A stretch of DNA of 53,552 bases. It comes from Spirochaetota bacterium. GTDB taxonomy: Bacteria > Spirochaetota > UBA4802 > JAGODF01. The notes under the pieces were generated by a model. The model saw only the letters and a program-made list of their open reading frames with translations, searched no databases and was not told the origin of the DNA. Every line of letters starts with the position of its first letter. Positions within the stretch are counted from its first letter, which is position 1. Positions 1 through 53,552 of the stretch are shown here, piece after piece. The DNA is taken from contig JAGODF010000001.1 of assembly GCA_017998375.1 (NCBI GenBank), forward strand, positions 1-53,552, given 5' to 3'. The position numbers and the translations under genes were made by a program.

Positions 1-208
1 AGTTGATGATGGAGACGCCGCCGGCCCTGTCGTGGGCGGCGGACCAGTGCCCGGACCTGATGGGCACGCCGTGCATGCGCGCGAAGTCCTCGACGTAGCG
101 CGGGAAGTTCACCAGGAGGATATACTCTCCGAACTCCGGGAGCTCCGAGCCGGTGTAGCGCTCCAGCGTCTGCCGGGCGTAGGTGTCGGGCCGAAGCTCT
201 TGCGCCAT
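1..208 (-). CDS. AMP nucleosidase / nucleoside phosphorylase-family protein, N-terminal fragment (gene runs off the window)
   Basis: ATG at 208-206 overlaps the fba stop (TGATG). My translation is MAQELRPDTYARQTLERYTGSELPEFGEYILLVNFPRYVEDFARMHGVPIRSGHW..., which resembles recalled N-termini of short bacterial AMP nucleosidases. It is absent from the ORF track because it is truncated. Confidence 0.45.
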   Translation of the reverse strand, partial: MAQELRPDTYARQTLERYTGSELPEFGEYILLVNFPRYVEDFARMHGVPIRSGHWSAAHDRAGGVSIIN

Positions 209-1203
209 CAGGCCTTGCCGGCGCTGCCGAGGACGTGGATGTTCTTGTGCTTGTACATCTCCACGAGCTTCTCGCGCGCGGGGCCCAGGTACTTGCGCGG
301 GTCGAACTCCGCGGGCTTGTTCGCGAAGAGCTCGCGCACCGCCGCGGTGAACCAGAGCCGCCCGTCGGAATCTATGTTGATCTTGCAGACCGCGGAGGTC
401 GCGGCCTTCCGGAGCTGCTCCTCGGGGATGCCCACCGCGTCCTTGAGCTTGCCGCCGTGGGAGTTGATGATCTTCACCGCGTCCATGGGCACCGACGACG
501 AGCCGTGCAGGACGATGGGGAAGCCGGGGATGCGCTTCTCGATCTCCTCCAGGATGTCGAAGCGGAGCGGCGGCGGCACAAGGACGCCTTCCGCGGAGCG
601 GGTGCACTGCTCCGGCTTGAACTTCGTTGCGCCGTGCGAGGTGCCTATGGAGATGGCGAGCGAATCGACGCCGGTCTTCTTCACGAAGTCCTCCACCTCC
701 TCGGGCCTGGTATAGGTGGATTTTTCCGCCGAGACGTCGTCCTCTATCCCGGCGAGCTGGCCCAGCTCCCCTTCCACGGTGACGTCGTACTTATGCGCGT
801 ACTCCACCACTTTTTTCGTCAGCGCGACGTTCTCCTCGTAGGGATGGTGCGAGCCGTCTATCATCACCGACGAGAAACCGGTCTCGATGCAGGATACGCA
901 GAGCTCGTAGGTGTCGCCGTGGTCCAGGTGCAGGACGATGGGGATGGCGTATCCCATCTCCTTCGACATCTGGACGGCGCCCTCCGCCATGTAGCGGAGC
1001 ATCGTCTGGTTCGCGTACTTCCGCGCGCCGCTGGAGACCTGGAGGATCACCGGCGATTTCGTCTCGACGCAGGCCTGGATGATCGCCTGCAGCTGTTCCA
1101 TGTTGTTGAAGTTGTAGGCCGGGATGGCGTACTTTCCGTCCATCGCCTTTTTGAAAAGCTCCCTGCTGTTGACCAGCCCTATCTGCTTATATGATACCGC
1201 CAT
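208..1203 (-). CDS. fba: Class II fructose-1,6-bisphosphate aldolase
   Basis: Starts MAVSYKQIGLVNSRELF; motifs VLHLDHG, SIGTSHG and VLHGSSS are typical of class II FBA. ATG at 1203, which is 14 codons inside the track ORF. Confidence 0.9.
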   Translation of the reverse strand: MAVSYKQIGLVNSRELFKKAMDGKYAIPAYNFNNMEQLQAIIQACVETKSPVILQVSSGARKYANQTMLRYMAEGAVQMSKEMGYAIPIVLHLDHGDTYELCVSCIETGFSSVMIDGSHHPYEENVALTKKVVEYAHKYDVTVEGELGQLAGIEDDVSAEKSTYTRPEEVEDFVKKTGVDSLAISIGTSHGATKFKPEQCTRSAEGVLVPPPLRFDILEEIEKRIPGFPIVLHGSSSVPMDAVKIINSHGGKLKDAVGIPEEQLRKAATSAVCKINIDSDGRLWFTAAVRELFANKPAEFDPRKYLGPAREKLVEMYKHKNIHVLGSAGKA

Positions 1204-1386
1204 GATTGACCTCCGGGAGATGGATTGATACGAGAACGATATCACGCCGCGGAGAAGCTGTCAAGACAATATAATCGTCGCGACGCCGCATTATCATTGA
1301 CAACGCGGGCGGCACTTGATACCCTGAAAAAGGAACGGACGTCAAGACGACGCATCATTGTAAAAAATATATTAACGGAGGACACC

Positions 1387-1611
1387 ATGAAGAAGACCGC
1401 GACAGTCATGGGCGTGTTCGCGATGGGCTGCTCCCTTTTTCTCACATGCTCAACGCTGACAATCAACCCGAAGCGGATCGCCTGCAACGAGGCCTGCGCC
1501 CAGGCGAGGCTGAAGTGCGTCAACGACGCGAAAGGCAATTCCGCACAGATAATCACGTGCGACGCGGCGCGCGACCTCTGCCTGCAGAAGTGCGCCACGG
1601 AATTTCCGTGA
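1387..1611 (+). CDS. Small Cys-rich putative lipoprotein
   Basis: GGAGGA lies 5-10 nt upstream of the ATG at 1387. Signal peptide with lipobox-like FAMGC; six further Cys in 74 aa. Confidence 0.45.
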   Translation: MKKTATVMGVFAMGCSLFLTCSTLTINPKRIACNEACAQARLKCVNDAKGNSAQIITCDAARDLCLQKCATEFP

Positions 1612-1673
1612 GATCTTTTCCGCTTCCGGGAAGCTTCCCCACTGCTTGGGATACGGGCCGTATCATGGGAATG

Positions 1674-1871
1674 CTACTTTTTGGAGGCAGCCCAAAAAGT
1701 AGCGCAAAAAAGCTGCCGCTCAAACGGCGCGGGGCCTTGGTTTGTGGTGACGATTAAGTTTGCGCATGCACGCTGCGGATGGGCTTCCTGCCCGTCCTCG
1801 CGTGCAGCCAATGCGCTCGGCTTCCTGCCTCGCTCAATGGGTGCATGACTCTTTGCCTTTCCCCTCCGCAC
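1674..1871 (+). repeat. Dispersed intergenic repeat, copy A (hairpin 1674-1702 plus conserved blocks)
   Basis: CTACTTTTTGG-N7-CCAAAAAGTAG hairpin followed by GCTGCCGCTCAAACGGCGCGGGGCCTTGG. The same blocks occur in reverse orientation at 43258-43323. Confidence 0.7.
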
Positions 1872-2103
1872 CTCCGCGTGAACCCTGTCGTGCTCCGAGC
1901 TTGAGCCATTGCCGTTTCCCTCCGTGCCTCTGTGCCTCTGTGGTTGCCTTTGCCTTTATCCTTTTCCCTTCTCCGCGTCTCCGCGTGAACCCTGTCGTGT
2001 TCCGAGATTGAGCCGTTGCCGTTTCCCTCCGTGCCTCTGTGTCTCTGTGGTTGCCTTTGCCTTTATCCTTTTCTCTTCTCCGCGCCTCCGCGTCTCCGCG
2101 TGA
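1872..2103. repeat. Tandem direct repeat, 107-bp unit x about 2.1
   Basis: Units start at 1872 and 1979 (CTCCGCGTGAACCCTGTCGTG...) with a few substitutions; a partial third unit ends at 2103. Confidence 0.9.
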
Positions 2104-2110
2104 TATACTA

Positions 2111-3787
2111 TCAACGATTTCCGCCGGCTTTCCTGTAGAGCGCCGGGCTCGTCCCCATTACCGAGCGGAACGCGCGGTTGAACGTGCGCAGGCTCTCGAA
2201 GCCGGAGTCGAACGCGATGTCGATGATCTTCCTGTCGGTCTCCCGGAGCGACACTGCGGCGCTCTTCACGCGGAGCTCGTTGATGTAGTCCTGCACCTTT
2301 TTCCCGGTGTAGGCGCGGAAGGCCTTGCCCAGGTGGTCGTGGTTGAGGCCCACGAGCGACGCTAGCCCCTCGCGCGAGATATCGAACATATAGTTCTCGT
2401 GGATGTACACCACCGCCTTCTTTACCTTCTCCTCCGTCGCAGATGATATCGCCCGGCGCCCCTTCCCGCGCACGCGCTGGTCCAGGTGCACCGCGTCCAC
2501 CATGGTGGAGAGCTCCTTCATGCTCCGGGTGAGCTCGGCGGTGCGCTCTTCCACGCGCGCCTCGAGGTTCCGGTTCAGGTCCTCGGCCTCGTCCAGCGCA
2601 TTCATGAACCGGTGCACCAGGATGAGCGCGGCGCCCAGGAACATCATCGCCGCCGAGTAGCCGAAGATGATCGAATCGAAACGGTAACTAAAAAGCGCGA
2701 TGTCGCGGCCCAGCGCCCACGACAGGTAGACGATGCCGTCATGCGCCGCCCCCAGCGAGAGGACCGCCCCGGGGACGACGAGGATCCGCGCGTGAACGCT
2801 TCCCCGCCGCAGCGCCGCGAGATGCACGGTGAGATTGTAGAGCGCCGTGGGCGTGACGGTGAGGATGATACAGACCGCCACCCATCCGTGCCGTTCGATA
2901 TCGTGCGCCCAGGCCAGGAGCGCCGTGTTGACGGCGAGCAGCGTCCAGAGGGCGATCTCGACCTTCCGCCGCGCCAGGCCGTAGAGGCGGTGCAGGAACC
3001 CCAGGTGCAGCACCACCAGCGCGGTCCACATGAAGCCCAAAAGCTTCACGCGCAGGAGCGTGTCGTTCACGATGGGAACCACTGCGCAGATCTCGTAGAC
3101 CACGAAGAAGCCGGGGATAAGCTGGAGAAGAAAATAGCGGTATTCGGCCCAGCCCGGCCGGCGCACGTAAATAAGGAAAAAGACCAGGCCGATGGCGCCG
3201 CAGACGGCGATCACCGCGTAGTTGAGTACCTGGAGCACGAACGACACATCGCGCGCCCTTTCCCAGGCGCCGATACCCGACACCGTGGCACGCCCGCGCG
3301 CCTGGCAGAAGACCGCGCAGGATATCCGGAGGGCGATCACGTTGTCACCATCGGCCACGACTCCCGGCGGCACGCGGTAATGGCGCGGCCGGTTCCAGAG
3401 CGCCGCGTCGTCCGGCGGGAATCCCCCGGTGGAGCCGACGAGCACGCCGTTGACGAAGGCCTGGTCCGCGTTACCCGCCATGCCGAGGGAGAGTCCGGCG
3501 CCGCGCTCCGTCCACTCCCTCCTGCCCCTGAAGTGCTTCCGCACCCAGACCACCCCGGTGCCGCTCCTGCCGGCAACATGCCGCACCAGGCTCCCGGGGA
3601 GGATGATATCGTTCCAGGGGCCGTCATCGAACTCCTTCCGCGCGAACTCCGCGCTGTCGCCGCCCATGACCTTCCACGCACCGTCGAGCGGCACGGCGAT
3701 CTCGTCGACTGCCGCGCAGCCGCAGAAAAGGAGTATCGACGACGCGACAACCGCGGCGCCGGCAGATGTCAGGCTCCGGAAATGCAT
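2111..3787 (-). CDS. Membrane-bound AraC-family regulator with 7TMR-DISM-like architecture (extracellular domain, 7 TM, coiled coil, HTH)
   Basis: Signal/lipobox LLFCGC, multiple hydrophobic helices, and a C-terminal AraC HTH (DIAFDSGFESLRTFNRAFRSVMGTSPALYRK). Confidence 0.8.
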   Translation of the reverse strand: MHFRSLTSAGAAVVASSILLFCGCAAVDEIAVPLDGAWKVMGGDSAEFARKEFDDGPWNDIILPGSLVRHVAGRSGTGVVWVRKHFRGRREWTERGAGLSLGMAGNADQAFVNGVLVGSTGGFPPDDAALWNRPRHYRVPPGVVADGDNVIALRISCAVFCQARGRATVSGIGAWERARDVSFVLQVLNYAVIAVCGAIGLVFFLIYVRRPGWAEYRYFLLQLIPGFFVVYEICAVVPIVNDTLLRVKLLGFMWTALVVLHLGFLHRLYGLARRKVEIALWTLLAVNTALLAWAHDIERHGWVAVCIILTVTPTALYNLTVHLAALRRGSVHARILVVPGAVLSLGAAHDGIVYLSWALGRDIALFSYRFDSIIFGYSAAMMFLGAALILVHRFMNALDEAEDLNRNLEARVEERTAELTRSMKELSTMVDAVHLDQRVRGKGRRAISSATEEKVKKAVVYIHENYMFDISREGLASLVGLNHDHLGKAFRAYTGKKVQDYINELRVKSAAVSLRETDRKIIDIAFDSGFESLRTFNRAFRSVMGTSPALYRKAGGNR

Positions 3788-3812
3788 GCTGTATCAGACA
3801 CCTCTGCTTCGC

Positions 3813-4871
3813 TCATATCATAGAATACACGTGCGCCGCGATAGCCGGCGCCGCCGTGAGCCCGGGCGACTCGATGCCGATCAGATGGAAGACGTCTGCG
3901 GGGTGGCGGATTATCACAAAGTCCTCGCAGCGCTTCCCCTCCAGATAGGCGCGAGGCCTGTTGCCGGAGTAGCCCTCGTCCAGCCGGAGCGAGGCCAGTG
4001 TCGCGGCGTCTATCATCCCCCTTAACGATTCCTCGAAGGCGGCGCGCGGCGTTTCCGCGAGATAGTTATCCTTGCCGGACGACGGCGTTTCCGACGGGCC
4101 TATGAGCGTCTCGCCGGAGAAGGTGGGCGTCAGGTGGATGCCCAGGGTCCCGTGGCCGTGCGTGGGCACCGGGTAGACGGGAACCTTCATGCGAAGCGAG
4201 CGGGTGGTGAGATAATCTCCCTTCAGCGGAACGATCTCGTATCCGTTGACGCCGGCCGACCGGGCGATCTCGTCGGCATAGAGTCCCGCCGCGTTGATCA
4301 CGATGTCCGCCTCCAGGGGACCGCGGTCCGTTTCCACGATGGGGCCCGGGCCAATGTGCAGCGCGCGGCACTCGCGGAGCAGCTCGACTTCGTGGCGGTC
4401 CAGGAGCCCATAGAGCGTGCGCATGTACTCGCCGGCGTCGACGATCCCCGTGGTGCCGGAGAAGAACGCCGCGGTGCATTGAATGAAGGGATACTCCTCC
4501 CGTAGCCGCGCCGGCGACACGCGCTCAATCCCGGGGACATCGTTGCCGCGCGCGTTCCCGAAGAGCGCCTCGAGCTCCGCCTCCTCCCCCGCGTCACGCG
4601 CGATGAGGTACTTGCCCGTGGGCATGAAGGGGACCTCCCACTCCGCGAAAAACTCCCGGGAGCGCGCGTTCCCCTCGACGCAGAGGCGCGCCTTGAGGGA
4701 ATCGCGCGCGTAATAGATACCGGCATGGAGGACGCCGCTGTTTCGCGTGGAGGTCTCCTGCCCCACGCGCGCGTTTTTCTCCAGCAGGTAGACCTGGTAG
4801 CCCCGCTGCGCCAGGTGAATGGCGACATGGCACCCCACCACGCCGCCGCCGATGACCGCCGCCGCAAACAT
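3813..4871 (-). CDS. FAD-dependent oxidoreductase (DAO family; L-2-hydroxyglutarate / glycerol-3-phosphate oxidase-like)
   Basis: Begins MFAAAVIGGGVVGCHVAIHLAQRGYQVYLLEK (GxGxxG Rossmann). ATG at 4871 preceded by GAAGGGGGG. The upstream part of the 650-aa track ORF overlaps the J-domain gene out of frame. Confidence 0.8.
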   Translation of the reverse strand: MFAAAVIGGGVVGCHVAIHLAQRGYQVYLLEKNARVGQETSTRNSGVLHAGIYYARDSLKARLCVEGNARSREFFAEWEVPFMPTGKYLIARDAGEEAELEALFGNARGNDVPGIERVSPARLREEYPFIQCTAAFFSGTTGIVDAGEYMRTLYGLLDRHEVELLRECRALHIGPGPIVETDRGPLEADIVINAAGLYADEIARSAGVNGYEIVPLKGDYLTTRSLRMKVPVYPVPTHGHGTLGIHLTPTFSGETLIGPSETPSSGKDNYLAETPRAAFEESLRGMIDAATLASLRLDEGYSGNRPRAYLEGKRCEDFVIIRHPADVFHLIGIESPGLTAAPAIAAHVYSMI

Positions 4872-4873
4872 AT

Positions 4874-5557
4874 TCAACCCCCCTTCCCGTTCATGACGGT
4901 GATCTTTATCCTTAAATTTTTCGTGGTGAAGGTGGTGTAGCGGTCCGGTTTCATCTGCATCAGGTCCACGTCGATGTAGGTGGTGTCGTCCACGTGGGGG
5001 GGGATCCGCACCTCGATCTGCGACGAGGTGCTGACGCGCCCCAACCCGCCGCAGATGTAGCAGTCGCTCTTCTCTCCGCGGCACTCCGGGCAGTACATCC
5101 GCGCAGGGAGCTCCACGAAGGCCACGGCGCCCTTCTTCGCCTCTATGGCCGTGACGAATATCTCCACGTCCTGGCCTATATTGTAGAGGATGTCCTTTCG
5201 CTTCGCGTTGCGGGGGTTGATGCGCGCCCGCAAAAGCTCTCCCAGCGAAGCCGAGTATTTGATCCGCTTCTTCGGCACCACCATGAAACTTCCGGCGCGT
5301 GGGTCGCGCGACTGGAAGAGCGCGCGGTCGTAGTCCCGGCGCGAGTCCTCGTCGGAGAGAATGCGGTAGCCGCGGATGATGAGGTCTATCTTCCCCAGGT
5401 GGCTCTCCCTGAAGCTTTCCGAGGTGTCGGGGTGATAGCGCTTGATGAGCGCGCGGAAGGCGGACTTCACCTGTTCCTCCACGGCGTCGTAGGGGAGGTT
5501 GAAGATGGTGTAGAAGTCGATGACGTTCCCGCTGCTGTCGTAGTAGTTCGCCGCCAT
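4874..5557 (-). CDS. J-domain (DnaJ-like) protein with CxxC zinc-finger segment
   Basis: J-domain with HPD (LIKRYHPDT); CPECRGEKSDCYICGG zinc-finger motif. Confidence 0.8.
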   Translation of the reverse strand: MAANYYDSSGNVIDFYTIFNLPYDAVEEQVKSAFRALIKRYHPDTSESFRESHLGKIDLIIRGYRILSDEDSRRDYDRALFQSRDPRAGSFMVVPKKRIKYSASLGELLRARINPRNAKRKDILYNIGQDVEIFVTAIEAKKGAVAFVELPARMYCPECRGEKSDCYICGGLGRVSTSSQIEVRIPPHVDDTTYIDVDLMQMKPDRYTTFTTKNLRIKITVMNGKGG

Positions 5558-5782
5558 GATCCTTGTCCGCGCGTTCCATTATGCATCGAACGTCCCGCGT
5601 GGCAATTAAAAAAGAAGCGCCGTCAATGGAACATGGCAAGGATTCACGCAAAGGCGCAAAGCGCAAAGGTTGTGTGAGATTAGTGGTTGCCATGAGCACG
5701 GGGCAATCACACACTGTGAACGGGGCGCCATGTGATCGCATTGCGCCCTCTGCGCTCCAATGCATTAAAAGGGGAGGATGAT

Positions 5783-6730
5783 ATGACCACGCTCATCACC
5801 GGTTCCGCCGGCAACCTCGGCAGGCTCATTGCCCGCAACATGCTGACAACGAACGAGAAGCTCCACCTCATGATCCACAAACAGGAGCTCCCCGCGGATA
5901 TCGCCGCCCACCGGAACGTGAAGGTGTTCCGCGCCGACCTGGGAAACAGGGAGAGCCTTGTAGAGTGCTGCCGCGGCGTCGATACCGTGGTGCACCTGGC
6001 GGGCGTGCTCTTCCGGCCGCGTCCCGAGAAGTTCCTGCCGGTGACCAACAACCTCTATTTCGAGAATCTGGTGGAGACGGCGCTCTTCCACGGCGTGAAA
6101 AAGATCATCCTGGTGAACTTCGCCCACGTGGAGGGCGAGACGACGCCCGACCGCCGCGCGCGGGGGGTGTCGGAGGGGAATCCCGGCTCCGTGCACGCGC
6201 GCACGCGCCTGGAAGAGGAGCGCTACCTTTTCCGGGTGACGGAAGGCACGGGCACGGCGCCCGTGGTGCTCCGCCTCGGCATGGTCTACGGGTGCGGCAT
6301 CCTGATGAACGAGGCGGCGCGGCGCCTCGCCAGGCTCCGCCTCCTGGGCGTCTGGAGAAAGCCGACATGGGTGCACCTCATTTCCATCCCGGACTTCCTG
6401 GAAGCGACGAAGGCCGCAATCCTAAAGAAGAACGTCCGCGGCATCTACCAGGTGGGCGATGACGGTCCGCTGACGCTGCAGGAGTTCCTCGACCGCGCGA
6501 CGAGGCACTGGGGATACGGCAAGCCCTGGCGCATGCCGGCGTGGATGATAAAAATGGCTGCCTCTTCCGTGGAGCTCTTCGCGACGGTCTTCGGCACGGC
6601 GGCCCCCCTCACGCGCGATTTCCTCAAGATCGGCATGGCGTCATACAGCATGGACACGTCGCGCATGAAGAAGGAGCTTTTGCCTCGGCTGAAGTTTCCC
6701 ACGCTGAAGGAAGGGATTGGCGAGCTGTAA
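5783..6730 (+). CDS. NAD-dependent epimerase/dehydratase (extended SDR)
   Basis: MTTLITGSAGNLG (GxxGxxG) after RBS GGGGAGGA; typical SDR length. Confidence 0.8.
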   Translation: MTTLITGSAGNLGRLIARNMLTTNEKLHLMIHKQELPADIAAHRNVKVFRADLGNRESLVECCRGVDTVVHLAGVLFRPRPEKFLPVTNNLYFENLVETALFHGVKKIILVNFAHVEGETTPDRRARGVSEGNPGSVHARTRLEEERYLFRVTEGTGTAPVVLRLGMVYGCGILMNEAARRLARLRLLGVWRKPTWVHLISIPDFLEATKAAILKKNVRGIYQVGDDGPLTLQEFLDRATRHWGYGKPWRMPAWMIKMAASSVELFATVFGTAAPLTRDFLKIGMASYSMDTSRMKKELLPRLKFPTLKEGIGEL

Positions 6731-6744
6731 ACCTCACCCCCCGA

Positions 6745-6820
6745 CCCCCTCTCCCGGGGGGAGAGGGGGAGCTCCAGGAAAAAACTTTATACCAGAGAAA
6801 CCCTCTCCTTCGGGAGAGGG
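6745..6820. terminator. Two GC-rich hairpins between convergent genes (REP-like CCCCTCTCCC/GGGAGAGGGG type)
   Basis: 11-bp stem 6745-6755/6759-6769 with a 3-nt loop. 8-bp stem 6801-6808/6813-6820; on the minus strand it is followed by TTTCT, downstream of tadA. Confidence 0.5.
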
Positions 6821-6850
6821 TGCGCGGAGCGCGGGTGAGGTCGGATTTCC

Positions 6851-7306
6851 TTACAATCGGTTCCGCAGCCTGGCGAAAAAATCCGAGAGGAGCGCCGCCG
6901 CCTCATCGCCCAGCACGCCAAAAGTTATTTCCGGTACATGGTTGAGCGCCGCGTTGCCGCACACCGAAAGCATCGTGCCGCAGGCGCCGTACTTCGCGTC
7001 GGCGGCCCCGATGATCACGCGCGCTACGCGCGCGTGGACGATGGCACCGGCGCACATGGCGCATGGCTCCTTGGTCACGAAAAGCTCGCAGCCGGTGAGG
7101 CGTTCGTTGCCGAGGGCTTTCGTGGCGGCGCGGATCGCTTCCATCTCGGCGTGGCGCGTCGGGTCCTGCGCGGCGCGGTTGGAGTTCCTCCCGCGGGCGA
7201 TGATCTTTCCTTCGAGGACGATGACCGCCCCGACCGGGATCTCCCCGGCAGCGCCGGCGGCGCGCGCCTCTTCGAGTGCGGCGTTCATGTAGTCGGTATC
7301 GGTCAT
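6851..7306 (-). CDS. tadA: tRNA-specific adenosine-34 deaminase
   Basis: Deaminase zinc motifs HAEMEAI and TKEPCAMCAGAI; size about 151 aa; ATG at 7306. Confidence 0.9.
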   Translation of the reverse strand: MTDTDYMNAALEEARAAGAAGEIPVGAVIVLEGKIIARGRNSNRAAQDPTRHAEMEAIRAATKALGNERLTGCELFVTKEPCAMCAGAIVHARVARVIIGAADAKYGACGTMLSVCGNAALNHVPEITFGVLGDEAAALLSDFFARLRNRL

Positions 7307-7316
7307 GGCGGTGAAA

Positions 7317-7350
7317 CACGAAAGCGACGATTTGTATCGTCGCTTTCGTG
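7317..7350 (-). terminator. Perfect 14-bp-stem hairpin between the displaced tRNA-Arg 3' end and tadA
   Basis: CACGAAAGCGACGA-TTTGTA-TCGTCGCTTTCGTG; on the minus strand it is followed by TTTC. Likely the original tRNA terminator or attenuator. Confidence 0.55.
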
Positions 7351-7353
7351 TAA

Positions 7354-7399
7354 TGCGCGTCCAAGAGGATTCGAACCTCTGACCCACGGATTCGTAGTC
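7354..7399 (-). repeat. int-distal att repeat = displaced 3' half of tRNA-Arg(ACG)
   Basis: 46 nt match 27216-27261 at 44/46 positions; mismatches at 7364 and 7380. Confidence 0.9.
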
Positions 7400-7878
7400 A
7401 AGAAAGCGAAAAATTTATCTACGTTTCCCGGTGTTTCTCATTGTTTATTACTGTTGATATAATAATGAAGAAAGTCAAGTGAAAAAACAGTGGTCAACGA
7501 TGAGAAACAACGATAGTGTTTTCATTCATCTTACATTTATCTGACACGGACAATTGATTAGTAACCTTGCAGATGAGTAAGGATCGGTCTCCAATATCGA
7601 CTGAGATGCTCCCTAAAGGCTTATGGTGGTGTGTATGAAGACTTAGTGAGGTGTGTGACCCCTTCCCGGTACAGTTTCCTTCCTTTTTAAAATTATTAAA
7701 GATCAACAATGAAGGTGTACCCTGCTATTTTGAGTTCTGTAATTATGAAAAAGATAAATTATGGTAACATTGTTGACAAACAGCAGATTTAACTCCATTA
7801 TCCAGCTATACCAGAAACAAATAGCTTTCCTCTGAGATTATGGTGCATGTTTTAATCAGGATTTAAGAAAACAGATAA

Positions 7879-8658
7879 ATGGCAGGTTCTTCAATGAAAA
7901 GATATATGATTATCCTATTACTTTTCATCATCACGTTCGGTATCAGATATGCATATAGTCAGTCCGGTGAAAATAATAAAGAGGATATAGCAGAAGAAAA
8001 CAGCAATACGGTAAAAGCGATAAATTCCACAGCATGGAAAACTGATTCAGATACAATTCTGTCAATAATAACAAATTTACGAAATTATAAAGAAAGCTCT
8101 GATGATTCAACCCTAAAGACCAAACAAAAACAAAATACTCTGAAGCGGGAATTATTTAAAATAAATAAAGATTATCACAATAAGCCTTTATCATTGAAAG
8201 CAATAATAATTGAAGATGTAACCGCTGAAAAAGATTTATCTGATTATGGGAAAAGAAGAGCAAAAGAAATACTCCGTAAAATAAAAAAAGATCCATCATC
8301 TGCAATGTTTATAGGTGACGGGAATCTTGAAAACAATCCTCTGCTCGTTTTTACATTAGCAATACACCTTGCACTGTGCGAAAAATGCTATAAGGAAACC
8401 GGGCGTTATGAGGTTAAATGCAAAATTCCTGTGCCAGATGAAACTGGTTACTCTCAATTCAGAACAGGAATTAAAGCGGGCAACTCTTTAAGTGATGATA
8501 ATGATAAAATCGACGCTGAAATAATTTTAATCCTGCAATCTGAAAAAAAGGCATTGGATTATTCAAAAGGATCAATCATCCCTATTAGCGGCAAGATAAA
8601 AAGCATTGTTTATAAGGGGTCTCAATTCTTTGAATCAGTTACTATTAGGATTGAATAA
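7879..8658 (+). CDS. Secreted hypothetical protein
   Basis: Signal peptide MKRYMIILLLFIITFGIRYAYSQ (alternative ATG at 7894); no recognisable domain. Confidence 0.5.
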   Translation: MAGSSMKRYMIILLLFIITFGIRYAYSQSGENNKEDIAEENSNTVKAINSTAWKTDSDTILSIITNLRNYKESSDDSTLKTKQKQNTLKRELFKINKDYHNKPLSLKAIIIEDVTAEKDLSDYGKRRAKEILRKIKKDPSSAMFIGDGNLENNPLLVFTLAIHLALCEKCYKETGRYEVKCKIPVPDETGYSQFRTGIKAGNSLSDDNDKIDAEIILILQSEKKALDYSKGSIIPISGKIKSIVYKGSQFFESVTIRIE

Positions 8659-8706
8659 TGTATTGTAATAAATTCATGGCGTTCCTGTAAAGCAACACGA
8701 GCAGAA

Positions 8707-9108
8707 ATGAGTGATAAGTTAAAAACACAAAAAATTATCTGCTTCATTAACGACTATATGAAGTGGGACGACACAATCCATGAACACGCCTGCATTTTCA
8801 ATAATATTTATTCAGTATATCCCAACCTGATGCTTGCATCAAAAACAACATGGAAGAAAATCGATAAGTACGCGAATCTTTTCAATCCTGATAATATAAA
8901 AGCTTCTGAATCAAGCATTGAAAATATCAACCTTGAGGAAGAAATAAAAACAATATCCTGTTTTACAACATCTGATTATTCGATTGAATTTTGCTTTGAT
9001 GAAAAGGTTAAAGAAGATTATTTTATTCTGGTTTTCGATGAAGAACCTATATTTGATGGCGAGCCTGTTGACGATGATACGACAGAAGTATATCGAAGGA
9101 TAGCTTGA
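8707..9108 (+). CDS. Hypothetical protein with strongly acidic C-terminal half
   Basis: ATG start, 48 nt after the upstream gene and 48 nt before the RM gene. C-terminus is DEKVKEDYFILVFDEEPIFDGEPVDDDTTE. Confidence 0.45.
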   Translation: MSDKLKTQKIICFINDYMKWDDTIHEHACIFNNIYSVYPNLMLASKTTWKKIDKYANLFNPDNIKASESSIENINLEEEIKTISCFTTSDYSIEFCFDEKVKEDYFILVFDEEPIFDGEPVDDDTTEVYRRIA

Positions 9109-9156
9109 AATACTTATTATGAGAATCAATAGCTGAGGAAAAGAGTATAAAAAGAA

Positions 9157-11895
9157 ATGAAAAAAGAACTAGTTCAACTAAGAAATTATATTACAAGCCC
9201 AGAATCAGAAAACGCTTCTAACCATCATGTTTATCCATTTTTTCAGCGAGTATTTAGAGAAGATAAATTTAAAAAAGAATCTGAGGCTGCTGGGGCAGAT
9301 ATCTATATTGAGGGCCGTCTTGTTGTTGAGCTGAAAACCTCCGAGAATGATTGGTTAAGCGGATTTTTCCAAGCTTTACATTACAGCAGAAAGGGGTTGA
9401 GCTTTTCCGCAATCTCTGTAATAACAAAGAATTTCATTGGTCTATGGCATGTAGACAACTTACCTGCCGAAGTAAATACAATACTCACCAATTCAGATTC
9501 TAATAAATCTGCCAATGAAATGGGTAGAATAAATGCGAATAAGTGCAGTAAGGCCCTCGAAAAGCAAATATTGACCAGAGCCAATTTTTTATATGAAAGC
9601 GAAGTCAATCTCTTTAATCCCGACCTGGATGTCCAGCTCCTTGAGTTCGAGGACCGTTTAAAAAACCTGGATGTTATCCGCAATCAAATAAATCCCGGTA
9701 ATTTCTTGCGGAAAATCGGCCTTTTAAAGCAATTTTTCACCAATCCCCTGGACGCTATCCATTGTTTTTATACAATCCTCCCCTTTTGGGATGTTACATC
9801 AAAGGTGCCAGATGCTCTTCCATCGAAACCGACCCATCTTCTTCTAACCACAAAGAGCGGGTCAGCAATTAGCGAATCATTCATTATGGAGCCTAAACAC
9901 CATAAGGATTTTAGAAGTTTTGTAGAGAGCCACTATGTTTTTACCAACGATGAAGGCGGGATTTCTATTGATTATTATTTCAGCCGCTTCGACGAAGCTC
10001 TTGCGGAGCACGACCCAGATTATGTAAAGCAGCACGGGATATTCTTTACGGATATCAACTTGAGCAGATTTGCGCTATGGTTTATCAGGGAGAAATTTGG
10101 CGAGAAGAAATTAAGTGATAAATATATAGTAATCGATCCTGCTGGGGGGTCCGGCAATCTTGTAAGTAGCTGGAGAAGGAATCATCTAAAATTCAAAATC
10201 GTATCCGAGCTAAATCCTGATCTCCTTAGAACTATTGAATTGCGACTGAAACATGATCCCGTGCAAATAGAGCAAGGGTATAGCATTATCCCCAGAACAC
10301 ATGAAAATAAGGGTCTAAATTTTATTGATAAACCGGCCGGGGACTACTACTCCATTTTGGAACGGTATTTAAAAGAAGAAGGAAAATCGATAGATAAGCC
10401 TTTCGCTTTCCTACTGAATCCTCCCTATAAAAACACGGATGAAAATGAAACTGTCCGGGATCAAACCGAGGCAAATTACGGTATTGATCCGTCCATCGTT
10501 CAATTAACCGGAAATGATGCCGGAAACGAAAGATACCTGGCGTTCCTTGCTCAAATTCTTGAAATCAGCAAACTGCAAAAAGAGAAACTGCCCGATATTG
10601 AACCGGCTTTAATGATATTTACGCCAACATCCTGGTTGATTCCCCGACCATCATATAAATCATTCCGAGAAAAATTTGATGCTTATTTCAAATTTGAAAA
10701 AGGTTTTATGATCACAGGCCAGGAGTTTTTCAAGGGAACCGGACGATGGCCAGTAGCTTTCACAATATGGAGATACAACCAGCGTAAAAACAACAATAAG
10801 GTGATATTGCTTGATTTGACCGATTTGCCGGGATCAGCTTTTTTAACGGTAAACTGGAACGAAAGCCTTGAAAAAATTAACACCGAGGTTAAAAGGATAA
10901 TCCGTGGTAAAAATGAAGTATTATTTGATGAATCAAGGGAACAAATTAAAGAAACACTACCATTGCTGATAAACACAAAGAACAATGAGGCAGAAAAACA
11001 GCAGATGTATGATTTTAAGCGAAGCCCGACCGATACTGAATTAAAATCAAGATCAATCTTTGGGGGATTACCTCTTAAAGACGTAAGGAGGGCCAACAAA
11101 AAAACCTATGGATCACATAACGGGAATTTCATTGGTTTCATGGATAATGGCACTCCTGTACGGGTAAACCAGGATAAATACAATCGAATGTCCCTGAAGC
11201 CAGATAGAATTTGGTTTCGATTGGATAACGAAATAAAAAGTGTCAACAAATCAAAGTTGTTCAATGGTCCCACGGATAACAGATCGTATTGTGCCTATGA
11301 TTTAGAATCAGCAAAGTCTCTTATTTCATGGTTTTCCATCACAAAAGCAATAAACGGGGTATATCCGGTTTGGGCAAACCAATTCGATATTTGGGCACCC
11401 AGCATACCCACAAAGTACGAGCGCGATTACTATGCTCTTTGCTTTGCATTTGTATTAGCTGAAAATCGCTGCATAGTTACAAAATTTGAAAAGGATAATC
11501 CCGTCGAAGGTGCTCCTGAAATCTTTGTGGATAATCCGTTATGCCCGATCAATTCAGATTCATTTTGGTCAAAAACACTCGATCCAGAGGTTGCCGAACC
11601 ATTGGCAACCAAGCTCGTTGATTCCATCAAATCACTTTACACCTATTGGAATGTCAATTATTGCAGGGGGCAACAAGTGGATTATGCTGGCCTCCAGGAT
11701 GAACCATATTTTAAATATTTTGACTATCCCGATTTTGTGACTCCATATTCGGGATTGATCCAAATTAAAAAGTATGCGGAATTACAAGGAAAAACTGATA
11801 TATCCCAGGTATTTGATACCATCAGGGAGTTGACGAAACAGGTAAAAGAAAGCATCTACAATATGCTTGTGCAAGATTTTAAGTATTTTGAATAA
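9157..11895 (+). CDS. Single-chain Type IIG/IIL-like restriction endonuclease / N6-adenine DNA methyltransferase (MmeI-like architecture)
   Basis: N-terminal D-X9-E-X-K (ADIYIEGRLVVELK) followed by QALHY, as recalled for MmeI (DLFWPGILLIEMK...QALDY). SAM motif I is VIDPAGGSGNLV and motif IV is LLNPPYK. The C-terminal region of about 400 aa could be a target-recognition domain. 912 aa. Confidence 0.6.
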   Translation: MKKELVQLRNYITSPESENASNHHVYPFFQRVFREDKFKKESEAAGADIYIEGRLVVELKTSENDWLSGFFQALHYSRKGLSFSAISVITKNFIGLWHVDNLPAEVNTILTNSDSNKSANEMGRINANKCSKALEKQILTRANFLYESEVNLFNPDLDVQLLEFEDRLKNLDVIRNQINPGNFLRKIGLLKQFFTNPLDAIHCFYTILPFWDVTSKVPDALPSKPTHLLLTTKSGSAISESFIMEPKHHKDFRSFVESHYVFTNDEGGISIDYYFSRFDEALAEHDPDYVKQHGIFFTDINLSRFALWFIREKFGEKKLSDKYIVIDPAGGSGNLVSSWRRNHLKFKIVSELNPDLLRTIELRLKHDPVQIEQGYSIIPRTHENKGLNFIDKPAGDYYSILERYLKEEGKSIDKPFAFLLNPPYKNTDENETVRDQTEANYGIDPSIVQLTGNDAGNERYLAFLAQILEISKLQKEKLPDIEPALMIFTPTSWLIPRPSYKSFREKFDAYFKFEKGFMITGQEFFKGTGRWPVAFTIWRYNQRKNNNKVILLDLTDLPGSAFLTVNWNESLEKINTEVKRIIRGKNEVLFDESREQIKETLPLLINTKNNEAEKQQMYDFKRSPTDTELKSRSIFGGLPLKDVRRANKKTYGSHNGNFIGFMDNGTPVRVNQDKYNRMSLKPDRIWFRLDNEIKSVNKSKLFNGPTDNRSYCAYDLESAKSLISWFSITKAINGVYPVWANQFDIWAPSIPTKYERDYYALCFAFVLAENRCIVTKFEKDNPVEGAPEIFVDNPLCPINSDSFWSKTLDPEVAEPLATKLVDSIKSLYTYWNVNYCRGQQVDYAGLQDEPYFKYFDYPDFVTPYSGLIQIKKYAELQGKTDISQVFDTIRELTKQVKESIYNMLVQDFKYFE

Positions 11896-11959
11896 CTGAA
11901 TGATGTATAATGAGTTTCTGTTTATATTATTTTATTCTCCAACGTCCTGACATTTCTAA

Positions 11960-12790
11960 ATGTTTAGAATTACTATTATACCAATGCCTGTTGAGGAGGA
12001 TTGGATTTTTCTTGCTGGCAGCATTGGAATAATTATAATATTCGAGGTAATAAATTTGTTAAATGCTATGTATAACATTCTCTTCAAGGAATTGTACTAC
12101 TCTTATTGCAATATTATCAAAGATTCCCGATACAGCAAAAAGAAATATTGCCTCATGTATCCTTGTGTCGGAGAATATTATAGGAAATCCAAATTTTTAT
12201 TTGTGGGGCGTGCTGTAAATGGTTGGAATACTCAATTTGTGTGTAATAGAAAAAACTATTCTATTGTAATAAAAAGTATAAAAGCCTCAATGAAAGAAAA
12301 AACAAGATGGATCGAGGACAATGAAAAAGGATTAAATGAGTATTACAATGGTAATAGAAGTAGATTCTTGAAATGTTGTTCTCGGGTATTACATGAAGTC
12401 ACTCAAAAAAATATTATGATGGATTCTCATTGGTCAAAACACATTGCATGGTCAAATCTCATGAAAATCGCCCCTTCAAAAGGCGGCAATCCGACTGACC
12501 GAGAGTGTTATGCTCAACTGGACATTTGCCGCGATCTTTTCAAACTCGAACTTGACCTTCTAAAACCTCGATTTGCATTTATTTTCACTGGTTTGAACTG
12601 GTTCGATAACGGTGACTTTACATTCGTATCGCCATTGGGGATTAAGTTGAAATTCGTCAAAGATAAAGTCGTAAAAGCGATCGGAACTTATAAAAGAACA
12701 CAGCTGATTATTACGGAAAGACCCGATAATCGGAGGGAGGGGTTTACGAATGACATGTTTGTGAAGAGTTTTAAAAAATACATAGTTTAA
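11960..12790 (+). CDS. Divergent uracil-DNA-glycosylase-superfamily (family 4/5-like) protein
   Basis: SNLMKIAPSKGGNPTDRECYAQLDICRDLFKLELDLLKPRFAFIFTGL parallels the UDG-family pattern N.VKCRPP.NR.P...E...C...L..E+.L+.P+++..LG. Motif A is replaced by FVGRAVNGW and motif B by ITERPDNR. The start is uncertain (ATGs at 11960, 11984 and 12068). Confidence 0.45.
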   Translation: MFRITIIPMPVEEDWIFLAGSIGIIIIFEVINLLNAMYNILFKELYYSYCNIIKDSRYSKKKYCLMYPCVGEYYRKSKFLFVGRAVNGWNTQFVCNRKNYSIVIKSIKASMKEKTRWIEDNEKGLNEYYNGNRSRFLKCCSRVLHEVTQKNIMMDSHWSKHIAWSNLMKIAPSKGGNPTDRECYAQLDICRDLFKLELDLLKPRFAFIFTGLNWFDNGDFTFVSPLGIKLKFVKDKVVKAIGTYKRTQLIITERPDNRREGFTNDMFVKSFKKYIV

Positions 12791-12902
12791 TATATAAAAA
12801 CATCGAAAGAAACCTTATGGGTAAGATATTAGCATAGCGTTACAAATATTATTCCGATATGAATAGTAGCTTAATGGAGCGTATTTGTGCTTTGTTTTAA
12901 TG

Positions 12903-12953
12903 TTGACGTGGAATAAAGACGTGGTATTTATCAAATTCTTGAAATCTTTCAAG
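12903..12953 (+). promoter_or_regulatory. Candidate promoter/operator of the PanA-toxin operon
   Basis: TTGACG (12903-12908)-N16-TATTTA (12925-12930). Direct GACGTGG repeats at 12905 and 12918. Perfect palindrome CTTGAAATCTTTCAAG at 12938-12953. Confidence 0.3.
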
Positions 12954-13012
12954 TATTTGATTACTTTCCTATTGGGTACAAAAAGATTTTAATACGGTTG
13001 ATATAATAAAAC

Positions 13013-13561
13013 ATGAACACCATTAACCTTCATACCCTTTTGCTAAATATATTAAAATCTGTTAAAGAATACAGAGATGGTATTCTCATCACACGACTTA
13101 TAAAAATGGCATACCTTGTTGAGGTACTCTACTATCGTAAATTTCATCAAAGATTGACAGACGCCCAATGGGTCTATTATAAGTACGGTCCATATATAAT
13201 GGATATTGATACCCACCTTAGTGATAGAAATATCATAGCAGAAGAAATCGAAGATAAAGAACTCACAAAGTTCATGGTAAAGGATTATGCTGAAATTGAT
13301 GAGGTGCCAGCCGAAGTTCAGACAATCATCTCATCAATTATAAGGAAATACCATGATGTTGAGCTGAGTGACTTATTGGATTATGTATATTATGAAACAG
13401 AACCAATGATGAATGCAGATCAAAGAGGAGAGGTTCTTGATTTCTTAAAAATATTACCAAGCGAATATTATAAAGTAAAAAAACTTGAGTGTTCTGATGA
13501 TGTCATCAAAGATATTAAACTAAAGTATAAAGAAAAAATAAAAAATGCCAAGCACTTATAA
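13013..13561 (+). CDS. Panacea-domain (SocA-like, DUF4065) putative antitoxin
   Basis: ITRLIKMAYLVEVLYYRKFHQRLTDAQWVYYKYGPYIMDI fits the Panacea signature (KL.KL.Y......G.P.....+.A...GP). It overlaps the downstream gene by 17 nt. Confidence 0.6.
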   Translation: MNTINLHTLLLNILKSVKEYRDGILITRLIKMAYLVEVLYYRKFHQRLTDAQWVYYKYGPYIMDIDTHLSDRNIIAEEIEDKELTKFMVKDYAEIDEVPAEVQTIISSIIRKYHDVELSDLLDYVYYETEPMMNADQRGEVLDFLKILPSEYYKVKKLECSDDVIKDIKLKYKEKIKNAKHL

Positions 13562-14333
13562 GGGTATCCCCGATTTATACGATACGGTTTGTGGGGAATT
13601 CGATTCGAGCTTCTACGATTGGATATTACCACCGGAATCAAGTACATTGCAGGTGGGTCAGTTGTGTAATGCCCCGGTATGGTATGAGAGAAAAAAACGC
13701 TGGTATCTTACAGAAGAACATTATTATCCCACAAGGGAGGAGGAATCCACCTGGAGAGCAAATATATATTCGGGAAAAAGTAAAGTAGAAAGAGAACCTC
13801 AGCATATTGTTGCAAAATATTTTGAACTGGAAAAAGGTGAAAATCTTTTTGCTTCTCCCGGAAAGTACCGACCTGTAATCCTTATAAGAAAATATCAAAA
13901 TGATTGGCTTAACCCAGCTAATACATCTGAGCATATAGCTACTTGGTTATGCCTTCCATTGTTTTCATATAAAGACAGACACAACCAACCATTTGTACTG
14001 AATGACATGGCTTTTAAAAGCCCTGAAAGAGTATATATCCCTCCAAGTTATAAAGATAAACCCGGTGGTATCATTGAAAGTTCAGCGCAATTTCTTTCAA
14101 TCCAAATGATTAAGGAAGAATACTTAGAGCCTTTGACGTCAATGAGTGGAATTCGACCGCCTAAAATGCAAAGACCATTTAGAGTGAGCAATTTCGCTCT
14201 TAAAATCATCATGTTCCATTTCCTCAAACATTTCAATCTGTTTGATGTTTTATTGGACAGTTGTGATACTGATGGGAAAACTGCTTATACTTTATTTGTG
14301 GAAGAAGTAAATGAGATTCTTTCAAAGTGCTGA
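13545..14333 (+). CDS. Putative toxin partner of PanA; long, insertion-bearing PemK/MazF-like protein
   Basis: Ordered MazF-like elements: VGQLCNAPVW, then GKYRPVILIRKY, then WLCLPLFSYK, then ESSAQFLSIQMIKEEYLEP. There is an insert of about 55 aa and a helical C-terminal extension. Translationally coupled to PanA. Confidence 0.35.
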   Translation: MPSTYKGIPDLYDTVCGEFDSSFYDWILPPESSTLQVGQLCNAPVWYERKKRWYLTEEHYYPTREEESTWRANIYSGKSKVEREPQHIVAKYFELEKGENLFASPGKYRPVILIRKYQNDWLNPANTSEHIATWLCLPLFSYKDRHNQPFVLNDMAFKSPERVYIPPSYKDKPGGIIESSAQFLSIQMIKEEYLEPLTSMSGIRPPKMQRPFRVSNFALKIIMFHFLKHFNLFDVLLDSCDTDGKTAYTLFVEEVNEILSKC

Positions 14334-14351
14334 AAACTCTGGAGTTGATTA

Positions 14352-14546
14352 ATGACAAAAATTGTATGTGAAGGGTGTGGAGCTGTTTATGAGATTGAAG
14401 AACATCACATTATAATGCGCGATAAAGATTCGATTGAATGTCACCATTGTAACACTACTTTAATTTCATGGAATGGTGGTCATTGGTATACGGATAAAGA
14501 AATTTCTGGACCAACTAAAAACTTCATAAAAAAGGAAAACCTTTAA
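14352..14546 (+). CDS. Small zinc-ribbon protein
   Basis: CEGC...CHHC pairs; GGAG RBS; starts 18 nt after the putative toxin gene. Confidence 0.5.
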   Translation: MTKIVCEGCGAVYEIEEHHIIMRDKDSIECHHCNTTLISWNGGHWYTDKEISGPTKNFIKKENL

Positions 14547-14914
14547 ACTTATTATTGATTTTCTTCTATTTGATTCCTTAAATCTATTAATACGCTGTCG
14601 TCACCAACGGCGATGAATGGCCTAACCGGCACTGTACGACCAAAACTATCAATCATTATGTTTGCAATCAAAAAGATTAGGGCGAATAATTTAATATTTT
14701 TGCTCAGGTCGATAATTATTCCATGAAACTCCTCGAATGCCACCAATGCCAGCACAGAGTAACCCTCACCGACCAGGGGGGGTATTTGTGATTATTATGA
14801 TGATAAGCGTCACCGACTGGCATTTGAAACGGTTGACAAGACTAGGGAAGTGATTCCATGCCCGAGGGAGGAGATGATTGTCAGGCAATAATATTATTAT
14901 ATGGTTAGATTCTC

Positions 14915-15157
14915 TTACTTTTCGATATCAAGAAGATTGCGAGGATGAAGATTCAAGGAATTTGCAATTTTAACTAATGTTTTCATCGTGAAATTGACTT
15001 CACCATATTCTATTCGTTGAAAATATTTGTAATCTACACCATTGACTTCAGCCAACTTTTCCTGGGTTAAACCTGCCTTTTCCCTTTCAGCTTTAATTAT
15101 TCGTCCTACCTGGAGCAGAAAATCAGAAGCATTATATTGATTCCCTCTTTGTTTCAT
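14915..15157 (-). CDS. XRE-family helix-turn-helix regulator
   Basis: AGLTQEKLAEVNGVDYKYFQRIEYGEVNFTMKTLVKIANSL. The canonical ATG is at 15157; the track ORF starts at a TTG at 15163. Confidence 0.8.
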   Translation of the reverse strand: MKQRGNQYNASDFLLQVGRIIKAEREKAGLTQEKLAEVNGVDYKYFQRIEYGEVNFTMKTLVKIANSLNLHPRNLLDIEK

Positions 15158-15189
15158 TAGCAAATACTATCAAAATGTAATTGCATTAA

Positions 15190-15211
15190 ACACCGTACTA
15201 TAATACGGTGT
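15190..15211. promoter_or_regulatory. 22-bp palindromic operator candidate centred on a TATAAT box
   Basis: ACACCGTA-CTATAA-TACGGTGT lies in the divergent region between the XRE gene and the 15253 gene. Confidence 0.45.
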
Positions 15212-15252
15212 AGCGAATTATTGATATTCTTGAAATTAGATTAGGTGTTGGT

Positions 15253-16707
15253 ATGAAAACTGATATCGAAGAATGTCTAAAAATATTGCCAAGACTATTA
15301 GACTTCGCCAATTTGCCAGATGCGTATATCTCTATGATACTTAATGAGATTAGTCAGGCTTATAACGATAATTTAACAGATATAAAATTAACAAGCAATC
15401 TATACTGGCTATTCCATACTCCCAAAGAAGGTGATAGAGTTGTCAAAGGTAAGAAGGGAGGTGGTATTTATGGAACAGTATTTAAAGATGATGATGGACA
15501 ACTAAGTATAAATCTTGATGAGCCGTTAAAAACATCGAAGGAAAAAATATTTAAATTAAGGGGAGGGTACAATAAGATTGTTGAGGATGCTCTACTATTA
15601 AACTGGAATTATATTTCTTCAAATTCCTTACAGTATATTTATAATAACATGAAGCTGGCTGAATATGAAGAATTATCAAGAAGTAAACCGGTATATTTCG
15701 TTTATCATGGTAACTCGCCATGTAAATGGTGCAAAAAACACAAAGGCACTATTGTACGTTTGCTCCCTCGTGAGATTATTGAAAATGATATTGATGAACT
15801 TTCACATTATGGAATAGATGATATTCATGCAAAAACGGTAATCTGGTTTAATAAAAATAATATTAACCATTCTAAATTAAGAGTATGTGCCTTCCCACAT
15901 ACCGAGGAAGAGCATACATGCGGTATTGATCTCTTACCAATCAATCTTGAAGCTATTGAAGAAGTTCATGAAAAAAAGAAAGGGAACTTCGATTTTTCAA
16001 CAAAGATACGAAACCTTCTTAAAAAGAAAAGATTTAAGTTTGGATCAGGTGAACCGATGACACCTGAACAGTGGGAAATATTCGATAAAAGCATAGATGC
16101 ACGATGGAAGAAAGAGGTTGAAAGGATCACCGGTGTTACTGCAACGAAGGGAGACAGACCTCAATTTGAAACAAGGAAAAAGCCTTATCGAAATAATAAT
16201 ACAAAAGAATGGTATAACCCAGAAACAGGGCAGGTAGAAAAAACACAAATAAAACGAAAGTTCATTCCTCAAGAAATTGATTATTCATATCAGAGTAAGG
16301 AAGAAAAAGAATATCGAAAACCGACATTTATTGAAAGCGACAAGGTGAGATACAATAATAATATTTACGAGCGTGTTGCACCAGGAGATTACGAAAAGAG
16401 AAAAGCGGTATGGGATCGGGATCGAACATTACCGATTCCAGTTTCAACAGACAGCACCAGGTATGAAAAAATATTTGGTGCGACGAAAAATAAAAAAAAG
16501 GAGAAAGACAATCGGAAGCCAACGTTTATAGGAGAAAATCTTGTTAGATTCAATAATAATATTTATGAAGCTGTTCCCGCAAGTGAATATAATCGGAAGT
16601 TGGAAGAATGGAGAAAAGACCCAACAAAACCAGCTCCAGTAAATGAATCCGGGCCTGGGTATAAAAGAATTTTCGAAGAGGCAGGTAAAAATAGGAACAA
16701 GGAGTAA
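15253..16707 (+). CDS. Hypothetical protein, possibly phage MuF/SPP1-gp7-like head-morphogenesis domain plus C-terminal tandem repeats
   Basis: SPCKWCKKHKGTIV and FPHTEEEHTCG loosely resemble the MuF pattern D.R.C..C..L.G ... PP.HPNCRC. Two copies of a unit of about 66 aa: RKPTFIESDKVRYNNNIYERV... and RKPTFIGENLVRFNNNIYEAV... Confidence 0.3.
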   Translation: MKTDIEECLKILPRLLDFANLPDAYISMILNEISQAYNDNLTDIKLTSNLYWLFHTPKEGDRVVKGKKGGGIYGTVFKDDDGQLSINLDEPLKTSKEKIFKLRGGYNKIVEDALLLNWNYISSNSLQYIYNNMKLAEYEELSRSKPVYFVYHGNSPCKWCKKHKGTIVRLLPREIIENDIDELSHYGIDDIHAKTVIWFNKNNINHSKLRVCAFPHTEEEHTCGIDLLPINLEAIEEVHEKKKGNFDFSTKIRNLLKKKRFKFGSGEPMTPEQWEIFDKSIDARWKKEVERITGVTATKGDRPQFETRKKPYRNNNTKEWYNPETGQVEKTQIKRKFIPQEIDYSYQSKEEKEYRKPTFIESDKVRYNNNIYERVAPGDYEKRKAVWDRDRTLPIPVSTDSTRYEKIFGATKNKKKEKDNRKPTFIGENLVRFNNNIYEAVPASEYNRKLEEWRKDPTKPAPVNESGPGYKRIFEEAGKNRNKE

Positions 16708-16743
16708 TACATGGTAATTAAAAATTCAGTCATGGAGTAGATT

Positions 16744-17286
16744 ATGAAAAAATATTTAATTGTAATTTCGCTAATATTTTCAATTTCTTTATCCGTAAAT
16801 GTGCATTCAGCGGGAGTGCCAGATATAGGGTACAGAGAATTCAAATTAGGAATGCAAAGAATTGTCGCCGAAAAAATTGTTAGGGACAAATACCTCAATG
16901 AATACGCAGTAAATTTCAATGCTGTTGCTAAAAAAGATAAAAACATAATTGAAATTAAAGATAAGAACATTCAAAATAAATATATATTTTTGTATTTCAA
17001 CGAAAAAAATAATTTATATGACATAATTGTTTGGGCCGCTTACATGGATAATATAAAATATACTGTTTTAGTAAATCAGTTAGTTGATAAATATAAAACA
17101 CCATATTCAAAAAGATTAGACACAGGTGGGTATTATCATCTTGGATGGGTGTGGGATAATAAAAAGTATATAATCCAATGCTTCTATGAAGCAGACATCG
17201 AAACAGTTTTCATAACCTATTCGAATAATTATTTGAAAGAAAAATATCACAAGTATCTTTATGGAGATGGATTAGAGGATTTTTAA
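16744..17286 (+). CDS. Secreted hypothetical protein
   Basis: Signal peptide MKKYLIVISLIFSISLSVNVHSA; no recognisable domain. Confidence 0.5.
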   Translation: MKKYLIVISLIFSISLSVNVHSAGVPDIGYREFKLGMQRIVAEKIVRDKYLNEYAVNFNAVAKKDKNIIEIKDKNIQNKYIFLYFNEKNNLYDIIVWAAYMDNIKYTVLVNQLVDKYKTPYSKRLDTGGYYHLGWVWDNKKYIIQCFYEADIETVFITYSNNYLKEKYHKYLYGDGLEDF

Positions 17287-17365
17287 TTTTCAATATCAAT
17301 TCATCGTCTGTTTATTAGTGTAGAAATGGTTAATGCCAGTTTATTGAAATAATGTAGAATAACTA

Positions 17366-17965
17366 TTATGGAATTCGTTGTTCATCTTCATCTAATAGCT
17401 CCTGTGGATCACGGGCCGGAACAACCGTGATTGTTTCAGTATGCCCTACATCTTCCTGGACCATCCCGAGGATTTTAACGAGCAATGCCAGGGCCGCGAT
17501 CTTGTCATACATTACAACAGAAAAAGATTCTGAGCCGCTAACACTGGTTTTGTGCCTCAAGGATTTAACAGCCCTGGTATCAACTTCTGATAGATTGTGA
17601 AGGTTTATATTGCCGTTTGAGAAATTAATAATATCAAAAATATCGCTAAAAGCAATGGCTTGAATTTCAGCCAGAGTTCGACCGCATAATGCTTCACGCG
17701 AGGCCCAGAGTGTATCGAGGCGCTCTTGGATGGCTCCGGAAATGTTGCTTTTTGTTAACAGTCGTGCTGCGGCGGCTCTTGCAGCATTTGCTTTTGCCAA
17801 TGGGTATGCAGCTCTGTAGCTTGCCGATCCGTTCATCGTTCTTATATATTCTAAAACGAAAACACGCTGTCGGTCGTTTAATGAATCCCATGCGGATATT
17901 TCAACCTGATGCCCTGGTTTTGTTTTCTTCCTTGATGCCTTAATGATTTCAGTATTATCGTTCAT
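17366..17965 (-). CDS. terS: Phage terminase small subunit (Terminase_2 / P27-like)
   Basis: LNDRQRVFVLEYIRTMNGSASYRAAYPLAKANAARAAAARLLTKSNISGAI fits the pattern LT.KQ..F..EY....N...A...AGYS.......A..LL....V...I. Confidence 0.65.
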   Translation of the reverse strand: MNDNTEIIKASRKKTKPGHQVEISAWDSLNDRQRVFVLEYIRTMNGSASYRAAYPLAKANAARAAAARLLTKSNISGAIQERLDTLWASREALCGRTLAEIQAIAFSDIFDIINFSNGNINLHNLSEVDTRAVKSLRHKTSVSGSESFSVVMYDKIAALALLVKILGMVQEDVGHTETITVVPARDPQELLDEDEQRIP

Positions 17966-18179
17966 TTTTCTTTTTACTCTTTCGTTTGGCTTGGCATTCC
18001 GGACAGTATGGCCAGCAGCGATAAATTACCCAACCGCCGCGATCAGGCGAAATAAAATCGCTATAGTATATCCAGTTAAAGCAATTTCTACACCAGACCC
18101 ATGGACGGGATTGATCATCTGGTATTTTAAATTTCAACTTGTACCTTCCTTGCCCGCACCACTCAATAAATATGGGCAA
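17955..18179 (-). CDS. Small Cys-rich (zinc-ribbon-like) protein
   Basis: CRNC...CPEC; TTG start only; overlaps terS by 11 nt. Confidence 0.35.
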   Translation of the reverse strand: MPIFIEWCGQGRYKLKFKIPDDQSRPWVWCRNCFNWIYYSDFISPDRGGWVIYRCWPYCPECQAKRKSKKKNER

Positions 18180-18189
18180 ATGCTATATA

Positions 18190-18465
18190 TTAAGCCTGCT
18201 GCATTTCCCAATCGAGATAAAAGCATGATCGTAATATATCTTCAGTCACTTCACGCCAATATGATGCTTTTTGAGCAATCATCTCTTCTTTGGTTAATCC
18301 AGGTGAACAATCCCCCTTTGCCTTTTCCCATTCATCATCATGATTAGCATTAATTATCTCATTGACACCTTCATCCAAATATTTTTTTATTTTAGATTCT
18401 TGTTCTATTTTATACTTTTCCAATTTGAGGTTTTTCGAAAATTCACTTGTTTGTTGATTACTCAT
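18190..18465 (-). CDS. Hypothetical protein
   Basis: Strong RBS AAGGAGATAAAA before the ATG at 18465; 91 aa, charged. Confidence 0.5.
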   Translation of the reverse strand: MSNQQTSEFSKNLKLEKYKIEQESKIKKYLDEGVNEIINANHDDEWEKAKGDCSPGLTKEEMIAQKASYWREVTEDILRSCFYLDWEMQQA

Positions 18466-18551
18466 TTTTATCTCCTTGAATTATAATGTAATTCCATTCC
18501 ATGCATTAGTACTGCCAAAAAAGACATGTAGAACAATCTATATTTGCACTT

Positions 18552-18660
18552 GAAACTGCAAACAGCGCAAACACAACAAACGAAAACAATATAAATTAAA
18601 GTAAAGTGTTTGCGTTATTGGTATTGTTTGTGTTGTTTGCATCGTTTGTGTTGTTGGTGT
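18552..18660. other. Candidate replication origin: inverted arrays of 9-bp-phased CAAAC/GTTTG iterons flanking an AT-rich core
   Basis: CAAAC at 18559, 18568 and 18577. GTTTG at 18608, 18626, 18635 and 18644, with degenerate copies at 18617 and 18653. AT-rich spacer 18586-18607. The region straddles the stop codon of the primase-helicase gene. Confidence 0.45.
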
Positions 18661-20503
18661 TTTTTGTAGATACCGCCTGATATTCTCCTCGTGATGATCT
18701 GATAATTTGACCGGCTTCGCACATTTTCATTAGCAAGAATCTGGTTGTACTTTGATTTTTGTTAAGAACTTGTGCGATGTCCTTCGGTTTCATCGACCCA
18801 TTTGCGGCCCGTAGTGTGTCGATTATTTCTTGACGTGCTTTACTGTCAGCAATCTCTGTTGCGTCTCCCACTATCTCCCAGCGGCATGTTGGAGTGTCAA
18901 ACCTGACAGCAAGTTCGCGCTCCTCAATATCGCGTCCCGTTATCGATAGCACAGCGTCACCTTGTCCTCGCTTGCGTGCCAATATTAAAACAGTATCGGC
19001 TACACCTGTTATTCCAATTGATCCCACAGCGGCATGAATGAAATCTGTAACTTCTGCTTTCTTAGCATGGTGAACAACAATTATTGCAATTCCATATTCA
19101 TCCGCGAATGCCTTTATCGGAGTAAGTGCTGCTGTCGTTTGCGAGTAGTCATTATTGTCTTTGACAGTGGTAAAGCGTGCAAGGGTATCGATAATTATAA
19201 CTGTGGTGTCAGGGTGTTCATCCATCCACTTGTGTAGCCAGATAAATCCTTTTCCGTCTGGAGCCCAATTTGTCATGATGTGGCAATTATCGGATGGAAC
19301 CGCAGACTGTTTTTTTAATCTATTTTTAATACGTCGTGGCGTGTCCTCAAGGAATAGAGAAAGGGTGCGTCCCAATGGTATCGGAATACTACCTAAGATG
19401 GTTCCCCCCATGGACATGGTAATGGCTATATCGAGACCAAACCATGATTTACCAATTTTTGGCGTACCCGCTAGGACTGTGAGTCCTTGGGGTATGATGC
19501 CAGGTATGATGTAAATGGGTTCTGGGAAATCTGTAGTGATGAGTTCTGCTGCAGTCCAAACCTTAAAGTTGGGTTCAGTATTTTTGGTTTTCATTCTTGG
19601 GCATGTCTTTATATATTCCACCAAGTCTAATCCTTCAGACTGTGCATCTGCGATATCCCATCCCTTTGGCTTTCCGGTGATTTGGAGGACCTCTGCGTGA
19701 GGAAGTTTTGCTTTAATGTCCTCGGCTGCTTGAAACCCCGCCAGATCGTTGTCCGGCCATATAATGGTCTTGTGTCCTCGTAATGGTTTCCAGTCAGTTT
19801 TATTAACTGCCTGAGAACCCCCAATCCATGTCACGGTAATATATCCCGGTACTTGGACCTCAGCGCACTTCTCTCCCTCAACGATGATGATTGGAAGGGT
19901 GCTCACAGTAAATTTGTCGATATTATATAACGGTCTATTGTTTTTTTTAGGATTGCCTGCAGTCCATTTGCCAGCCGTAGTGAAGTAATATGGAACAATA
20001 TTTTTTTTCCCATCTTTTTCGTGGCGAATAACTACTACCCATGATCTTTTATTGAAACGATAGTTCCAAACGGCGATGGCTTTGCCGAATTTTTCGACAA
20101 TGAATTTATTTGTTAGATGGATTTCAAGGTCATTTAATCTTTCATCGGGATTATACTCGGCTGGTATATGAAGAGTAGAATTATTTTGTTTCACGGGTGT
20201 TGAGTGAAATGTATCTGATGTAAGATGGCCAGCTGCCTCAACGATGATATTGGCTGCCTCGATCTTTGAAATTCCCTGGAATTTTTCAAGCAGGGTGATC
20301 ATATCGCCTTGGTCGTTGGAGGAAAAATCATTGTACAATCCAGATTCTGATATGCTAAACGAACCTGGATTTTTATCGTTGCGAAGAGGATTCTGAATCC
20401 AATATTCTCCGTGCTTCCATTCCCCACCAGGGAAAAGTCGTGAAATAATAGAGGGTGATATGGACTGGCGAGCCTGATCGAAGATGTCAGGATGAGTATT
20501 CAT
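18596..20503 (-). CDS. Bifunctional primase-helicase (Toprim domain + RecA-like/AAA_25 ATPase + C-terminal wHTH)
   Basis: Toprim IIIVEGEKCAE...IWPDNDLAGFQAAE. Walker A LAGTPKIGKS; Walker B VIIIDTLARF. ATG at 20503 after AAAGGGG. N/T-rich low-complexity tail. Confidence 0.75.
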   Translation of the reverse strand: MNTHPDIFDQARQSISPSIISRLFPGGEWKHGEYWIQNPLRNDKNPGSFSISESGLYNDFSSNDQGDMITLLEKFQGISKIEAANIIVEAAGHLTSDTFHSTPVKQNNSTLHIPAEYNPDERLNDLEIHLTNKFIVEKFGKAIAVWNYRFNKRSWVVVIRHEKDGKKNIVPYYFTTAGKWTAGNPKKNNRPLYNIDKFTVSTLPIIIVEGEKCAEVQVPGYITVTWIGGSQAVNKTDWKPLRGHKTIIWPDNDLAGFQAAEDIKAKLPHAEVLQITGKPKGWDIADAQSEGLDLVEYIKTCPRMKTKNTEPNFKVWTAAELITTDFPEPIYIIPGIIPQGLTVLAGTPKIGKSWFGLDIAITMSMGGTILGSIPIPLGRTLSLFLEDTPRRIKNRLKKQSAVPSDNCHIMTNWAPDGKGFIWLHKWMDEHPDTTVIIIDTLARFTTVKDNNDYSQTTAALTPIKAFADEYGIAIIVVHHAKKAEVTDFIHAAVGSIGITGVADTVLILARKRGQGDAVLSITGRDIEERELAVRFDTPTCRWEIVGDATEIADSKARQEIIDTLRAANGSMKPKDIAQVLNKNQSTTRFLLMKMCEAGQIIRSSRGEYQAVSTKNTNNTNDANNTNNTNNANTLL

Positions 20504-20545
20504 ACACACACCCCTTTTGCGACATCAATATAAGGTTTGATGAGT

Positions 20546-20728
20546 TCATTTCTTACCTCCGCAGTCCGAAGGTAAAAAGCTAATTTCGCGGGTTATAGTG
20601 TATCGAGCAAAACGGCCCCCGTGTCGAATTATCTCTAATTTTATTGAACCATGGGAAACTCCTGCGATTTCTTTTTCAAACTGGGATATTATTTCTTGAG
20701 GAATAAAATTTTTTTTGGTGGGTTCCAT
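20546..20728 (-). CDS. Small protein, YezD/DUF2292-like
   Basis: GVSHGSIKLEIIRHGGRFARYTITRE resembles the YGSV.L.+.+G+V pattern. The ATG overlaps the upstream stop (TAATG). Confidence 0.35.
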   Translation of the reverse strand: MEPTKKNFIPQEIISQFEKEIAGVSHGSIKLEIIRHGGRFARYTITREISFLPSDCGGKK

Positions 20729-20949
20729 TATTTTCCCTCCACAGCAATTGAATGCTCTTGCAAAAATGAATTTATTTCATCAAGATCATACCTGACCGAT
20801 CTCCCAATTTTATAATGAGGAATTTTTTTTTGTGATGTCCACAGCCTGACAGTTTGATTGGAGATGTTCAGATAATTGGCGAGTTGTTTCCCGTTAATTT
20901 TTTTTTGAAGCCAGAAACAATCACGAGGGTTTTCTTCTGGGGTTTTCAT
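20728..20949 (-). CDS. AlpA/excisionase-family HTH protein
   Basis: LANYLNISNQTVRLWTSQKKIPHYKIGRSVRYDLDEINSFL (HTH_17-type). ATG at 20949 after AGGAAGG. Confidence 0.7.
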   Translation of the reverse strand: MKTPEENPRDCFWLQKKINGKQLANYLNISNQTVRLWTSQKKIPHYKIGRSVRYDLDEINSFLQEHSIAVEGK

Positions 20950-21403
20950 AGCCGACACCTTCCTGCATTTTATCAGAAAATGTGCGCGGGCTATTTGGTG
21001 CCGAATTGCGCGAAGCTCACTGAAAAATGAAATATCGTGAACTTTATATAAACACCTTAATAGATAGCTGATCTTTTGTCAACAATTAAATATTCCATTA
21101 AACATAGTCATAACAAGATAAATTTTGAATATATGTATATCAGGCGATTTTAAAATGAGGCAAGTAATCGGACAAAAGAGTTAGTTATGTCATGTATGAG
21201 CTAATGATAATAGAAAAAGCAATAATATATTAAACAAGTCGGAATTCCCTATTCTAGGAAGAACTTTTTGCAAACATGATTATTTTGAGAGAAAACAATT
21301 ACAGTGAGAGGGTTACATTTAAATAATTGAAAACTTAGAATACTTGACAAAAATAATAAAATTGTAAAATATGTATTAATCAAAACAACATCAATAATTT
21401 AGC

Positions 21404-21856
21404 ATGTTGATAAAAAAAGCAAAAGCGAATCTTGACATCGCGCGATATTGTGCAGGTTGTTCAGATGTTAGCTATTATTCAGTTGGTGCGTCAAGAGCTT
21501 ATTACTCAATTTTTCAATCAGCAAAGTCGATATTGCAAAATGGATCATTCGATTATTTTTCTTTTCTGAACACAATACCAAAGAGAAAGGAATATGATCA
21601 TGATAATCATAAGCCTTATTCTCATGGTACAATATCTTCTGCTTTATGCACTTATATTTCCAAACGTCCCAAATATATCGAAGAAACTCATAAATATTTA
21701 CAATTTCAAATAAATGCGACTTTTAGCGCACTTTATAGTTTGCGAGTTCAAGCCGATTATGAGGGTAAGGACATCGAAATAAGTATTCTTAACGACGCTA
21801 TAAAGAAAGCCGAAAAACTAATATCTGATCTAAAATTATTTATTGGATTTAATTAG
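21404..21856 (+). CDS. HEPN-domain-like protein (putative toxin of a TAC-like operon)
   Basis: AKANLDIARYC...SRAYYSIFQSAKSIL, YSHGTISSAL and LYSLRVQADYEGKD match the classical HEPN helix pattern (A..dL..A...YyA.f.a.kAlL...sH.g...lR..adY). Confidence 0.5.
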   Translation: MLIKKAKANLDIARYCAGCSDVSYYSVGASRAYYSIFQSAKSILQNGSFDYFSFLNTIPKRKEYDHDNHKPYSHGTISSALCTYISKRPKYIEETHKYLQFQINATFSALYSLRVQADYEGKDIEISILNDAIKKAEKLISDLKLFIGFN

Positions 21857-22349
21857 CATGGATTACGAAATAGCAAATATAATTAGAGACCATATTTATG
21901 AGTATAAATACAGATTCGGATTTTTACCTGTAAAACTATCTATAATAAATAATGAGATATTTGTTCTTATAAATTCACTCGAAGTATTAGATAATAATGA
22001 ATACCAAGAGATGATTTATAATTTTAATACTGAATATTTCAAGAGAGGTTATGTTAATATTTATTGGGGTATAGATGATTTCATTGATGACGATTTTAGT
22101 CAATTGTATGAATATAGTAATTTCATCATTCCTATGATCAAAACATCATCAGCAAATATTTTAAATGAATTTGATCTAACAAAGAATCTTGATAATTATT
22201 TAAATATATTTGATAATTGCCAAAACGATATCGAAACTACGGGAAAAATAACAACGTATTTGGATTATAATAAAGATAAGCAACCAATAAAAGAGAATGT
22301 AATAAAAAACAAATTTGTTCCTAATGTAAATTTTACACTAGCGGCATAA
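21843..22349 (+). CDS. Acidic hypothetical protein (putative antitoxin of a TAC-like operon)
   Basis: Overlaps the HEPN gene by 14 nt (an alternative ATG at 21858 starts 2 nt after the HEPN stop, leaving a 1-nt gap). D/E/N-rich; no MNT GS..D.D motif; ends 2 nt before the SecB-like gene. Confidence 0.45.
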   Translation: MDLISMDYEIANIIRDHIYEYKYRFGFLPVKLSIINNEIFVLINSLEVLDNNEYQEMIYNFNTEYFKRGYVNIYWGIDDFIDDDFSQLYEYSNFIIPMIKTSSANILNEFDLTKNLDNYLNIFDNCQNDIETTGKITTYLDYNKDKQPIKENVIKNKFVPNVNFTLAA

Positions 22350-22351
22350 AT

Positions 22352-22825
22352 ATGAATAACCAGATACTTTTAAATTTTGAAAAAATTTACTATCCTGAAA
22401 TTCGTCTTTCGTATAATCCGAAGTATAAAAATAATTATGATATGTTTACAGATGTAAGGGAAATTGAGTGTAAAATATCTATTGCTGGGAATGTTAATAT
22501 TATTAACGATAATAAATTGATTTGTATTGTAAACTGCAATGTTATGTGTAACCATAAGGACTTTGCAGATTTTTCGAGATTAAATATTATTTCACATGGG
22601 ATATTTGCTACCCCAGATAAATTTTCCATTGAAACAGTTCAAGAGTATCATCAGAATTTTTATGCTATAGTATACCCATTTATTCGAGAGACGGCTCATA
22701 GTGTATTTATGAAAAATAGAATAAGCTTTATTATGCCAATAATAAACTTTCTTCAAACAATTAAAGACAATCCTTCTAATTTTAAAATTATGCAAACAAA
22801 TAACAATGGAGATGATAAAGCCTAA
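22352..22825 (+). CDS. SecB-like chaperone
   Basis: LNFEKIYYPEIRLSYNP aligns with E. coli SecB FQIQRIYTKDISFEAPN. SHGIFAT...FYAIVYPFIRETAHSVFMKNRISFIMPIINF aligns with GGIFSI...[32 protein letters not shown]. Confidence 0.7.
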   Translation: MNNQILLNFEKIYYPEIRLSYNPKYKNNYDMFTDVREIECKISIAGNVNIINDNKLICIVNCNVMCNHKDFADFSRLNIISHGIFATPDKFSIETVQEYHQNFYAIVYPFIRETAHSVFMKNRISFIMPIINFLQTIKDNPSNFKIMQTNNNGDDKA

Positions 22826-22871
22826 TTTCGTTGATAAAGCTAAAACTGAGAAAATTTGACTTGGAATCAAC

Positions 22872-23456
22872 TTAAGTAAACATAATTGTTTGTCGTCCCC
22901 TGTGTCTTGGTTTGTAATCACTTTCTAAAGGATTATCCGAGGCTAATGCATTCCCAAGTGATTTGAAGTCGTTAGCCTTTAGGCCAACTTTGTTGTCTGT
23001 TTCTAGAAGCGTAAACAGGTCTTGATGGTTCCCAAGAAGGTATGAAAAGAAATCCGATATCTTTTTGAACCAAGCTTTGAACTCGTTATTGAAATCCCAG
23101 TCTTTGATCGAAATGAGGCGCTTCTTGGTAATATGACTGACACGTTGATGTAACCGATCAAGAAATGCATTGTCAGCAGATGAGAGTTCGATTGAATTGT
23201 AATTATAGTCCGAAGAATTAATATCTCTATTATCTGTCCTAGTTAAGAGCAGTATCAAATTTCGCGTGTGCGTACAAAGCCCCTCAAGCAATCCGCCACG
23301 AACTGCCAGGTCAATGGCCGGTTCGGAAATCCAACCGAGTTCACCATTCATTTTTCTAGTCCAGAAAACATGAAGTGCCTTTGCCATGAGAAGCGCCATC
23401 TCGGCTTCGTAATGGATATGCTTTAAACCTTGTATCTTCTCATCGAGGTTTAACAT
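22872..23456 (-). CDS. Hypothetical protein
   Basis: ATG start, 194 aa, predicted helical; no domain recognised by eye. Confidence 0.45.
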   Translation of the reverse strand: MLNLDEKIQGLKHIHYEAEMALLMAKALHVFWTRKMNGELGWISEPAIDLAVRGGLLEGLCTHTRNLILLLTRTDNRDINSSDYNYNSIELSSADNAFLDRLHQRVSHITKKRLISIKDWDFNNEFKAWFKKISDFFSYLLGNHQDLFTLLETDNKVGLKANDFKSLGNALASDNPLESDYKPRHRGRQTIMFT

Positions 23457-23489
23457 TAAAATAAACCCTCCCTCATTGATGTTATAAAG

Positions 23490-24224
23490 TTAATTCTCAT
23501 TTCTTATAAGACATTTCAGTGTTTTAATTATCTCGGATTTCGGAACATTATCGCCGGATTCTAATTTTCTTAACAATTCACCAGGCGATAAAACATTGTT
23601 ATTATCTTGAATGAGTTGCTTTTCAGAAGGGGTAAAAGATACAATTTTGCAAAATACTTCTAATTCTGGCCCAAATCCCAATTGCCTATTAAAACTATAT
23701 GTTGCCTCTGGCCCAAAATATGCGACTTTTGTGATTATAATTTTACCAGAGAAAAGCTTTGATTCTTCAAATTTTTCAATGATGGCTGATGATGTTGCAT
23801 TATGTTGAGTATTGATTTCAGCTTGGCTGAATATTTTAAAAAAAATTCGATTTTTCTTATAGTTTTCTGTGTGGGTAATGGGTGACTCATAACAGTTAAG
23901 CCTGAAATAACGATTTTCTCCACCAAGCGTTTCACGTTTGAAAGTATCTCTCACAAACAAACACGAATCCGTGGAGGAAATTTGTTTGCCATTAACAAAT
24001 ATTGAATCTAAAATATGCCTTATTTCTTGATCTGCTTTTTTTGCCTTAATTGACAAGCCTTTCTCTTGATATTCATTCGCATCTTTTGCTAAATAAAATA
24101 CCTTATTCAATTTATCAAAATCGATTACTTGCTTATTTTCCGCGAAAGTAATTGAATTAAAAGATAGAAATGCAAAACTACATAATCCAATAATTAGTAT
24201 TTTCATTTTTAGCCTCTTTGTCAT
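23490..24224 (-). CDS. Secreted hypothetical protein
   Basis: Signal peptide MKILIIGLCSFAFLSFNSITFA; no recognisable domain. Confidence 0.5.
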   Translation of the reverse strand: MTKRLKMKILIIGLCSFAFLSFNSITFAENKQVIDFDKLNKVFYLAKDANEYQEKGLSIKAKKADQEIRHILDSIFVNGKQISSTDSCLFVRDTFKRETLGGENRYFRLNCYESPITHTENYKKNRIFFKIFSQAEINTQHNATSSAIIEKFEESKLFSGKIIITKVAYFGPEATYSFNRQLGFGPELEVFCKIVSFTPSEKQLIQDNNNVLSPGELLRKLESGDNVPKSEIIKTLKCLIRNEN

Positions 24225-24289
24225 GTTAAATAATCGACAGTTAATATTATGCTAACTGTTGTAAAAAATATCAAGGTATAATATTCAGA

Positions 24290-25144
24290 TTATGCTTTAT
24301 TCATCCTTTCGCATAGTTTATCCAAAGTCTGAAACTCGTCTTTTGAAAGTTTAACAGTGCCAGAGTAATAACCATTTACGCATTTTGCCAGTTTCTTCAA
24401 AACATGATTCAATGCCCTGCGGATAAACCTTGCTTCAATATCAGAAAATTCAGTGATATATAATCGTGATGTTTCCTTTTTCACAGTTTTATTCCTGAGT
24501 TCGTTCCGCGTAATATTCTTTTCCGCTCTTTGTTTTATCAGACTCTTTTTTATGGTTTTATCTTTAATTGCCCTTATCTCAGAAAAATCCTGTAAAGTCA
24601 CGCCGCGTGACTTTTTTAGAATCTCCATATTATCCGGATCACTTTCAATTTCTTTAATCCCCGAAAACAAGTTCTTGATATACCCTTCAGCCTTTCCAAG
24701 GATTCCGGCAATCTGTTTAATCGTCAATCCTTCTTGCCGTAATTTCTTTAATGCATGATACAGTTCAATAGGCTTTAAATCAACCCTCTGGACGTTTTCT
24801 ATCAATTGCCTGATGATGATATTTTTATCGTCGGTGATTATCGCTTGAATAGAGTGATACTGGTCTTTATTTTCCTTGTAAAGCTCGCGATATGCACGTA
24901 ATCGTCTGTGTCCGATAATACAAAGATAATCTTCTCCATCTTTACACACGGTAATCGGTTGAATCAGACCGACTGTTTTTATACTTTCCTTCAAATCGTC
25001 AATATCACAAGTATCATGCTCCCTGAGATTCTGCCTGGCTGATATTTGACCGATAGGGATTGTCTTAATGGTAACGGTTCCAGTATCCCGAGTCCCTGTT
25101 CTTTCAGTTACTTGTTTCAGTAGTTCTAATTTTGCCATGTTCAT
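24290..25144 (-). CDS. parB: ParB-family partition protein
   Basis: ParB N-terminal domain: LKESIKTVGLIQPITV...IIGHRRLRAY. Overlaps parA by 4 nt. Confidence 0.8.
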   Translation of the reverse strand: MNMAKLELLKQVTERTGTRDTGTVTIKTIPIGQISARQNLREHDTCDIDDLKESIKTVGLIQPITVCKDGEDYLCIIGHRRLRAYRELYKENKDQYHSIQAIITDDKNIIIRQLIENVQRVDLKPIELYHALKKLRQEGLTIKQIAGILGKAEGYIKNLFSGIKEIESDPDNMEILKKSRGVTLQDFSEIRAIKDKTIKKSLIKQRAEKNITRNELRNKTVKKETSRLYITEFSDIEARFIRRALNHVLKKLAKCVNGYYSGTVKLSKDEFQTLDKLCERMNKA

Positions 25145-25914
25145 ATCCCCTTTCCGTTCAAGTTAACTGCTAGGGTTTCTGCCATGTAATTCTTAATTTC
25201 AGCGTATTGTCGTACTGTTTCTTGCCGGTCGTTTATCCGGTAGCCGTCATCATTGATATACTTTTTAATGGCTGATGATCGAGTTAATTGAGCGGTGATA
25301 AATGGTGATATTCCAGCGTCATGCCTGAAAAGATTTACAACCTGATTGGTGAATGTGCTCAGGTTTTCTGTCCTTGGTTTGTCGTACTGGTTGAACACAA
25401 CATTTATTTCAAGGTTGGCAAGATCAAGGTCGGCAAGTTTTTCAAACAGGAATTTAAGAGCCTGAAAATTGAATACATCGGGGATTACTGGAATAATTAA
25501 TGTATCACTTGCATATAAAACATTGATAATGATGTTATCATAGGAAGGTGCTGTGTCGATTATCACATAATCATATTCAGTCAATTCATGTATCTGTCTT
25601 TTCAGCCGCTTATAATTATCAATGCTTCGAAAGTCCGAAAGCCTGACATCCGCGTGAACAAGGTCAAGGAGGTCATGTATCAGAATAGTGTTTTCAAGAA
25701 TACCATTACCAGCAAATACTTTAAAAATGTTTTTATCATGAATTGTTTCAAAGGGTATCCCGGAGTTGTAGTAAAACGAAAGGGAATGGTTTGCTGTATC
25801 CGTGTCAATGGCAAGGCATTTGTAACCGGCACTGATTAGACTGTTCAAGGTAATTATTGACAGAGTGCTTTTACCGGTGCCGCCCTTTGTGGTGTGGAAG
25901 GATATAGTTTTCAT
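25141..25914 (-). CDS. parA: ParA/Soj-family partition ATPase
   Basis: Deviant Walker A TTKGGTGKST; Walker B YVIIDTAP. Confidence 0.85.
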   Translation of the reverse strand: MKTISFHTTKGGTGKSTLSIITLNSLISAGYKCLAIDTDTANHSLSFYYNSGIPFETIHDKNIFKVFAGNGILENTILIHDLLDLVHADVRLSDFRSIDNYKRLKRQIHELTEYDYVIIDTAPSYDNIIINVLYASDTLIIPVIPDVFNFQALKFLFEKLADLDLANLEINVVFNQYDKPRTENLSTFTNQVVNLFRHDAGISPFITAQLTRSSAIKKYINDDGYRINDRQETVRQYAEIKNYMAETLAVNLNGKGI

Positions 25915-25915
25915 A

Positions 25916-27112
25916 CTATTGCACCTCCTGCCCGATTAAGCCCGTAAACAAGCTGTCCTGGACATTTCTAACATCCATCATATCGTCGATGTGGTAGTAA
26001 TGGGAGGTCATCTGTGCCGTCATATGACCCGTTATGCTTTGAATTTTTTGAATTGGAATCTTGCTATTGATTAAAAGGCTATTCAGGAAGTGACGCCAAC
26101 TGTGGAAAGTGATGTTACGACGCTTGCGTTCGGCTTTATCTATCCCTATTTTTTCAAGTGCTGTAAAAAGCGCCCGGACAAAAACCACTTTTTCCGCTGG
26201 TTTTTCGACTGGTTTTTTCTCTCCAAGGAATAAAAAAGCTTCTGGATTGTTTTTTAGAGGATGTTCGGCTAATAGTTTATTTGTCGCATTGATAACCTGT
26301 TCCGGTATAAAAATTGTGCGTTCCCTGCCTGTTTTGGTGGTTTCATTTAATTTGCTTAATCGGCTGTCCCAGGATCGTTTCACCATGATATAACCCTCGG
26401 ATAGATGTAAATCCTGTATCTTAAGACCCTGAAGTTCTGACAGTCGAAGCCCCGTTGATGCCGCGAGAAGGTTTCCGACATATCCGGTAAATACCGGTTT
26501 TGGCGGGTGACAGTGTATTGGTCTCGATAACCATTGAAAAGAAAAAAGGCGATTTACCTCTTCAAGAGTCAATATGCCCTTTTCTTTTTGTCGTTTTGCC
26601 ACTGGCGCAATTTTGGGCACTCCTTTAATCAGACCATCCTCTTCGGCCATTTCCAGCACAGCCTTGATTGCATAAAGGGCCTTATTGATTAACGAGCTGC
26701 TTTTCCCCTTATTGAATAAACTATTCCGAAAGTTCTTTAAAAGAGGTCTGTCAATATCAGTGATTTTAGTTGAGCCAAAATATGGTAGTACATGATGCCT
26801 TACAAGGTCAGCCGTATCAAGGCAATGCCGCTCTGATAATCTTTTTCCAGCAGCCCTTTTGTCCAATGCCCATCGGCCGTTCCAGTCAAAAAAATGATCG
26901 GCGTATCTTTCGAAGATTATTTCACGGCCGGGCATAGGTGCGCCGTGATTTTGCAGGTAATCGTAAGCCCAGGAATCCGCCGCTCGCCGTGACGTGCATC
27001 CGGTGCTTTTGGCTGTAGTATATTTTCCGTCTGGTTGCTTGAATTGAACGTAGTATACGGCTTTACCGTCTTTACGCTTTCGGGGGTATAATGAAAAACC
27101 GGCCATTCTCAT
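25916..27112 (-). CDS. int: Tyrosine recombinase / integrase
   Basis: Catalytic C-terminus: LRLSEL..., HSWRHFLNS, GHMTAQMTSHYYH. Strong RBS GAGGAGA. Immediately downstream of the tRNA-Arg 3' end. Confidence 0.9.
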   Translation of the reverse strand: MRMAGFSLYPRKRKDGKAVYYVQFKQPDGKYTTAKSTGCTSRRAADSWAYDYLQNHGAPMPGREIIFERYADHFFDWNGRWALDKRAAGKRLSERHCLDTADLVRHHVLPYFGSTKITDIDRPLLKNFRNSLFNKGKSSSLINKALYAIKAVLEMAEEDGLIKGVPKIAPVAKRQKEKGILTLEEVNRLFSFQWLSRPIHCHPPKPVFTGYVGNLLAASTGLRLSELQGLKIQDLHLSEGYIMVKRSWDSRLSKLNETTKTGRERTIFIPEQVINATNKLLAEHPLKNNPEAFLFLGEKKPVEKPAEKVVFVRALFTALEKIGIDKAERKRRNITFHSWRHFLNSLLINSKIPIQKIQSITGHMTAQMTSHYYHIDDMMDVRNVQDSLFTGLIGQEVQ

Positions 27113-27215
27113 TCTCCTCGCAAGATAACGTCATCTGACATTTATCTCACTTTTTAAGATAATGAGAAACGCCGGTTTTCCGGTAGTCTCTGATGCCTGA
27201 ACTATTCAGGACTTA

Positions 27216-27261
27216 TGCGCGTCCAGGAGGATTCGAACCTCCGACCCACGGATTCGTAGTC
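27216..27261 (-). repeat. int-proximal att repeat (element-derived 3' half now completing tRNA-Arg)
   Basis: Matches 7354-7399 at 44/46 positions. Confidence 0.9.
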
Positions 27262-27291
27262 CGTTACTCTATCCAGCTGAGCTATGGACGC
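27218..27291 (-). tRNA. tRNA-Arg(ACG): tRNA-Arg (anticodon ACG)
   Basis: Hand-folded cloverleaf: acceptor GCGTCCA/TGGACGC, anticodon arm ACGGA-CTACGAA-TCCGT, T arm GGAGG-TTCGAAT-CCTCC. CCA is not encoded. Confidence 0.9.
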
Positions 27292-27331
27292 GTGTTGCTT
27301 CTATGTGATGCGGCGGTGCGACGCCGCGGTG

Positions 27332-27808
27332 CTACAGAACTATCATCCCCCGCAAAACCATCACCAGTGGAATGCGGTTTATCAATTCAGCCTGCCGGTT
27401 GTTGATCGAGGCGTGGGCCCCGTACGCGCAGAATCCGAAATAGACCAGGTACGTCAGGTACACCAGTATCGCCTGTATCAGCCTCGCCACACGCCAGTCG
27501 CGCGAAAGAAAAATTCCGACGAAGATGATCGCCAGCGCCAGGGTTGTGAACAGCAGCGCCATGTAAAAGCCTGTCTTCGCCTGGTCCTGGCAGAACGGGT
27601 CGTCCTTTTTCAGATAGAGCGGTATCAGCCAACCCACGAAAGGCACGAACGACACCGCGGCGAAGTAGTTATTGTACTGGTCGCTGAAGGCGAGATCCTT
27701 GAGCGCCTTCGCTTCGGCCGCGATGTTCCGGTTGTGCGCATCCACCGCTTCGTTCAACGCCCCGGCCTTCGCCCGTATCTTCGCCAGTGTAGTATCAATC
27801 AGCTTCAA
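27332..27808 (-). CDS. Small membrane protein (DUF4870-like)
   Basis: Three or more hydrophobic helices (FAAVSFVPFVGWLIPLYL...). TTG start with GGAG 8 nt upstream, 15 nt after the tRNA-Ser 3' end. Confidence 0.5.
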   Translation of the reverse strand: MKLIDTTLAKIRAKAGALNEAVDAHNRNIAAEAKALKDLAFSDQYNNYFAAVSFVPFVGWLIPLYLKKDDPFCQDQAKTGFYMALLFTTLALAIIFVGIFLSRDWRVARLIQAILVYLTYLVYFGFCAYGAHASINNRQAELINRIPLVMVLRGMIVL

Positions 27809-27822
27809 CTGTCAAGCTCCTT

Positions 27823-27910
27823 CGGAGAGGGGGAGATTCGAACTCCCGGTACCCTTTTGAGGTACGACGGTTTAGCAAACCGTTACCTTCGGCCTCTCGG
27901 TCACCTCTCC
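27823..27910 (-). tRNA. tRNA-Ser(GCT): tRNA-Ser (anticodon GCT)
   Basis: Acceptor GGAGAGG/CCTCTCC, anticodon arm ACGGT-TTGCTAA-ACCGT, long variable arm, T loop TTCGAAT. Confidence 0.85.
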
Positions 27911-27965
27911 ATCGGCCATACGTCGCGTAAATAGCCCAACCCCCTTGGGCGGGTTGGGCGGTAAT

Positions 27966-28049
27966 CGGAGGATGAGGGATTCGAACCCCCGGGGCTGTTA
28001 ACCCAACGGTTTTCAAGACCGCCTCTATCGACCACTCAGACAATCCTCC
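27966..28049 (-). tRNA. tRNA-Ser(TGA): tRNA-Ser (anticodon TGA)
   Basis: Acceptor GGAGGAT/ATCCTCC, anticodon loop CTTGAAA, long variable arm, T loop TTCGAAT. Followed by hairpin GCCCAACCC...GGGTTGGGC. Confidence 0.85.
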
Positions 28050-28205
28050 GCGGGTCAGATTATTGGGGTGATGCCATATGTCAAATAAAATTTAAAAGGG
28101 CGATATCGGCCTGTTTTTATTGACAGGAACGTCTCCGCGGTGTCTCATGCGGTTGGACGCGGCCCGCGCCGCGGTTTCCGTACGATACGGGACGGGTGAT
28201 GAGCG

Positions 28206-29093
28206 ATGGCGAAACGCAGCGACATCCAGTTTACTTCGAAAGGGGCGACATGTCGCGGCTGGCTTTACCAGCCGAAGAAAAAGGGCTCCAGCGCCTGCAT
28301 TGTCATGGCCCACGGCTTCGGCGGCGTCAGGGAGATGCGCCTCGACGCCTACGCGGAGCGTTTCGCCGCCGCGGGATACCGCGTCCTGGTCTTCGACTAC
28401 CGCCACTTCGGCTCCAGCGGCGGACGCCCCCGGCAGCTGCTCAGCATCCGGCGCCAGCATCAGGACTGGCGCGCGGCGATCCGCTTCGCGCGCTCCCTCC
28501 CCGGCGTCGACGCCGGGCGCATCATCCTCTGGGGGACCTCCTTCAGCGGCGGGCACGTGGCGTTCATGGCGGCGCGCGACGGAAACGTGGCGGCGGTCAT
28601 CTCGCAGGTGCCGCACCTCGACGGCATGGCCACGGCGAAGGCGGCGGGCATCGCGCAGAACCTGCGCCTGGGCTTCGCCGCGCTGCGCGACATGGTGAGG
28701 ATGATATTCCATCTCATTCCTCATTACGTGGAAATAGTCGCCGCTCCGGGGGAGCTCGGCGCCATGACGGCGCCGGGCGCGATCGAGGGGGTGATGAGGC
28801 TCATTCCGGAAGGCTTCAAGTACGAGACCAAAGTTGCGGCGCGCATCTTCCTCTCCGTCGCGGCGTATTCACCGGGAAAACTGGCGCCGAAGATCGCCTG
28901 CCCCTGGCTGGTCCAGGTGGCGCTTCGCGACCTCACCACGCCGTCGGCGCCCGCCGAGAAGGCCATCGCGCGCGCGCCGCGGGGCGAGCTCATCAAATAC
29001 AATCTGGACCATTTCGACGTCTACGTGCCGCCGCATTTCGAGCGCTCCGTGGGCGACCAGCTCGCGTTCCTGCAGCGTCACGCGGCTCCGTGA
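28206..29093 (+). CDS. Alpha/beta hydrolase
   Basis: IVMAHGFGG oxyanion region and nucleophile elbow WGTSFSGG. Confidence 0.75.
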   Translation: MAKRSDIQFTSKGATCRGWLYQPKKKGSSACIVMAHGFGGVREMRLDAYAERFAAAGYRVLVFDYRHFGSSGGRPRQLLSIRRQHQDWRAAIRFARSLPGVDAGRIILWGTSFSGGHVAFMAARDGNVAAVISQVPHLDGMATAKAAGIAQNLRLGFAALRDMVRMIFHLIPHYVEIVAAPGELGAMTAPGAIEGVMRLIPEGFKYETKVAARIFLSVAAYSPGKLAPKIACPWLVQVALRDLTTPSAPAEKAIARAPRGELIKYNLDHFDVYVPPHFERSVGDQLAFLQRHAAP

Positions 29094-29098
29094 CCATC

Positions 29099-29539
29099 AT
29101 GTCCGGCGCTGCGGTGCGCACGGTGCTGGAAATCGAAGCGCCCCCGACGCGTGTCTGGGACGTGCTCGCGGACCTCGGCGGTTACGGCGGCTGGAACCCC
29201 GTTATCCGGGAAGCGAGCGGCGAGCTCAGGCCCGGCGCGCGCCTCAGGCTCTTCTTCAATCCGCCCGGTACCAGGGGCACAGTCTTCCATCCCGTTCTCT
29301 CGGTTGTCGAACCGGCACGCGAGCTTCGCTGGGCGGGAAGGCCCGGAGTGCCGTTCGTCCTCGAAAGCGAGCACTTCTTCATCCTCGAAGCCGCCGGGGA
29401 AGGCCGCACCCTGTTGATCCATGACATGGTGTTTACTGGGCTCCTCGCGTCCCTCGTTGTGAAGCTGCAGGGAGCGATGATCCGCGATTCCTTCGAGATG
29501 ATGAACCGCGCGCTGAAGGATCGTGCGGAGATGGAATGA
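29099..29539 (+). CDS. SRPBCC (START/polyketide-cyclase-like) family protein
   Basis: IEAPPTRVWDVLADLGGYGGWNP is typical of the SRPBCC N-terminus. ATG at 29099 within a longer track ORF. Confidence 0.65.
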   Translation: MSGAAVRTVLEIEAPPTRVWDVLADLGGYGGWNPVIREASGELRPGARLRLFFNPPGTRGTVFHPVLSVVEPARELRWAGRPGVPFVLESEHFFILEAAGEGRTLLIHDMVFTGLLASLVVKLQGAMIRDSFEMMNRALKDRAEME

Positions 29540-29775
29540 CGGATTTTCCGCAAAGGCGGGAATCTACAGCCGTTCACTGTCACGGTTCGACTTCGCTCAC
29601 CATGACCCGAAGTGTCATCCCGAGCGGAGTCGAGGGACGCCGGGATAGGGATCGCTGCGCTCGCGAATACAGGTTGCTGGAATGGATTCACGCGGAAGCG
29701 CGGAGGGGAACGACACTAGCTGGGACATGGCAGAATCTCACGCAAAGTCGCGCAGATACAAAGGAGGGTGATATC

Positions 29776-30309
29776 ATGGCGATGCTTGGAAAAATCAGGA
29801 AGATATTCGATTCACAACGCATCATCATCGGTTCGGCGATTATCTACGCCGCCTCCCAGATCGCCATCGGGCTGATACTCCTGCCTCTTGGGCCCGTGCG
29901 CGTGCTGGAGCTCCAGTCAAGCGTTTCGCCAGTGTTCATTTCATCGGTGCTCGGCGATTGGCGCGCGGCCGGCACCCTCCGGATATTCATCAACCATTTC
30001 TACCTGGATTTCTTCCACCCGTTCTTCTACGGAGTGCTCCTCCTCGCGCTGATGGCGCGCCTCCTTAACGCGGCACGCGTGTCCCCGCGATGGAACTGGC
30101 TCCTCTTCGCTCCGATCCTCGCCGCGGCGATGGACCTGTGCGAAAACATCTTCTACGTCGCGTTCATCGCGGACAGTTCGAATATCACCGATATAACATC
30201 GGCCTTCAGCGGCTCGGCATCGATAATCAAGTGGGCGCTCTCCGGACTATCAATCATGATCATTTCCGCGCTCTTTGTTAAATGGGCGCGGGACCGCGAG
30301 AGGTGGTAA
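29776..30309 (+). CDS. Membrane protein
   Basis: RBS AAGGAGGG; several hydrophobic helices. Confidence 0.55.
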   Translation: MAMLGKIRKIFDSQRIIIGSAIIYAASQIAIGLILLPLGPVRVLELQSSVSPVFISSVLGDWRAAGTLRIFINHFYLDFFHPFFYGVLLLALMARLLNAARVSPRWNWLLFAPILAAAMDLCENIFYVAFIADSSNITDITSAFSGSASIIKWALSGLSIMIISALFVKWARDRERW

Positions 30310-30392
30310 ATAAACATAATGGTATTCTGGATTATTTCCAGTTCCCATATTCACGTGATAATGTTACAGCCGGCCAGACCCGCCCGGCTATG

Positions 30393-33300
30393 TTACTTCG
30401 CAAATATCCCATGAACCGCCGACGATATTGACTTGAGAAAATATTTTATATCCATGTTGAACATGTATAACGCCGGTATGAATACAAGCGTCAGGAGCGT
30501 CGCGAACAGCAGCCCGTAGGCGAGCGCCATTACCGTAGGAACCAGGCTCTTTACATCGCCGCCTATGCCGTATGCGGTCGGCAATAATCCCATGACCGTG
30601 GTAAGTGTCGTCAGCACGATGGGACGCAGCCTTTGTTTCGCGCCGGCGGCGATCCGCTCAATCCTTGTTGCGGTGTCGGTTCCGCCGCCTTCGGAGAACA
30701 CCCTGTTGATGAAGTCGACCATTACGACGCTGTCGTTGACCACCACGCCGGATAACCCAATGATCCCGATGAATCCCATGAACGACATGGGGATTCCATG
30801 CGCGGTAAACGCAAGCAGGGCCCCTACGAGTCCGAAGGGGACCGTTAAAAGAACAATAAGCGGCTGGGAAAATGACTTGAAGAGAAGTATTAGTATAAAA
30901 TAAATAAGCATCATCGCGATGATGAAAGAGACGCGAAGATCGCCCAGTGTTTCCCTGGTTTCCTTAGCCTCCCCTCCGATTTCAATGCTGGCATCCGGAT
31001 GGTCCTTTTGCAGCGTTGCAAATCTGTTTTTGAGATTCTGCGTTACGATCATGGAGGTGGTCGTTACCGGGTCAATGGAGGCCGTAACGGTGATGACGCG
31101 ATCGCCATTATAGTGATTTATCACCGCGGCCCCCTCTCCCCGTTCGATTACCGCAACGTCGCTGAGGCTGATAAGCCTTCCCTGTACGTTCGGAACCGGA
31201 AGGTTCCGGAGGAAGCGCACGTCTTTCTGGAATTTATCGCCGACCTTGACCCTGAAGTCGATTTTCTGGTCGGAGGTCTGTATGGAAGTGGCGACGACAC
31301 CCGCATACGCGGTCCTCACCGTCTGGGCGACTGGCTCGACGGACAGGCCCAGGCGGGCAAGCCGGTTATAGTCGAACTTCACGATCAGCTCCTGCTTCCC
31401 CTTTTTCTGGTCGTTGTCGATCTCTTTCACTCCGGGTATGGTCTCGAGATGTTTTTCCACAAGCCGTTGAACCTTTCGGGCAGTACCGGAGTCGCGGGAG
31501 GATATACGAACATTCACCGCTTCTCCCGGCGAAGGGCCGGTAACGCGTTCCTCGAAAAATATCCGCGTGAAATTACTGAATTTTGATGCCGTGATTTCTT
31601 TTCGCAGATCGGAGATAATCTGTGAGGCGGCGCGGTTTCGATCGGTCCTTGGAACGAGGTTGACGATTATCTGCGACCAGTTTTCATGGTTGCCCCGGGA
31701 GTAAATCGGTTTGACCGTGTGATGGCCAATGTTTCGGATAATCGAGATGCGCTCGCTCGCGGGGATTGCCTTCTTTACCGCGTCTTCCACTTCCCCGGTA
31801 GCACGATCGGTCGCGTCGATGCCGAATCCCTCCCGGGCTTCAAGGTTCAGGTATATCCCGTCCGAAGAATCGTCCCATATCAGGACGAACCTGCCGATGG
31901 TTCGCCCCGATATCACTATCGTGATGATGAAAATCGCGATGAAAACCGCGATGACGGCATACCGGTATTTCAGAAGCCTGACAAGCCCGCGGCCGTAGAT
32001 CGTGACGAAGGGGGTAAACCAGTCTTTGATCCTTTTTGCGGCCGATGGTGTATCCTTCCCGTGCGCCAGGTGGCTGGGGAGCAGGAATGACGCCTCGAAA
32101 AATGATATCAGCAGCGTCGCGATGACGATTATCGGGAATGGCTTTATGAATTTTCCCATGATCCCCTTGATGAAAAACATTGGTAAAAACGCGACAATCG
32201 TGGTGAGTATAGTAATGCTGACGGGGGCGATCACGTTCCTCACGCCTTCGACCACGGCGTCGAAGGATTTCATGCCCGACTGCTTTTTTTCATAAATCGA
32301 TTCGGCCATGACAATGCCGTGATCCACCAGCATTCCCAGGACGACGATCACCGCTCCGAGTGAAATGATATTGATTGAAAAGTCAGCGAACAGCATGAAA
32401 AACATCACCGCGAAGAGGCTGAAGGGTATTCCGAACGCGGTCCAGAAGGACGTTTTCATATCCAGGAACGCCAGGAGTATGAGAAACACAAGAGCGAAAC
32501 CTATTGCCGCGTTAGAGACGACGACGCCCACCAGAGAGCTGATGGAGAGGGACTGGTCGTCGGTTACTGAAACCCGGAAATCTCCCGGAAATGTCCCGTT
32601 GTTCTCTCTCAGGAACTTCTTGATGTTGTCGACTGTCTTCACTATGTCGGCGTTTTCCTTCTTCACGACCTGCAGTATCACCGACTTGTCGCCGTTTACC
32701 CTTACCCTCTCAGTCTCTTCTTCGAAGCTGTCCGTCAACATGGCCACGTCCCTTACCCTGACGCGTTGCTCTTCGAAACTTGATCTCACGATGACGTCCC
32801 CCGCCTCCATGGGATCGTCGAACTGGCCGATGGTGATTATCGTCTGCTCATTATGAAGGGACTGCAGGGTGCCCCCTGTGTTGCGCACGTTGCGCGAGCG
32901 AAGGCTCTGCACAATGTCGTTGAGCGATACGTAGCTCTCTTTCATGCGGTCGGGCAGTGCTTCAATGTGGATTTCACGATCGCGGTAACCCGATCTGCGT
33001 ATCTCGCTAACGCCACTCACCTTGAGGAGCCGGTCTTCGAGCTCGCGGGCGAATTCAAAGAGCTGTTTATCGTCCGCCTTGCTTCCCGGGGCGCGGGTGA
33101 TTCCCAGGGACAGTATAGCCATCAGCCGCGGGTTCGCGTCGATTATCCGGATATCGTCCACGTCGGGGGAAAGGTCGGGGAGGTTTCCCCTGGTGATCTT
33201 GCGGTAGACTTCGTCCTTCACCTTTTGCTTGTTGGATGTTTCCTGGTCGATGTATACGTAAATCGTCGCCATGTTCTCAATCGCGAAAGAGGTGTACTCC

Positions 33301-33536
33301 CTTATGCCGGAGATGGTCGCCAGTTCCCTCTCGGCGGGAATCACCGCGTTGAGCTCGACGTCGGCAGGGCTTGCGCCTGGATACCTGATGTTGATGATCA
33401 TGGTGTCGATGTCCGTCATGGGAAAAACTTCCTGCTTGATCCTTGACGCGCTGAATATTCCCAGGATGACTACGAAAACCACAAGCAGGTTGACCAGGAG
33501 CCTGTTGCCGGCGAAATACTTGAATATCTTTTCCAT
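30393..33536 (-). CDS. RND efflux transporter (AcrB/AcrD/AcrF family)
   Basis: 1047 aa with 12-TM RND topology and the typical N-terminus NRLLVNLLVVFVVILGIFS...IRYPGASPADVE. Confidence 0.9.
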   Translation of the reverse strand: MEKIFKYFAGNRLLVNLLVVFVVILGIFSASRIKQEVFPMTDIDTMIINIRYPGASPADVELNAVIPAERELATISGIREYTSFAIENMATIYVYIDQETSNKQKVKDEVYRKITRGNLPDLSPDVDDIRIIDANPRLMAILSLGITRAPGSKADDKQLFEFARELEDRLLKVSGVSEIRRSGYRDREIHIEALPDRMKESYVSLNDIVQSLRSRNVRNTGGTLQSLHNEQTIITIGQFDDPMEAGDVIVRSSFEEQRVRVRDVAMLTDSFEEETERVRVNGDKSVILQVVKKENADIVKTVDNIKKFLRENNGTFPGDFRVSVTDDQSLSISSLVGVVVSNAAIGFALVFLILLAFLDMKTSFWTAFGIPFSLFAVMFFMLFADFSINIISLGAVIVVLGMLVDHGIVMAESIYEKKQSGMKSFDAVVEGVRNVIAPVSITILTTIVAFLPMFFIKGIMGKFIKPFPIIVIATLLISFFEASFLLPSHLAHGKDTPSAAKRIKDWFTPFVTIYGRGLVRLLKYRYAVIAVFIAIFIITIVISGRTIGRFVLIWDDSSDGIYLNLEAREGFGIDATDRATGEVEDAVKKAIPASERISIIRNIGHHTVKPIYSRGNHENWSQIIVNLVPRTDRNRAASQIISDLRKEITASKFSNFTRIFFEERVTGPSPGEAVNVRISSRDSGTARKVQRLVEKHLETIPGVKEIDNDQKKGKQELIVKFDYNRLARLGLSVEPVAQTVRTAYAGVVATSIQTSDQKIDFRVKVGDKFQKDVRFLRNLPVPNVQGRLISLSDVAVIERGEGAAVINHYNGDRVITVTASIDPVTTTSMIVTQNLKNRFATLQKDHPDASIEIGGEAKETRETLGDLRVSFIIAMMLIYFILILLFKSFSQPLIVLLTVPFGLVGALLAFTAHGIPMSFMGFIGIIGLSGVVVNDSVVMVDFINRVFSEGGGTDTATRIERIAAGAKQRLRPIVLTTLTTVMGLLPTAYGIGGDVKSLVPTVMALAYGLLFATLLTLVFIPALYMFNMDIKYFLKSISSAVHGIFAK

Positions 33537-35080
33537 TACGAACCTCCATCCTTCGCCAGCGTGAGCGACAGGTAGTCGAAATAAATACCGATCATCTGCC
33601 TCTTTGTCATGATCAGGTTGAGCTGTTCCGCGGCGATTTTATTTTCTGTGTCAATGAGATTCACGAGGCTGAGCCGTGCCTGCTGGTACTTCTTTCTCTC
33701 GGTGGCGCTCCTGGATTTCAGCGCGTCTATGTTCTTTTCAATCAGGCTAATTTTTTCCAGCGTGTTTGCGGCGGTTTCTGCTATTGCATCAAGCCTGCTC
33801 GTGTATTCTTTTGATACACGTTCCCTCTCCTTTTCCAGTTCAAGTATCGAAAGCTCGGCTTCTTTTATCCTCCCTTCCTTTTCATTGTTGCCCAGCGGAT
33901 AGCTGAAAACAAACCCGACACGGTAATCGACATCGCTCATGCTCGAGGGCGCGTCGCTGAAGGATTCATCCTGCGACTTGAGCACTACTTTTCCATAGAG
34001 GTTCAATTCCGGAAGGGCGGAATTCTTCCTTATGCCGTTTATATAGCGGAGGTTGTTTATCGCGAGGTCCATTACCGCGCCGGTCGCGGTCCTGTTGAAG
34101 GCCACGGGGACGTATTCCGCCGTTTTTGTGCGGATATAATGTGAGTCCAGTTCTCCAGGCAATGGCTTGATAGTTTCCGTGTTCAAATAATTGGCAAGCT
34201 CGCGGCTCAGGATTCTGTGGGAGGAGCGATATTGCAAAAGCAGAGTTCGATAGGTGATGACAGTTGATTTAATGTTTTGATAATCGTCATTGTCCACAAG
34301 CCCGAGCGTGTACTTTTCCTTAATGAGCCGCTCGAGCCCCTCGGCGTTTTCCAGGGACTTTTGCATGATGGAGACCGCGGTATCGTACGCGATCAGTTCA
34401 AAATACATTTTCTTGAACCTGTTGATGATCCTTTCGTCGCTCTCGAGCTTTTTATATTTCTCTATCTCGAATTTCATGGCCGCGTCTTTTACATGGGAGC
34501 GGTCGATAACCCCGAAAGCATTGTTCAGCACCGGCTGGGTGATTTCCACGAAAGCCGAAGGGTAGCTGTATGATTTTTCAAGATTCAACTCGCTGTACAC
34601 GGGCGTCATGGTCGCCCCGTCGATTCTGGTTATGCTGCGGGATGAGCCGGACATGGCAAGCTGCTGGTACTCCGCTCCCGCCGAAAACACTGTTCCGGTC
34701 GCGGCGATTTTTCTATTCAGTTCCGAACTGATGATGTAGCCGCTGGTATAGTCCTGCTGAAACTGCGGATTGAGCTGGTATTCTTTTTTCCCAAGCGCAA
34801 AAGCGCTTGTCACGATCCTGGTGTCCTCAATGCCACGGGCGGAACTGATCGCGTTTTTAGATTTTTCCAGGGTCACATTGTTTTTTTCGAAATCAGGCAG
34901 CCTTGATCTAACCAGGGAAATGTATTCTTCGAATGGCATGCTTTCTGTGATTCTTTTATCGTTATCGCCCTGTGGCGAGGCGCCCTGGGCGGAAAGTGAA
35001 TTCGCCGCCAACATAACCACCAAACATACAGGAATTATTAATTTAACTGCCGAGGTTCCGGTTGAGGTTGAATATTTCAT
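33536..35080 (-). CDS. TolC-like outer-membrane efflux protein
   Basis: Signal peptide then two OEP-like repeats. ATG at 35080 after GGAGGA. The stop overlaps the RND start (TAATG). Confidence 0.7.
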   Translation of the reverse strand: MKYSTSTGTSAVKLIIPVCLVVMLAANSLSAQGASPQGDNDKRITESMPFEEYISLVRSRLPDFEKNNVTLEKSKNAISSARGIEDTRIVTSAFALGKKEYQLNPQFQQDYTSGYIISSELNRKIAATGTVFSAGAEYQQLAMSGSSRSITRIDGATMTPVYSELNLEKSYSYPSAFVEITQPVLNNAFGVIDRSHVKDAAMKFEIEKYKKLESDERIINRFKKMYFELIAYDTAVSIMQKSLENAEGLERLIKEKYTLGLVDNDDYQNIKSTVITYRTLLLQYRSSHRILSRELANYLNTETIKPLPGELDSHYIRTKTAEYVPVAFNRTATGAVMDLAINNLRYINGIRKNSALPELNLYGKVVLKSQDESFSDAPSSMSDVDYRVGFVFSYPLGNNEKEGRIKEAELSILELEKERERVSKEYTSRLDAIAETAANTLEKISLIEKNIDALKSRSATERKKYQQARLSLVNLIDTENKIAAEQLNLIMTKRQMIGIYFDYLSLTLAKDGGS

Positions 35081-35123
35081 GATGCTTCCTCCGTCTGCGT
35101 GATGGCGGTATTTTTTAACGCCA

Positions 35124-35735
35124 TCATGTGTGTGCTTGTATCGAACCGCTTTTTGAGCTGAAAATGATCGCAATAGTTTTATTGAGCTTTCTGGTTTCAA
35201 TTGTCAGCTTGAAAGAATATCCCGACAGTCTCCATTGCGTTACAAGCAGTCTCAGCGAACCCATGAGCATGAGCGAAAGCTGGTCATGGGAGATGTCGTT
35301 CCTTATTTCGCCGTTCCGCTGTCCATCCGAAAGTATTTTGTTGATGCCGTCACGGGTTTTGGTCATCAGGGTGTAAACTTCCTCGGCAAGCCTGCCGTCA
35401 TTCTGAAATATCTCCTCCGAGAACACGATCGCAGCGATTATGGGTTTGCCGGTAAACGTGACAGATACGCGTTCCAGGAAGGTTTCTATTTTCTTCAGCG
35501 CGCCCGAGTCGGCCGATCTGATGTCACTGATCATGGTTCCGATCAAATCGCTGAAGCCTGATAAAATGCCGAGAAGAATGTCCTGTTTGCTGTTAAAATG
35601 GCGGTATATGGCCGGTTCGCTCAGGCCAATCGCGCCCGCGATATTTCGTATCGTGCACTCCTGTATGCCTCCCTTAGCTATGAGATTCATCGCCGTGTCC
35701 ATTATTTCCGCCTGCCTTTCGGTTGTTTTAGTCAT
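35124..35735 (-). CDS. TetR-family transcriptional regulator
   Basis: TIRNIAGAIGLSEPAIYRHFNSKQDIL HTH. ATG at 35735; the track ORF starts at a TTG at 35753. Confidence 0.85.
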   Translation of the reverse strand: MTKTTERQAEIMDTAMNLIAKGGIQECTIRNIAGAIGLSEPAIYRHFNSKQDILLGILSGFSDLIGTMISDIRSADSGALKKIETFLERVSVTFTGKPIIAAIVFSEEIFQNDGRLAEEVYTLMTKTRDGINKILSDGQRNGEIRNDISHDQLSLMLMGSLRLLVTQWRLSGYSFKLTIETRKLNKTIAIIFSSKSGSIQAHT

Positions 35736-35832
35736 TGGTGTCAAATCCTGCAATGTTAGTTATCATTCACTAACAAATATAATGAATCCTAACAGAATTG
35801 TCAAGGGCGAGGAGGGGAAAAGTGTGTTTTTA

Positions 35833-36027
35833 TTATTTTTTTATGTTGTGACTACTTACGCTATGTTGCCTTTTCAACCATTTGAAAATCTTTTTCCGGT
35901 AGCACGAGAGGCAGAGCCGGGACTTGCGCATGAAGGAAACAATGAGGACCGTGCCGTAATCCGGGCAAGTAATGATGTTATTCTGAATGTGTTGATGAAA
36001 TATACATACCACACCTTTACGCGGCAT
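35833..36027 (-). pseudogene. Possible relic of an IS91-family transposase N-terminal zinc-binding domain
   Basis: CPDYGTVLIVSFMRKSRLCLSCYRKKIFKWL compares with the recalled IS91 pattern CPDCGHE..VPFSCKSRFCPSCGKKR..W. Two Cys positions are substituted, and only about 60 aa remain. Confidence 0.3.
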
Positions 36028-36203
36028 GTACGATTCTCGTCAGCGGTTCATCAAATAAAAAATGGCACTACCGTGTATTTCCCCTTAACATATTTTCAAT
36101 GACTTCCCTTTGGTGAATTGAAGATAAATCCGTTTCTTTCAAGAACCACGATTATCTCACGCGAGGATACAGTCTAAACCACACCATAACCCGCGCGGCC
36201 CCC

Positions 36204-37379
36204 TTACCACGAGGACGACGCGCCGCCGCCGCCGAAGGAACCGCCTCCTCCGGAATACGATGAATCGCTCGAAGAATACGAGCTGTCGGAAGAGCTGGAG
36301 CCGCTGTACGAATCCGAGCTTCCGGAACCGCCGCTGCTGTAACTGCTCCCTCCGCCTTCCAGAATCTCCATGGTGACGGCCATGATGATGAACTGCAGGA
36401 TGTTCATGAATACGAGAATGCCTATGAGGAACGATTCGTTCGGCGATACGAAGCTTTCATCCACGGACGGTTTCCGTACCTGGATAAAATAGACAATCGA
36501 CACCAGGGTCACCAGCGCCGGGACTGCGGCGAACGCGGTTGCCACTATTTTCTGCTTCCTCTTTTTCGGCGCCATGATCCCGGCCAGCAGGCACGCGGCC
36601 GCGAAAGCTCCGGACAGATAGATCCAGGGCGTCCAGTACTTGGCGCCGTGAAAGTAGAGTTGAAGCAGGATCGGGACGGCGATAAAGAGAAACAGTCCTG
36701 TCGCTATCCCCAGCCATACGTTCATCATGTCCCGCCATGCCGCGAGGACGAACAGAACCGCGGCCAGGGCCCCGAACAGGAAAAAGAGCACATAGCAGCG
36801 CGGGAGCCTGGAAAAAGACCTCCAGAACCTCGACGCGAGGGAAATCTCCTGCCCGGGACGAAGGCTGTCCGTCGCGTCTAGTATCCGCCGCACCGCCTTC
36901 TCGATGCCGCCGGCGTAGTCGCTGTTCCGGAAGTCGCCCCGGATCCCGTCGAGGATCCGCCCCGCCCTGAGGTCGGTGAGGTATCCCTCGAGCCCGTAGC
37001 CCACCTCGATGCGCATGCGCCGGCTGCACGAGGCGACCGTGAAGAGAATGCCGTCGTCCCTCTCCTTCGATCCGCCGCCCCATTTCTCCGCGGTCCTCAT
37101 CGAGAACTCCTCGATGTTCAGGCCGCCCGTGCTGCAGACCGTGAGGACCGCCAGTTGCACGCCGGTCCTCTCCCTGTGGGCCAGGATCAGCTCGCTTATC
37201 CGCTTCTCGGCGTCGGGGGGGATGATATTCTGATAATCGTTCACCGGGCGCGTGATCGCGGGGATGGTCTCCCCCAGCCTGACGCTCCGTTCATCGAAAC
37301 TCTCCGCCGCCAGCGGCGACAGCGCCGCGAGAGCGCCGATAAGCACGAGCGGCAGCGCGCGCACGATCCCGATCCTCAT
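36204..37379 (-). CDS. TPM-domain (YgcG-like) membrane protein with Gly/Ser-rich tail
   Basis: Signal peptide, TPM region (VNDYQNIIPPDAEKRISELI...TGVQLAVLTV), TM helices, and a C-terminal tail GGSSYSSGGSGSS... Confidence 0.7.
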   Translation of the reverse strand: MRIGIVRALPLVLIGALAALSPLAAESFDERSVRLGETIPAITRPVNDYQNIIPPDAEKRISELILAHRERTGVQLAVLTVCSTGGLNIEEFSMRTAEKWGGGSKERDDGILFTVASCSRRMRIEVGYGLEGYLTDLRAGRILDGIRGDFRNSDYAGGIEKAVRRILDATDSLRPGQEISLASRFWRSFSRLPRCYVLFFLFGALAAVLFVLAAWRDMMNVWLGIATGLFLFIAVPILLQLYFHGAKYWTPWIYLSGAFAAACLLAGIMAPKKRKQKIVATAFAAVPALVTLVSIVYFIQVRKPSVDESFVSPNESFLIGILVFMNILQFIIMAVTMEILEGGGSSYSSGGSGSSDSYSGSSSSDSSYSSSDSSYSGGGGSFGGGGASSSW

Positions 37380-37846
37380 GAACGTGTCACCTCGTCCGGG
37401 AGCTCGTTGCCCGACACGTCCTCTCCCGGGGCCGCGGCCCGGAGGAGCTCGCCTATCATCGCCAAGGCCCTGGTGATGCCCCGGGCCGGCTCACCGGAGG
37501 AGAAACCCTCCGCCACGGCCTTCACCGCGAGTTGCCAGAACCTCTCGTCCGCCGCGCCGTGTATGCCCGGCCCCGCGTAGACCGCGGCGCGGCGGTCCTT
37601 CTCCGCGACGTAGAGGAGCACGCCCGTCCCCTCCGCGATCCGGTCCATTCCCAGCCGGAAGAAGTACTCCCGCGCCCGCTCCAGGACGTCGCCGGGACAG
37701 CGGGACTCGATATGCACCCGAACCTCGCCGCGGTTCCCCTTCTCGGCCTCGGCTATCGCCCTGACCACTTCCCTCTCGTCCTCCGCGCCCAGGGGCCTGC
37801 GGCGGATCCTCCTGAACAACGACGTGATCGCATTCGAACCGGTCAT
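37376..37846 (-). CDS. TPM-domain protein (DUF477-like)
   Basis: AIAEAEKGNRGEVRVHIE...GVLLYVAEKDRRAAVYAG. ATG at 37846; overlaps the downstream gene by 4 nt. Confidence 0.65.
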   Translation of the reverse strand: MTGSNAITSLFRRIRRRPLGAEDEREVVRAIAEAEKGNRGEVRVHIESRCPGDVLERAREYFFRLGMDRIAEGTGVLLYVAEKDRRAAVYAGPGIHGAADERFWQLAVKAVAEGFSSGEPARGITRALAMIGELLRAAAPGEDVSGNELPDEVTRS

Positions 37847-37969
37847 GTTTTTCTCCTCTGTTCCAGCAGGATAATGGTGATTGCGGCAAAATCGCAAGCA
37901 GAATTATTCCCGCGGCGAAGGCCGCCGCATCCGGCAAAAATTGTTTTTTTTCTAAACTCCGGGGGTGAA

Positions 37970-39214
37970 ATGCCGATAGTGATGACGGGGGGAACCATCA
38001 TGATATCATCCATACTTGTCGCCACTGTCCTGAGCGCGATGCCGCTCGACATCAAGGGCTTTTCCGTATCCGAACCGCCGAAGAACCTGGGGGCGCCGGT
38101 CAACAGCTCCTCCAACGATTTCGCGCCCACCCTGTCGCCCGACGGCAATTTCATGATTTTCAATTCCAACCGGGGCGGCGGATACCAGGACCTCTATATC
38201 ACCCGCCTCGCGGAGGGAAAGTGGAGCGTGCCGGAACCGCTCGCGGAGGTCAACTCGCCCTACAACGACGAGACGCCCTTTCTCTCACCGGACGGCAACA
38301 CGCTGGTATTCTCGTCGGACCGCGACGGGAGCGTGGAGATGCCGAGGAACGAGAGGGGCCAGATAAAGGTCTCCTTCGACCTGTATGTGTCGAGAAAAGT
38401 GAACGGCGCGTGGACCAGGCCGGTGCCGCTCCCGGGCGATATCAACTCCGAGCACCACGAGAAATCGCCGAGCCTCAGCAATGACGGGAAGACGCTCTAC
38501 TACAACATGTGGCCCTTCGGCGACGTCAACCGCTCGGTCCTGGTGCAGGCGGAGTTCCGCGGCGGCGTGTTCACCAACCGGAAGCTCATGCCCGCGCCCT
38601 TCAACCAGGGCCACAGGGAATTCAGCCTGATACCGGCGGAGGACCTGGGGGGCTTCTTCTTTTCCGCGGGCAGGCCCGAGAACATCGGCGCGCTGAACCT
38701 CTACTTCGTGTCGTACTCCGGCGGCAAGTTCGGCACGCCGGAGAACCTGGGTCCCAAGATCAACAGCGACAAGGCGGACCTCTATCTCGCCAGGGCGGAC
38801 CAGCGCTATTACATCGCCTCGAGCCGCGAGGGCGGCAACTTCGACATCTACTCTTCGGTGGTGTTCACGCCGGGAAAAAGCTTCCAGACCAGGGCGATAC
38901 ACTTCGACTTCGACAAGGCCGTCATCCGGCCGGAATCGTCAACGTACCTCAAAGCGCTCTCCGGGTACCTGAAGGAGAACCCGAAAATCAAACTGGAGAT
39001 AATAGGCCACACCGACCTGCACGGCACCGCCGACTACAACAGGCAGCTCAGCCTGCGCAGGGCCGAGGCGGTCAAGGAGTACCTGGTGAGGGAGAAGCTC
39101 GCGCCCGAGCGATTCGGCGTTTCTGGCGCCGGGGCGAGCCGGCCGGTGAAAGCGGGAACGGGGCCCGGCATCGACGAGCTGAACCGGAGAACCGAGTTCA
39201 AGATAATGGAATAA
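37970..39214 (+). CDS. OmpA-family protein with TolB-like beta-propeller repeats
   Basis: Repeated SPDG..(M/L)(I/V)F.S.R motifs. C-terminal OmpA domain IIGHTDLHGTADYNRQLSLRRAEAV. Confidence 0.75.
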   Translation: MPIVMTGGTIMISSILVATVLSAMPLDIKGFSVSEPPKNLGAPVNSSSNDFAPTLSPDGNFMIFNSNRGGGYQDLYITRLAEGKWSVPEPLAEVNSPYNDETPFLSPDGNTLVFSSDRDGSVEMPRNERGQIKVSFDLYVSRKVNGAWTRPVPLPGDINSEHHEKSPSLSNDGKTLYYNMWPFGDVNRSVLVQAEFRGGVFTNRKLMPAPFNQGHREFSLIPAEDLGGFFFSAGRPENIGALNLYFVSYSGGKFGTPENLGPKINSDKADLYLARADQRYYIASSREGGNFDIYSSVVFTPGKSFQTRAIHFDFDKAVIRPESSTYLKALSGYLKENPKIKLEIIGHTDLHGTADYNRQLSLRRAEAVKEYLVREKLAPERFGVSGAGASRPVKAGTGPGIDELNRRTEFKIME

Positions 39215-39238
39215 GTTTCCGCGCGCGGGGACGCGCGC

Positions 39239-40501
39239 TCATCCTTCCGCCTCCGCCGCGGCCCTGCCCGCGGCGTACCCCGTGCTCCAGCAGACCTGGA
39301 GGTTGTACCCGCCCGTGGGCCCGTCCAGGTCCAGGATCTCGCCTGCGAAGTAGAGATTGTCGATTATCAGCGAGCGCATGGCGCGCATGTCGATCTCGTC
39401 CAGCGAGACGCCGCCGGCGGTGATGATGGCCCTCTCGAAACCGTCGATGCCGGTGATCTCCGAGCGCAGGTCTTTGAGAAGGCGGACCAGGCGCCGGCGC
39501 TCGTCGCGCGTCACGTGGCTCACGGTCTTCCGCGGGTCGATACCGGAAAGCCGCACGATCACCGGAACGAGGGACGCCGGCAGGAGTTTCCCCAGGCTGT
39601 TCCCGAAGATCCGGGTGGAGCCTTCGGCGAAATCGCGGCGGACGCGCTCGTCCAGGGTGCCATGGTCCAGCGCGGGCTTCAGGTCTATCGCGAGCTCCAT
39701 CTTCGCGGGAAGGAGCTCCCCTATCTTCCTGCTCAGGTCTATGACGACCGGGCCGCTCATGCCCGTCGCGGTGAAGAGCGCCTCGCCGAACTCCCGCGCC
39801 GCGACCTTTCCCCCGTGGACGAGGCTCACCGACACGTTCCGGAGGCTCAATCCCTCAAGCTCCCCCGCCCATTTCTCGCGGAGGTTCACCGGCACCAGCG
39901 AGGGGCGCGGCGTCACGACGGTGTGCCCCAGCTCGCGCGCGAAACCGTACCCCGCGCCCGTGGAGCCGGTGGCGGGATAGGAAAGGCCTCCCGTGCAGAG
40001 GATGTACCGCTTCGCCTCCACGGCGCCTCCGCTCCCGCGGAGCGAGGTGATCCCGCTCCCGGCTCGGACAAGTTCGCGGACCTCGAAATCGTCGACCACG
40101 CGGACGCCGTGTTCCTTCATGTAGTTCCGCAGGGCGTGGAGCACGTCCGACGCGCTATCCGATTCGGGGAAGACCCGGTTGCCCCGCTCCACTTTGAGGG
40201 GGACGCCGCGGTCCTGGAAAAAGTCCATGGCGTCCTCGACGCCGAAGGCATGGAGCGCGGAGCTGAGGCGGCGCCCCTTTTTCCCGAAATGGTCGAGGAA
40301 GCTCCGGGGATCGTAATCGGCATTGGTGATGTTGCAGCGCCCCTTCCCGGTGATGAGGAGCTTTTTCCCGGGGCGCCGGTTCTTCTCCAGGAGGACGACG
40401 TCCGCGCCGAAGAGTCCCGCGGTGCCGGCGGCCATCATGCCCGCGGGCCCCCCGCCGATGACGGCAACGTCGCAGGTGATGATGTCGGAGGGGGGTTTCA
40501 T
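39239..40501 (-). CDS. NAD(P)/FAD-dependent oxidoreductase, HI0933/BaiN family
   Basis: DVAVIGGGPAGMMAA...GKKLLITGKGRCNITN signature. Confidence 0.8.
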   Translation of the reverse strand: MKPPSDIITCDVAVIGGGPAGMMAAGTAGLFGADVVLLEKNRRPGKKLLITGKGRCNITNADYDPRSFLDHFGKKGRRLSSALHAFGVEDAMDFFQDRGVPLKVERGNRVFPESDSASDVLHALRNYMKEHGVRVVDDFEVRELVRAGSGITSLRGSGGAVEAKRYILCTGGLSYPATGSTGAGYGFARELGHTVVTPRPSLVPVNLREKWAGELEGLSLRNVSVSLVHGGKVAAREFGEALFTATGMSGPVVIDLSRKIGELLPAKMELAIDLKPALDHGTLDERVRRDFAEGSTRIFGNSLGKLLPASLVPVIVRLSGIDPRKTVSHVTRDERRRLVRLLKDLRSEITGIDGFERAIITAGGVSLDEIDMRAMRSLIIDNLYFAGEILDLDGPTGGYNLQVCWSTGYAAGRAAAEAEG

Positions 40502-40503
40502 GT

Positions 40504-41394
40504 TCAGGAAAACTCCGGCGTGTAGTCGGCGCAGGACCCGACTTCCTGCGCGAACCCGTTCTCGAATCCGAGCTCGTCGAGATACTTCAGGCAGAGTTCG
40601 TATTCCTCTTCCGTGACGGACCTGTGTATTTCCGGAAACTCTCCGGCGCGATGGGCCGGATAGTACTGCCCCATGAGGCTCACCCAGGTTTCAGCGCCCA
40701 GCGCGCCGCGTATCCACGAAAGGATCTTCCGTATCTCGCCCGCCTGCCCGGGCAGCACCAGGAGGCGTATCATCAGGCCCTTCGTCGCGATGCCCTCCTT
40801 CACGGCAAGGTGCCCCGCCTGTCGGAACATCTCGGCGATCGCCCTTTGCGCGTGCGCGGGATAGTCCGGGGCGGCGGAATAGCGGACCGCCAGGGCCGGA
40901 TCGAAGTAGCGGAAATCGGGGAGGTAGATATCGACCAGCCCCTTCAGGAGGCGGAGCGTCTCCGGCTTTTCGTACGCGCTGCTGTTCCACACAACCGGCA
41001 CGCGCAGCCCGCGTTCCCGCGCGAGACGGAGCGCGGTTGCCGCCCGGGGCGCGTAATGGCCCGCGGTCACCAGGTTCACGTTGTGCGCCCCCGCCTCCTG
41101 GAGCTCCAGCATCATGGAGGCGAGCTCATCCTCCGTGCGCTCCGTGCCGCTACCCTCCCGGCTGATGCGGAAATTCTGGCAGTAGACGCAGCGCATGGCG
41201 CAGTGGGAAAAGAATATCGTCCCGCTTCCCCGCGTGCCGCTCAACACGGGCTCCTCCCAGTGGTGGAGTTGATGGAGATTCACCTTCGCGACGGCGCCGC
41301 CTCCGCAGAGACCGGCGGCCTCGAACCGGTTCGCGCGGCACTCCCGAGGACAGAGCGTGCACGCTTTCATCATGGTATCGGTGTCGATGTCCAT
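40504..41394 (-). CDS. Radical SAM protein (PflX / activating-enzyme-like)
   Basis: CAMRCVYCQN (CxxxCxxC) plus an N-terminal Cys cluster CTLCPREC. Confidence 0.75.
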   Translation of the reverse strand: MDIDTDTMMKACTLCPRECRANRFEAAGLCGGGAVAKVNLHQLHHWEEPVLSGTRGSGTIFFSHCAMRCVYCQNFRISREGSGTERTEDELASMMLELQEAGAHNVNLVTAGHYAPRAATALRLARERGLRVPVVWNSSAYEKPETLRLLKGLVDIYLPDFRYFDPALAVRYSAAPDYPAHAQRAIAEMFRQAGHLAVKEGIATKGLMIRLLVLPGQAGEIRKILSWIRGALGAETWVSLMGQYYPAHRAGEFPEIHRSVTEEEYELCLKYLDELGFENGFAQEVGSCADYTPEFS

Positions 41395-41628
41395 GGTGGA
41401 CTTCTACCCGCGCGGCGGTGTTACGTCAAGCGGCTTATCCAGACATACGCGTCGCAATGAGAAGTGTCCTCAAAGGAGAATCGTCACCTCTCCCGGCAAA
41501 AAGCCCCTGACGAGGCCTTAAATATTACTCGCAAATCTAACAATGCTGCAAAATTCAGCCAAGGTATTGTCCGGTTTGTCGTTCACGCCTGTAGTATAAT
41601 ATAATGACGTAAAAGGGGTGTACTCCAC

Positions 41629-42666
41629 ATGCATGATGAAAAGAAGACTCTTTTTGATCTGCTGAAATACTTCGGCATCATTGCCAAGGATCTTGGCAAG
41701 CTTACCACAGTGCACCGTACCCTGGAACGAATAATGCAGCACATAGAAAATATTTTCGGACCTGAAAACAGCTCAATCCTTATACGCCGCAATAATGGAG
41801 ACCTGAAATTTATCTGCGTCCGCGGCGCACATTCTGAGAAAATTCGCGAGCGCGTTCTTGCGAAAGGCCATGGTGTGGCCGGTTGGATAGCCGAGCACGG
41901 TGAGTCACTCGTTATATCGGATCCATATAACGATCAAAGGTTTAACCCGGATCTTGACCGCATTACCGGCTATACAACGACGTCAATAATTGGAGTTCCC
42001 CTGAAAACATCGAAGCAAATATTCGGCGTCATTGAACTGATGAACAGGCTGGATAAAAAACCGTTTCGGGAGATTGATCTTTTTATTCTTGAGACGATAG
42101 CGGACCTGACCGCCATGGCACTTGAACGGCTTTATTATTACTACTCTACACTTTCATTTTACGCGACAGATCCGATTTCAGGCGTGTACACAAAGCAGGC
42201 ATTGTTATGGCAGCTGCGGATGGAAAAGAATAAATGCGTTGATGGGGAGAATCGTCGCGCGATTATTGCCGCCAGGATAACTTCGGATGAAAAACAGATA
42301 CGCCAATCGGAGCTACGGACGATCGGCGCGCTGCTGAAAAAATGTTCAGCACCCGGGTGTACCATCTACCGATATAATGAAGCCACCTTCATTATATTGT
42401 TCAACCATGAAAACGGTGACGCTGTAAATAAGCTTACGGATGATATCAGCCGGCGATTCCGGCACGGCAGCCTGGAAAAAAACCTGGATATATCTTTTGA
42501 TGTTCTTCAGGATAGTATTTGCAGTAAGAATGTTGATGATATTATAAGGTCGTTGAACATCAGGGATGATATTGCCCGGCTTGAATCATTCCAGGAAAAT
42601 CTTTCCGAAAACATGAGTGCGAACCTTGAGAATATGATAAATGCCGAATCTCCACTTCAAGAATAA
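41629..42666 (+). CDS. GAF-domain protein with degenerate GGDEF-like domain
   Basis: GAF core GVAGWIAEHGESLVISDPYNDQRFN...GVPL. The GGDEF position reads RYNEATFIIL, and no acidic metal-site residues are seen. Confidence 0.6.
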   Translation: MHDEKKTLFDLLKYFGIIAKDLGKLTTVHRTLERIMQHIENIFGPENSSILIRRNNGDLKFICVRGAHSEKIRERVLAKGHGVAGWIAEHGESLVISDPYNDQRFNPDLDRITGYTTTSIIGVPLKTSKQIFGVIELMNRLDKKPFREIDLFILETIADLTAMALERLYYYYSTLSFYATDPISGVYTKQALLWQLRMEKNKCVDGENRRAIIAARITSDEKQIRQSELRTIGALLKKCSAPGCTIYRYNEATFIILFNHENGDAVNKLTDDISRRFRHGSLEKNLDISFDVLQDSICSKNVDDIIRSLNIRDDIARLESFQENLSENMSANLENMINAESPLQE

Positions 42667-43046
42667 AAAGACTTCCCATCTATATACAGGATTCTATACT
42701 CATCCCGGAGCACGGTTCTACCATAAACACGCGCTGTTACAAGAAGCGCATTTCTGAAAAACAACCCTATCCCGGGCTAGAAGGCCGCTTCGACAGGTTC
42801 AGCACATCACCTCGACAGAGGCACTTAAAATATCGTGTCGCTGAAAATCGCAGTTTTCTTCCCGTCCCCGGGCAAAACCAATAACGCGATTTCATAAACC
42901 ATATGAGGCAGCTTCTTAAGAATTATTGATTTTTCAAATCCGTATACCAATGATAATCGTGAACCCCAAGGCCCCCGCTTCATGGGCCGGAAGCATAATC
43001 GATAGTCGTAAGGTATAAGTGAAAAGGTGTTACACTCTGTGTTCAA

Positions 43047-43323
43047 GATAAAGGCGAAAGCCACCGCAGAGGCACGGAGGGAAAAGGCAAGACCCGAGGC
43101 GCGGACGCCGAGGGAGGGCCGATGAGGACACGGAATTTCATTGAGGAGTGCATGCCAGCGAGCCACGAGGGTGAGCGCGTGGGCTGCGCGGAAGGACGGG
43201 CAGTCCCGGTGAAACCGGGACGCACCGCGCATGTGCTGATTTTACCAACAGCACACGCCAAGGCCCCGCGCCGTCTTAGCGGCAGCCTTTGGGGTTACTT
43301 TTTGGGCTGCCTCCAAAAAGTAA
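43047..43323 (-). repeat. Dispersed intergenic repeat, copy B (inverted relative to 1674-1965)
   Basis: 43047-43090 matches the reverse complement of 1921-1965. 43258-43323 matches the reverse complement of 1674-1740, including the hairpin. Confidence 0.7.
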
Positions 43324-43431
43324 CGAGGCCCCGTATGGCGCCGGCATGCAAAGACGGAGCATGAAGCAATATCCGTGCAACGGATTTGTCTCACGCGGAG
43401 CCGCGAGGCAGAGCCTCGCAACAATCCGTAT

Positions 43432-44202
43432 TCAGTTCTCGGGGAAGAAATGTACGTTCGGTTTCCCGTTATAGACGTTCTTCGACACGAAGGCGTCCAG
43501 GCCGAAGAAGCGCTTCACCATGTCGACGTCGATGATATCGGGCCCGCCCTCCGCCGCCACGGAGCCGCCCTCCATCACCACTATCCTGTCCGCGGTCTGG
43601 GCGATGAAGTTCAGGTCGTTGCTCGCGATCACGGCGATGTTCTTTCCCCCCAGGGCGTAGCGCGATACCGCCTTCTGGAGGAGCGCCAGCGAGCGCAGGT
43701 CCAGGCCCGCCGTGGGATCGTCCAGGAGGAGGAGCCCCGTGCCGCGCGCGAGGTTGAACGCGAGAAGCGCCCTCCTGGCGAAGGAACCCGGGAGCACGCC
43801 GAGAGTCATATCGGCCACCTCCCCGAGCTCCAGAAGAGAGATGCACTCATCGACGATCTGCAGGTCGTACCCGGTCAGCGGATTGAGGAGCTTCTTGAAA
43901 GGGACGCGCGCGAGCCTGATGAACTCCCTCACGGTCTCGTCGCCGTTCATGGGACCCTCGTCGTGATAGGTCACTTCCTTCCCCAGTTCGCGGCGCGACA
44001 GACTCCGCAGGGGGCGTTTGCCCACGTAAATCTCCCCGGAGAAGGAACGGTGCATCCCGGCGATGGTCTCCAAAAGCAGCGTCTTCCCGGAGCCGCCGCG
44101 CCCCAGTATGCCTATCACCTCGCCGTCGTTGAACGTCAGCGACACGCCCGACAGGAGTTCCCTGTCGTCCATCGCAAGCCCCAGGTCGCGGATCTCAACC
44201 AT
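43432..44202 (-). CDS. ABC transporter ATP-binding protein
   Basis: Walker A GRGGSGKT; Walker B LLLLDDP. Confidence 0.8.
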   Translation of the reverse strand: MVEIRDLGLAMDDRELLSGVSLTFNDGEVIGILGRGGSGKTLLLETIAGMHRSFSGEIYVGKRPLRSLSRRELGKEVTYHDEGPMNGDETVREFIRLARVPFKKLLNPLTGYDLQIVDECISLLELGEVADMTLGVLPGSFARRALLAFNLARGTGLLLLDDPTAGLDLRSLALLQKAVSRYALGGKNIAVIASNDLNFIAQTADRIVVMEGGSVAAEGGPDIIDVDMVKRFFGLDAFVSKNVYNGKPNVHFFPEN

Positions 44203-45091
44203 TCGAATGTGTCCTCCGGTAAAGGAATAGCAGCAGGTAGGAAAGCGCGACGGCGGCGGCCGCTGCGGCCGCGATCCCCGCGAGGGCGCCGACCAGCACC
44301 ATCGCCTGGAGGAAAATATTCACGGCGCACAGGTTCTTCAGCTCGTCGGCCAGGGGATTCTTCTCCTTCATGGTGCCGGCGAGGAACCCCACGCCCGCCA
44401 GGCATCCCGCGAAGAGCACCAGCCCCGACACCGCGACGCCCCTCGCCGCCACGAAAGCGATCCTGGCGCGCCCGTACCTGATGCCGGTAATCTCGAAATA
44501 GCTTTTGCCATGTGAAAAGAGCTTAAGCTCCGGCAGCGCTTTCAGGAGAAAGACGTAGAGCAAGATACCGGCCGCCAGGAACGGAATCGACTCCCATGCC
44601 GCGTATCCGCCGGAGCGGGAAAAACCGGAGAGAACATCCTCCACCGCCGCGCGGCCGGTGCCGGTCCTGCCGACGGCATACCAGCCCGCCGCCGCAGCGC
44701 ACAGGTTGATGAAGAGCCCGCCGGCAACTCGGCCCCTTCCCGGTGCGTGCCCCACCATGTGCATGTAGAATTCCATGAGCACCACGAAGACCACGCAGAC
44801 CGCGGCGACGACGGCGCGGGGCACCGAGAAAAAAGAAACCATGATGACGATCACCAGGAGCCCCAGGGCTCCCTCCCCGGTCTGCACGTACCCGCCCCGG
44901 ATGTCGCCGTCGGCCAGGGCTATTTTCGTGAAGAGCAGCGAGTACAGGGAACCGAGAAAAAGCAGGGCGTGGCCGATAAGCGTGGTGGAGGAGAACACGA
45001 GGTTGAGCGTGAACATCACGGCGAGCGCGGCGCCGAGGGCGATAACGCGTCCGAAATCGGCGAGGAACCTGTTAGCGGTCGAGGGATTCAC
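44195..45091 (-). CDS. Putative ABC-type permease / polytopic membrane protein
   Basis: Eight or more hydrophobic helices. Overlaps the ATPase gene by 8 nt. The likely GTG start at 45091 overlaps the TPR gene end by 20 nt. The N-terminal 65 aa of the track ORF read the antisense-like frame of the ER-repeat region. Confidence 0.55.
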   Translation of the reverse strand: MNPSTANRFLADFGRVIALGAALAVMFTLNLVFSSTTLIGHALLFLGSLYSLLFTKIALADGDIRGGYVQTGEGALGLLVIVIMVSFFSVPRAVVAAVCVVFVVLMEFYMHMVGHAPGRGRVAGGLFINLCAAAAGWYAVGRTGTGRAAVEDVLSGFSRSGGYAAWESIPFLAAGILLYVFLLKALPELKLFSHGKSYFEITGIRYGRARIAFVAARGVAVSGLVLFAGCLAGVGFLAGTMKEKNPLADELKNLCAVNIFLQAMVLVGALAGIAAAAAAAVALSYLLLFLYRRTHSNG

Positions 45092-46703
45092 TGCCGGAGG
45101 GGCCGCCGCTTGATTTTTTCCGCTGCTCCTGTTCCGCCTGCTCGCGATTCCGGCGCTCCTTCTCCAGCCGCTCACGTTCCCGGCGCTCACGCTCAAGCCG
45201 CTCGCGTTCCAGACGTTCGCGCTCCAGACGCTCACGGTCCAGTCGTTCACGCTCCTGTCGTTCCCTGTCCTGACGCTCCTTTTCAATCTGCGCGATTATC
45301 ACTTTCAGGCCCCGGTGGCTCTTCGCCAGGGACATGAACTTTTCGTCGGAGTAATACCGCTCAACCAGGCCGCGGGCCCGGTCGTCGCGCCCCCTGCGCG
45401 TGTACGCCGCGGCGAGGAACGCCGAGTCCTCGCTCCCCAGGGACAGCTTCTCGTAATTGGCGATGGCGGAATCGTAGTCCTTCAGACCGTAGGCGGCCCG
45501 GGCAGCCATCAACCGCAGGGTGCCGCTCCACCGCTCCTGGGGGATGAAATCCATCACCGCCTTGGCCCGCTCCAGGCGCGACTGCTCGTAATGCGCCTTC
45601 GCAAGTATCTCCATCGGCCGGTTATAACTTTCCGGTGCGTGCTTTTCAACCGACGCAAGCTCCTGGTACAGCCTGTCGAAGTAGCCGACGTATCGGCCGT
45701 CGTTTTTCCGATAATAGAGACTGCCCATCTGGAGGAGAACGTCCGGGTCGCGGGGGCGCTTCTTCTCAATGGCGGCGAGGGATTCCAGGGCCTCGTCGTA
45801 TTTTTCCAGCCTGATATTGATCGCCGTGAGGAGCAGCAGCGGATCGAGCTCCCCGGGCTTCATCCTCCTCGCCGTGGCGATATCTTCCTTCGCCCTCGCG
45901 TAATCGCCGGTCTTGAAATACGAGCCGCCGCGCTTGAGATAGATGTCGTACTCCGCGTCCTTTCCCACCATGCTGTAGTCGATGGCGCGGCTCAGGTGCT
46001 CTATGGCGTAGGAATGGCTGTTCTGGTTGTGGTAGATGTTTCCCAGGAGAAGGTGGACGTCGCCGTAGAAGGGGACCCGCCCCACGATCTCGCCGAAATA
46101 CGATACCGCGTCCAGCACGTTGCCCTTCCGGTAATGCATCAGGCCGATCTCGAACTTGGGCGCCAGGAAGCGCCCGTCGATAGCGATGGCCTCGCGGAAG
46201 CTCTTCAACGCCTCCTCCGGGGACTTTTCCTTCTGCTTCATGCCGCCGTTATACTTCGCCACGGCGTCGGCGTTGTCCGACCAGATCGACTTGTTGATGA
46301 GCGTCTCCACCTTGGACTTCATCCCGGAGTCCCCGGTGCGGCGCCAGAATATCTTGCACGACTTCACCAGCTCCCTGTAGTTGCCGCGCTGCTCCGTGAG
46401 CACCACCAGGTTCCAGTAGGCCATCTTGAAGTACTTGCGCGAGGCGTTGTTATCCACCGCCTTCTGGTAGAACTCGATGGCCTTGTCGTAATTCCCCAGG
46501 TTCCGCTCGGTCTCGCCGAGGTAGTAGTAGGCGTTGCCGTTTCCCGGCGACGCCTCGACGGCCTTCGAGAGCTGTTCCCGCGCCTCGTCGTACTGGCGGT
46601 GCATGAAGAAGCGCACCCCCGCCTCGTAGTACCCGGCGAGCAGGGGGAGCGCGGTCAGCACAACCACGGCGGCAAAGATTAATTTCATTGTCCTGGAAAT
46701 CAT
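45072..46703 (-). CDS. Secreted TPR-repeat protein with C-terminal Arg/Glu-rich repeat tail
   Basis: Signal peptide, multiple TPR-like units (AYYYLG, AIEFYQKA...), and tail RERLERERLERERLERERRERERLEKERR. Confidence 0.75.
   Translation of the reverse strand: MISRTMKLIFAAVVVLTALPLLAGYYEAGVRFFMHRQYDEAREQLSKAVEASPGNGNAYYYLGETERNLGNYDKAIEFYQKAVDNNASRKYFKMAYWNLVVLTEQRGNYRELVKSCKIFWRRTGDSGMKSKVETLINKSIWSDNADAVAKYNGGMKQKEKSPEEALKSFREAIAIDGRFLAPKFEIGLMHYRKGNVLDAVSYFGEIVGRVPFYGDVHLLLGNIYHNQNSHSYAIEHLSRAIDYSMVGKDAEYDIYLKRGGSYFKTGDYARAKEDIATARRMKPGELDPLLLLTAINIRLEKYDEALESLAAIEKKRPRDPDVLLQMGSLYYRKNDGRYVGYFDRLYQELASVEKHAPESYNRPMEILAKAHYEQSRLERAKAVMDFIPQERWSGTLRLMAARAAYGLKDYDSAIANYEKLSLGSEDSAFLAAAYTRRGRDDRARGLVERYYSDEKFMSLAKSHRGLKVIIAQIEKERQDRERQERERLDRERLERERLERERLERERRERERLEKERRNREQAEQEQRKKSSGGPSGSESLDR
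45154..45273. repeat. 15-bp periodic imperfect tandem repeat (about 8 units) encoding the ERERL tail
   Basis: Units CGCTCACGCTCAAGC / CGCTCGCGTTCCAGA / CGTTCGCGCTCCAGA and so on. Confidence 0.8.
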
Positions 46704-46820
46704 GCGGGGCAGACCTTCTCCTTTACTATTGGGATGTAATCGGAGGATTTGTCAACAAAAGAAACGGAGGCGCGGACAGTGTCCGCGCCTCCGCCGTCAT
46801 TCGCGAATGCCGGGAACTAA

Positions 46821-48098
46821 TTAAAACTTCATGCCCTTCCCGCCCTTCTTCACCTTCTTGTTGTCCAGGTGCGTTCCCTCGTACGCGTGCTCCAGGACCA
46901 TCATGGCGTCGTTGTAATCCACGTCCTCGGGATTGTAGAACTGGGACGCGTCGCCCATCGCGGTGTTCGCGATGGCGGCCAGCTTCTCCTTCGGCACCAT
47001 CTGTTTCCCGTCGCGCCCCATGATCTCCTTGAGAAAACGGGCGTGGCGTCCTCCCGTCGCGTGGTGCAGGTCCTCGTTGAGCTTGCGGATGACGGCTATC
47101 GCCTTGTGCGCGCGCTCCGCCTTCGGGGTCGCCGCGTAAACCTCGGGTCCGGCGAGCGGGAGCAGGAGTTCCGCCGTCAGGTGCCCGTTGCGGTGCAGGT
47201 TGTACTCCAGGCCGTAGGGCAGGTAGATGCTCATGCAGGTTCCGTGGGGAACGCCGCAGGCGCCGCCCGTGGCGTGGCCGAGCATGTGCACCATGCCCAC
47301 CATGGAATTGGAGAAGGCCATGCCCGCCAGCGCGGAAGCGTTGGCCAGGGCGAGGCGCCCCTCCATGTCATTGGGCTTCTTCACCACGTTGAGGATGTTT
47401 TCCGCGATGAGGCGGATGGCCTCCATGGCATTGGAGTCGCTCACCGGGTTTTTCGCCATGCAGGTGTAGGCCTCGCAGGCGTGGGTCATCGCGTCCATGC
47501 CGGTGGACGCGGTGAGCGCCGGCGGCAACGTTTTCGTCATGCGGGAGTCGAGCACCGCGACGTCGGGCAGGAGGAAATACGACACGAACGGGAGCTTCAC
47601 GCTCCGCTCGTGGTCCGCGATCACCGCGACCAGCGTCATCTCGGAGCCGGTACCCGACGTGGTTGGCACCGCGATCATCGGCTTCAGCTTTTTCTTCACG
47701 GCGCCGGCGCCGGCGTACCGCATCAGGCTGTCGCCGCCCAGGGACACCAGTATGTTCACGCCCTTCGCGGTGTCGAGGACGGAGCCGCCTCCCACGGCGA
47801 TAATCGAGTCGCAGTTTTTCGCGCGGTACAGCTTCGCGACTTCCTGCACCATTTTCAGGTCGGAATCCGGGGGCACGTTGTCGTACACCGCGCCGACGGA
47901 GACCTTCGCGCCGCGCGCCGACTTTATCGCCGAGGTGACGAGCTTTATCAGCCCCGCCCCGGCGACGCCCTTGTCCGTGATGACCATGGGCTTCTTCGCG
48001 TTCATGCGGGCCAGCTCGGGCGATATCTTGTCCAGCGCGCGGTGCCCGGCGACGGTCTTGACCCTGCAGCAGTATTCATAATATCCAGGTAGTATCAT
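46821..48098 (-). CDS. Iron-containing alcohol dehydrogenase (long form)
   Basis: Fe-ADH motifs GGGSVLDTAK and metal-binding His region HMLGHATGG...HG. Confidence 0.8.
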   Translation of the reverse strand: MILPGYYEYCCRVKTVAGHRALDKISPELARMNAKKPMVITDKGVAGAGLIKLVTSAIKSARGAKVSVGAVYDNVPPDSDLKMVQEVAKLYRAKNCDSIIAVGGGSVLDTAKGVNILVSLGGDSLMRYAGAGAVKKKLKPMIAVPTTSGTGSEMTLVAVIADHERSVKLPFVSYFLLPDVAVLDSRMTKTLPPALTASTGMDAMTHACEAYTCMAKNPVSDSNAMEAIRLIAENILNVVKKPNDMEGRLALANASALAGMAFSNSMVGMVHMLGHATGGACGVPHGTCMSIYLPYGLEYNLHRNGHLTAELLLPLAGPEVYAATPKAERAHKAIAVIRKLNEDLHHATGGRHARFLKEIMGRDGKQMVPKEKLAAIANTAMGDASQFYNPEDVDYNDAMMVLEHAYEGTHLDNKKVKKGGKGMKF

Positions 48099-48136
48099 AG
48101 TCGTTCCTCGTTATCATAGTAATGGTCCGGGCGTCA

Positions 48137-48679
48137 TCAGGCGGCGAGCCGGAGATAGACCAGGATCCTGCTCGTGTATTTTCTGAGCGGTGAAAGCTGC
48201 GACCACTTCGGGTAGCGCTTCACGCCGAGCTTCGCGGCGAATTTGGGAAGAAGCAGCACTTCGAGCAGGTCCATGATGTGGAGCACGCCGCAGGCCGTCG
48301 GCAGGTCGCCGTCGACGATGAGACGGTCGCGTGACGTCGCCTCGCAGGAAGTCTCGAAGAAGGCGAGCATCCGTATCGCCGCGTCCATGTTCTTGATCTT
48401 CATGTAGAGCGTGATCTTCTTCCCCGCCGGGTTCCAGCCCATGTACTTGATCCTGCCCTTCTCGTCCTTGCCCACGATCATGTGGGGGCCGTTGGGCATC
48501 ACGCCGAAGTCCAGGACGAAGTCCGCCGGCATCTTCGCGAACTCCTCCTTGGCGCCGCGGTCCACCCTGGACACGGCCTGGAAAGCCCTGCCGAACACGA
48601 AGAGCAGTATCGTGACATATATCCTCTTGACGAGCTTCAGCTTCGGCGTGATTGCCGGATAGTCGTTGTAATTAATCAT
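48137..48679 (-). CDS. Hypothetical membrane-anchored protein
   Basis: N-terminal TM (IYVTILLFVFGRAF). Sits between the two Fe-ADH genes on the same strand. Confidence 0.45.
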   Translation of the reverse strand: MINYNDYPAITPKLKLVKRIYVTILLFVFGRAFQAVSRVDRGAKEEFAKMPADFVLDFGVMPNGPHMIVGKDEKGRIKYMGWNPAGKKITLYMKIKNMDAAIRMLAFFETSCEATSRDRLIVDGDLPTACGVLHIMDLLEVLLLPKFAAKLGVKRYPKWSQLSPLRKYTSRILVYLRLAA

Positions 48680-48703
48680 TCTGTTCCACTCTCCTGTTGT
48701 CTT

Positions 48704-49855
48704 CTATCGGGCGCCCGCCATGGACATATCCATGACCTCGGCCAGCTCCTGTTTCTTCAGGTGCGGGTTCGCCTTCGCCGCTGCCTCCACGGCCTCTTTC
48801 GCCAGGTACCCGGCGACGCGGAGCTCGGCCAAGCTCTTGGGCAGTCCGTCGATCCCCGCAAGCAGCGACTGTATCGCCCTTATTCCCTTCTCCCCGCGCT
48901 GTCCCGCGGGCGTTTCGGCGTACGCATCGAAGCCCGATACCGCCTTCAGGAGATCGCCCCGGAAGGCGCGCTTCTGTTTCCTCTGGTACTCGATGCTCGC
49001 GGGAAGCACGATCCCCATGCAGAGCCCCGCGGGATGTCCCGTGACCGACGCGAGCGCCATACCCAGCGCGTGGACGACGCCCGCCGGGAGGTTCGAGAAG
49101 GCGGCGCCGGCACTGACGGCCGCGTTCGCCATGGCGAGGCTCGCCTCCTTGTTCTTCGGCTTCCGCACTATCGTACCGAGGTTCTCCGCGACGAACTGGA
49201 GCGCCATGTAGGCGTAGGAGTCGCTCACGGGATTGGCCGATTGCGAGAGGTACGCTTCCAGGGCGTGGGCCAGTGACGCCATGGCGGTCTCGAGGACGCA
49301 CTCGGCGCAGCAGCCGCGGACCATGGTGGTGTCGGCGGCGATGATGTCCGGATAGAGGAAGTTAGATACGAACTGCCGCCCGTCGATGACGGCCCTGTTG
49401 GTGAGGTCCAGCGGCGCCGGCGCGCACGTGGGCACCGCGACGAACGGCTTGAGGTGCGATGGAATTTTGTTCGCCCCTTCGAAGGCGAGCACGTCGTCGT
49501 TGCCCGTGGACACCGCGATGTTCACCCCCCGGGCGACATCGATCACCGAACCGCGCCCGATGGCGACGATGGAATCGCACCCGCGGTCGCGGAAGAACTG
49601 CGCCAGCTCTTTCACGAGCCGCGCGCTCGCGTACGCGGGCACGTCGTCGTAGAGGGCGCCTATCACCGTGTTGGACTCGTACAGGGCCTTGACGAACTTC
49701 TTCGCGAGGCCCGAATCCGTCACAGACTTGCTGGCCAGGACGAAGGGATGGCGCGCATCGAAGCCGTCGAGCTCCACGGGGATGTTCGCCATCGCTCCGA
49801 TGCCGGATAATATCTTCGCCTGGTAGAAAAAACCGTATTCACCTGGAGATTGCAT
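48704..49855 (-). CDS. Iron-containing alcohol dehydrogenase
   Basis: GRGSVIDVARG and HALGMALASVTGHPAG Fe-ADH signatures. Confidence 0.8.
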   Translation of the reverse strand: MQSPGEYGFFYQAKILSGIGAMANIPVELDGFDARHPFVLASKSVTDSGLAKKFVKALYESNTVIGALYDDVPAYASARLVKELAQFFRDRGCDSIVAIGRGSVIDVARGVNIAVSTGNDDVLAFEGANKIPSHLKPFVAVPTCAPAPLDLTNRAVIDGRQFVSNFLYPDIIAADTTMVRGCCAECVLETAMASLAHALEAYLSQSANPVSDSYAYMALQFVAENLGTIVRKPKNKEASLAMANAAVSAGAAFSNLPAGVVHALGMALASVTGHPAGLCMGIVLPASIEYQRKQKRAFRGDLLKAVSGFDAYAETPAGQRGEKGIRAIQSLLAGIDGLPKSLAELRVAGYLAKEAVEAAAKANPHLKKQELAEVMDMSMAGAR

Positions 49856-49920
49856 TGCTCGCTCCTGTCACTCTGTAGTATCCCGCCGCCCCTCGGGGCG
49901 GCGGTCCCGTCATTGCGTCG

Positions 49921-51783
49921 TCAGTTGGCCTCGATGCCCAGGCGCCTCAACAGCCCCGCCTTGGGGATCCCGTCGCTGTCGAAGCCGCGGGCCTTGTAAT
50001 AGCGCCGGCGCATCCACTCCAGGGGTACCGTCCTCTCGTGGTGGTCGCACTTCCGCGACTCGTTGAGCATCCGGACCGGCAGGGTGTCGTCCTTCGACGA
50101 TATACCCTCCCGGGTGTTCATGTAACGCTCCAGGACGTGGATGCGCTCGCCGGCCTTCTTGAAGCCGAGCATCCCCAGCCGCTTTCCGGTCACGGACGAC
50201 CAGAGCTCGGGCCACAGGCTGATGTCCATCACCGCCAGCGCCACGGGCGTCAGGTTCTGCACCAGTATTTTCAGCACCGGCACCGGCGAAAACTTTACAA
50301 GCGGAGGCTCCAGGAACACCGCGAAGGCGGTGAAGTGGCATATGTGCAGGGAGTTCAGCGCCGCGTAGACGTTCTCGAAGAACTTCACCATGGTCGCCTT
50401 GCCGCGCCCCGCCTTGGGGCTCGCCATGCCGAAGTAGCACTCCAGCGTGAAGAGCGACGTGGACAGGTGGCACGCGCCGCGGTTCGCCACGGCGTAGGAG
50501 AGCCCCTGGCCGAAGGCGCCGCGCGGATCGTACGCCGCCATTTCCATTCCCTTCACCTGGATGGCGAAATCCTCGCCGCCGTATTTCTTCGAAAGCCAGC
50601 GCGATCCCATCATCAGGTCCTTGCCCAGCCCCTTGCCGTAGGCGATGTCCTTCAGCGACTGGACGACGCCCTCCTTGGAACCGAACTTCAGGTTGGATTT
50701 GATCAGGCCGCGCTCCGTCGCTTCCATTGCCCAGGCGATGGTGCCCCCCGCGGAGATGGTGTCCATCCCCATGAGGGTGCAGGTGTCGTTGAAATCCGAT
50801 ATCGCCACGGGATCGAAGATCTCGAGGTTGGAGCCCAGGAGCCCGGTGGTCTCGTACTCCGGCACCGAGCGCACCTTGCCGGCGAAGGTTCCCTTGTGGC
50901 CGCAGAGGATGGAACAGGGCTTGCAGGTATGGTACTTGGTGTCGTGGTTCGCCGCGATCTCCTCGCCGGAAATCTTGTGCGCCTCGCCGTGGGAGCCCCC
51001 GGTGAAGTTGCGCACCGGCAGGATCCACGCCGCGTTGGAAAGATTCACGTTGGCGTTGGTCCCGAAGTTCCGGTACGATCCCGAGGTGACGGAGTTGCGG
51101 GCGATGTAGGCGTTCAGCGTCTTCCGCGCCTTGTCGAACTTCTTCTTTTTCGCCGGGACGATCTTGAACTCGTTGCCTTTCGCCACCACGGCCTTCAGGT
51201 TCTTGGACCCGAACACCGCGCCCATGCCGCCGCGCCCCAGGAAACGATGGCCGGAACAGAGGTTCGCGAAACGCACCAGGTGCTCGCCGGCGGGACCTAT
51301 CACCACCGAGCCGGAGCCTTCCTTCTCGACGCTCGCCTGGGCCTGCTGGGTGTCCTTGCCCCAGAGCTTCTTCGCGTCACGGAGCTCGGCGCCCTTCGAA
51401 TCGATGTAGAGATAACAGGGCTTCTTCGCCTTCCCGCGGATGATGAGCGCGTCCCATCCCGATGTCTTGAGGGCCATGCCGAAAGGCCCGCCGCACGACG
51501 CCGTCACCATGATGCCGGTCAACGGCGACTTGGTCATCGCCTCGAAGCGGCCGGAACAGGGGGCGCCGGTTCCCATGAGGACCCCCGGCATGAACGCGAT
51601 GATGTTCTCCTCGCCCAGGGGATCCACTCCCGGCTTCAGCCTGTCGTAGAGGAGCTTCAGGCCGAGGCCCTTCCCCCCCAGGTACAAGCGCCTGTCCTTC
51701 TCCGTGATATCGCCCACGGCGAAATCACCGGTAGAGAGGTTCACTTCTAGAATTTTATTGCTGGTCCCAACGATCTCCTGCAT
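49921..51783 (-). CDS. aor: Aldehyde:ferredoxin oxidoreductase (tungstopterin AOR family)
   Basis: N-terminus ILEVNLSTGDF...YLGGKGLGLKLLY...PGVLMGTGAPCSGRF is typical of AFOR_N; 620 aa. Confidence 0.85.
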   Translation of the reverse strand: MQEIVGTSNKILEVNLSTGDFAVGDITEKDRRLYLGGKGLGLKLLYDRLKPGVDPLGEENIIAFMPGVLMGTGAPCSGRFEAMTKSPLTGIMVTASCGGPFGMALKTSGWDALIIRGKAKKPCYLYIDSKGAELRDAKKLWGKDTQQAQASVEKEGSGSVVIGPAGEHLVRFANLCSGHRFLGRGGMGAVFGSKNLKAVVAKGNEFKIVPAKKKKFDKARKTLNAYIARNSVTSGSYRNFGTNANVNLSNAAWILPVRNFTGGSHGEAHKISGEEIAANHDTKYHTCKPCSILCGHKGTFAGKVRSVPEYETTGLLGSNLEIFDPVAISDFNDTCTLMGMDTISAGGTIAWAMEATERGLIKSNLKFGSKEGVVQSLKDIAYGKGLGKDLMMGSRWLSKKYGGEDFAIQVKGMEMAAYDPRGAFGQGLSYAVANRGACHLSTSLFTLECYFGMASPKAGRGKATMVKFFENVYAALNSLHICHFTAFAVFLEPPLVKFSPVPVLKILVQNLTPVALAVMDISLWPELWSSVTGKRLGMLGFKKAGERIHVLERYMNTREGISSKDDTLPVRMLNESRKCDHHERTVPLEWMRRRYYKARGFDSDGIPKAGLLRRLGIEAN

Positions 51784-51966
51784 AGGCGTACTCCTTGTTC
51801 TACTCGCGTAGTGGTAGGTTGTATCGGCGCTTTCCGCTTTGGGACGTTTCGCGGCCCGGGGCGGGCGTATGTATGTAAGTTCCGATTGGTGATACGATAT
51901 TCACGTAAAACGGGGCCTGTCGACCGAAATTATAATTCCGGACAAAAAAAAGTCTCGCCGGTCCGA

Positions 51967-53064
51967 TCAGAATTTGAGTAATTTCTTGCGGTACGCCTGT
52001 GGGGTAACGCCCGTATAGCGGGAAAAGGCGTCGTAGAAGGAGGACTTGGAATTGAAGCCCACGTCGTAGGCAACCGATATCACCGATCTTTCCGGGTCCC
52101 TGATCAGCAGTTTCTGGGCCTCGTCGATGCGATACTGGTTTATAAAGGTATTGAAGTTCATGTTAAGGCGCTCGTTGATCACCTGGGAGAGCTGGTGGGG
52201 GGTGATATCGACCTCCTCCGCCACCTGGGCCAGGGATATCTCCTCATCGGCGAAAAGGCGCTTCCGCGCCATGACGTCCTGGAGCCTGGCGATAACTATC
52301 TGCGGATCGATACCGTCGATGATCGACTTGCGGTAGCGCTTCCGCTCCGCCTCGCTGATGAGCACCTGGAGAAACTGCGGATACCGCTGGCCGACGAAAT
52401 ACGCGCCCACGATGAGGACGGCCACCGAGAGCGACGCCACGACCAGCACCAGCATGGAGCTCACGATCACCGCCGCGGAGAGAAGCCCCACCGGCAGTAT
52501 CGACAGCACCGTGTAGGCCATGGTGACGCCCAGGATCCCCTGGCTGTCGTGCCGTTCCCAGGTGGAGCGGAGCCGGAGGTAGAGGAACCCCAGGTAGACG
52601 GTGATCTGCACCGCCGCGCCCAGGTATATCAGCTTGATGAGGATGATATCGCCCCCCTCGCCGGAATGAGTCAGCCGCATGAGGAGCGAGACGCGCGTCG
52701 CGTGGTCGAGCCCTATGTAGGCAATGTCCCCCGCGAGCGCGGGCAGCGCGGGCAGGAGCAGGAACATCCATCGCGCCGGAAGCGCTTCCTCGGGAAGCAC
52801 CACCAGGTGGTAGGCGATATACAGGAGCGGCGTGAGCAGGTAGAGCACGGTCATGTGGAACGCCAGGAACTCCGGCATGTCGAAGGCGGCGCCCTCGATG
52901 ACCATCCCCAGCTGCAGGACGAAGACGCCCAGGCAGAGGAACATCAGCGCGAGGTTGTAGTTCGCCAGGCGCTTGGCGCGGATGAGCAGCTGGCCGAGGG
53001 AAAAGAGGAGGGAAAGCCCCCCGGCGAAAAAAATGAACCAGGTGATGATGTTGTGTATCGTCAT
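51967..53064 (-). CDS. Membrane-bound AraC-family regulator
   Basis: Six or seven N-terminal TM helices and a C-terminal AraC HTH (VAYDVGFNSKSSFYDAFSRYTGVTPQAYRKK). Confidence 0.8.
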   Translation of the reverse strand: MTIHNIITWFIFFAGGLSLLFSLGQLLIRAKRLANYNLALMFLCLGVFVLQLGMVIEGAAFDMPEFLAFHMTVLYLLTPLLYIAYHLVVLPEEALPARWMFLLLPALPALAGDIAYIGLDHATRVSLLMRLTHSGEGGDIILIKLIYLGAAVQITVYLGFLYLRLRSTWERHDSQGILGVTMAYTVLSILPVGLLSAAVIVSSMLVLVVASLSVAVLIVGAYFVGQRYPQFLQVLISEAERKRYRKSIIDGIDPQIVIARLQDVMARKRLFADEEISLAQVAEEVDITPHQLSQVINERLNMNFNTFINQYRIDEAQKLLIRDPERSVISVAYDVGFNSKSSFYDAFSRYTGVTPQAYRKKLLKF

Positions 53065-53146
53065 GCCGATGTCCGCCCCGGCAACCGCCTGCCGGGACGA
53101 ATACTACAGGGGCGATACCGCCGGTAAAGGATTTTTTGTCGGGGCC

Positions 53147-53552
53147 CTACTCCCCTTCCTTGAAGAACTGGATGTTCTTCCTGAGATTGGTCGTCTGCTC
53201 CGACACCTGCTCGGCGTTCGCGGCTATCTCCTCGGCCGTGGCGGCGCTCTCCTGGGTGAGCTGGTTTATCATGCTGATGGCCCTCACGATCTCCTCGGCG
53301 GCCATCTTCTGTTCCTCGGACGCGAACTTGATCTCCTCGGACTTGACGCGCACGGCGTCCATCTCGTCGTTCACCGCCAGGATGGTCACCACGTTCTTCT
53401 CCATGACCTTGTAGATATTGCCCATCATCTCGTTGATCACGGCGAAGCCGTCGATGATCGCGGAGAGCGTGGATACCGTGTTGGTGGCGATGGTATCCCC
53501 CTTCTTGATCTCGTTGTCGGTGACCCGGATCAGCGAATCGATCTCCTTGACG
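53147..53552 (-). CDS. Methyl-accepting chemotaxis protein, C-terminal part (gene continues beyond the window)
   Basis: MCP signalling-domain heptads (EEQKMAAEEIVRAISMINQLTQESAATAEEIAANAEQV). The frame stays open to 53551. Confidence 0.8.
   Translation of the reverse strand, partial: VKEIDSLIRVTDNEIKKGDTIATNTVSTLSAIIDGFAVINEMMGNIYKVMEKNVVTILAVNDEMDAVRVKSEEIKFASEEQKMAAEEIVRAISMINQLTQESAATAEEIAANAEQVSEQTTNLRKNIQFFKEGE

Follow-up and report, generated by a model that had tools for sequence, protein, structure and literature searches.

A probable PICI-like phage satellite with a ParAB partition module, integrated at a tRNA-Arg gene in a high-GC Spirochaetota contig

The stretch of DNA analysed here (the window) is a MAG contig of 53.5 kb from Spirochaetota, in which an element of 19,815 bp (7400-27214; GC 0.363) lies between flanks with GC contents of 0.632 (left) and 0.589 (right); the gap is therefore 23-27 points, and not the roughly 30 points given in a preliminary description of this DNA. 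The GC drop at 7400 and the recovery by about 27216 noted there are confirmed (7400-27214), and the left edge is sharp (0.66 to 0.32 across 7300-7500), but the transition on the right is gradual rather than abrupt, because int itself has a GC content of 0.44. As a check for chimerism, the stretch 6871-19224 recurs in a Logan assembly made independently (L089, run ERR7570006), which differs at 1 of 12,354 nt and spans the left junction with 480 nt of host DNA and 11.8 kb of the element; this independent support covers the left junction alone, the right one not being reproduced. At least three related elements were found, all in low-GC Spirochaetota contigs (L090/L091, L092/L093 and L096/L097/L099).

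The integration target, entered at its 3' end, is an intact tRNA-Arg(ACG) on the minus strand (27217-27291; ARAGORN and Rfam, 67.3 bits), and no second tRNA-Arg was found in the window with ARAGORN or Rfam. The proximal att repeat (27215-27261) lies within this tRNA, and the distal one (7353-7399), a partial copy of the tRNA-Arg 3' half, adjoins a host hairpin and tadA. Direct repeats of the tRNA-Arg 3' half had been described before as 46 bp long; the repeats stand, at a length of 47 nt and with 45 of 47 positions identical. As read from the sequences, the two mismatches form a compensatory T-stem pair, A-T in the distal copy and G-C in the intact tRNA, which implies two functional tRNA alleles. 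Beside the tRNA lies the tyrosine integrase gene int (25916-27106, minus strand; PF00589 4.4e-24, phrog_1 1.8e-48), whose product is 62% identical to the integrase of L090 and likely starts at the second ATG, giving MAGFS..., in a shared start context. The att repeats and the integrase beside tRNA-Arg(ACG) bear out the tRNA-integrating architecture, with int adjoining the intact tRNA, that had been proposed. Inside both att sites lies an arm motif, CCGGTGTTTCTCATT on the left (7428-7442), with a degenerate inverted partner at 7486-7512 (pair I1), and CCGGCGTTTCTCATT on the right (27161-27175, minus strand), whose inverted partner overlaps the start of int (region 27095-27179, pair I2). The motif occurs twice in the whole window against 0.04 copies expected, only at the two element ends and in mutually inverted orientation, and the right-arm sequence is conserved in L090, there beside a different tRNA; the two copies are candidate arm-type binding sites for Int/Xis.

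Adjoining int is an intact parAB operon on the minus strand, in which the end of parA and the start of parB share 4 nt. ParA (25141-25914; AAA_31 1.4e-24, phrog_164 5.8e-32) has the deviant Walker A motif KGGTGKST, and ParB (24290-25144; ParB_N 5e-11, phrog_3264 6.6e-26) combines ParB_N and HTH regions with a GHRRLRA arginine patch. ParAB is absent from the closest relatives of the element.

The replication gene encodes a primase-helicase of 635 aa, read from the ATG at 20503 (18596-20503, minus strand; AAA_25 3e-25, phrog_239 1.6e-30), that comprises a weak N-terminal Zn-finger/DnaG-like (CHC2/DnaG) region, Toprim, an AAA_25 helicase and a C-terminal wHTH, and is 100% identical to the database protein P0001 (635 aa). 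The candidate ori claimed earlier is upheld by a cluster of seven RCAAAC iterons (18558-18649, inverted pair I7), four of which lie 9 or 18 nt apart within the final 60 nt of the primase-helicase ORF, while three inverted ones with 9-nt spacing stand right behind its stop codon. Of the 26 RCAAAC copies in the element, 7 fall inside one 92-nt stretch, and the homologous replicons L004, L005 and L008 have an identical iteron layout with different hexamers. Relatives of the primase-helicase are also found on Entomospira plasmids (P0047, P0048), and the sister replicon L005/L006, a 7.46-kb circle with a 52% identical primase-helicase, carries as phage genes only scaffold and major capsid. This capsid-carrying sister was counted in favour of a satellite reading. 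Upstream of the primase-helicase lie an HTH_17 AlpA/excisionase-type regulator (20728-20958, minus strand; PF12728 1.2e-12, phrog_66) and, downstream of alpA, the gene of a family-conserved 60-aa protein (20546-20728, minus strand), which is 47-54% identical to its counterparts in L090, L092 and L097 and keeps the same position there.

A small terminase, TerS, of the Terminase_2 family (17366-17965, minus strand; PF03592 8.9e-19, phrog_51 2e-25) is 32-43% identical to counterparts in L090, L092 and L097, and only three homologs were found among 5.8 billion proteins. Directly upstream lies a 74-aa Cys-rich (Zn-finger) ORF (17955-18179, minus strand), 46% identical to a 79-aa ORF directly upstream of the L092 terS, and then the gene of a 91-aa protein with no assigned function (18190-18465, minus strand), which was also gene-called in L089. 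With these profiles, each member of the set int, parA, parB, alpA/xis, primase-helicase and terS named in the preliminary description is confirmed by both Pfam and PHROGs.

The plus strand encodes a 484-aa protein (15253-16707) whose conserved N-terminal domain of 230 aa bears a CxWC motif and whose C-terminal part holds two repeats, each roughly 65 aa long. One homolog sits in the TerS-TerL-portal region of an uncultured 93.7-kb phage contig, with 57% identity in the C-terminal domain and 31% in the CxWC domain, and 22 of 43 homologs match PHROG 'head morphogenesis' families, so that the 484-aa protein is, by its sequence relationships, a homolog of a phage head-module protein. The MuF-like nature suggested for it survives only as this wider head-module homology: the protein itself matches no MuF or head-morphogenesis profile in PHROGs, Foldseek returned nothing at E <= 0.001, and any MuF-likeness would be weak and remote, reached transitively via the homologs. 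It is a candidate hijacking factor. Divergent from its gene is an HTH_3 (Cro/CI-type) regulator (14915-15163, minus strand; PF01381 1.5e-10) at a position conserved in relatives, a candidate repressor of the morphogenesis operon. Neither TerS nor the 484-aa protein has a tblastn match in 50,697 GenBank phages or a close match in IMG/VR. The absence of an identifiable helper phage was counted against the satellite reading, as were the scarcity of TerS homologs and the lack of a MuF or head-morphogenesis match for the 484-aa protein itself.

Two further family-conserved proteins are encoded near the left end on the plus strand. One of 259 aa with a signal-peptide-like N-terminus (7879-8658; phrog_10632 1.8e-14) is 49-51% identical to counterparts in L092, L096 and L097, where it follows the 484-aa homolog, and one of 133 aa with no assigned function (8707-9108) is 61% identical to the ORF found in L090 and L095 ahead of the 484-aa homolog. 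A 180-aa protein downstream of the 484-aa gene (16744-17286, plus strand) has a signal-peptide-like N-terminus and no family match. Profile searches found no capsid, portal, tail, lysis, relaxase or T4SS genes in the element or the flanks of the 53.5-kb contig, in agreement with the earlier statement that the element has no virion or conjugation genes; the neighbouring regions, checked as a possible source of full virion genes, are likewise free of them.

The remaining genes include the cargo, beginning with a 912-aa protein (9157-11895, plus strand) with the N6-adenine methyltransferase motifs DPAGGSGN and NPPY and an N-terminal D...ExK. It matches TIGR02987 at 4e-4 and has 323 relatives among 1.84 billion representative proteins, in which motifs I and IV are near-invariant; the family shows weak profile matches to HsdM and BpuSI, and MmeI_Mtase is weakly matched by 4 of 17 members. 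The protein belongs to a rare family and is a candidate restriction-modification enzyme of the single-chain, type IIG/IIL-like kind. It is followed by a 276-aa cargo protein with no assigned function (11960-12790, plus strand), which has no PDB match and a sub-threshold match to the UDG superfamily (19.7 bits, cutoff 24.3). A 182-aa Panacea (SocA-like) antitoxin (13013-13561, plus strand; PF13274 3.2e-10) overlaps by 17 nt with the gene of a 262-aa putative toxin partner (13545-14333, plus strand), for which Pfam, PADLOC and PHROGs gave no family match; the pair is conserved in L004, with a 48% identical partner. Next comes a 64-aa zinc-ribbon protein (14352-14546, plus strand; Zn_ribbon_4 1e-4, below cutoff). 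On the other side of alpA, a three-gene cargo operon for proteins of 150, 168 and 157 aa (21404-22825, plus strand) has the lowest GC content (0.274) of any part of the element, and its first gene gives a marginal HEPN match (24.1 bits, cutoff 22). Beyond it are minus-strand genes for a 194-aa protein with no family match (22872-23456) and a 244-aa protein with a signal-peptide-like N-terminus (23490-24224), 30% identical over 218 aa to a homolog in L090 and L095. About ten ORFs of the element are left without annotation after profile searches. Of the view that the remaining space is filled with defence and addiction genes, the Panacea pair, the methyltransferase protein resembling restriction-modification enzymes and the marginal HEPN are what stands, but PADLOC found no known defence system in the element. 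Cargo of this kind would make the element more stable and may give the host protection.

The related elements share int, alpA, the 60-aa gene, a primase slot, the Zn-finger ORF, terS, HTH_3 and the 484-aa and 259-aa genes, and together with the present one they form what is, on sequence grounds, a small family in Spirochaetota metagenome bins that has not previously been described in this phylum. Among these diverged elements the terS, Zn-finger, HTH_3, 484-aa and 259-aa module is 32-63% identical, and the primase type has been swapped between conserved neighbours. That terS, Zn-finger, HTH_3, 484-aa and 259-aa genes have stayed intact and syntenic despite this swap points to selection on a packaging and hijack module. 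The contigs of the relatives have GC contents of 0.32-0.40, and their genes cluster with proteins labelled Spirochaetota. An unameliorated GC of 0.36 beside relatives at 0.32-0.40 indicates a recent arrival from a low-GC spirochaete. The proposal of recent acquisition from a distant donor thus holds for composition, but the donor was probably of the same phylum as the high-GC host.

Taken together, we consider it probable that the locus holds an integrated, apparently intact PICI-like phage satellite with added ParAB and a cargo of restriction-modification-like and toxin-antitoxin genes, and we infer that it hijacks a virus, dependence on a helper phage being what defines a satellite. The match to PICI-type satellites made at the outset is retained for the gene set and, above all, gains strong support from the synteny conserved in related elements, but the size of 19.8 kb and ParAB are atypical for PICIs. 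In the proposed cycle, helper infection or induction would relieve repression by the HTH_3 regulator, AlpA/Xis and Int would excise a 19.86-kb circle via the inverted arm motifs at both ends, and the circle would be replicated once the C-terminal wHTH of the primase-helicase binds the RCAAAC iterons straddling its own stop codon. TerS would then recognise a pac site on the element and recruit the helper large terminase for packaging in helper capsids, the 484-aa protein, being related to a head-module protein of a helper-type phage, may join or perturb helper procapsid or portal assembly, and ParAB could keep the excised circle as a low-copy plasmid while it is unintegrated.

An intact parAB operon beside int, a plasmid-like replicon of primase-helicase and iteron ori with its relatives on Entomospira plasmids, and a size and cargo like those of defence or addiction islands would also fit an integrative plasmid or non-satellite island, in which Int/Xis, Rep-ori and ParAB switch between chromosomal and plasmid states, terS and the 484-aa gene are leftover or co-opted without a role in transfer, and spread relies on generalised transduction, on transformation or on some route that has escaped recognition. 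We regard this as unlikely, since the terS-to-259-aa gene set is syntenic in at least three diverged elements and it is ParAB that these lack. A decayed prophage, that is an AT-rich temperate phage at tRNA-Arg which lost its structural and lysis genes and kept int, replication, terS and one head gene, would explain why terS and the head-module homolog are phage-derived, and an int-first layout at a tRNA is common to prophages. Decay of this kind appears quite improbable, however, because the ORFs are intact at a coding density of 0.88, terL, portal, capsid, tail and lysis genes have left neither pseudogenes nor fragments in the element, the flanks carry chromosomal genes only, independent relatives show this same reduced set of genes, and the unameliorated GC together with copies in other metagenomes that are 100% identical argues for recent mobility.

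Still less credence is given to an assembly or binning artefact, in which a tRNA-Arg-integrated element of a low-GC organism was joined to a high-GC contig via the shared tRNA. The window is a MAG contig, tRNA sequences are conserved across taxa, the relatives all lie in low-GC contigs and the right junction lacks the independent reproduction of the left, but an artefact needs two chimeric joins, both correctly oriented, and the left one recurs in the separate Logan assembly. Furthermore, at one edge the return to high GC falls precisely inside the tRNA and at the other precisely on the partial copy, and two differing positions divide the att copies into identical runs of no more than 11, 15 and 19 nt, which are not long enough to collapse in a k=31 graph such as that of Logan. 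Least probable is an integrative mobilizable element transferred by conjugation through the T4SS of a helper; Int/Xis, ParAB and an AAA_25 RepA-like protein do occur in some ICE/IME backbones and the unannotated ORFs leave room for it, but Pfam, PHROGs and NCBIfam gave no relaxase, T4CP or T4SS family match, and the conserved terS and head-module gene point to phage-mediated transfer.

Among known satellites, the PICI-like reading is best compared with the PICIs (including SaPIs and the EcCICFT073-type) modelled in SatelliteFinder, of which more than 99.9% are known from Proteobacteria or Firmicutes and whose median size is 9.5 kb (de Sousa et al., 2023; PMC10085698). By the definitions of that study (PMC10085698), the element has four of five PICI core components and none of the forbidden ones. 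It shares with PICIs site-specific integration with int at one end, the order of int, accessory genes, alpA-type regulator, primase-replicase, rep-adjacent ori and terS, a TerS of the Terminase_2 family, the absence of portal, tail and holin genes, and accessory or defence-type cargo between int and regulator and also beyond terS. It differs from them in its occurrence in Spirochaetota, in its 19.8 kb against the 9.5-kb median, in ParAB, which is not a PICI feature, and in a candidate morphogenesis gene that is a MuF-related head-module homolog and not of the Ppi, CpmAB, Ccm or Rpp types; apart from generic domains, no sequence relationship to PICIs is detectable. A size about twice the PICI median and the non-PICI ParAB were counted against the satellite reading. 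It resembles cfPICIs in combining satellite logic with head genes of phage origin, scaffold and major capsid being carried by the sister L005/L006, but the element itself is without capsid, portal, terL, protease and head-tail connector genes.

PICMIs are confined to Vibrionaceae, where they integrate beside fis, and their core of three proteins comes without terS or a morphogenesis gene (Barcia-Cruz et al., 2024; PMC10803314). The minimal int/alpA/primase core, the defence cargo and possibly the packaging of concatemers into full-size helper capsids are alike, whereas the present element inserts at a tRNA and possesses terS as well as a head-module homolog. Satellite P4 has a plasmid state and is not known to carry ParAB or terS. 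An integrated or plasmid state is plausible for the element as for P4 and plasmid-type satellites (PMC12282955), and the alpA-type regulator and the large primase-helicase with adjacent ori are P4-like, while no homologs of psu, delta or sid were detected in the element. Finally, the element recalls integrative plasmids and phage-plasmids in its integrase, its iteron replicon and its ParAB-based partition; phage-plasmids, however, encode full virions, which the element does not, and terS and a head-module gene, both present in the element, are missing from integrative plasmids.

Between flanks of 0.632 (1-7352) and 0.589 GC (27262-53552), the AT-rich element (7400-27214, 19,815 bp) has a GC content of 0.363, a gap of 23-27 points and thus somewhat smaller than the roughly 30 points estimated in the preliminary description. 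The left transition is abrupt, from 0.66 to 0.32 within 200 nt; on the right, the integrase gene itself has a GC content of 0.44, which makes the change more gradual. A single, intact tRNA-Arg(ACG) gene occupies 27217-27291 of the minus strand and precedes two tRNA-Ser genes (ARAGORN, Rfam), and Rfam matched only these three tRNAs in the window. The direct repeat (7353-7399 and 27215-27261, 45/47 identical) comprises the last 45 nt at the 3' end of the tRNA and 2 further nt, and is thus 47 nt long rather than the 46 bp first proposed. GC profile, tRNA search and repeat alignment agree on an AT-rich segment bounded by tRNA-Arg repeats, as had been described. The two att copies differ at 7364/7380 versus 27226/27242, positions that form one T-stem pair, A-T in the distal partial copy and G-C in the intact gene. 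Since the mismatches make up a compensatory pair, each att copy descends from a functional tRNA-Arg allele, which implies that the attP of the element would derive from a different functional allele, copied from the tRNA of a former host.

Just inside the ends, the 15-mer CCGGYGTTTCTCATT occurs in exactly two copies in the window (0.04 expected), at 7428-7442 (+) and 27161-27175 (-), which are mutually inverted and lie 28 and 39 nt inside the att cores. Each copy is accompanied by a degenerate inverted partner, the right one overlapping the int start codon, and these features look like the arm-type Int/Xis sites of a real attP, making them candidate binding sites. The int-proximal arm of a related element (L090) matches that of the window near-verbatim (TAAGTCCTGAA...CAGAGACTACCGGAAAACCGGCGTTTCTCA) and abuts tRNA-Trp, not tRNA-Arg, so that in two independent cases the element end falls exactly at a tRNA 3' end. 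When L090 11520-11640 is aligned with window 27100-27214, the arms are nearly identical, the integrases 62% identical and the targets different (Trp-CCA versus Arg-ACG), an apparent recent switch of core and target with retention of the arm sites.

On the host side of the left junction, a TadA-like deaminase gene (6851-7306, minus strand) has a perfect 16-bp hairpin next to it at 7316-7351. An empty site would place tRNA-Arg(ACG) directly upstream of this gene with the hairpin in between. TadA edits A34 of exactly tRNA-Arg(ACG), and the insertion, which now puts 19.9 kb between the two genes, may uncouple tadA from upstream transcription. Exact-protein database look-ups of the window TadA, aimed at an empty attB, and of the primase-helicase read from a GTG start gave no match on record.

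In the element, 24 ORFs were counted, which amount to a coding fraction of 0.88, and about ten of them lack any annotation. The genes from int to TerS run on the minus strand away from the tRNA, and those from the 259-aa to the 180-aa protein lie on the plus strand, starting at the far end. The first set begins with a tyrosine integrase (PF00589, 4.4e-24; phrog_1, 1.8e-48) whose sequence shows the catalytic R, HxxR and Y. It is followed by ParA (AAA_31, 1e-24; phrog_164, 6e-32; KGGTGKST) and ParB (ParB_N, 5e-11; phrog_3264, 7e-26; GHRRLRA), a Walker-type ParA and a ParB_N/HTH ParB encoded, as in type Ia/Ib ParABS partition systems, in one operon with a 4-nt gene overlap; parA contains a 16-nt imperfect inverted repeat. 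After 244-aa and 194-aa proteins without family match and past a divergent three-gene cargo operon comes an HTH_17 protein of AlpA/excisionase type (1.2e-12; phrog_66, 'excisionase and transcriptional regulator'), whose match is not specifically to Pfam Phage_AlpA. A 60-aa protein without family match precedes the 635-aa primase-helicase (18596-20503; AAA_25, 2.6e-25; phrog_239, 1.6e-30; NF005477 at the N-terminus, 2e-26), which also has a weak CHC2/DnaG finger and a C-terminal wHTH. The set closes with a 91-aa protein and a 74-aa Cys-rich ORF, neither matching a family, and the small terminase TerS (PF03592, 8.9e-19; phrog_51, 2e-25). The plus strand encodes the 259-aa protein, which matches phrog_10632 and whose N-terminus resembles a signal peptide, a 133-aa protein, the 912-aa protein (9157-11895), a 276-aa protein with only a sub-threshold UDG match, a Panacea/SocA antitoxin (PF13274, 3.2e-10) overlapped by the gene of a 262-aa partner (13013-14333), a Zn-ribbon peptide, the 484-aa protein (15253-16707) and the 180-aa protein, again with a signal-peptide-like N-terminus; an HTH_3 regulator of Cro/CI type (1.5e-10) is divergently oriented. 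These profile matches bear out the set of int, parA, parB, alpA/xis, primase-helicase and terS recognized from the sequence in the preliminary description. Likewise upheld is the lack of capsid, portal, tail, lysis and conjugation genes, as Pfam and PHROG searches of the 24 ORFs matched no family of capsid, portal, large terminase, tail, lysis, relaxase or T4SS proteins.

Virion genes in the neighbouring regions would have made the segment part of an ordinary prophage, and the rest of the window, itself an entire contig of a metagenome bin, was found to encode ordinary chromosomal functions: FBP aldolase, AraC regulators, oxidoreductases, the TadA-like deaminase, an RND efflux pump with OMP and TetR, TPM, a TolB/OmpA-like protein, radical SAM and GAF proteins, Fe-ADHs and AFOR. 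An identical copy of the AFOR protein (49921-51783) is also found on a 114,208-bp contig. Two stretches of the host flank have a lower GC content, the AcrB/OMP/TetR efflux operon (30393-35753, 0.46-0.55) and a GAF-domain gene (41629-42666, 0.44); neither is associated with mobility genes, and both could stem from earlier horizontal acquisition.

The preliminary description also proposed an origin of replication, and this prediction can now be localized to an iteron cluster straddling the stop codon of the primase-helicase gene. Seven of the 26 RCAAAC hexamers of the element lie within 18558-18649. Four are on the coding strand in the last 60 nt of the ORF, spaced by 18, 9 and 9 nt, where they encode a TNN-repeat tail, and three follow directly after the stop codon in inverted orientation with 9-nt spacing. 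The primase-helicases of three external loci (L008, L005 and L004; 48-52% identity) have an equal iteron layout, with CTAAC/GTTAG in L008 and L005 and GCTACCC/GGGTAG in L004 taking the place of the RCAAAC hexamers. A repeat that changes with the Rep protein while its geometry is kept is what Rep-specific iterons predict, and the cluster is a candidate ori. A reading of the TNN-repeat C-terminus as mere low complexity was rejected, since its unit changes between homologs together with the inverted copies downstream of the stop codon. An ori adjoining rep is the arrangement of SaPIs and PICIs.

Homologs of the 484-aa protein (n=45) led to related elements, in which the closest of them reside. 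In L090/L091 (JGI 3300010353; GCA_029560295.1), tRNA-Trp is followed by int (62%), a ligase-like gene, HigB/HTH, HTH_17, a 54-aa protein, PrimPol-PriCT_2-DnaB_C, 376-aa and 83-aa proteins and Terminase_2, and the other strand encodes a 273-aa protein, HTH_3, a 60-aa protein, a 419-aa homolog of the 484-aa protein (63%), a 137-aa protein that is 61% identical to the 133-aa protein of the window, and a 244-aa protein (30%). The order in L092/L093 (ENA ERZ4240871; GCA_964649175.1) is HTH_17, 63 aa, PrimPol-type primase, 375 aa, 79 aa, Terminase_2, HTH_3, 170 aa, a 346-aa homolog and 262 aa. In a third set, comprising L097 (Logan SRR29927251), L096 (JGI Ga0265293_10031605) and L099 (Logan SRR8925714), it is HTH_17, 63 aa, an 851-aa protein, Terminase_2, HTH_3, 277 aa, a 525-aa homolog and 261 aa. 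BLASTP against these loci gave identities of 34-42% for AlpA, 47-54% for the 60-aa protein, 46% for the 74-aa ORF, 32-43% for TerS, 35% for HTH_3, 44-63% for the 484-aa protein and 49-51% for the 259-aa protein, and found no counterpart of ParAB, the 912-aa, 276-aa and 194-aa proteins or the three-gene cargo operon, which has a marginal HEPN match. The slot between alpA/60-aa and Zn-finger/terS is occupied by three unrelated primase types while the flanking genes stay homologous: Toprim-AAA_25-wHTH in the window (18596-20503), PrimPol-PriCT_2-DnaB_C plus a 376-aa protein in L090 (6354-8243), with a PrimPol-type primase also in L092 (4752-6608), and an 851-aa protein without Pfam match in L097 (3011-5566). 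The Panacea pair is common to L004 only (13907-15218; 42% and 48% identity), an otherwise different element with a related primase-helicase that adjoins tRNA-Arg(TCT). All contigs of the relatives have a GC content of 0.32-0.45, and the host genes neighbouring L092/L093 as well as the L091 primase belong to clusters of at least 90% identity whose named members are labelled Spirochaetota, which points to low-GC spirochaetes as the usual habitat of the family.

The 484-aa protein had been described as possibly MuF-like. Throughout its family, the N-terminal ~230 aa form a conserved domain in which Y51, W52, C157, W159, C160, G165, R169 and P172 are invariant, and one to four repeats of about 65 aa follow, two in the window protein (seen at 16345-16391 and 16543-16589). 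A 474-aa homolog is encoded on a 93.7-kb phage contig (L094, 0.36 GC) downstream of TerS, TerL (Terminase_3) and portal genes. Between the two proteins, the C-terminal repeat is 57-63% identical and the CxWC domain 31%, and the far stronger conservation of this ~65-aa module suggests an interaction domain exchanged with helper-type phages. Among the homologs, 22/43 match phrog_2468 ("head morphogenesis") and a few phrog_3517, phrog_1657 or phrog_115; these matches lie mostly N-terminal to the shared region, which itself corresponds to PHROGs of unknown function. The window protein matches neither Pfam nor PHROG, nor any known PICI morphogenesis family. AlphaFold gives confident models, with a pLDDT of 80.6 for the full-length protein and a pLDDT of 87.0 and a pTM of 0.81 for residues 1-235. 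Foldseek returned no match at E <= 0.001 for the full model or the N-terminal domain, and MuF-fusion, GpF-like and "head morphogenesis domain" proteins appeared at E 0.05-0.24 only. The protein is a homolog of a phage head-module protein, for which MuF-likeness is no more than plausible.

The cargo of the element had been described as defence and addiction genes, which is borne out only in part, as PADLOC, applied to ten cargo proteins, recognized no known defence system. The Panacea antitoxin gene and the overlapping partner gene are kept as a pair in L004, and no toxin domain was recognized in the 262-aa partner by Pfam, PADLOC or PDB sequence search. Proteins of the family to which the 912-aa protein belongs are about 900 aa long, rare (323 matches among 1.84 billion representatives) and uncharacterised. 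Methyltransferase motifs I (DPxxGSGN; DPAGGSGN in the window) and IV (NPPY) are near-invariant in this family, and a D...ExK motif appears in the N-terminal part of its consensus. Searches with Pfam, PADLOC and PDB sequences gave nothing above threshold, and weak profile matches were to HsdM (EcoR124II), BpuSI, MmeI_Mtase, N6_Mtase and Eco57I. Type IIG/IIL (MmeI-like) enzymes are defined by a single chain of about 900 aa that combines gamma-class N6A methyltransferase motifs I and IV with a PD-(D/E)xK nuclease at the N-terminus and a TRD at the C-terminus. For the 912-aa protein, a single-chain type IIG/IIL-like restriction-modification enzyme is our best guess. PDB sequence searches with the 912-, 484-, 262- and 276-aa proteins and with profile A3 gave nothing significant.

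Outside this family, the core (17300-27300) had no megablast match among GenBank phages or PLSDB plasmids, TerS and the 484-aa protein had no tblastn match among GenBank phages, and neither tblastn against GenBank phages nor the IMG/VR scan identified a helper phage. IMG/VR yielded no relatives in single-sequence scans with the 484-aa family, TerS and the primase-helicase, nor any copy of the left end of the element in an exact-match scan. Alignment-based IMG/VR scans retrieved distant relatives of the primase-helicase (<=45%, mostly on high-GC UViGs of ~10 kb) and of TerS (<=36%), with no other family gene co-occurring. Many of the IMG/VR UViGs with distant AAA_25 primase-helicases (L107-L115, L121-L127 and others) are complete, mostly of high GC and ~9-12 kb long, a size to be expected of satellites rather than phages. 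A GTDB alignment scan with the primase-helicase matched only distant proteins (<=44%, in the AAA_25 helicase region) in Alphaproteobacteria, Actinomycetota and Clostridia, again with no other family gene co-occurring, and is thus uninformative. The metagenome scan for the 484-aa family added two short loci and no more, and the TerS search found three relatives only, all on contigs <1.5 kb.

With this evidence at hand, it can be asked whether the element is genuine and of what kind. That it was joined to the high-GC contig by an assembly artefact is very improbable, as such a chimera needs two joins, both correctly oriented, and the exact stretches common to both att copies measure just 11, 15 and 19 nt. 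The left junction is reproduced in a separate Logan assembly, where a contig of 12,354 nt (L089, run ERR7570006) corresponds to window 6871-19224 with one mismatch and runs from 480 nt of host DNA into 11.8 kb of the element; this independent support covers the left junction only. The int-parA-parB region recurs at 100% identity on three further short contigs (ERR7570006, ERR7570000 and SRR11088371). An integrative conjugative or mobilizable element was rejected, given that Pfam, PHROGs and NCBIfam gave no match to a relaxase (MOB), T4CP or T4SS. A prophage, intact or defective, was likewise rejected, since terS and one head-module homolog are the only such genes, with no fragments of others and with chromosomal flanks. 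The conserved synteny in the relatives argues for a conserved, reduced, phage-derived gene set under selection, and the element would accordingly not be a decayed prophage.

Taken together, the element is probably a phage satellite of PICI-like type, from a new family in Spirochaetota, that recently moved into a high-GC host and would be able to persist as a partitioned plasmid, a reading drawn entirely in silico from metagenome assemblies. Such a satellite would excise through its att sites, replicate by Rep acting on the iterons, be packaged under the direction of TerS and be kept as an episome by ParAB, with predicted roles also for the 484-aa protein and the cargo. A more far-reaching joint reading, which we put forward as a tentative and rather doubtful proposal, sees an undescribed family of tailed-phage satellites in Spirochaetota with several properties combined. 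Its members would hijack helpers by means of their own TerS and a MuF-related portal- or head-associated protein, the C-terminal repeat of which would have been borrowed nearly intact (57-63%) from helper-type phages. Primase modules would be swapped freely around a fixed alpA/terS scaffold, with replicon-specific iterons carried in the 3' end of rep. In the lineage of this element, the gain of ParAB would permit an alternation between integrated and partitioned-plasmid lifestyles. If true, the unameliorated composition of the element, about 25 GC points below that of its host, would mean that DNA passes between deeply diverged lineages of spirochaetes by way of helper phages or their particles. 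The element also documents very recent gene flow within the phylum over a large compositional gap, bringing along a member of the uncharacterised methyltransferase/restriction-modification-like ~900-aa family and a predicted Panacea toxin-antitoxin pair. The value of the element lies in being a well-delimited lead in an unexplored phylum with functions predicted from sequence: a testable candidate satellite family whose core and iteron ori are defined and whose att sites carry arm motifs, a new type of candidate hijacking gene, and satellite and plasmid-partition functions combined. A literature search found no paper linking Spirochaetota and phage satellites, and outside Proteobacteria and Firmicutes hardly any phage satellites are known.

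Among known systems, PICIs are the closest comparison. Their core consists of int, a regulator (alpA, merR or stl homolog), a primase-replicase, capsid morphogenesis and terS, while tail, holin, portal and head-tail connector or adaptor genes are forbidden components (PMC10085698). Four of the five core components are present in canonical order (int, regulator, primase-replicase plus ori, and terS), and Pfam and PHROG searches found no forbidden component in the flanks or the 24 ORFs, about ten of which are unannotated. The PICI-type gene set of the preliminary description therefore holds for these four, and the 484-aa phage head-module homolog, only remotely MuF-like, is a candidate for the capsid-morphogenesis component. 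By architecture the element would be a "Type B" PICI. It departs from PICIs in its phylum, as >99.9% of these are found in Proteobacteria or Firmicutes, and in its size of 19.8 kb against a median of 9.5 kb, with only 17/1435 PICIs falling in the range of 20-28 kb (PMC10085698); size is a typical trait of PICIs and does not define them. ParAB and cargo account for the excess, and both the presence of ParAB and the different nature of the candidate morphogenesis gene set the element apart. Unlike cfPICIs, it has no capsid, portal, terL or head-tail connector genes of its own in Pfam and PHROG searches, and unlike PICMIs, which are fis-adjacent, have three core proteins and lack terS, it resides in tRNA-Arg and encodes terS. 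Many undescribed satellite families were predicted by the authors of SatelliteFinder (PMC10085698).

A sister element of 7.46 kb was observed as a circle or concatemer in L005 (1-7603) and L006 (1-6764), from JGI 3300010352 and 3300009692, with a 133-nt terminal redundancy and circular permutations across the two metagenomes. Besides small ORFs, its genes are limited to int, DUF7706, ParA, a primase-helicase (52% identity) that has its own iterons, and two head genes, for a scaffold-like protein (DUF4355) and a major capsid protein of HK97 type (PDB 8e16 gp6, E 1.6e-27). Portal, terminase and tail genes are absent, and the element looks like a minimal capsid-encoding satellite-like replicon. 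The replicon lineage is thus one that other satellite-like elements use as well and that is repeatedly associated with ParA. According to a review, plasmid-type satellites and the combination of satellite with plasmid-partition functions are probably under-recognised (PMC12282955).

Follow-up and report, generated by a model that had tools for sequence, protein, structure and literature searches.

Introduction

A gene with the core pattern of a uracil-DNA glycosylase (UDG) lies beside a restriction-modification (RM) gene in an AT-rich part of the window, as the whole 53,552-nucleotide stretch of Spirochaetota DNA analyzed here is called. What such a protein does in this setting is the question that the locus raises. 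The original prediction proposed a possible glycosylase-type antiphage factor, perhaps with an activity related to that of Brig1, and named a phage Ugi decoy and an inactive DNA-binding module as alternatives. Base excision has recently been recognized as an antiphage strategy through the Brig1, Brig2, Brig3, and Dag enzymes, which cover few phage modifications.

The Carrier Element and Its Cargo

The gene resides in a 19.9 kb AT-rich integrative element (positions 7353..27261), delimited from att repeats, composition, a tRNA-Arg gene, and Pfam matches. Its GC content is 36% against 60% in the flanks, and it is bounded by 47-nt att direct repeats of 96% identity (7353-7399 and 27215-27261). 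The tRNA-Arg gene (27217-27291) adjoins an integrase (25916-27112), and the element also encodes a primase-helicase (18596-20509) and a small terminase (17366-17965), all three on the reverse strand and recognized by Pfam, as well as ParA and ParB. The composition, the repeats, and the integrase beside tRNA-Arg bear out the mobile element that had been predicted. By these sequence features it is classed as a tRNA-Arg-integrated, satellite-like (PICI-like) element, with the UDG-fold gene in its cargo region. Its cargo neighbors comprise a single-chain RM enzyme of the MmeI/DrdV-like type together with PanAT and HEPN modules. Downstream on the forward strand, a Panacea-domain antitoxin (13013-13561; PF13274 SocA_Panacea, E 3e-10) is overlapped by a putative toxin of 262 aa (13545-14333, forward strand).

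The upstream neighbor (9157..11895, forward strand) encodes a 912-aa protein that its fold and invariant motifs identify as a single-chain Type IIL/IIG-like RM enzyme, in keeping with the adjoining restriction enzyme of the original prediction. It contains an N-terminal PD-(D/E)xK nuclease, motifs I and IV of a gamma-class N6-adenine methyltransferase (MTase), and a C-terminal target-recognition domain. Across 49 homologs, D48, E58, K60, DPAGGSGN (327-334), and NPPY (421-424) are invariant or nearly so, the second G of DPAGGSGN (position 330) being only partly conserved. The AlphaFold2 (AF2) model has a pLDDT of 85.6, and Foldseek matches it to LlaGI (5ffj), DrdV (7lvv), BrxX/PglX, and MmeI (5hr4) with E values of 2e-7 to 3e-4; Pfam and PADLOC models gave no match. 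Three close homologs examined occur singly among housekeeping genes, with no UDG-like gene nearby, and no homolog was found within ~8 kb of 68 loci of the family to which the UDG-fold protein belongs. The RM gene is context and not a conserved partner of the UDG-fold gene. The gene order of the window region is repeated on three other metagenome contigs, each encoding an identical UDG-like protein; because both the protein and the order are the same, these contigs carry copies of a single element and add no independent support.

The Gene and Its Reading Frame

The predicted open reading frame (11960-12790, forward strand; 276 aa in the ORF list) exists, and public gene calls for it differ, giving 276, 268, or 244 aa. 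The true start is probably TTG 12056 or ATG 12068. The probable coding sequence (12056..12790, forward strand) would then encode 244 aa from the TTG, or 240 aa from the ATG. The homologs align to the protein only from query residues 34-40 onward, and TTG 12056 is preceded at a distance of 8 nt by a GAGG (12044-12047); on these two grounds, the hydrophobic first ~32-36 residues of the 276-aa frame are probably untranslated. A search for SD-like sequence upstream of ATG 11960 and ATG 11984 found none. The in-frame 5′ extension (11960..12055, forward strand) corresponds to a hydrophobic 32-aa stretch that is absent from the matches of the listed homologs, and a weak sigma-70-like site (11947-11976) falls before and within it. 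This extension is probably a leader or promoter region. With the later start, the gap between the RM gene and the UDG-fold gene becomes ~160-172 nt, not the 64 nt originally given.

A Divergent Member of the UDG Fold

Structure modeling indicates that the product truly has the UDG fold, though in a very divergent form: an α/β architecture around a central parallel β-sheet, with the motif A position following β1 and that of motif B following β4. The UDG relationship had been predicted from the sequence pattern, with HHpred and AlphaFold/Foldseek proposed as checks, and it is upheld by profile comparison, by an AF2 model of good quality (pLDDT 87.3, pTM 0.87; strands at 43-49, 126-132, 169-173, and 211-216), and by a Foldseek search of the PDB in which all of the top 50 matches are UDG-superfamily enzymes (E 4e-5 to 5e-3, probability 0.90-1.00). 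These include TDG, family-4 UDG, UdgX, MUG, and SMUG1, and the best match is TDG/MUG (4z3a, E 4e-5, TM 0.54 on the target). The Pfam UDG family PF03167 matches residues 127-215 (E 7e-4 to 9e-4; 19.7-20.2 bits, below the gathering score of 24.3 bits), which is exactly the segment first quoted as the UDG core. Across the family, PF03167 is matched at E<=0.01 in 41 of 100 members, at best with 1.2e-8. A direct search of the PDB with the protein sequence gave no match, and one with the family profile gave only a non-significant match to 4zbx (E 0.09) plus spurious UNC5D matches. PADLOC 2.0 and NCBIfam models gave no match to the protein.

Residue roles rest on alignments and conservation, with counts taken over 100 homologs and residues numbered in the 240-aa form. 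The identity of these homologs to the query is only ~30%, yet ~23 columns are conserved in at least 85% of them, a constraint like that on an enzyme, and the window copy retains every conserved residue except W101 (W101L). The family signatures are G-R-A-x-N-G-W at motif A, W-[ST]-N-L-x-K on strand β2, G-N-P, and [R/H]-P in place of HPS. Profile alignments place GRAVNGW at the GE[AG]PG site and RP at the HP of HPSY, so the altered motifs A and B of the original prediction are confirmed.

The motif A equivalent, G47-R48-A49-V50-N51-G52-W53 (12206..12226, forward strand; coordinates checked by translation), lies at the C-terminal end of strand β1. G47 is present in all 100 homologs, R48 in 89 (Q in 10), A49 in 92, N51 in 96, G52 in 92, and W53 in 92, while position 50 is Pro in only 10. 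In an alignment of the family profile to the S. tokodaii family-4 UDG 4zbx, non-significant alone, VGRA falls on VGEA of VGEAPG. Arg-Ala stands where motif A normally has its water-activating residue (Glu, Asp, or Asn at G-x-x), a substitution that counts against the glycosylase function proposed below.

Strand β2 carries W128-S129-N130-L131-M132-K133 (12449..12466, forward strand) at the position of the base-recognizing Asn of UDG families. W128 is found in 97 homologs, Ser or Thr at 129 in 97, N130 in 99, and K133 in 91. The Pfam UDG match covers this motif, and hhalign against family-4 UDGs places N130 on the N of NVVKCRP. The following G140-N141-P142 loop (12485..12493, forward strand) is near-invariant (G 90, N 99, and P 100 of 100). 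R218-P219-D220 (12719..12727, forward strand) replaces the HPS of motif B, with RP aligned by hhalign to the HP of family-4 HPSY. Position 218 is solely R (67 homologs) or H (33), and P219 is kept in 98. The neighboring position covaries: Glu or Asp at 220 accompanies R218 in 58 of 67 cases, and Gln accompanies H218 in 24 of 33.

Distribution and Neighborhoods of the Family

The protein belongs to a large unannotated family of 1076 clusters at 50% identity that spans many phyla. Every named member examined bears the label "hypothetical protein", and the family is without its own Pfam or NCBIfam family and without a defense-finder model. Genome loci were searched with a 14-sequence alignment; genome matches are mainly from Bacteroidota and Bacillota. 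Among related genomes the family is present in 2 of 41, and the two copies are 30% identical and lie in different clades. A canonical family-4 UDG is present in 18 of 21 host-clade genomes. The GC content of family genes averages 4.3 points under that of their flanks, with negative values in 44 of 55 loci. These counts and the low GC content support the view that these genes are accessory and have moved horizontally between bacteria, inside antiphage islands.

A tblastn search for the family in 50,697 phage and 72,556 plasmid records gave no match, and an IMG/VR scan gave only 2 loci in 2.9 million viral contigs, against 68 loci in genomes. The near absence from phage records shows only that the family gene is cellular and not a phage gene.

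Neighbors were compared by crude ORF calling and all-against-all BLAST over ±4 genes at 66 loci. A conserved partner gene was sought, and no neighbor family recurs in more than 5 of the 66. Raw counts for the 122 immediate neighbors, from loci several of which are closely related, include 7 WYL/WCX regulators, 4 IetA-like ATPases, and 3 TRIP13-like proteins, along with nSTAND/NACHT, PglX, MTase_II, and Type I S subunits. BrxR-like WYL regulators, IetA-like ATPases, STAND NTPases, and RM or BREX genes frequently adjoin family members. Imm17 immunity domains (Pfam) occur in three neighbors, which may not be independent loci. Two members are fusions: P0063 is joined to the PADLOC candidate PDC-S39 (E 3e-37), and P0069 forms a single reading frame with the C-terminal portion of a Type IIG/ISP enzyme (REase_MTase_IIG, E 2.5e-103; Type_ISP_C). 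None of the window's neighbor genes occurs near family homologs. That the gene would be of an accessory, defense type and not one of host repair, as had been proposed, agrees with the host-clade and related-genome counts, the low-GC patches, the WYL/BrxR-like, IetA-like, STAND, BREX, and RM neighbors, and the PDC-S39 fusion.

Comparison with Known Glycosylases

Brig1 is an antiphage α-glucosyl-5hmC DNA glycosylase of the UDG superfamily (Hossain et al. 2024, PMC11078745). Like it, the window protein has a UDG-superfamily fold, and the nearest solved structure is shared, the S. tokodaii family-4 UDG 4ZBY being a top match for each. Both are ~250-aa products of a single, partner-free gene in a defense island. 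The motifs differ, with a GLNPG-type motif A and NFELYPWHSP in Brig1 and GRAxNGW, W[ST]NLxK, and [RH]P in the window family. Homology to Brig1 was rejected, as hhalign of the family profile against Brig1, whose sequence was taken from the supplement and may contain small errors, gave a probability of 0.2%. The relation to Brig1 that was originally suggested therefore stands at the level of the superfamily and falls at the level of sequence.

Brig3-BapA pairs a 5hmC glycosylase with a deglucosylase (Mejia-Pitta et al. 2026, bioRxiv 10.64898/2026.02.25.707755). Brig3 and the window protein share membership of the UDG superfamily and an aromatic-lined pocket, predicted in the latter. Brig3 differs in sharing an operon with the ASCH-like hydrolase BapA; a Pfam search for an ASCH or other hydrolase partner among the window's neighbors found none, and no partner recurs in the 66 loci. 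A close fit of a Brig1 model over the Brig3 structure is reported (10.64898/2026.02.25.707755), and the window family is not detectably related to Brig1 by sequence.

Brig2 is described as a UDG-like defense glycosylase acting against 5-NeU and 5-acetylaminomethyl-dU phages (Getz et al. 2025, bioRxiv 10.1101/2025.10.29.685425). By the description in the available part of that preprint, Brig2 has a divergent UDG fold, homologs in Pseudomonadota, Bacillota, and Bacteroidota, and a location in A/T-rich patches near mobile elements and defense genes, all of which would fit the window family equally. By the same description, Brig2 is mostly from Pseudomonadota, whereas the genome matches of the window family are mostly from Bacteroidota and Bacillota. 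Five window-family accessions were not found among those entries of the Brig2 paper's table that were listed in the part available. The same source reports that 6 of 7 tested integron UDG-like proteins gave no defense against the phage panel used (10.1101/2025.10.29.685425); fold and context are therefore no guarantee of a detectable phenotype. The main text of the "Metagenomic selections" paper (PMC12366544) mentions no UDG-like protein.

Family 4 UDGs (UDGa; 4ZBX/4ZBY, 1UI0, 1L9G) share the order of core elements with the window protein, including N-x-x-K...P...C-x-x-L...P...G around β2, the next helix, and β3, followed by [H/R]-P. The differences lie in the motifs, where GE[AG]PG of UDGa becomes GRAVNGW in the window protein (GRAxNGW in the family) and HPS becomes RPD, and in a ~70-residue insertion of the family, rich in conserved Trp, between β1 and β2. 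The family lacks the 4Fe-4S cluster of UDGa, having neither the N-terminal CxxC nor the last of the four Cys ligands; Cys154, conserved in 72% of members, aligns with one family-4 Fe-S ligand. UDGa is a housekeeping enzyme, whereas the window family is patchy and island-borne. TDG/MUG (family 2 UDG) is similar in that both it and the window protein are without the motif-B His and without an acidic catalytic residue. The two differ in sequence (10-14% identity) and in GINPG, which the window protein does not have, and TDG/MUG are core-genome mismatch-repair enzymes. A restriction glycosylase of the R.PabI type was also considered and rejected, as the fold is UDG and not HALFPIPE and the adjacent MTase-containing gene is not conserved beside the family.

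Proposed Function and Its Alternatives

By analogy with these systems, the likeliest reading is a further "Brig-type" enzyme, one that would excise unusual bases from phage DNA. It is somewhat probable that the protein attacks a non-canonical pyrimidine as a stand-alone antiphage DNA glycosylase. Such a glycosylase would be monofunctional, would represent a UDG-superfamily branch not named before, and would be carried as defense cargo of the satellite-like element. The UDG fold, the enzyme-like constraint, the signs of horizontal movement, the RM, PanAT, and HEPN genes of the island and the defense genes near other members, the lack of a recurrent partner, the cellular distribution, and the Brig precedents speak for this reading. 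As the fold suggests, it would scan DNA and flip a non-canonical pyrimidine into a pocket lined by the aromatic residues W53, W81, F100, W122, W128, and W178. The β2 Asn, N130, would read the flipped base, and the motif-B Arg, R218 (His in one third of the family), would stabilize the departing base. An extended motif A loop (R48/N51) may position the water, the catalytic role of N51 being conjecture. The enzyme would act on a hypermodified or replaced base that host DNA does not contain, such as a 5-substituted U or C derivative or dU. Abasic sites across the phage genome would then block phage replication, as they do for Brig1 (PMC11078745), Brig2 (10.1101/2025.10.29.685425), and Brig3 (10.64898/2026.02.25.707755). 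Self and non-self would be told apart by base chemistry alone, and for this reason no partner gene would be needed. The gene would complement the adjacent RM enzyme, since modified phages are expected to evade RM.

The same pocket could serve a plainer chemistry, in which ordinary uracil or other deamination products, and not hypermodified bases, are removed, either in repair after DNA-deaminase toxins and deaminase conflict systems or in attack on dU phages. The conservation of the β2 Asn (N130, 99 of 100) is typical of uracil- and thymine-reading UDG families, Imm17, found in three family neighbors, belongs to polymorphic-toxin loci, Brig1 and Brig3 keep weak uracil activity (PMC11078745; 10.64898/2026.02.25.707755), and the available part of a 2026 preprint (PMC13648612) supports such a role by tying a repair enzyme to defense against a deaminase toxin and a uracil phage. 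This is nevertheless unlikely, as a second uracil enzyme adds little where the host clade already has a canonical family-4 UDG, the three Imm17 matches may not be independent, and the additional Trp residues, numerous and conserved, point to a pocket that is larger or of another kind. The altered motifs could also mean that catalysis has been lost and that a UDG-fold binder of DNA or modified bases serves as a sensor or as a blocker, by steric hindrance or UdgX-like trapping; motif A is without its canonical Glu, Asp, or Asn, motif B has Arg for His in the window copy, and UdgX, a DNA-crosslinking UDG, is among the structural matches. However, MUG/TDG and family-5 enzymes show activity although their motif residues are not the canonical ones, conservation is concentrated at the catalytic motifs and not scattered over the sequence, and the alternation of R and H at 218 with a covarying 220 looks like upkeep of a leaving-group-stabilizing residue. 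Loss of catalysis is therefore quite unlikely, and the inactive DNA-binding module that the original prediction held open is disfavored by the near-invariant pocket residues.

Genomic context suggests two further roles. In a two-gene system, methylation or target recognition by the Type IIL-like RM enzyme would direct or license base excision in the manner of a restriction glycosylase. The UDG-fold gene lies directly downstream of the 912-aa RM gene on the same strand, an order kept on the three other metagenome contigs, P0069 is fused to a Type IIG/ISP enzyme, and a few other members adjoin MTase_II or PglX. Such a pairing is very unlikely given that no 912-aa homolog lies within ~8 kb of the 68 family loci, that there is no conserved partner, that the three close 912-aa homologs stand alone, that the intergenic gap is probably 160-172 nt with a weak promoter-like site, and that the same-order contigs are copies of one element. 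The least probable role is service to the mobile element itself, whether by anti-defense, by DNA maintenance of the AT-rich satellite during replication or packaging, or by interference with a helper phage. Satellites are known to carry helper-interference genes, and the carrier is PICI-like with its own primase-helicase and small terminase; most family members, however, are found off such elements in chromosomal variable regions beside defense regulators, and the family is almost absent from the phage, plasmid, and viral-contig collections in which element-protective genes would be expected.

A bolder form of the stand-alone antiphage glycosylase is rather doubtful. The family would then be a seventh-type, hitherto undescribed UDG-superfamily family, with the motif-B His changed to Arg-Pro-acid in most members and GRAxNGW as motif A, acting on a modification other than those of Brig1, Brig2, and Brig3, and in some lineages physically coupled to Type IIG/ISP enzymes, as in the P0069 fusion and the adjacency in the window. 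If true, a coupled locus would restrict both unmodified and hypermodified DNA.

Significance

If the family proves to be Brig2 itself, the finding shrinks to another copy of a known gene. The motif-B switch between R and H, with its covarying partner, offers a clean natural experiment on how UDG-fold enzymes stabilize the leaving base, and the family might yield a new reagent to detect one particular base modification. A substrate for this family of ~1000 clusters at 50% identity would add a defense gene that annotation tools have missed.

The UDG-like Gene and the Fold of Its Product

The UDG-like gene is an ORF of 276 aa on the + strand of the window (11960–12790). The alignment of ~150 relatives, 220–260 aa in length, begins at query residues 34–40, and public gene calls at the locus give products of 276, 268, and 244 aa. 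A GAGG lies 8 nt 5′ of a TTG at 12056, with an ATG four codons further on at 12068, and no SD-like sequence was found upstream of either ATG 11960 or ATG 11984. On these grounds the start is taken as 12056 or 12068, and the hydrophobic N-terminal 32–36 residues of the ORF probably lie outside the real protein. Residue numbers used here count from the methionine at 12068 (240 aa). The gene does lie downstream of the restriction–modification (RM) gene, as originally predicted; with the revised start, the predicted spacing of 64 nt would give way to ~160–172 nt from the RM stop at 11895.

A direct sequence search of the PDB with the UDG-like protein finds no match, and the Pfam UDG profile PF03167 gives 19.7 bits (E 9e-4), under its gathering score. 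The sub-gathering match covers exactly the central segment in which the original prediction had seen a UDG core pattern. The family is large, with 1076 cluster representatives at 50% identity (E<=1e-3; 524 at E<=1e-10) in an exhaustive HMMER search, and 41 of 100 aligned relatives match Pfam UDG at E<=0.01 (best 1.2e-8). Profile comparison and structure prediction, the checks proposed for the fold, bear it out. An AlphaFold2 model from a 44-sequence alignment is confident (pLDDT 87.3, pTM 0.87), and its top 50 Foldseek PDB matches are all UDG-superfamily enzymes, including human TDG (E 4e-5), the S. tokodaii family-4 UDG 4zby (E 5e-5), T. thermophilus and T. maritima UDGa, UdgX, MUG, and SMUG1. 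The similarity is modest by TM-score (0.4–0.55), consistent with a divergent core and a ~70-residue insertion between β1 and β2. The core pattern of the family comes nearest to that of family 4/5 UDGs; by overall fold score, the protein is nearest to TDG/MUG. Matches in a viral structure library were limited to distant phage UDGs and to UDG-like domains within phage polymerases.

A Conserved, Altered Putative Active Site

Conservation was counted over 100 relatives with only ~30% identity to the query. Before β1, G35 is kept in 99. At the motif A position are G47 (100), R48 (89, with Q in 10), A49 (92), N51 (96), G52 (92), and W53 (92). The insertion holds W81 (93), S98 (87), F100 (96), W101 (87), and W122 (93), and strand β2 holds W128 (97), S/T129 (97), N130 (99), L131 (89), and K133 (91). 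The loop carries G140 (90), N141 (99), and P142 (100), and the following helix and β3 carry Q150 (92), C154 (72), E161 (93), P167 (100), and W178 (98). At the motif B position, residue 218 is R in 67 relatives and H in 33, with no other residue found, followed by P219 (98). The window copy retains every column conserved at >=85% except W101, which is Leu.

The proposed replacement of the family-4 catalytic motifs A (GE[AG]PG) and B (HPS) by GRAVNGW and (E)RP is borne out by two alignments. When HMMER aligns the family profile with 4zbx, VGRA falls on the motif A VGEA, and NL.K...P...C..LL..EI....P on ITNVVKCRP...C..YL..QI...P. In hhalign comparison with canonical family-4 UDGs from the relatives of the host (pairwise E-value 2e-3), N130 falls on the N of NVVKCRP, C154 on an Fe-S cysteine, and R218-P219 on the HP of HPSY. 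The UDG-like family does not conserve the N-terminal CxxC found in family 4, which makes an Fe-S cluster unlikely. N51, N130, and R218 would be the catalytic residues. Of the 67 relatives with R218, 58 have E or D two residues further on; of the 33 with H218, 24 have Q there. This covariation of positions 218 and 220 looks like upkeep of a functional residue that stabilizes the leaving group, not decay.

The host clade has a second conserved UDG-like family (L100–L108, in genomes of the host's order) with a long N-terminal extension, a degenerate motif A (VILNAP), ITNIIKC, and EHPV; hhalign relates it to the family studied here with a probability of 80% (E 1.5e-5). A third UDG-like gene of the host genome, on contig C421 (L010), carries a GQDPT motif.

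The Integrated Element and the RM Neighbor

The AT-rich stretch at ~7.4–27.2 kb of the window is a genuine integrated element, at 33–39% GC in a contig that is otherwise ~60–65% GC. It is bounded by 47-nt direct repeats, 96% identical (7353–7399 and 27215–27261), that duplicate the 3′ part of tRNA-Arg(ACG) (27217–27291). A tyrosine integrase, ParA, and ParB adjoin the tRNA gene, and the interior encodes a primase-helicase (AAA_25 and CHC2 zinc finger) and a small terminase. Both the neighboring genes and the UDG-like protein, identical in sequence, recur on three independent metagenome contigs, so the arrangement is not an assembly chimera. A Panacea antitoxin/toxin pair and a HEPN module lie in the cargo region as well. 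A 484-aa ORF (15253–16707, + strand), with no match in Pfam or PADLOC, contains an internal duplication, in which 47-nt direct repeats (16345–16391 and 16543–16589, 74% identity) encode two copies of RKPTF..V.(Y/F)NNNIYE.

The 912-aa upstream neighbor (9157–11895, + strand) has no match in Pfam or PADLOC and only a weak one to TIGR02987. It belongs to a family of >600 homologues, many >50% identical across Leptospiraceae, Bacteroidota, Ignavibacteriae, and others. Among the matches listed, source names are 'hypothetical protein' except for one homologue (P0310; jgi 'AraC-like DNA-binding protein'), and another (P0231) bears the UniRef label site-specific DNA methyltransferase. In 49 aligned homologues, the PD-(D/E)xK residues D48, E58, and K60 and the methyltransferase motif NPPY are invariant, as is DPAGGSGN except at G330. 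The protein's AF2 model, with a pLDDT of 85.6, resembles Type ISP LlaGI, Type IIL DrdV and MmeI, BrxX/PglX, and CamA. The structural matches and invariant motifs identify a single-chain Type IIL/IIG-like RM enzyme, and the earlier picture of a UDG-superfamily ORF with altered motifs, beside a restriction enzyme on an AT-rich mobile element, is upheld. Current RM-finding models apparently miss this family.

Whether the two proteins act together can be weighed from their relatives. Three close homologues of the 912-aa protein stand alone amid housekeeping genes, where no UDG-like gene accompanies them, and none of the window's own neighbors was found near homologues of the UDG-like gene. One family protein of 515 aa (P0069) joins a UDG-like domain, without its first helix, in frame to the C-terminal portion of a Type IIG/ISP RM enzyme (E 2.5e-103), and there is a small probability that some family members cooperate with enzymes of this type. 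The likeliest reading of the adjacency in the window is that two independent defenses, each of a single gene, are stacked in the cargo region.

Distribution and Genomic Neighborhoods

The host MAG (77% complete, 438 contigs) encodes a canonical family-4 UDG scoring 126 bits, and 18 of the 21 genomes of its order have one. The UDG-like family occurs in only two of 41 related genomes, the host and one other of its family (G007). The second copy is only 30% identical, falls in a different major clade of the family tree, and is an independent acquisition. In L111 (8307–10548) it sits in its own 3-kb patch of 31–36% GC between housekeeping genes, beside a 424-aa gene without a match in Pfam or PADLOC. 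In that tree the window protein sits on a long branch, as sister to environmental sequences from Bacteroidota (Chitinophagales, Spirosomataceae; support 90/93).

When 185,579 species genomes were scanned by pattern, 68 family loci emerged, in Bacteroidota, Clostridia, Pasteurellaceae, Planctomycetota, Myxococcota, Kiritimatiellia, Treponemataceae, and one CPR genome. Family genes average 4.3 GC points below DNA >3 kb away in the 55 loci with enough flank, and the difference is negative in 44 (Wilcoxon p ~1e-6, with loci not fully independent). A tblastn search of 50,697 phage and 72,556 plasmid records gave no match to the family, and only two loci turned up among 2.9 M viral contigs.

With crude ORF calls and all-against-all BLAST of the ±4 genes at 66 loci, no partner family recurs in >5 loci. 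The 122 immediate neighbors, whose defense content was tallied qualitatively, include seven BrxR-type WYL/WCX regulators (at −1 in three Haemophilus loci and +1 in four Bacteroidota), four IetA-like AAA ATPases, three TRIP13-like proteins, nSTAND and NACHT NTPases, one PglX, two Type II methyltransferases, one Type I S subunit, two ADP-ribosylglycohydrolases, and three Imm17 proteins. Three Bacteroidota loci (L012, L053, L057) share the order AAA ATPase, UDG-like gene, WYL/WCX regulator; three Haemophilus loci (L016, L018, L019) have WYL/WCX regulator, UDG-like gene, and an IetA-like double-AAA ATPase of 726 aa. An ATPase may therefore be a working partner in some subfamilies; none is present at the window's copy. 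In another fusion (P0063, 913 aa), an N-terminal UDG-like domain precedes the PADLOC candidate PDC-S39 (DUF7380 and DUF4209; E 3e-37). Of the metagenomic relatives, the closest two (P0003 and P0002, at L004 and L005) come from Bacteroidota-like genomes and share one variable chromosomal hotspot, downstream of purA-OstA-GATase, but not its cargo: a SIR2-STAND protein adjoins one and a Gp49/HTH toxin-antitoxin pair lies near the other. The Gp49/HTH locus also has two unknown genes, one overlapping the UDG-like start by 14 nt.

Relation to Antiphage Glycosylases

Three UDG-superfamily antiphage glycosylases are described. Brig1 excises alpha-glucosyl-5hmC (PMC11078745); Brig2, the one active candidate of seven integron UDG-like proteins tested, acts on hypermodified thymidines (bioRxiv 10.1101/2025.10.29.685425); and Brig3 excises 5hmC with the deglucosylase BapA (bioRxiv 10.64898/2026.02.25.707755). 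Sequence homology to Brig1 is rejected, with an hhalign probability of 0.2% between the family profile and the Brig1 sequence (PMC11078745 supplement). At the sequence level, set against Brig1 among the three, the UDG-like family is a distinct branch, and by analogy it would resemble Brig1–3 in predicted function and context. Patchy distribution and context give computational support to the defense-type reading of the gene. Its likeliest function, favored at slightly better than even confidence, would be that of a stand-alone base-excising antiphage enzyme directed at a non-canonical pyrimidine.

Follow-up and report, generated by a model that had tools for sequence, protein, structure and literature searches.

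A Panacea antitoxin coupled to an enlarged MazF-like candidate toxin on a tRNA-Arg-integrated island of a Spirochaetota MAG

The stretch of DNA analyzed here (the window; 53,552 nucleotides from a Spirochaetota metagenome-assembled genome, or MAG) carries two overlapping genes, panA and panT, followed on the same strand by a small zinc-ribbon gene. The features of the locus are given below, by position in the window.

7365..27261, no strand assigned: integrative island of about 19.9 kb with about 35% GC, in tRNA-Arg(ACG)
12930..12961, no strand assigned: palindrome of 32 bp with 15-nt arms and a 2-nt spacer, 52 nt upstream of panA
12999..13007, forward strand: TGATATAAT, an extended -10-like element as read from the sequence, ending 5 nt before the ATG of panA
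13013..13561, forward strand: panA, stand-alone Panacea (DUF4065) antitoxin of 182 aa (Pfam PF13274)
13545..14333, forward strand: panT, MazF-fold candidate toxin of 262 aa (open reading frame confirmed; AF2, Foldseek and hhalign)
14352..14546, forward strand: MJ0042-type zinc-ribbon gene of 64 aa, a same-strand neighbour outside the conserved module

The three open reading frames (182, 262 and 64 aa) and their spacing, with a 17-nt overlap between panA and panT and an 18-nt gap between panT and the zinc-ribbon gene, agree with the original prediction, which had been made from the sequence alone. No Shine-Dalgarno sequence was found upstream of either panA or panT. One annotation begins panT at a TTG codon (223 aa); conservation of K6, Y12, F23, W26 and G38 in the longer product favours the ATG at 13545. 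The genes lie within an island whose direct repeat joins positions 7365-7399 and 27227-27261, with the tRNA at 27217-27291, and which also codes for an integrase, ParA, ParB, an AAA_25 primase/helicase-like protein and a small terminase subunit. Rfam matches within the island were to tRNAs only. The module is cargo of this tRNA-Arg-integrated island.

The arms of the palindrome upstream of panA (12930-12944 and 12947-12961) are complementary at 14 of 15 positions, a level matched in one of 2000 dinucleotide shuffles; reading it as an RNA structure was rejected (z = -0.53). A palindrome had indeed been predicted here, but as one of 16 bp, and the actual element is larger, with arms of 15 nt. 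It may be a protein-binding site, for which the island's HTH protein, encoded at 14915-15163, is one candidate binder. However, the proposal that the palindrome serves as an autoregulatory operator did not hold up, as no comparable inverted repeat was found upstream of the homologous panA genes in other loci, and the PanAs consist of the Panacea domain alone, with no DNA-binding domain. According to the argument of Ernits et al. 2023 (PMC10440598), Panacea itself is probably not the transcriptional autoregulator. The predicted GACGTGG direct repeats are present, but they lose their significance because such a repeat occurred in 34% of the shuffles. As for the proposed sigma70-like promoter, it was not listed by the consensus scan, and the TTGACG at 12903 is not followed by an acceptable -10 element. 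The extended -10-like element TGATATAAT was also not listed by the scan, which demands a -35 element; as it reads, it could give rise to a leaderless or near-leaderless panA transcript.

The 182-aa protein matches the Pfam SocA_Panacea profile (PF13274) over residues 29-128 (E 3.2e-10), scoring 41.3 bits where the gathering score is 25.7. The SocA/Panacea signature noticed in this protein is therefore recovered by the Panacea profile above its gathering score.

The 262-aa protein is also genuinely MazF-like, but this is detectable by structure and profile-profile methods only. There was no Pfam match at E≤1, PemK_toxin (PF02452) included, and no match to any NCBIfam, PHROGs or PADLOC model. 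PemK_toxin was matched weakly by two of 88 relatives (best E 0.024), and it is the sole Pfam family matched by more than one of them. Profile searches against PDB sequences recovered no MazF, and the weak SV40 T-antigen matches that appeared there (E about 0.2-0.5) were discounted as background. When an alignment of four MazF sequences served as the seed of a database search, near-identical NdoA proteins were the only matches.

The AF2 model built from the 88-sequence alignment reached a pLDDT of 94.3 and a pTM of 0.90; an earlier model from 11 sequences had been poor (pLDDT 56), which the larger alignment remedied. The top five Foldseek matches in the PDB are all MazF proteins (probability 0.99-1.00, target-normalised TM-score 0.54-0.58), and the matches include MazF-mt1, S. 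aureus MazF and B. subtilis MazF, with TM-scores of about 0.57. The E-values of the MazF matches are modest (4e-3 to 2e-2), with about half of the panT product covered, and no fold besides the MazF/CcdB type rose above a probability of 0.11 in the PDB. In BFVD, the single high-probability match (0.96) was a MazF-sized phage protein named "Endoribonuclease". Comparison by hhalign with a MazF/Kid alignment gave probabilities of 81-85% (E about 1e-5), whereas reversed controls gave 0.1% (E about 0.5). When the insert described below was spliced out, the probability became 90.7% (E 1.2e-6), and the alignment now reached G38QLC, opposite G6DVY of EndoA. All of these probabilities are below the usual 95% level; they are likely underestimated because the template profile consisted of four verified MazF/Kid sequences only. 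A tandem MazF duplication (a pseudo-dimer) was considered and rejected, as the N-terminal and C-terminal halves matched each other with an hhalign probability of 0.1%. By both Foldseek and hhalign, the predicted fold of the panT product is akin to that of MazF/CcdB, and the model indicates a MazF-like core of the SH3-type barrel kind.

MazF is a single-domain protein of about 110-120 aa that forms a homodimer, with a flexible β1-β2 loop that closes over the active site and contacts both MazE and RNA. Its catalytic residues are an arginine (R25 in B. subtilis, R29 in E. coli) and a threonine (T48 and T52, respectively). The panT product departs from this single-domain format: it has 262 aa (more than twice the size of MazF, as predicted), its loop is replaced by an insert, and an N-terminal extension of about 37 aa precedes the following segments.

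13656..13685, forward strand: residues 38-47 (GQLCNAPVWY), probable equivalent of MazF β1, moderately supported
13686..13859, forward strand: residues 48-105, β-rich, family-wide insert at the position of the MazF β1-β2 loop
13860..14237, forward strand: residues 106-231, MazF-like core, with GK107xR109PV, LCLP138xFS141 and E178S179...Q187
14238..14330, forward strand: residues 232-262, C-terminal helical extension past the MazF fold, with AF2 helices at 234-239 and 243-261

Within the probable β1 equivalent, G38 is found in 84 of the 88 relatives and Y47 in 72; this segment matches G6DVYFADL of EndoA in hhalign only when the insert is removed. An insert of about 55 aa had been proposed, and this is borne out: it comprises 58 aa in the panT product and 51-62 aa in all 88 relatives, with strands at residues 52-59 and 69-75 in the AF2 model, and its removal improves the hhalign match. 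The choice between calling this segment an insert and describing the protein as an N-terminal domain plus a contiguous core rests on an hhalign gain of 3 bits.

In the core, hhalign pairs residues 106-231 with EndoA residues 22-112 and places R109 opposite the catalytic R25. R109 is present in all 88 relatives, K107 and P138 in 87 each, and S or T at position 141 in 77. However, MazF T48 falls opposite F/Y140 in the hhalign register, with the conserved S/T141 one residue off, so that conservation of the second catalytic residue is uncertain. K107, E99, H146, Q148 and Q187 are conserved in the family and unseen in MazF, and several small inserts lie near the active site of the panT product. A "Q+.S+" motif (Q182 and S185) that had been taken for a MazF hallmark is not conserved in the family; Q187 is the conserved residue of that stretch. 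A helical tail exists at the C-terminus as predicted, but not one of about 65 aa: the helix at residues 216-229 aligns with the C-terminal helix of MazF and thus belongs to the MazF fold, leaving a true extension of about 31 aa (family median, 30 aa).

Members of the toxin family are 211-317 aa long (median 240), carry an insert of about 56 aa, form about 120 clusters at 50% identity, and are all annotated as hypothetical proteins. All sampled members come from metagenomes or MAGs, with none from a named isolate, and no RefSeq or nr name was attached to any of 20 distant clusters sampled, which makes it probable that the PanAT catalogue, being RefSeq-based, lacks the family. A scan of GTDB genomes yielded two MAG loci only, and a protein search with the 88-sequence alignment yielded 14 proteins, adding two distant contexts. 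No matches came from searching the DNA of the locus, from tblastn with the toxin against collections of phages and plasmids, or from a scan of IMG/VR viral contigs.

The gene order panA-panT was found in all 10 assessable contexts, including the window. In the nine others, a PanA homologue with 27-52% identity is encoded directly upstream of the toxin homologue, and PF13274 is the sole domain match in all 10 PanA partners. Seven of the closer loci, counting that of the window, have clear starts for both genes, and in these the overlap measures 8-20 nt; in the two distant loci the genes are 7-9 nt apart. Locus L008 stands outside the overlap count, as its start is ambiguous. PanA identity follows toxin identity (20-63%) across the loci. 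The recurrence of a homologous Panacea gene upstream of the toxin in 10 of 10 contexts makes this a dedicated PanA-toxin pair: panA and panT are passed on as a unit and diverge in step, although their genomic contexts are unrelated. The two-gene toxin-antitoxin-like arrangement used as a criterion by Kurata et al. (FlaGs) was thus seen across unrelated neighbourhoods. Neighbours of the relatives include genes for type I restriction-modification, DndE-like/AAA_15 proteins, Mrr, transposases, phage Rep_O and ParAB, and many of the contexts are defence or mobile-element neighbourhoods. The core of the original prediction, a Panacea antitoxin coupled to an unusually long candidate toxin of the MazF/PemK fold with an insert of about 55 aa, is thereby supported at the levels of sequence and predicted structure.

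Not so its claim that no PanA-MazF pairing had been described and that the locus might represent a new PanAT toxin class, as at least four MazF-like PanT clusters are on record, two of them validated (PMC8832971). The CDD matches of PanA partners include PemK, HHpred placed clusters T5, T6 and T25 among EndoA/PemK/MazF-like PanTs, and the T8 toxin is labelled MazF in the SI table (Kurata et al. 2022, PMC8832971). Proteins of these clusters are WP_076782181.1 (T5), WP_083201923.1 (T6), WP_073354223.1 (T8) and WP_026646888.1 (T25). The pairs from Pseudomonas moraviensis (T6) and Bifidobacterium ruminantium (T25) were validated as translation-inhibiting toxin-antitoxin pairs, and PanAs were found to neutralise directly via complex formation (PMC8832971). 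The MazF-like candidate toxin described here is an enlarged variant within this already published pairing. Like the PanATs of Kurata et al., the module has its Panacea antitoxin gene upstream of the toxin gene, with small overlaps, and T5 and T6 resemble the panT product in being without a CDD domain, their likeness to MazF emerging via HHpred or structure prediction only. T25, in contrast, includes CDD PemK_toxin matches, and T8 carries the "MazF" label only. The family-wide insert of about 56 aa and the N- and C-terminal extensions set the present family apart, with T5, T6 and T8 being compared by description only. The MazF signal is also weaker, at 81-91% by hhalign here versus 99.5% by HHpred as reported for T5.

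With canonical MazF/PemK/Kid/EndoA (PF02452), the panT product shares the SH3-like barrel core and the GxRPV strand with the catalytic Arg, followed in the same order by the hydrophobic "xxxPxxS/T" strand, the strand before the C-terminal helix, and finally that helix. It differs in escaping Pfam recognition, in being more than twice as large, in having a β-rich insert of 58 aa instead of the β1-β2 loop, in the uncertain register of the catalytic Thr, and in its partner, which is a Panacea protein rather than a MazE/PemI-type antitoxin. SocA-SocB, the founding Panacea system, and toxFtsL(D9):PanA likewise combine a Panacea antitoxin with a toxin. SocA, however, is a ClpXP adaptor (type VI), and the PanA described here misses the NCBIfam SocA equivalog cut-off (14.7 bits versus 190). 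toxFtsL(D9):PanA, with its 281-aa toxin, demonstrates that large PanTs neutralised by a stand-alone Panacea exist (PMC10440598). Identity of the panT product with toxFtsL(D9) was ruled out, as toxFtsL is a membrane-anchored protein with GAF and FtsL-like parts and no MazF fold.

We consider the locus to be a two-gene PanAT type II toxin-antitoxin module on a tRNA-Arg-integrated mobile island, with a probability of roughly 70%. The panT product would be a sequence-specific, ribosome-independent endoribonuclease like MazF, and free toxin would cause translation arrest. PanA would neutralise it by direct binding, by analogy with other stand-alone PanAs, for which direct neutralisation has been reported (Ernits et al. 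2023, PMC10440598). Coupled translation would balance antitoxin and toxin, and release of the toxin, either upon island loss or upon phage infection, would lead to growth arrest or abortive infection. The MazF loop whose place the insert takes lies over the active site and touches RNA and MazE; for this reason, the insert is a probable determinant of substrate choice, of PanA binding, or of both.

The same findings have to be weighed against other readings, some of which concern what the toxin does. The PanA-toxin pair might be real while the MazF/CcdB-fold protein is not an RNase, poisoning instead DNA gyrase in the manner of CcdB, or another target bound by the insert. CcdB is a gyrase poison of the same fold superfamily and appears in the Foldseek lists, an aromatic residue (F/Y140) occupies the catalytic Thr position in the hhalign register, and the family has its own set of conserved residues (the five listed above). 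However, with the good model, CcdB is matched only weakly, with a probability of 0.20 and a TM-score of 0.38, far lower than for MazF (1.00 and 0.57), and nothing in CcdB corresponds to the invariant Arg-Pro motif; R109 within GxRPV corresponds to the catalytic motif of MazF, and the validated MazF-like PanTs inhibit translation (PMC8832971). This makes a non-RNase unlikely. We find it quite improbable that panT encodes a degenerate protein of the MazF fold that is non-toxic and has only a role in structure or binding, the gene pair having some other function. Some MazF-like PanT candidates, such as the T8 protein of Flavobacterium xanthum, were indeed non-toxic in E. coli (PMC8832971), and the second catalytic residue of the panT product is uncertain. 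Nevertheless, R109, K107 and P138 are kept across relatives of about 20% identity, and the linkage to PanA is strict, pointing to an active site under constraint and to an activity that has to be neutralised.

Other readings concern the system rather than the toxin. The module might be a phage-sensing defence system instead of an addiction-type toxin-antitoxin system, with Panacea as the sensor and the MazF-like protein as the effector, activated without dissociation of the complex. It resides in the cargo region of a satellite-like island, its relatives adjoin restriction-modification, Dnd-like and Mrr genes, and a sensory role for Panacea has been proposed (Ernits et al. 2023, PMC10440598). 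Yet no PADLOC model matches the toxin. We regard this reading as somewhat unlikely, and it overlaps with the toxin-antitoxin explanation rather than excluding it. Finally, the zinc-ribbon protein might be a functional third component (a regulator, sensor or chaperone) of a tripartite system. The CxxC...CxxC protein encoded 18 nt past panT is a zinc-ribbon protein as predicted, in that it passes the cut-off of NCBIfam MJ0042_CXXC (TIGR02098; 22.7 bits versus 20.9), although it misses that of Pfam Zn_ribbon_4. Its gene lies on the same strand with no intervening terminator and its own GGAG ribosome-binding site, and accessory third genes occur in a minority of PanAT loci (PMC8832971). However, tblastn found no homologue of the 64-aa protein at any related locus, and in each of the nine other contexts panT is followed by a different gene or by one on the opposite strand. 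A tripartite system is thus very improbable, and a comparison of these loci indicates that the zinc-ribbon gene, which had been included in the predicted system, is a local neighbour only.

A bolder reading, which we hold only tentatively, is that the family constitutes a distinct and undescribed branch of the MazF/CcdB fold wedded to Panacea, in which the insert, a β-rich module of 56 aa in place of the β1-β2 gating loop, and a remodelled active site have led to a new substrate or chemistry. The active site so remodelled would comprise the invariant K107-x-R109, the aromatic residue at the MazF Thr position, H146, Q148 and Q187. If this were true, the targets might include structured RNA (tRNA or rRNA) or a molecule other than RNA, and the insert might be the surface where a stand-alone Panacea senses and gates the toxin.

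Work on PanA treats it as a "hyperpromiscuous" antitoxin and raises the question of how toxins unrelated to each other are recognised by a Panacea domain on its own. As the concept of PanA with a MazF-like toxin is already published, the present advance is an incremental one. It points to an annotation gap, with the family lying outside all Pfam, NCBIfam, PHROGs and PADLOC models. At the same time, its constant linkage to PanA and its MazF core, in which the loop for MazE binding and gating has been swapped for a folded insert, make the family a defined case for study. It could reveal both how Panacea grips the MazF fold and how MazF specificity is rebuilt by insertion.

We consider the locus to be a genuine PanAT module, with a toxin that is a new, enlarged form of the MazF fold. 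Its three open reading frames (ORFs) are present exactly where the original prediction placed them. The window is an entire contig (53.5 kb) from a Spirochaetota MAG, in which they are currently annotated as one DUF4065 protein and two hypothetical proteins:

13013-13561 (+): ORF, panA, 182 aa
13545-14333 (+): ORF, panT, 262 aa, with its ATG 17 nt before the upstream stop codon
14352-14546 (+): ORF, zinc-ribbon gene, 64 aa, after an 18-nt gap following panT

The start calls for panT differ, one gene call giving 223 aa from a TTG at 13662 and MBP7582397.1 giving 262 aa. The 262-aa form is correct, because the first 39 residues are conserved among homologues (K6, Y12, F23, W26 and G38). At a Syntrophaceae MAG locus (L008, 3001-3741), the listed toxin-homologue ORF begins at 3100 (213 aa) and in-frame tblastn similarity at 3001; a pseudogene, an error in sequencing or use of a non-canonical start could account for this mismatch.

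The SocA/Panacea signature in the panA product was recovered over residues 29-128 by Pfam SocA_Panacea, with E 3.2e-10 and 41.3 bits (gathering score 25.7), and no second domain was found in this 182-aa protein, which is Panacea alone. Identity with the SocA equivalog was rejected, as the NCBIfam model gave only 14.7 bits where its cut-off asks for 190. In all contexts with upstream sequence (10/10), the gene directly preceding the toxin homologue is a Panacea-only homologue of panA, even for two relatives whose toxins share only about 20% identity with the query, and PanA identity (27-52%) runs parallel to toxin identity. Among the closer loci, seven have both starts clear (window included; L008 stands outside this count due to its unclear toxin start), and in these the overlap is 8-20 nt; in the two distant loci, the genes are 7-9 nt apart. 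Neighbouring genes encode type I restriction-modification, IS1595 transposase, DndE-like/AAA_15, Mrr, phage Rep_O/RadC and ParAB proteins, a set of the kind usually seen in defence islands and mobile elements. At the distant loci (L013, 4260-5681; L015, 1829-3215), toxins of ~20% identity are partnered by PanA proteins of greater length (243 and 236 aa), which extend about 55 aa further at the C-terminus, and the gap replaces the overlap; one of these pairs is on a 4.3-Mb circular metagenomic genome, adjoining an Mrr-like restriction gene.

The toxin had been proposed to be MazF/PemK-like. Sequence models were all silent on the 262-aa protein: there was no Pfam match at E<=1, no match to PADLOC, NCBIfam or PHROGs models, and no MazF among PDB sequences in profile searches, although the predicted structure and hhalign both supported the proposal. 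The AlphaFold model from an 11-sequence alignment was poor (pLDDT 56), whereas that from 88 relatives reached pLDDT 94.3 and pTM 0.90. With the latter, the five top Foldseek matches in the PDB were MazF-mt1, S. aureus MazF (twice), a MazF-mt1 mutant and B. subtilis MazF (probability 0.99-1.00; target-normalised TM-score 0.54-0.58; E 4e-3 to 2e-2), followed by M. tuberculosis toxin 5cca (probability 0.66), CcdB (0.20) and others at <=0.11; among viral models, the sole high-probability match was a 122-aa phage 'Endoribonuclease'. In hhalign, the 88-member family matched a MazF/Kid alignment (four sequences, each checked as identical to a PDB chain) with 81-85% probability and E about 1e-5, versus 0.1% and E about 0.5 for reversed-sequence controls. 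A fold unrelated to PemK/CcdB was thus checked for, and Foldseek and hhalign against MazF both gave a related one. At the level of structure prediction, the MazF-like fold is settled.

The hhalign alignment places toxin residues 106-231 on residues 22-112 of EndoA, the B. subtilis MazF, with GK107YR109PVILI opposite GGVR25PVLVI, TWLCLP138LFS141 opposite TAIVAAIT48A, E178S179 opposite D72S73, and helix 216-229 opposite the MazF C-terminal helix. Across the 88 sequences, R109 is the sole invariant column, followed by K107 and P138 (87/88 each), G38 (84/88), E99 (82/88), and Q187 and S/T at 141 (77/88 each). In this register, the MazF catalytic Thr falls opposite F/Y140, with S/T141 one position off, which makes the assignment of a second catalytic residue uncertain. 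The fourth hallmark originally listed (Q182, S185) lacks conservation in the family.

Two models of the toxin were compared: a MazF core split by an insert, as first proposed, and an N-terminal domain plus a contiguous core. When residues 51-103 were spliced out, hhalign rose to 90.7% (E 1.2e-6) and the alignment reached G38QLCNA opposite G6DVYFA; because removal both improves and extends the alignment, a split by an insert is modestly favoured over an N-terminal domain. In 88/88 members, β1 and the RPV strand are separated by 51-62 aa, and this segment is therefore a family-defining feature. It sits where MazF has its β1-β2 loop, which closes over the active site and from there is displaced by MazE. 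The N-terminal extension is about 37 aa, and the supposed helical tail of about 65 aa was an overestimate, as its first helix is MazF's own and the true extension is about 31 aa. Tandem duplication was rejected as the origin of the toxin, the halves having no mutual similarity (hhalign probability 0.1%).

The family is rare and unannotated. Searches found 12 proteins among 5.8 billion and 122 representative clusters among 1.84 billion, ~211-317 aa long, fragments excepted; all sampled members are metagenomic or from MAGs and labelled 'hypothetical' at best. When the 88 members were scanned with Pfam, PemK_toxin was the sole family matched by more than one, weakly. Another relative, P0006 (170 aa, from a 649-bp contig), is 87% identical to the window toxin across the first ~100 residues and unrelated beyond; it looks frameshifted or chimeric and was left out of the alignments.

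The zinc-ribbon gene is indeed present, with its own GGAG site and a product clearing the MJ0042_CXXC domain cut-off, but no homologue occurs in any related locus and the gene downstream of panT differs at every locus. It is a neighbour outside the module. Upstream of panA, the proposed TTGACG promoter was not reported by a consensus scan, and promoter-like sites are near shuffle expectation (15 found versus 9.5 ± 3.2). The GACGTGG repeat exists but is at chance level (a comparable repeat in 34% of shuffles), while the palindrome is real and larger than originally given:

12930-12944 and 12947-12961: palindrome, 15-nt arms, 14/15 complementary

Only 1/2000 shuffles equalled its quality; no RNA-fold signal was seen there. 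An autoregulatory operator is unsupported, because no comparable inverted repeat lies upstream of homologous panA genes and PanA has no DNA-binding domain. A candidate for binding the palindrome is an 82-aa HTH_3 protein (14915-15163, -) resembling the controller (C) proteins of restriction-modification systems (PADLOC Control_protein, E 1e-10). On direct reading, TGATATAAT at 12999-13007 ends 5 nt ahead of the panA ATG and no Shine-Dalgarno sequence precedes the gene, which suggests that the panA transcript may be leaderless.

The module is carried by an island integrated in tRNA-Arg(ACG) (27217-27291):

7365-27261: island, about 19.9 kb, GC about 35% (genome about 64%)
17366-17965 (-): small terminase subunit, backbone
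18596-20509 (-): AAA_25 primase/helicase-like protein, weak CHC2 zinc-finger and wHTH matches
24290-25144 (-): ParB, backbone
25141-25914 (-): ParA, backbone
25916-27112 (-): tyrosine integrase, backbone
27217-28050 (-): tRNA cluster Arg(ACG), Ser(GCT), Ser(TGA), right-hand junction

The att sites (7365-7399 and 27227-27261) form a direct repeat of 35 bp with one mismatch, which corresponds to the 3' part of the tRNA. Besides the small terminase subunit, no phage structural genes were seen on the backbone (17366-27112), and the layout resembles a satellite or PICI with accessory cargo. Just upstream of the module, an ORF of 912 aa (9157-11895, +) carries an NPPY(K) motif and matches the Alw26I/Eco31I/Esp3I adenine methyltransferase model weakly (E 4e-4, far below cut-off) and nothing in Pfam or PADLOC; its product could be a type IIG-like restriction-modification protein, or a defence protein, of an unclassified kind. 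Between it and panA, a 276-aa ORF (11960-12790, +) has a sub-threshold match to the uracil-DNA glycosylase superfamily (E 9e-4; 19.7 bits versus a cut-off of 24.3). At 21404-22349 (+), the gene for a 150-aa HEPN-domain protein (E 4e-5) and an overlapping 168-aa ORF without a family match may form a second toxin-antitoxin or defence pair on the island. Divergent from the HTH_3 gene is a 484-aa lysine-rich ORF (15253-16707, +) without a family match, within which the sequence ...RKPTFI..VR(Y/F)NNNIYE... is repeated.

The pairing of PanA with MazF had been thought undescribed, wrongly, since MazF-like PanA partners were described by Kurata et al. (2022, PMC8832971) and Ernits et al. (2023, PMC10440598). 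The former list PemK among CDD domains of PanA partners and assign PanTs without a CDD match to EndoA/PemK/MazF by HHpred; their P. moraviensis (T6) and B. ruminantium (T25) pairs are validated toxin-antitoxin systems that inhibit translation, and further MazF-like clusters are T5 (HHpred 99.5% to EndoA) and T8, to which the SI table gives the label MazF. The latter count MazF/PemK among the commonest folds in their network and report that a stand-alone Panacea domain directly neutralises toxins. What is new here is the toxin family, with its enlarged architecture, no existing model, linkage to PanA only and occurrence in uncultivated organisms only; overlap with T5, T6 or T8 is unlikely. We put the probability that the 262-aa protein has a MazF-like core and acts as a toxin neutralised by PanA at about 0.7, and lean slightly towards its being specifically an endoribonuclease. 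The concept of PanA with a MazF-like toxin is thus already published, and the toxin architecture is distinctive and testable.

Follow-up and report, generated by a model that had tools for sequence, protein, structure and literature searches.

The question raised by this locus is whether three tightly packed genes on a mobile element of a spirochaete constitute a toxin-antitoxin-chaperone system (TAC) of a type that has not been described before, namely one armed with a HEPN protein. TAC systems are an emerging class of module for phage defence, with a SecB-like chaperone that also acts as the sensor, and their known warheads are the HigB, MqsR and HicA RNases together with the ADP-ribosyltransferase CmdT. 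The initial annotation of the locus, which had proposed a TAC system here, named HigB, MqsR and HicA as the toxin families described, a list that is correct as far as it goes but incomplete now that CmdT has been included. From our analysis of the window (the whole stretch of 53,552 nucleotides) we infer toxicity, neutralisation and chaperone dependence for the three genes, and we would put at roughly 70% the probability that they are a TAC module with a HEPN-type toxin. The original TAC proposal is supported by the sequence analysis. What the analysis shows is the fold and family of gene 1 and of gene 3, the sequence of the gene 2 degron, the conserved synteny and the mobile-element context. 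The triad is probably a chaperone-addicted HEPN toxin-antitoxin for phage defence or element addiction. The features to which the argument refers are as follows.

7353..27261, unstranded: 19.9-kb integrative element that carries the triad, delimited from a direct repeat, a tRNA, the GC profile and gene content
7353-7399: attL, one copy of the 47-nt direct repeat
27215-27261: attR, the other copy of the 47-nt repeat, which is the 3' end of tRNA-Arg
20959..21403, unstranded: presumed triad promoter region, 445-bp AT-rich intergenic stretch that separates gene 1 from a divergently oriented AlpA-like HTH_17 gene (inferred)
21404..21856, plus strand: gene 1, 150 aa, basic (pI 9.0), HEPN-domain protein of AF0298/HEPN-T type, putative toxin
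21858..22349, plus strand: gene 2, 163 aa from ATG, acidic (pI 4.4), putative antitoxin
21843-22349, plus strand: gene 2 from the alternative TTG start, 168 aa
22242..22346, plus strand: putative chaperone-addiction (ChAD) tail of gene 2, residues 129-163
22338..22346, plus strand: C-terminal Leu-Ala-Ala codons of gene 2, ssrA-like ClpX degron as judged from sequence
22352..22825, plus strand: gene 3, 157 aa, SecB-like (SecB-TA / CmdC-like) chaperone

The three open reading frames are present on the plus strand with the close packing that had been ascribed to them, that is, a 14-nt overlap or 1-nt gap followed by a 2-nt gap. Because homologs of gene 2 begin with MDRDL..., MKREE... or MNRKL..., in register with the MDYEI... 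of the ATG start, we prefer the version with the 1-nt gap. The compact order of toxin, antitoxin and chaperone genes, with gaps of 1 and 2 nt, is typical of TAC systems and agrees, as first suggested, with that of HigB1-HigA1-SecB(TA) in M. tuberculosis (Rv1955-57), and the dedicated SecB-like chaperone gene belongs to the operon, following gene 2 after the 2-nt gap. The charges of the first two products (pI 8.7-9.0 among gene 1 homologs and 4.4 for gene 2, which was correctly described as acidic) would also suit a toxin-antitoxin pair. In the presumed promoter region, promoter-like sites were seen at the level of consensus matches only, and the search of the sequence upstream of gene 1 brought up no operator repeat that is convincing. 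Terminator-like sites were not found.

Residence on an AT-rich mobile element, another part of the original proposal, is confirmed by a GC content of 0.32-0.41 as compared with 0.60-0.65 in the flanks, and by the 47-nt direct repeat of the tRNA-Arg 3' end, which adjoins the integrase gene. Besides the integrase, the element encodes ParA, ParB, a primase-helicase, an HTH_17 protein and a small terminase, and the triad does lie, as had been noted, between the replication and regulation genes of the element and parAB.

Homologs of gene 1 followed by homologs of gene 2 were encountered in all six of the loci found, and a chaperone gene comes next in all three loci in which the middle gene is complete and the contig continues. 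The family is small (six loci in the collections searched); three of the contigs are too short to show a third gene, and in a fourth, L025, a stop interrupts the middle gene and the contig ends soon after. Two loci besides our own, L019 and L009, carry the full triad in the same order, with protein identities of 27-40%. They were detected with a hand-made degenerate DNA pattern that returned 16 loci, most of them chance matches and only these two real. Since the arrangement has been conserved at such low identity in two other complete loci, it must be more than coincidental, and chance open reading frames were rejected as an explanation on the grounds of this synteny. L019 is a phage-like contig, and L009 includes genes for MazF and AAA_15/21 proteins. 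A tblastn search of GenBank phages with genes 1 and 3 gave no match, neither the motif of gene 1 nor its family turned up in scans of viral contigs, and a fold search of BFVD returned nothing significant.

The same chaperone-addicted toxin-antitoxin biochemistry might serve to stabilise the element through post-segregational killing instead of protecting the host from phages. The location of the triad next to parAB, on an element that has its own primase-helicase and partition genes, would suit such a role, and TAC systems were first described outside of a phage context (PMC5105189). However, the TACs borne by mobile elements that have been studied experimentally (CmdTAC, MqsRAC and HigBAC) defend against phages, and the homologous triads reside in a phage-like contig and beside other genes of toxin-antitoxin or defence type. 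We regard element addiction as an unlikely substitute for phage defence, although one role does not preclude the other.

What kind of protein might the toxin be? Gene 1 had been credited with a classical HEPN helix pattern, and the HEPN assignment itself is borne out at the levels of both sequence and predicted fold. The protein scores 24.1 bits against the Pfam HEPN model PF05168 (cut-off 22) and its L009 homolog scores 26.7 bits over its full length (same cut-off of 22). A confident AF2 model (pLDDT 87.6, pTM 0.84) has as its top Foldseek matches 2hsb, 1ufb, 2q00, 1o3u, 3o10 and 1wol, all of them HEPN proteins with probabilities of 0.90-1.00, the best fold matches being AF_0298/2hsb and other HEPN proteins. 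The canonical Rx4-6H motif occurs at its expected position in none of the six family members: it is missing from three of them, and elsewhere the string falls in a non-conserved loop of low pLDDT. The RKEYDH string of gene 1 was rejected as a catalytic Rx4H for the same reasons.

Gene 1 is instead a member of the AF0298-type clade, for which loss of the motif histidine, a conserved histidine further upstream and an alternative active site have been proposed, with catalytic activity of these proteins a prediction only (PMC3710099). The variant of this clade, in which the motif arginine is kept and a second conserved histidine is N-terminal to it, fits gene 1 through R114 and H74. Residues A32, Y33, Y34, Q38, K41, H74, L110, R114, A117, D118 and Y119 are invariant in the gene 1 family, and H74 and R114-x3-D118-Y119 have been retained by 6/6 members at sequence identities of 29-42%. 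The signatures srAYYamF and LR..sDY are common to gene 1 and AF0298-type proteins, the latter being present in 2hsb and 9xbd as well. AF0298-type HEPN-T proteins (PF05168; 2hsb, 1ufb, 1o3u, 1wol, 9xbd) thus provide the best structural and sequence matches to gene 1; they differ from it in usually standing alone or being associated with an MNT, whereas gene 1 is partnered with a new protein family and a SecB-like chaperone. A word-indexed search of 5.8 billion proteins with the single sequence returned only gene 1 itself.

Since gene 1 is devoid of a canonical Rx4-6H and catalysis by AF0298-type proteins is only predicted, it could be non-catalytic, as some HEPN domains without the motif may be (PMC3710099). 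As a binding or regulatory subunit, gene 1 would leave the triad without a toxin-antitoxin function, or with gene 2 as the effector, and the "antitoxin" of CmdTAC is known to be needed for toxin folding as well (PMC11618068). The invariance of H74, R114, D118 and Y119, which match the alternative active site proposed for AF0298, argues against a non-catalytic gene 1, as does the basic character that would be expected of an RNA-binding toxin; moreover, the partner that bears a degron and should be labile is gene 2, which is a hallmark of antitoxins. On balance, we find a non-catalytic gene 1 rather improbable.

An alignment by eye had linked gene 3, over its whole length, to E. coli SecB. In pairwise comparison the resemblance shrinks to a BLASTP match of 22.7 bits over residues 9-61, but at the profile level it stands, including the similarity of the PF.RE...P.NF region. 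A gene 3 family profile matches SecB structures over nearly their full length (1fx3, E 4.8e-6; 1qyn, E 2.6e-5), and still does so at E 2.8e-3 after removal of the Pfam-positive members. The conserved YAIxFPFxRE...P.xN signature lies at gene 3 residues 104-132. Profile searches thus confirm that gene 3 is SecB-like and place it nearest to TAC chaperones that include CmdC: the PADLOC model PD-T4-9_C (CmdC) matches gene 3 at E 1.8e-4 and every homolog tested at E values from 7.8e-4 to 2e-12. With the single sequence alone, there was no match to Pfam SecB PF02556 at E<=1, none in the PDB and, in the word-indexed search of 5.8 billion proteins, none other than gene 3 itself; an exhaustive HMMER search added just five distant homologs. 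A housekeeping SecB such as those of E. coli and H. influenzae shares with gene 3 a profile similarity of ~130 residues that includes PF/Y.RE...P.NF. Gene 3 differs from these proteins in falling below the Pfam SecB cut-off and in lying inside a toxin-antitoxin-like operon on a mobile element, and identification of gene 3 as the housekeeping SecB was rejected on these grounds.

It might also be imagined that gene 3 serves the element as a general or morphogenetic chaperone, acting for example on hijacked phage structural proteins, and that its adjacency to an ordinary two-gene HEPN pair is coincidental. A small terminase is encoded by the element, which may be satellite-like, and capsid and tail proteins in the unfolded state are bound by chaperones of the SecB type. 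Nevertheless, the 2-nt spacing and the gene order have been kept in three divergent loci, the chaperone diverges from locus to locus as does the antitoxin tail, a terminal AA degron makes sense only in the company of something that shields it, and gene 3 is most closely related to chaperones of TAC systems. We consider such coincidence very improbable.

Gene 2 is not the orphan for which it was taken, as homologs exist in five other loci. It consists of a conserved N-terminal domain of ~75 aa and a variable C-terminal half. Neither gene 2 nor its homologs matched any Pfam, NCBIfam or PADLOC model, and PHROG matches to gene 2 were seen only at E>=0.05. Profile searches did not place gene 2 in the HigA, MqsA, HicB or CmdA antitoxin families, the PD-T4-9_B models had no match in the gene 2 family, and no DNA-binding domain of the kind found in classical TAC antitoxins was detected in gene 2. 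A single-sequence AF2 model of gene 2 is of low confidence, with a pLDDT of 49, and the matches that Foldseek returned for it are incoherent. The statement that gene 2 lacks an MNT motif has held up, with GSX10DXD occurring in 0/5 gene 2 family sequences, GS and GG dipeptides absent from all five, and no match of gene 2 or its homologs to PF01909/NTP_transf_2 even at E<=1.

These results bear on the type VII HepT/MntA systems, which resemble the triad in having a small HEPN toxin with a conserved tyrosine near the motif arginine and differ from it in that the triad has no RX4HXY, GSX10DXD or nucleotidyltransferase domain, possesses an extra chaperone gene and would achieve neutralisation by binding, not by AMPylation. 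HEPN proteins of the AF0298 type normally have an MNT as partner or as part of a fusion (PMC3710099) and the invariant Y119 beside the motif arginine recalls the AMPylated tyrosine of RX4HXY, but the notion of gene 2 as a nucleotidyltransferase, highly diverged, by which Y119 of gene 1 would be AMPylated is barely credible and was rejected, since the motifs are absent from both proteins (RX4HXY occurs in 0/6 gene 1 members) and no nucleotidyltransferase appears among the top 50 fold matches of the low-confidence gene 2 model.

The C-terminal tail of gene 2 is probably disordered, its last 35 residues having a pLDDT of <35 in the low-confidence single-sequence model. Among the three complete middle proteins the N-terminal domain is conserved and the tails cannot be aligned. 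Two of the three tails contain aromatic residues (Y134, Y137, F153 and F159 in gene 2), and that of L009 has only one. The three proteins end in TLAA (gene 2), SYAA and ILAA, and alanine accounts for only 4 of the 163 residues of gene 2, two of them C-terminal. The LAA end of gene 2 had not been remarked upon in the initial annotation. CmdA also ends in LAA, is subject to ClpP-dependent degradation and is protected by CmdC, and LAA ends are found in other known TAC systems (PMC11618068). CmdTA toxicity is abolished by an AA-to-DD change. The ChAD of HigA1 contains both a SecB-binding site and a ClpX degron (PMC8165232). Aliphatic C-terminal ClpX degrons occur in HigA1 of M. tuberculosis and in CmdA, and are not universal, as they are lacking from the HigA of E. 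coli NT1F31. Gene 2 thus carries a C-terminal aliphatic ClpX degron of the kind borne by TAC antitoxins, and its tail may be a ChAD element.

A scheme for the triad as a TAC module can be drawn from these features. Gene 1 would be a toxin directed against RNA, with an active site composed of R114, D118 and Y119 together with the upstream H74 in place of a canonical Rx4-6H. The conserved N-terminal domain of gene 2 might bind and neutralise gene 1, while its variable tail might act as the chaperone-addiction element that ends in the Leu-Ala-Ala ClpX degron; gene 3 would bind this tail, protecting it against aggregation and ClpXP. Titration of the chaperone would then lead to degradation of the antitoxin and release of the HEPN toxin, with a stop to translation and growth, and the titrating agent, by analogy with CmdTAC and HigBAC, might be newly made phage structural proteins.

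The HEPN-SecB combination had been thought to be new, and indeed HEPN proteins are absent from those TAC surveys and from that SecB plus HEPN literature that we searched; a search for UPF0332 and HEPN together gave no literature match, and the antitoxin family of gene 2 has not been reported for TAC systems in the literature searched. The locus looks like a known TAC design in which the toxin is of HEPN type and the antitoxin family is new; such a combination would extend the plug-and-play control unit that has been proposed for ChAD and SecB. It is possible, though we advance it tentatively and at somewhat less than even odds, that the triad stands for a new class of TAC found in spirochaetes and Bacteroidota on satellite-like integrative elements, in which an AF0298-type HEPN (Rx3DY plus upstream His) has had its MNT replaced by an antitoxin of a new, protein-binding fold that carries a ChAD tail and an LAA degron, and in which a CmdC-like chaperone senses phage structural proteins. 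If true, ChAD/SecB modularity would reach a fifth, unrelated toxin-antitoxin family. AF0298-type HEPN proteins are abundant and their structures have been solved; to our knowledge, they have no known function. The triad could provide a first functional handle on their catalytic mechanism and toxicity, as well as a genetically tractable test of whether they are toxic RNases. The impact of such findings would be conceptual and not broad, since the family appears to be rare.

Among characterised systems, the triad can be compared with the anti-phage system CmdTAC (PD-T4-9) of E. coli ECOR22. Both are three-gene toxin-antitoxin-chaperone operons on mobile elements, with homologous chaperones (gene 3 and its relatives match PD-T4-9_C) and small antitoxins that have no classical antitoxin domain, possess a variable tail ending in LAA and vary widely in sequence among homologous systems. 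The two differ in host, a spirochaete MAG here, and in toxin, which is a HEPN protein here and an ADP-ribosyltransferase (CmdT) in CmdTAC; the PD-T4-9_A (CmdT) models did not match gene 1 or its homologs. By itself, CmdT was not toxic. The antitoxins also diverge, as CmdA has two helices whereas gene 2 has its alpha/beta N-terminal domain, according to a low-confidence model. HigBAC, MqsRAC and HicABC are similar to the triad in having a SecB-like chaperone and an antitoxin with a C-terminal extension that carries an aliphatic ClpX degron; their toxins are of the RelE/HigB, MqsR or HicA types, unlike gene 1, and their antitoxins have HTH, Zn-ribbon or RHH DNA-binding domains that are lacking from gene 2. 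The nearest relatives of gene 3 come from operons of these kinds, one of them made up of Gp49/HigB - HTH/HigA - SecB (L005) and the other of MqsA-like - SecB (L003), where the MqsA-like protein ends in KAA; P0007, a homolog of gene 3 that scores 41 bits on Pfam SecB, belongs to a HigB-HigA-SecB operon.

The three plus-strand ORFs that the initial annotation had proposed as a toxin-antitoxin-chaperone (TAC) system (here, the "triad") were recovered at the coordinates and with the spacing that it reported:

21404-21856, plus strand: gene 1, putative HEPN toxin, ORF of 150 aa
21858-22349 from ATG (163 aa), or 21843-22349 from TTG, plus strand: gene 2, putative antitoxin, ORF
22352-22825, plus strand: gene 3, SecB-like chaperone, ORF of 157 aa

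We prefer the ATG start for gene 2, which leaves a 1-nt gap after gene 1, because the N-termini of its homologs (MDRDL, MKREE and MNRKL) line up with the MDYEI encoded from this ATG. Judging from its architecture and the homology of its chaperone, the triad most likely works like CmdTAC (PD-T4-9) or HigBAC.

The proposed alignment of gene 3 with SecB holds at the level of family profiles, but not in pairwise comparison, where BLASTP against E. coli SecB (a query identical to 5jtl_A) gave 22.7 bits over residues 9-61 and the single sequence matched neither the Pfam SecB model nor any PDB entry. Searched exhaustively with HMMER against 1.84 billion representatives, gene 3 yielded five distant homologs, one of which (P0007) is a Pfam SecB member at 41 bits (cut-off 26), while three others match SecB below threshold. 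The resulting family profile matches the SecB structures 1fx3 and 1qyn (E 4.8e-6 and 2.6e-5) over ~126 of 145 positions, including the FP[FY].RE...P.NF region singled out initially, and SecB remains the sole PDB match (E 2.8e-3) when P0007 and a second relative, P0006, are left out. The PADLOC PD-T4-9_C models, which represent CmdC, the SecB-like chaperone of CmdTAC (PMC9519451), match gene 3 at E 1.8e-4 and every relative tested at 7.8e-4 to 2e-12. Relatives of gene 3 occupy TAC-type operons: P0007 (locus L005) follows genes for a Gp49/HigB toxin and an HTH antitoxin, and P0006 (locus L003) follows the gene for an MqsA-like Zn-ribbon/HTH protein. The latter locus (ERZ27254749 k141_65780, 236-1817) is apparently another TAC, in which a 160-aa ORF without a family match, the candidate toxin, overlaps the gene for the 213-aa MqsA-like protein by 14 nt, followed by P0006 and an HTH_17 gene downstream.

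Gene 2 is acidic (pI 4.4) and a regex test for GSX10DXD, the motif that defines MNT antitoxins (PMC7641770), was negative, both as initially described. Pfam, NCBIfam and PADLOC gave no match and PHROG only marginal ones (E>=0.05), but gene 2 is not the orphan it was taken to be, since the gene directly after the gene 1 homolog shares its N-terminal ~70 residues in all six loci found (~40% identity, E 1e-11 to 5e-14). The C-terminal halves of this family are mutually unalignable. The three complete members nevertheless end in TLAA, SYAA and ILAA, and GKAA closes the MqsA-like protein encoded before P0006. Ala-Ala at the C-terminus forms the core of the ssrA/ClpX degron. Alanine is scarce in gene 2, with 4 of 163 residues, two of them terminal. 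CmdA and other TAC antitoxins terminate in LAA, a ClpXP signal, and CmdC protects CmdA (PMC11618068). In CmdTA, an AA-to-DD change renders the system non-toxic (bioRxiv 10.1101/2024.02.24.581848), and the C-terminal chaperone-addiction tail (ChAD) of Mtb HigA1 holds both the SecB-binding site and a terminal ClpX degron (PMC8165232). For gene 2, AF2 run on the single sequence gave a poor model (pLDDT 49), which hints at an alpha-beta-beta-alpha-beta N-domain with ~35 disordered residues at the end; its Foldseek matches were discarded as meaningless. One homolog (L025, 1582-1890) departs abruptly from the family after residue ~70 and stops at codon 103, shortly before the contig ends; disruption or recombination of the antitoxin gene may account for this.

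The assignment of gene 1 to the HEPN-like proteins was borne out. It scores 24.1 bits against Pfam HEPN (PF05168, cut-off 22) over the N-terminal helix pair only, its homolog in locus L009 covers the whole domain with 26.7 bits, and a PF05168 annotation is precomputed for three family members. An AF2 model from six family members (pLDDT 87.6, pTM 0.84) has as its best PDB match AF_0298 (2hsb; E 3.8e-3, TM 0.60/0.70), followed by TT1696, SsR10, TM0613, sacsin HEPN and ST0689, all of them classical HEPN proteins. A canonical Rx4-6H is not a conserved feature of the six members, in all of which H74 and R114-x2-A117-D118-Y119 are invariant. The signatures 'srAYYamF' and 'LR..sDY' are common to gene 1, AF0298 and the HEPN structures 9xbd and 9xbc. 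By its sequence, the gene 1 motif corresponds to the AF0298-clade variant described by Anantharaman et al. (PMC3710099), in which the motif keeps its R but not its H, and another conserved H, further upstream, could form an alternative active site; RNase activity of that clade is itself a prediction (PMC3710099). RKEYDH (residues 61-66) was rejected as a catalytic motif, as the family does not conserve it and the model places it in a loop of low confidence. The recent PDB entries 9xbd and 9xbc, titled 'HEPN domain-containing protein' and carrying srAYYamF and LRnrsDY, differ at the motif Tyr (DY vs DF), which suggests that this residue is under study.

Two more complete triads came from a search with a degenerate DNA pattern for the chaperone motif. 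That of L019, a phage-like metagenome contig (E 1e-16, 5e-14 and 1e-18 for the homologs of genes 1, 2 and 3), has an XRE repressor on one side and an HTH_17 gene on the other, with a gpA-type large terminase nearby. That of L009, a Marinilabiliales MAG, adjoins a PemK/MazF toxin gene (3453-3797, E 5e-26) and a gene for a 634-aa AAA_15/AAA_21 ATPase (5290-7194), a neighbourhood that suggests a TA/defence island. These triads and their settings indicate that the module is real, conserved and mobile. Loci L001, L023, L025 and L026 are partial, ending before the third gene or starting after the first, and the gene 1/gene 2 family comprises only the six loci found.

These analyses show the families and folds of genes 1 and 3, the degron, the synteny and the genomic context; toxicity, binding, chaperone addiction and a trigger we infer by analogy with CmdTAC and HigBAC, as follows. 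The HEPN protein would be a translation- or RNA-targeting toxin, neutralised through binding of the gene 2 N-domain, and the gene 2 tail would create dependence on a SecB-like tetramer that keeps ClpXP away from this tail with its LAA degron. If the chaperone were titrated, as nascent phage capsid or tail proteins might do, the degron would become exposed, the antitoxin would be degraded and the toxin released. The biological role may be defence or element addiction.

Among the sequence-testable features of a TAC system, the triad has the SecB-like chaperone, the compact gene order and the C-terminal degron sequence, together with a variable, possibly disordered tail on gene 2, but gene 2 belongs to none of the known antitoxin families. 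The triad differs from type VII HEPN/MNT systems in lacking both of their defining motifs. In the TAC surveys (PMC3581621, PMC5105189), the antitoxins are HigA, MqsA, HicB, 'MqsA-like' or 'HTH-like', and the toxins HigB, MqsR, HicA or of unknown type. CmdT and CmdA joined in 2022, which brings the initially given list of toxins up to date. We found neither a HEPN protein as TAC toxin nor a HEPN-SecB pairing in the open-access papers and bioRxiv preprints searched, and the HEPN survey (PMC3710099) makes no mention of SecB. A HEPN warhead would be a variation rather than a new category, because experiments have already demonstrated TAC modularity (ChAD grafting, hybrid CmdTA-HigC). Its chief contribution would be to give functional access to the AF0298-type HEPN proteins and to add a new antitoxin fold.

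The AT-rich mobile element presumed to carry the triad is confirmed by a GC content of 0.32-0.41 within surrounding Spirochaetes MAG DNA of 0.60-0.65, a direct repeat of a tRNA 3' end and an integrase:

7353-7399 and 27215-27261: 47-nt direct repeat, 96% identical, ends of the 19.9-kb integrative element
27217-27291, minus strand: tRNA-Arg(ACG), insertion site, its 3' end being the 47-nt repeat
25916-27112: tyrosine integrase, adjoining tRNA-Arg(ACG)
17366-17965, 18596-20509 and 24290-25914, minus strand: element genes including the small terminase (PF03592, E 9e-19) and the primase-helicase (with AAA_25)

Its cargo includes ParA, ParB, an AlpA-like HTH_17 protein, the primase-helicase and the small terminase, with no capsid or large-terminase gene recognised on it, and it may belong among the phage-satellite-like or plasmid-like integrative elements. 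The 637-aa primase-helicase ends (18596-18660, minus strand) in an Asn/Thr-rich low-complexity tail (…NTNNTNDANNTNNTNNANTLL). A Panacea-domain gene (PF13274, E 3e-10; 13013-13561, plus strand) is overlapped by 17 nt by a 262-aa ORF (13545-14333, plus strand) without a Pfam or PHROG match; the two would form a second TA-like pair, of a PanA-type antitoxin with a candidate toxin. Possible further cargo or defence genes are a 912-aa ORF (9157-11895, plus strand) with no Pfam match at all and, after it, a 276-aa ORF (11960-12790, plus strand) whose match to the uracil-DNA-glycosylase superfamily stays below threshold (E 9e-4). Two minus-strand ORFs (22872-24224) of 194 and 244 aa, neither with a significant family match, occupy the stretch between the triad and parB; the longer has a hydrophobic N-terminus resembling a signal peptide.
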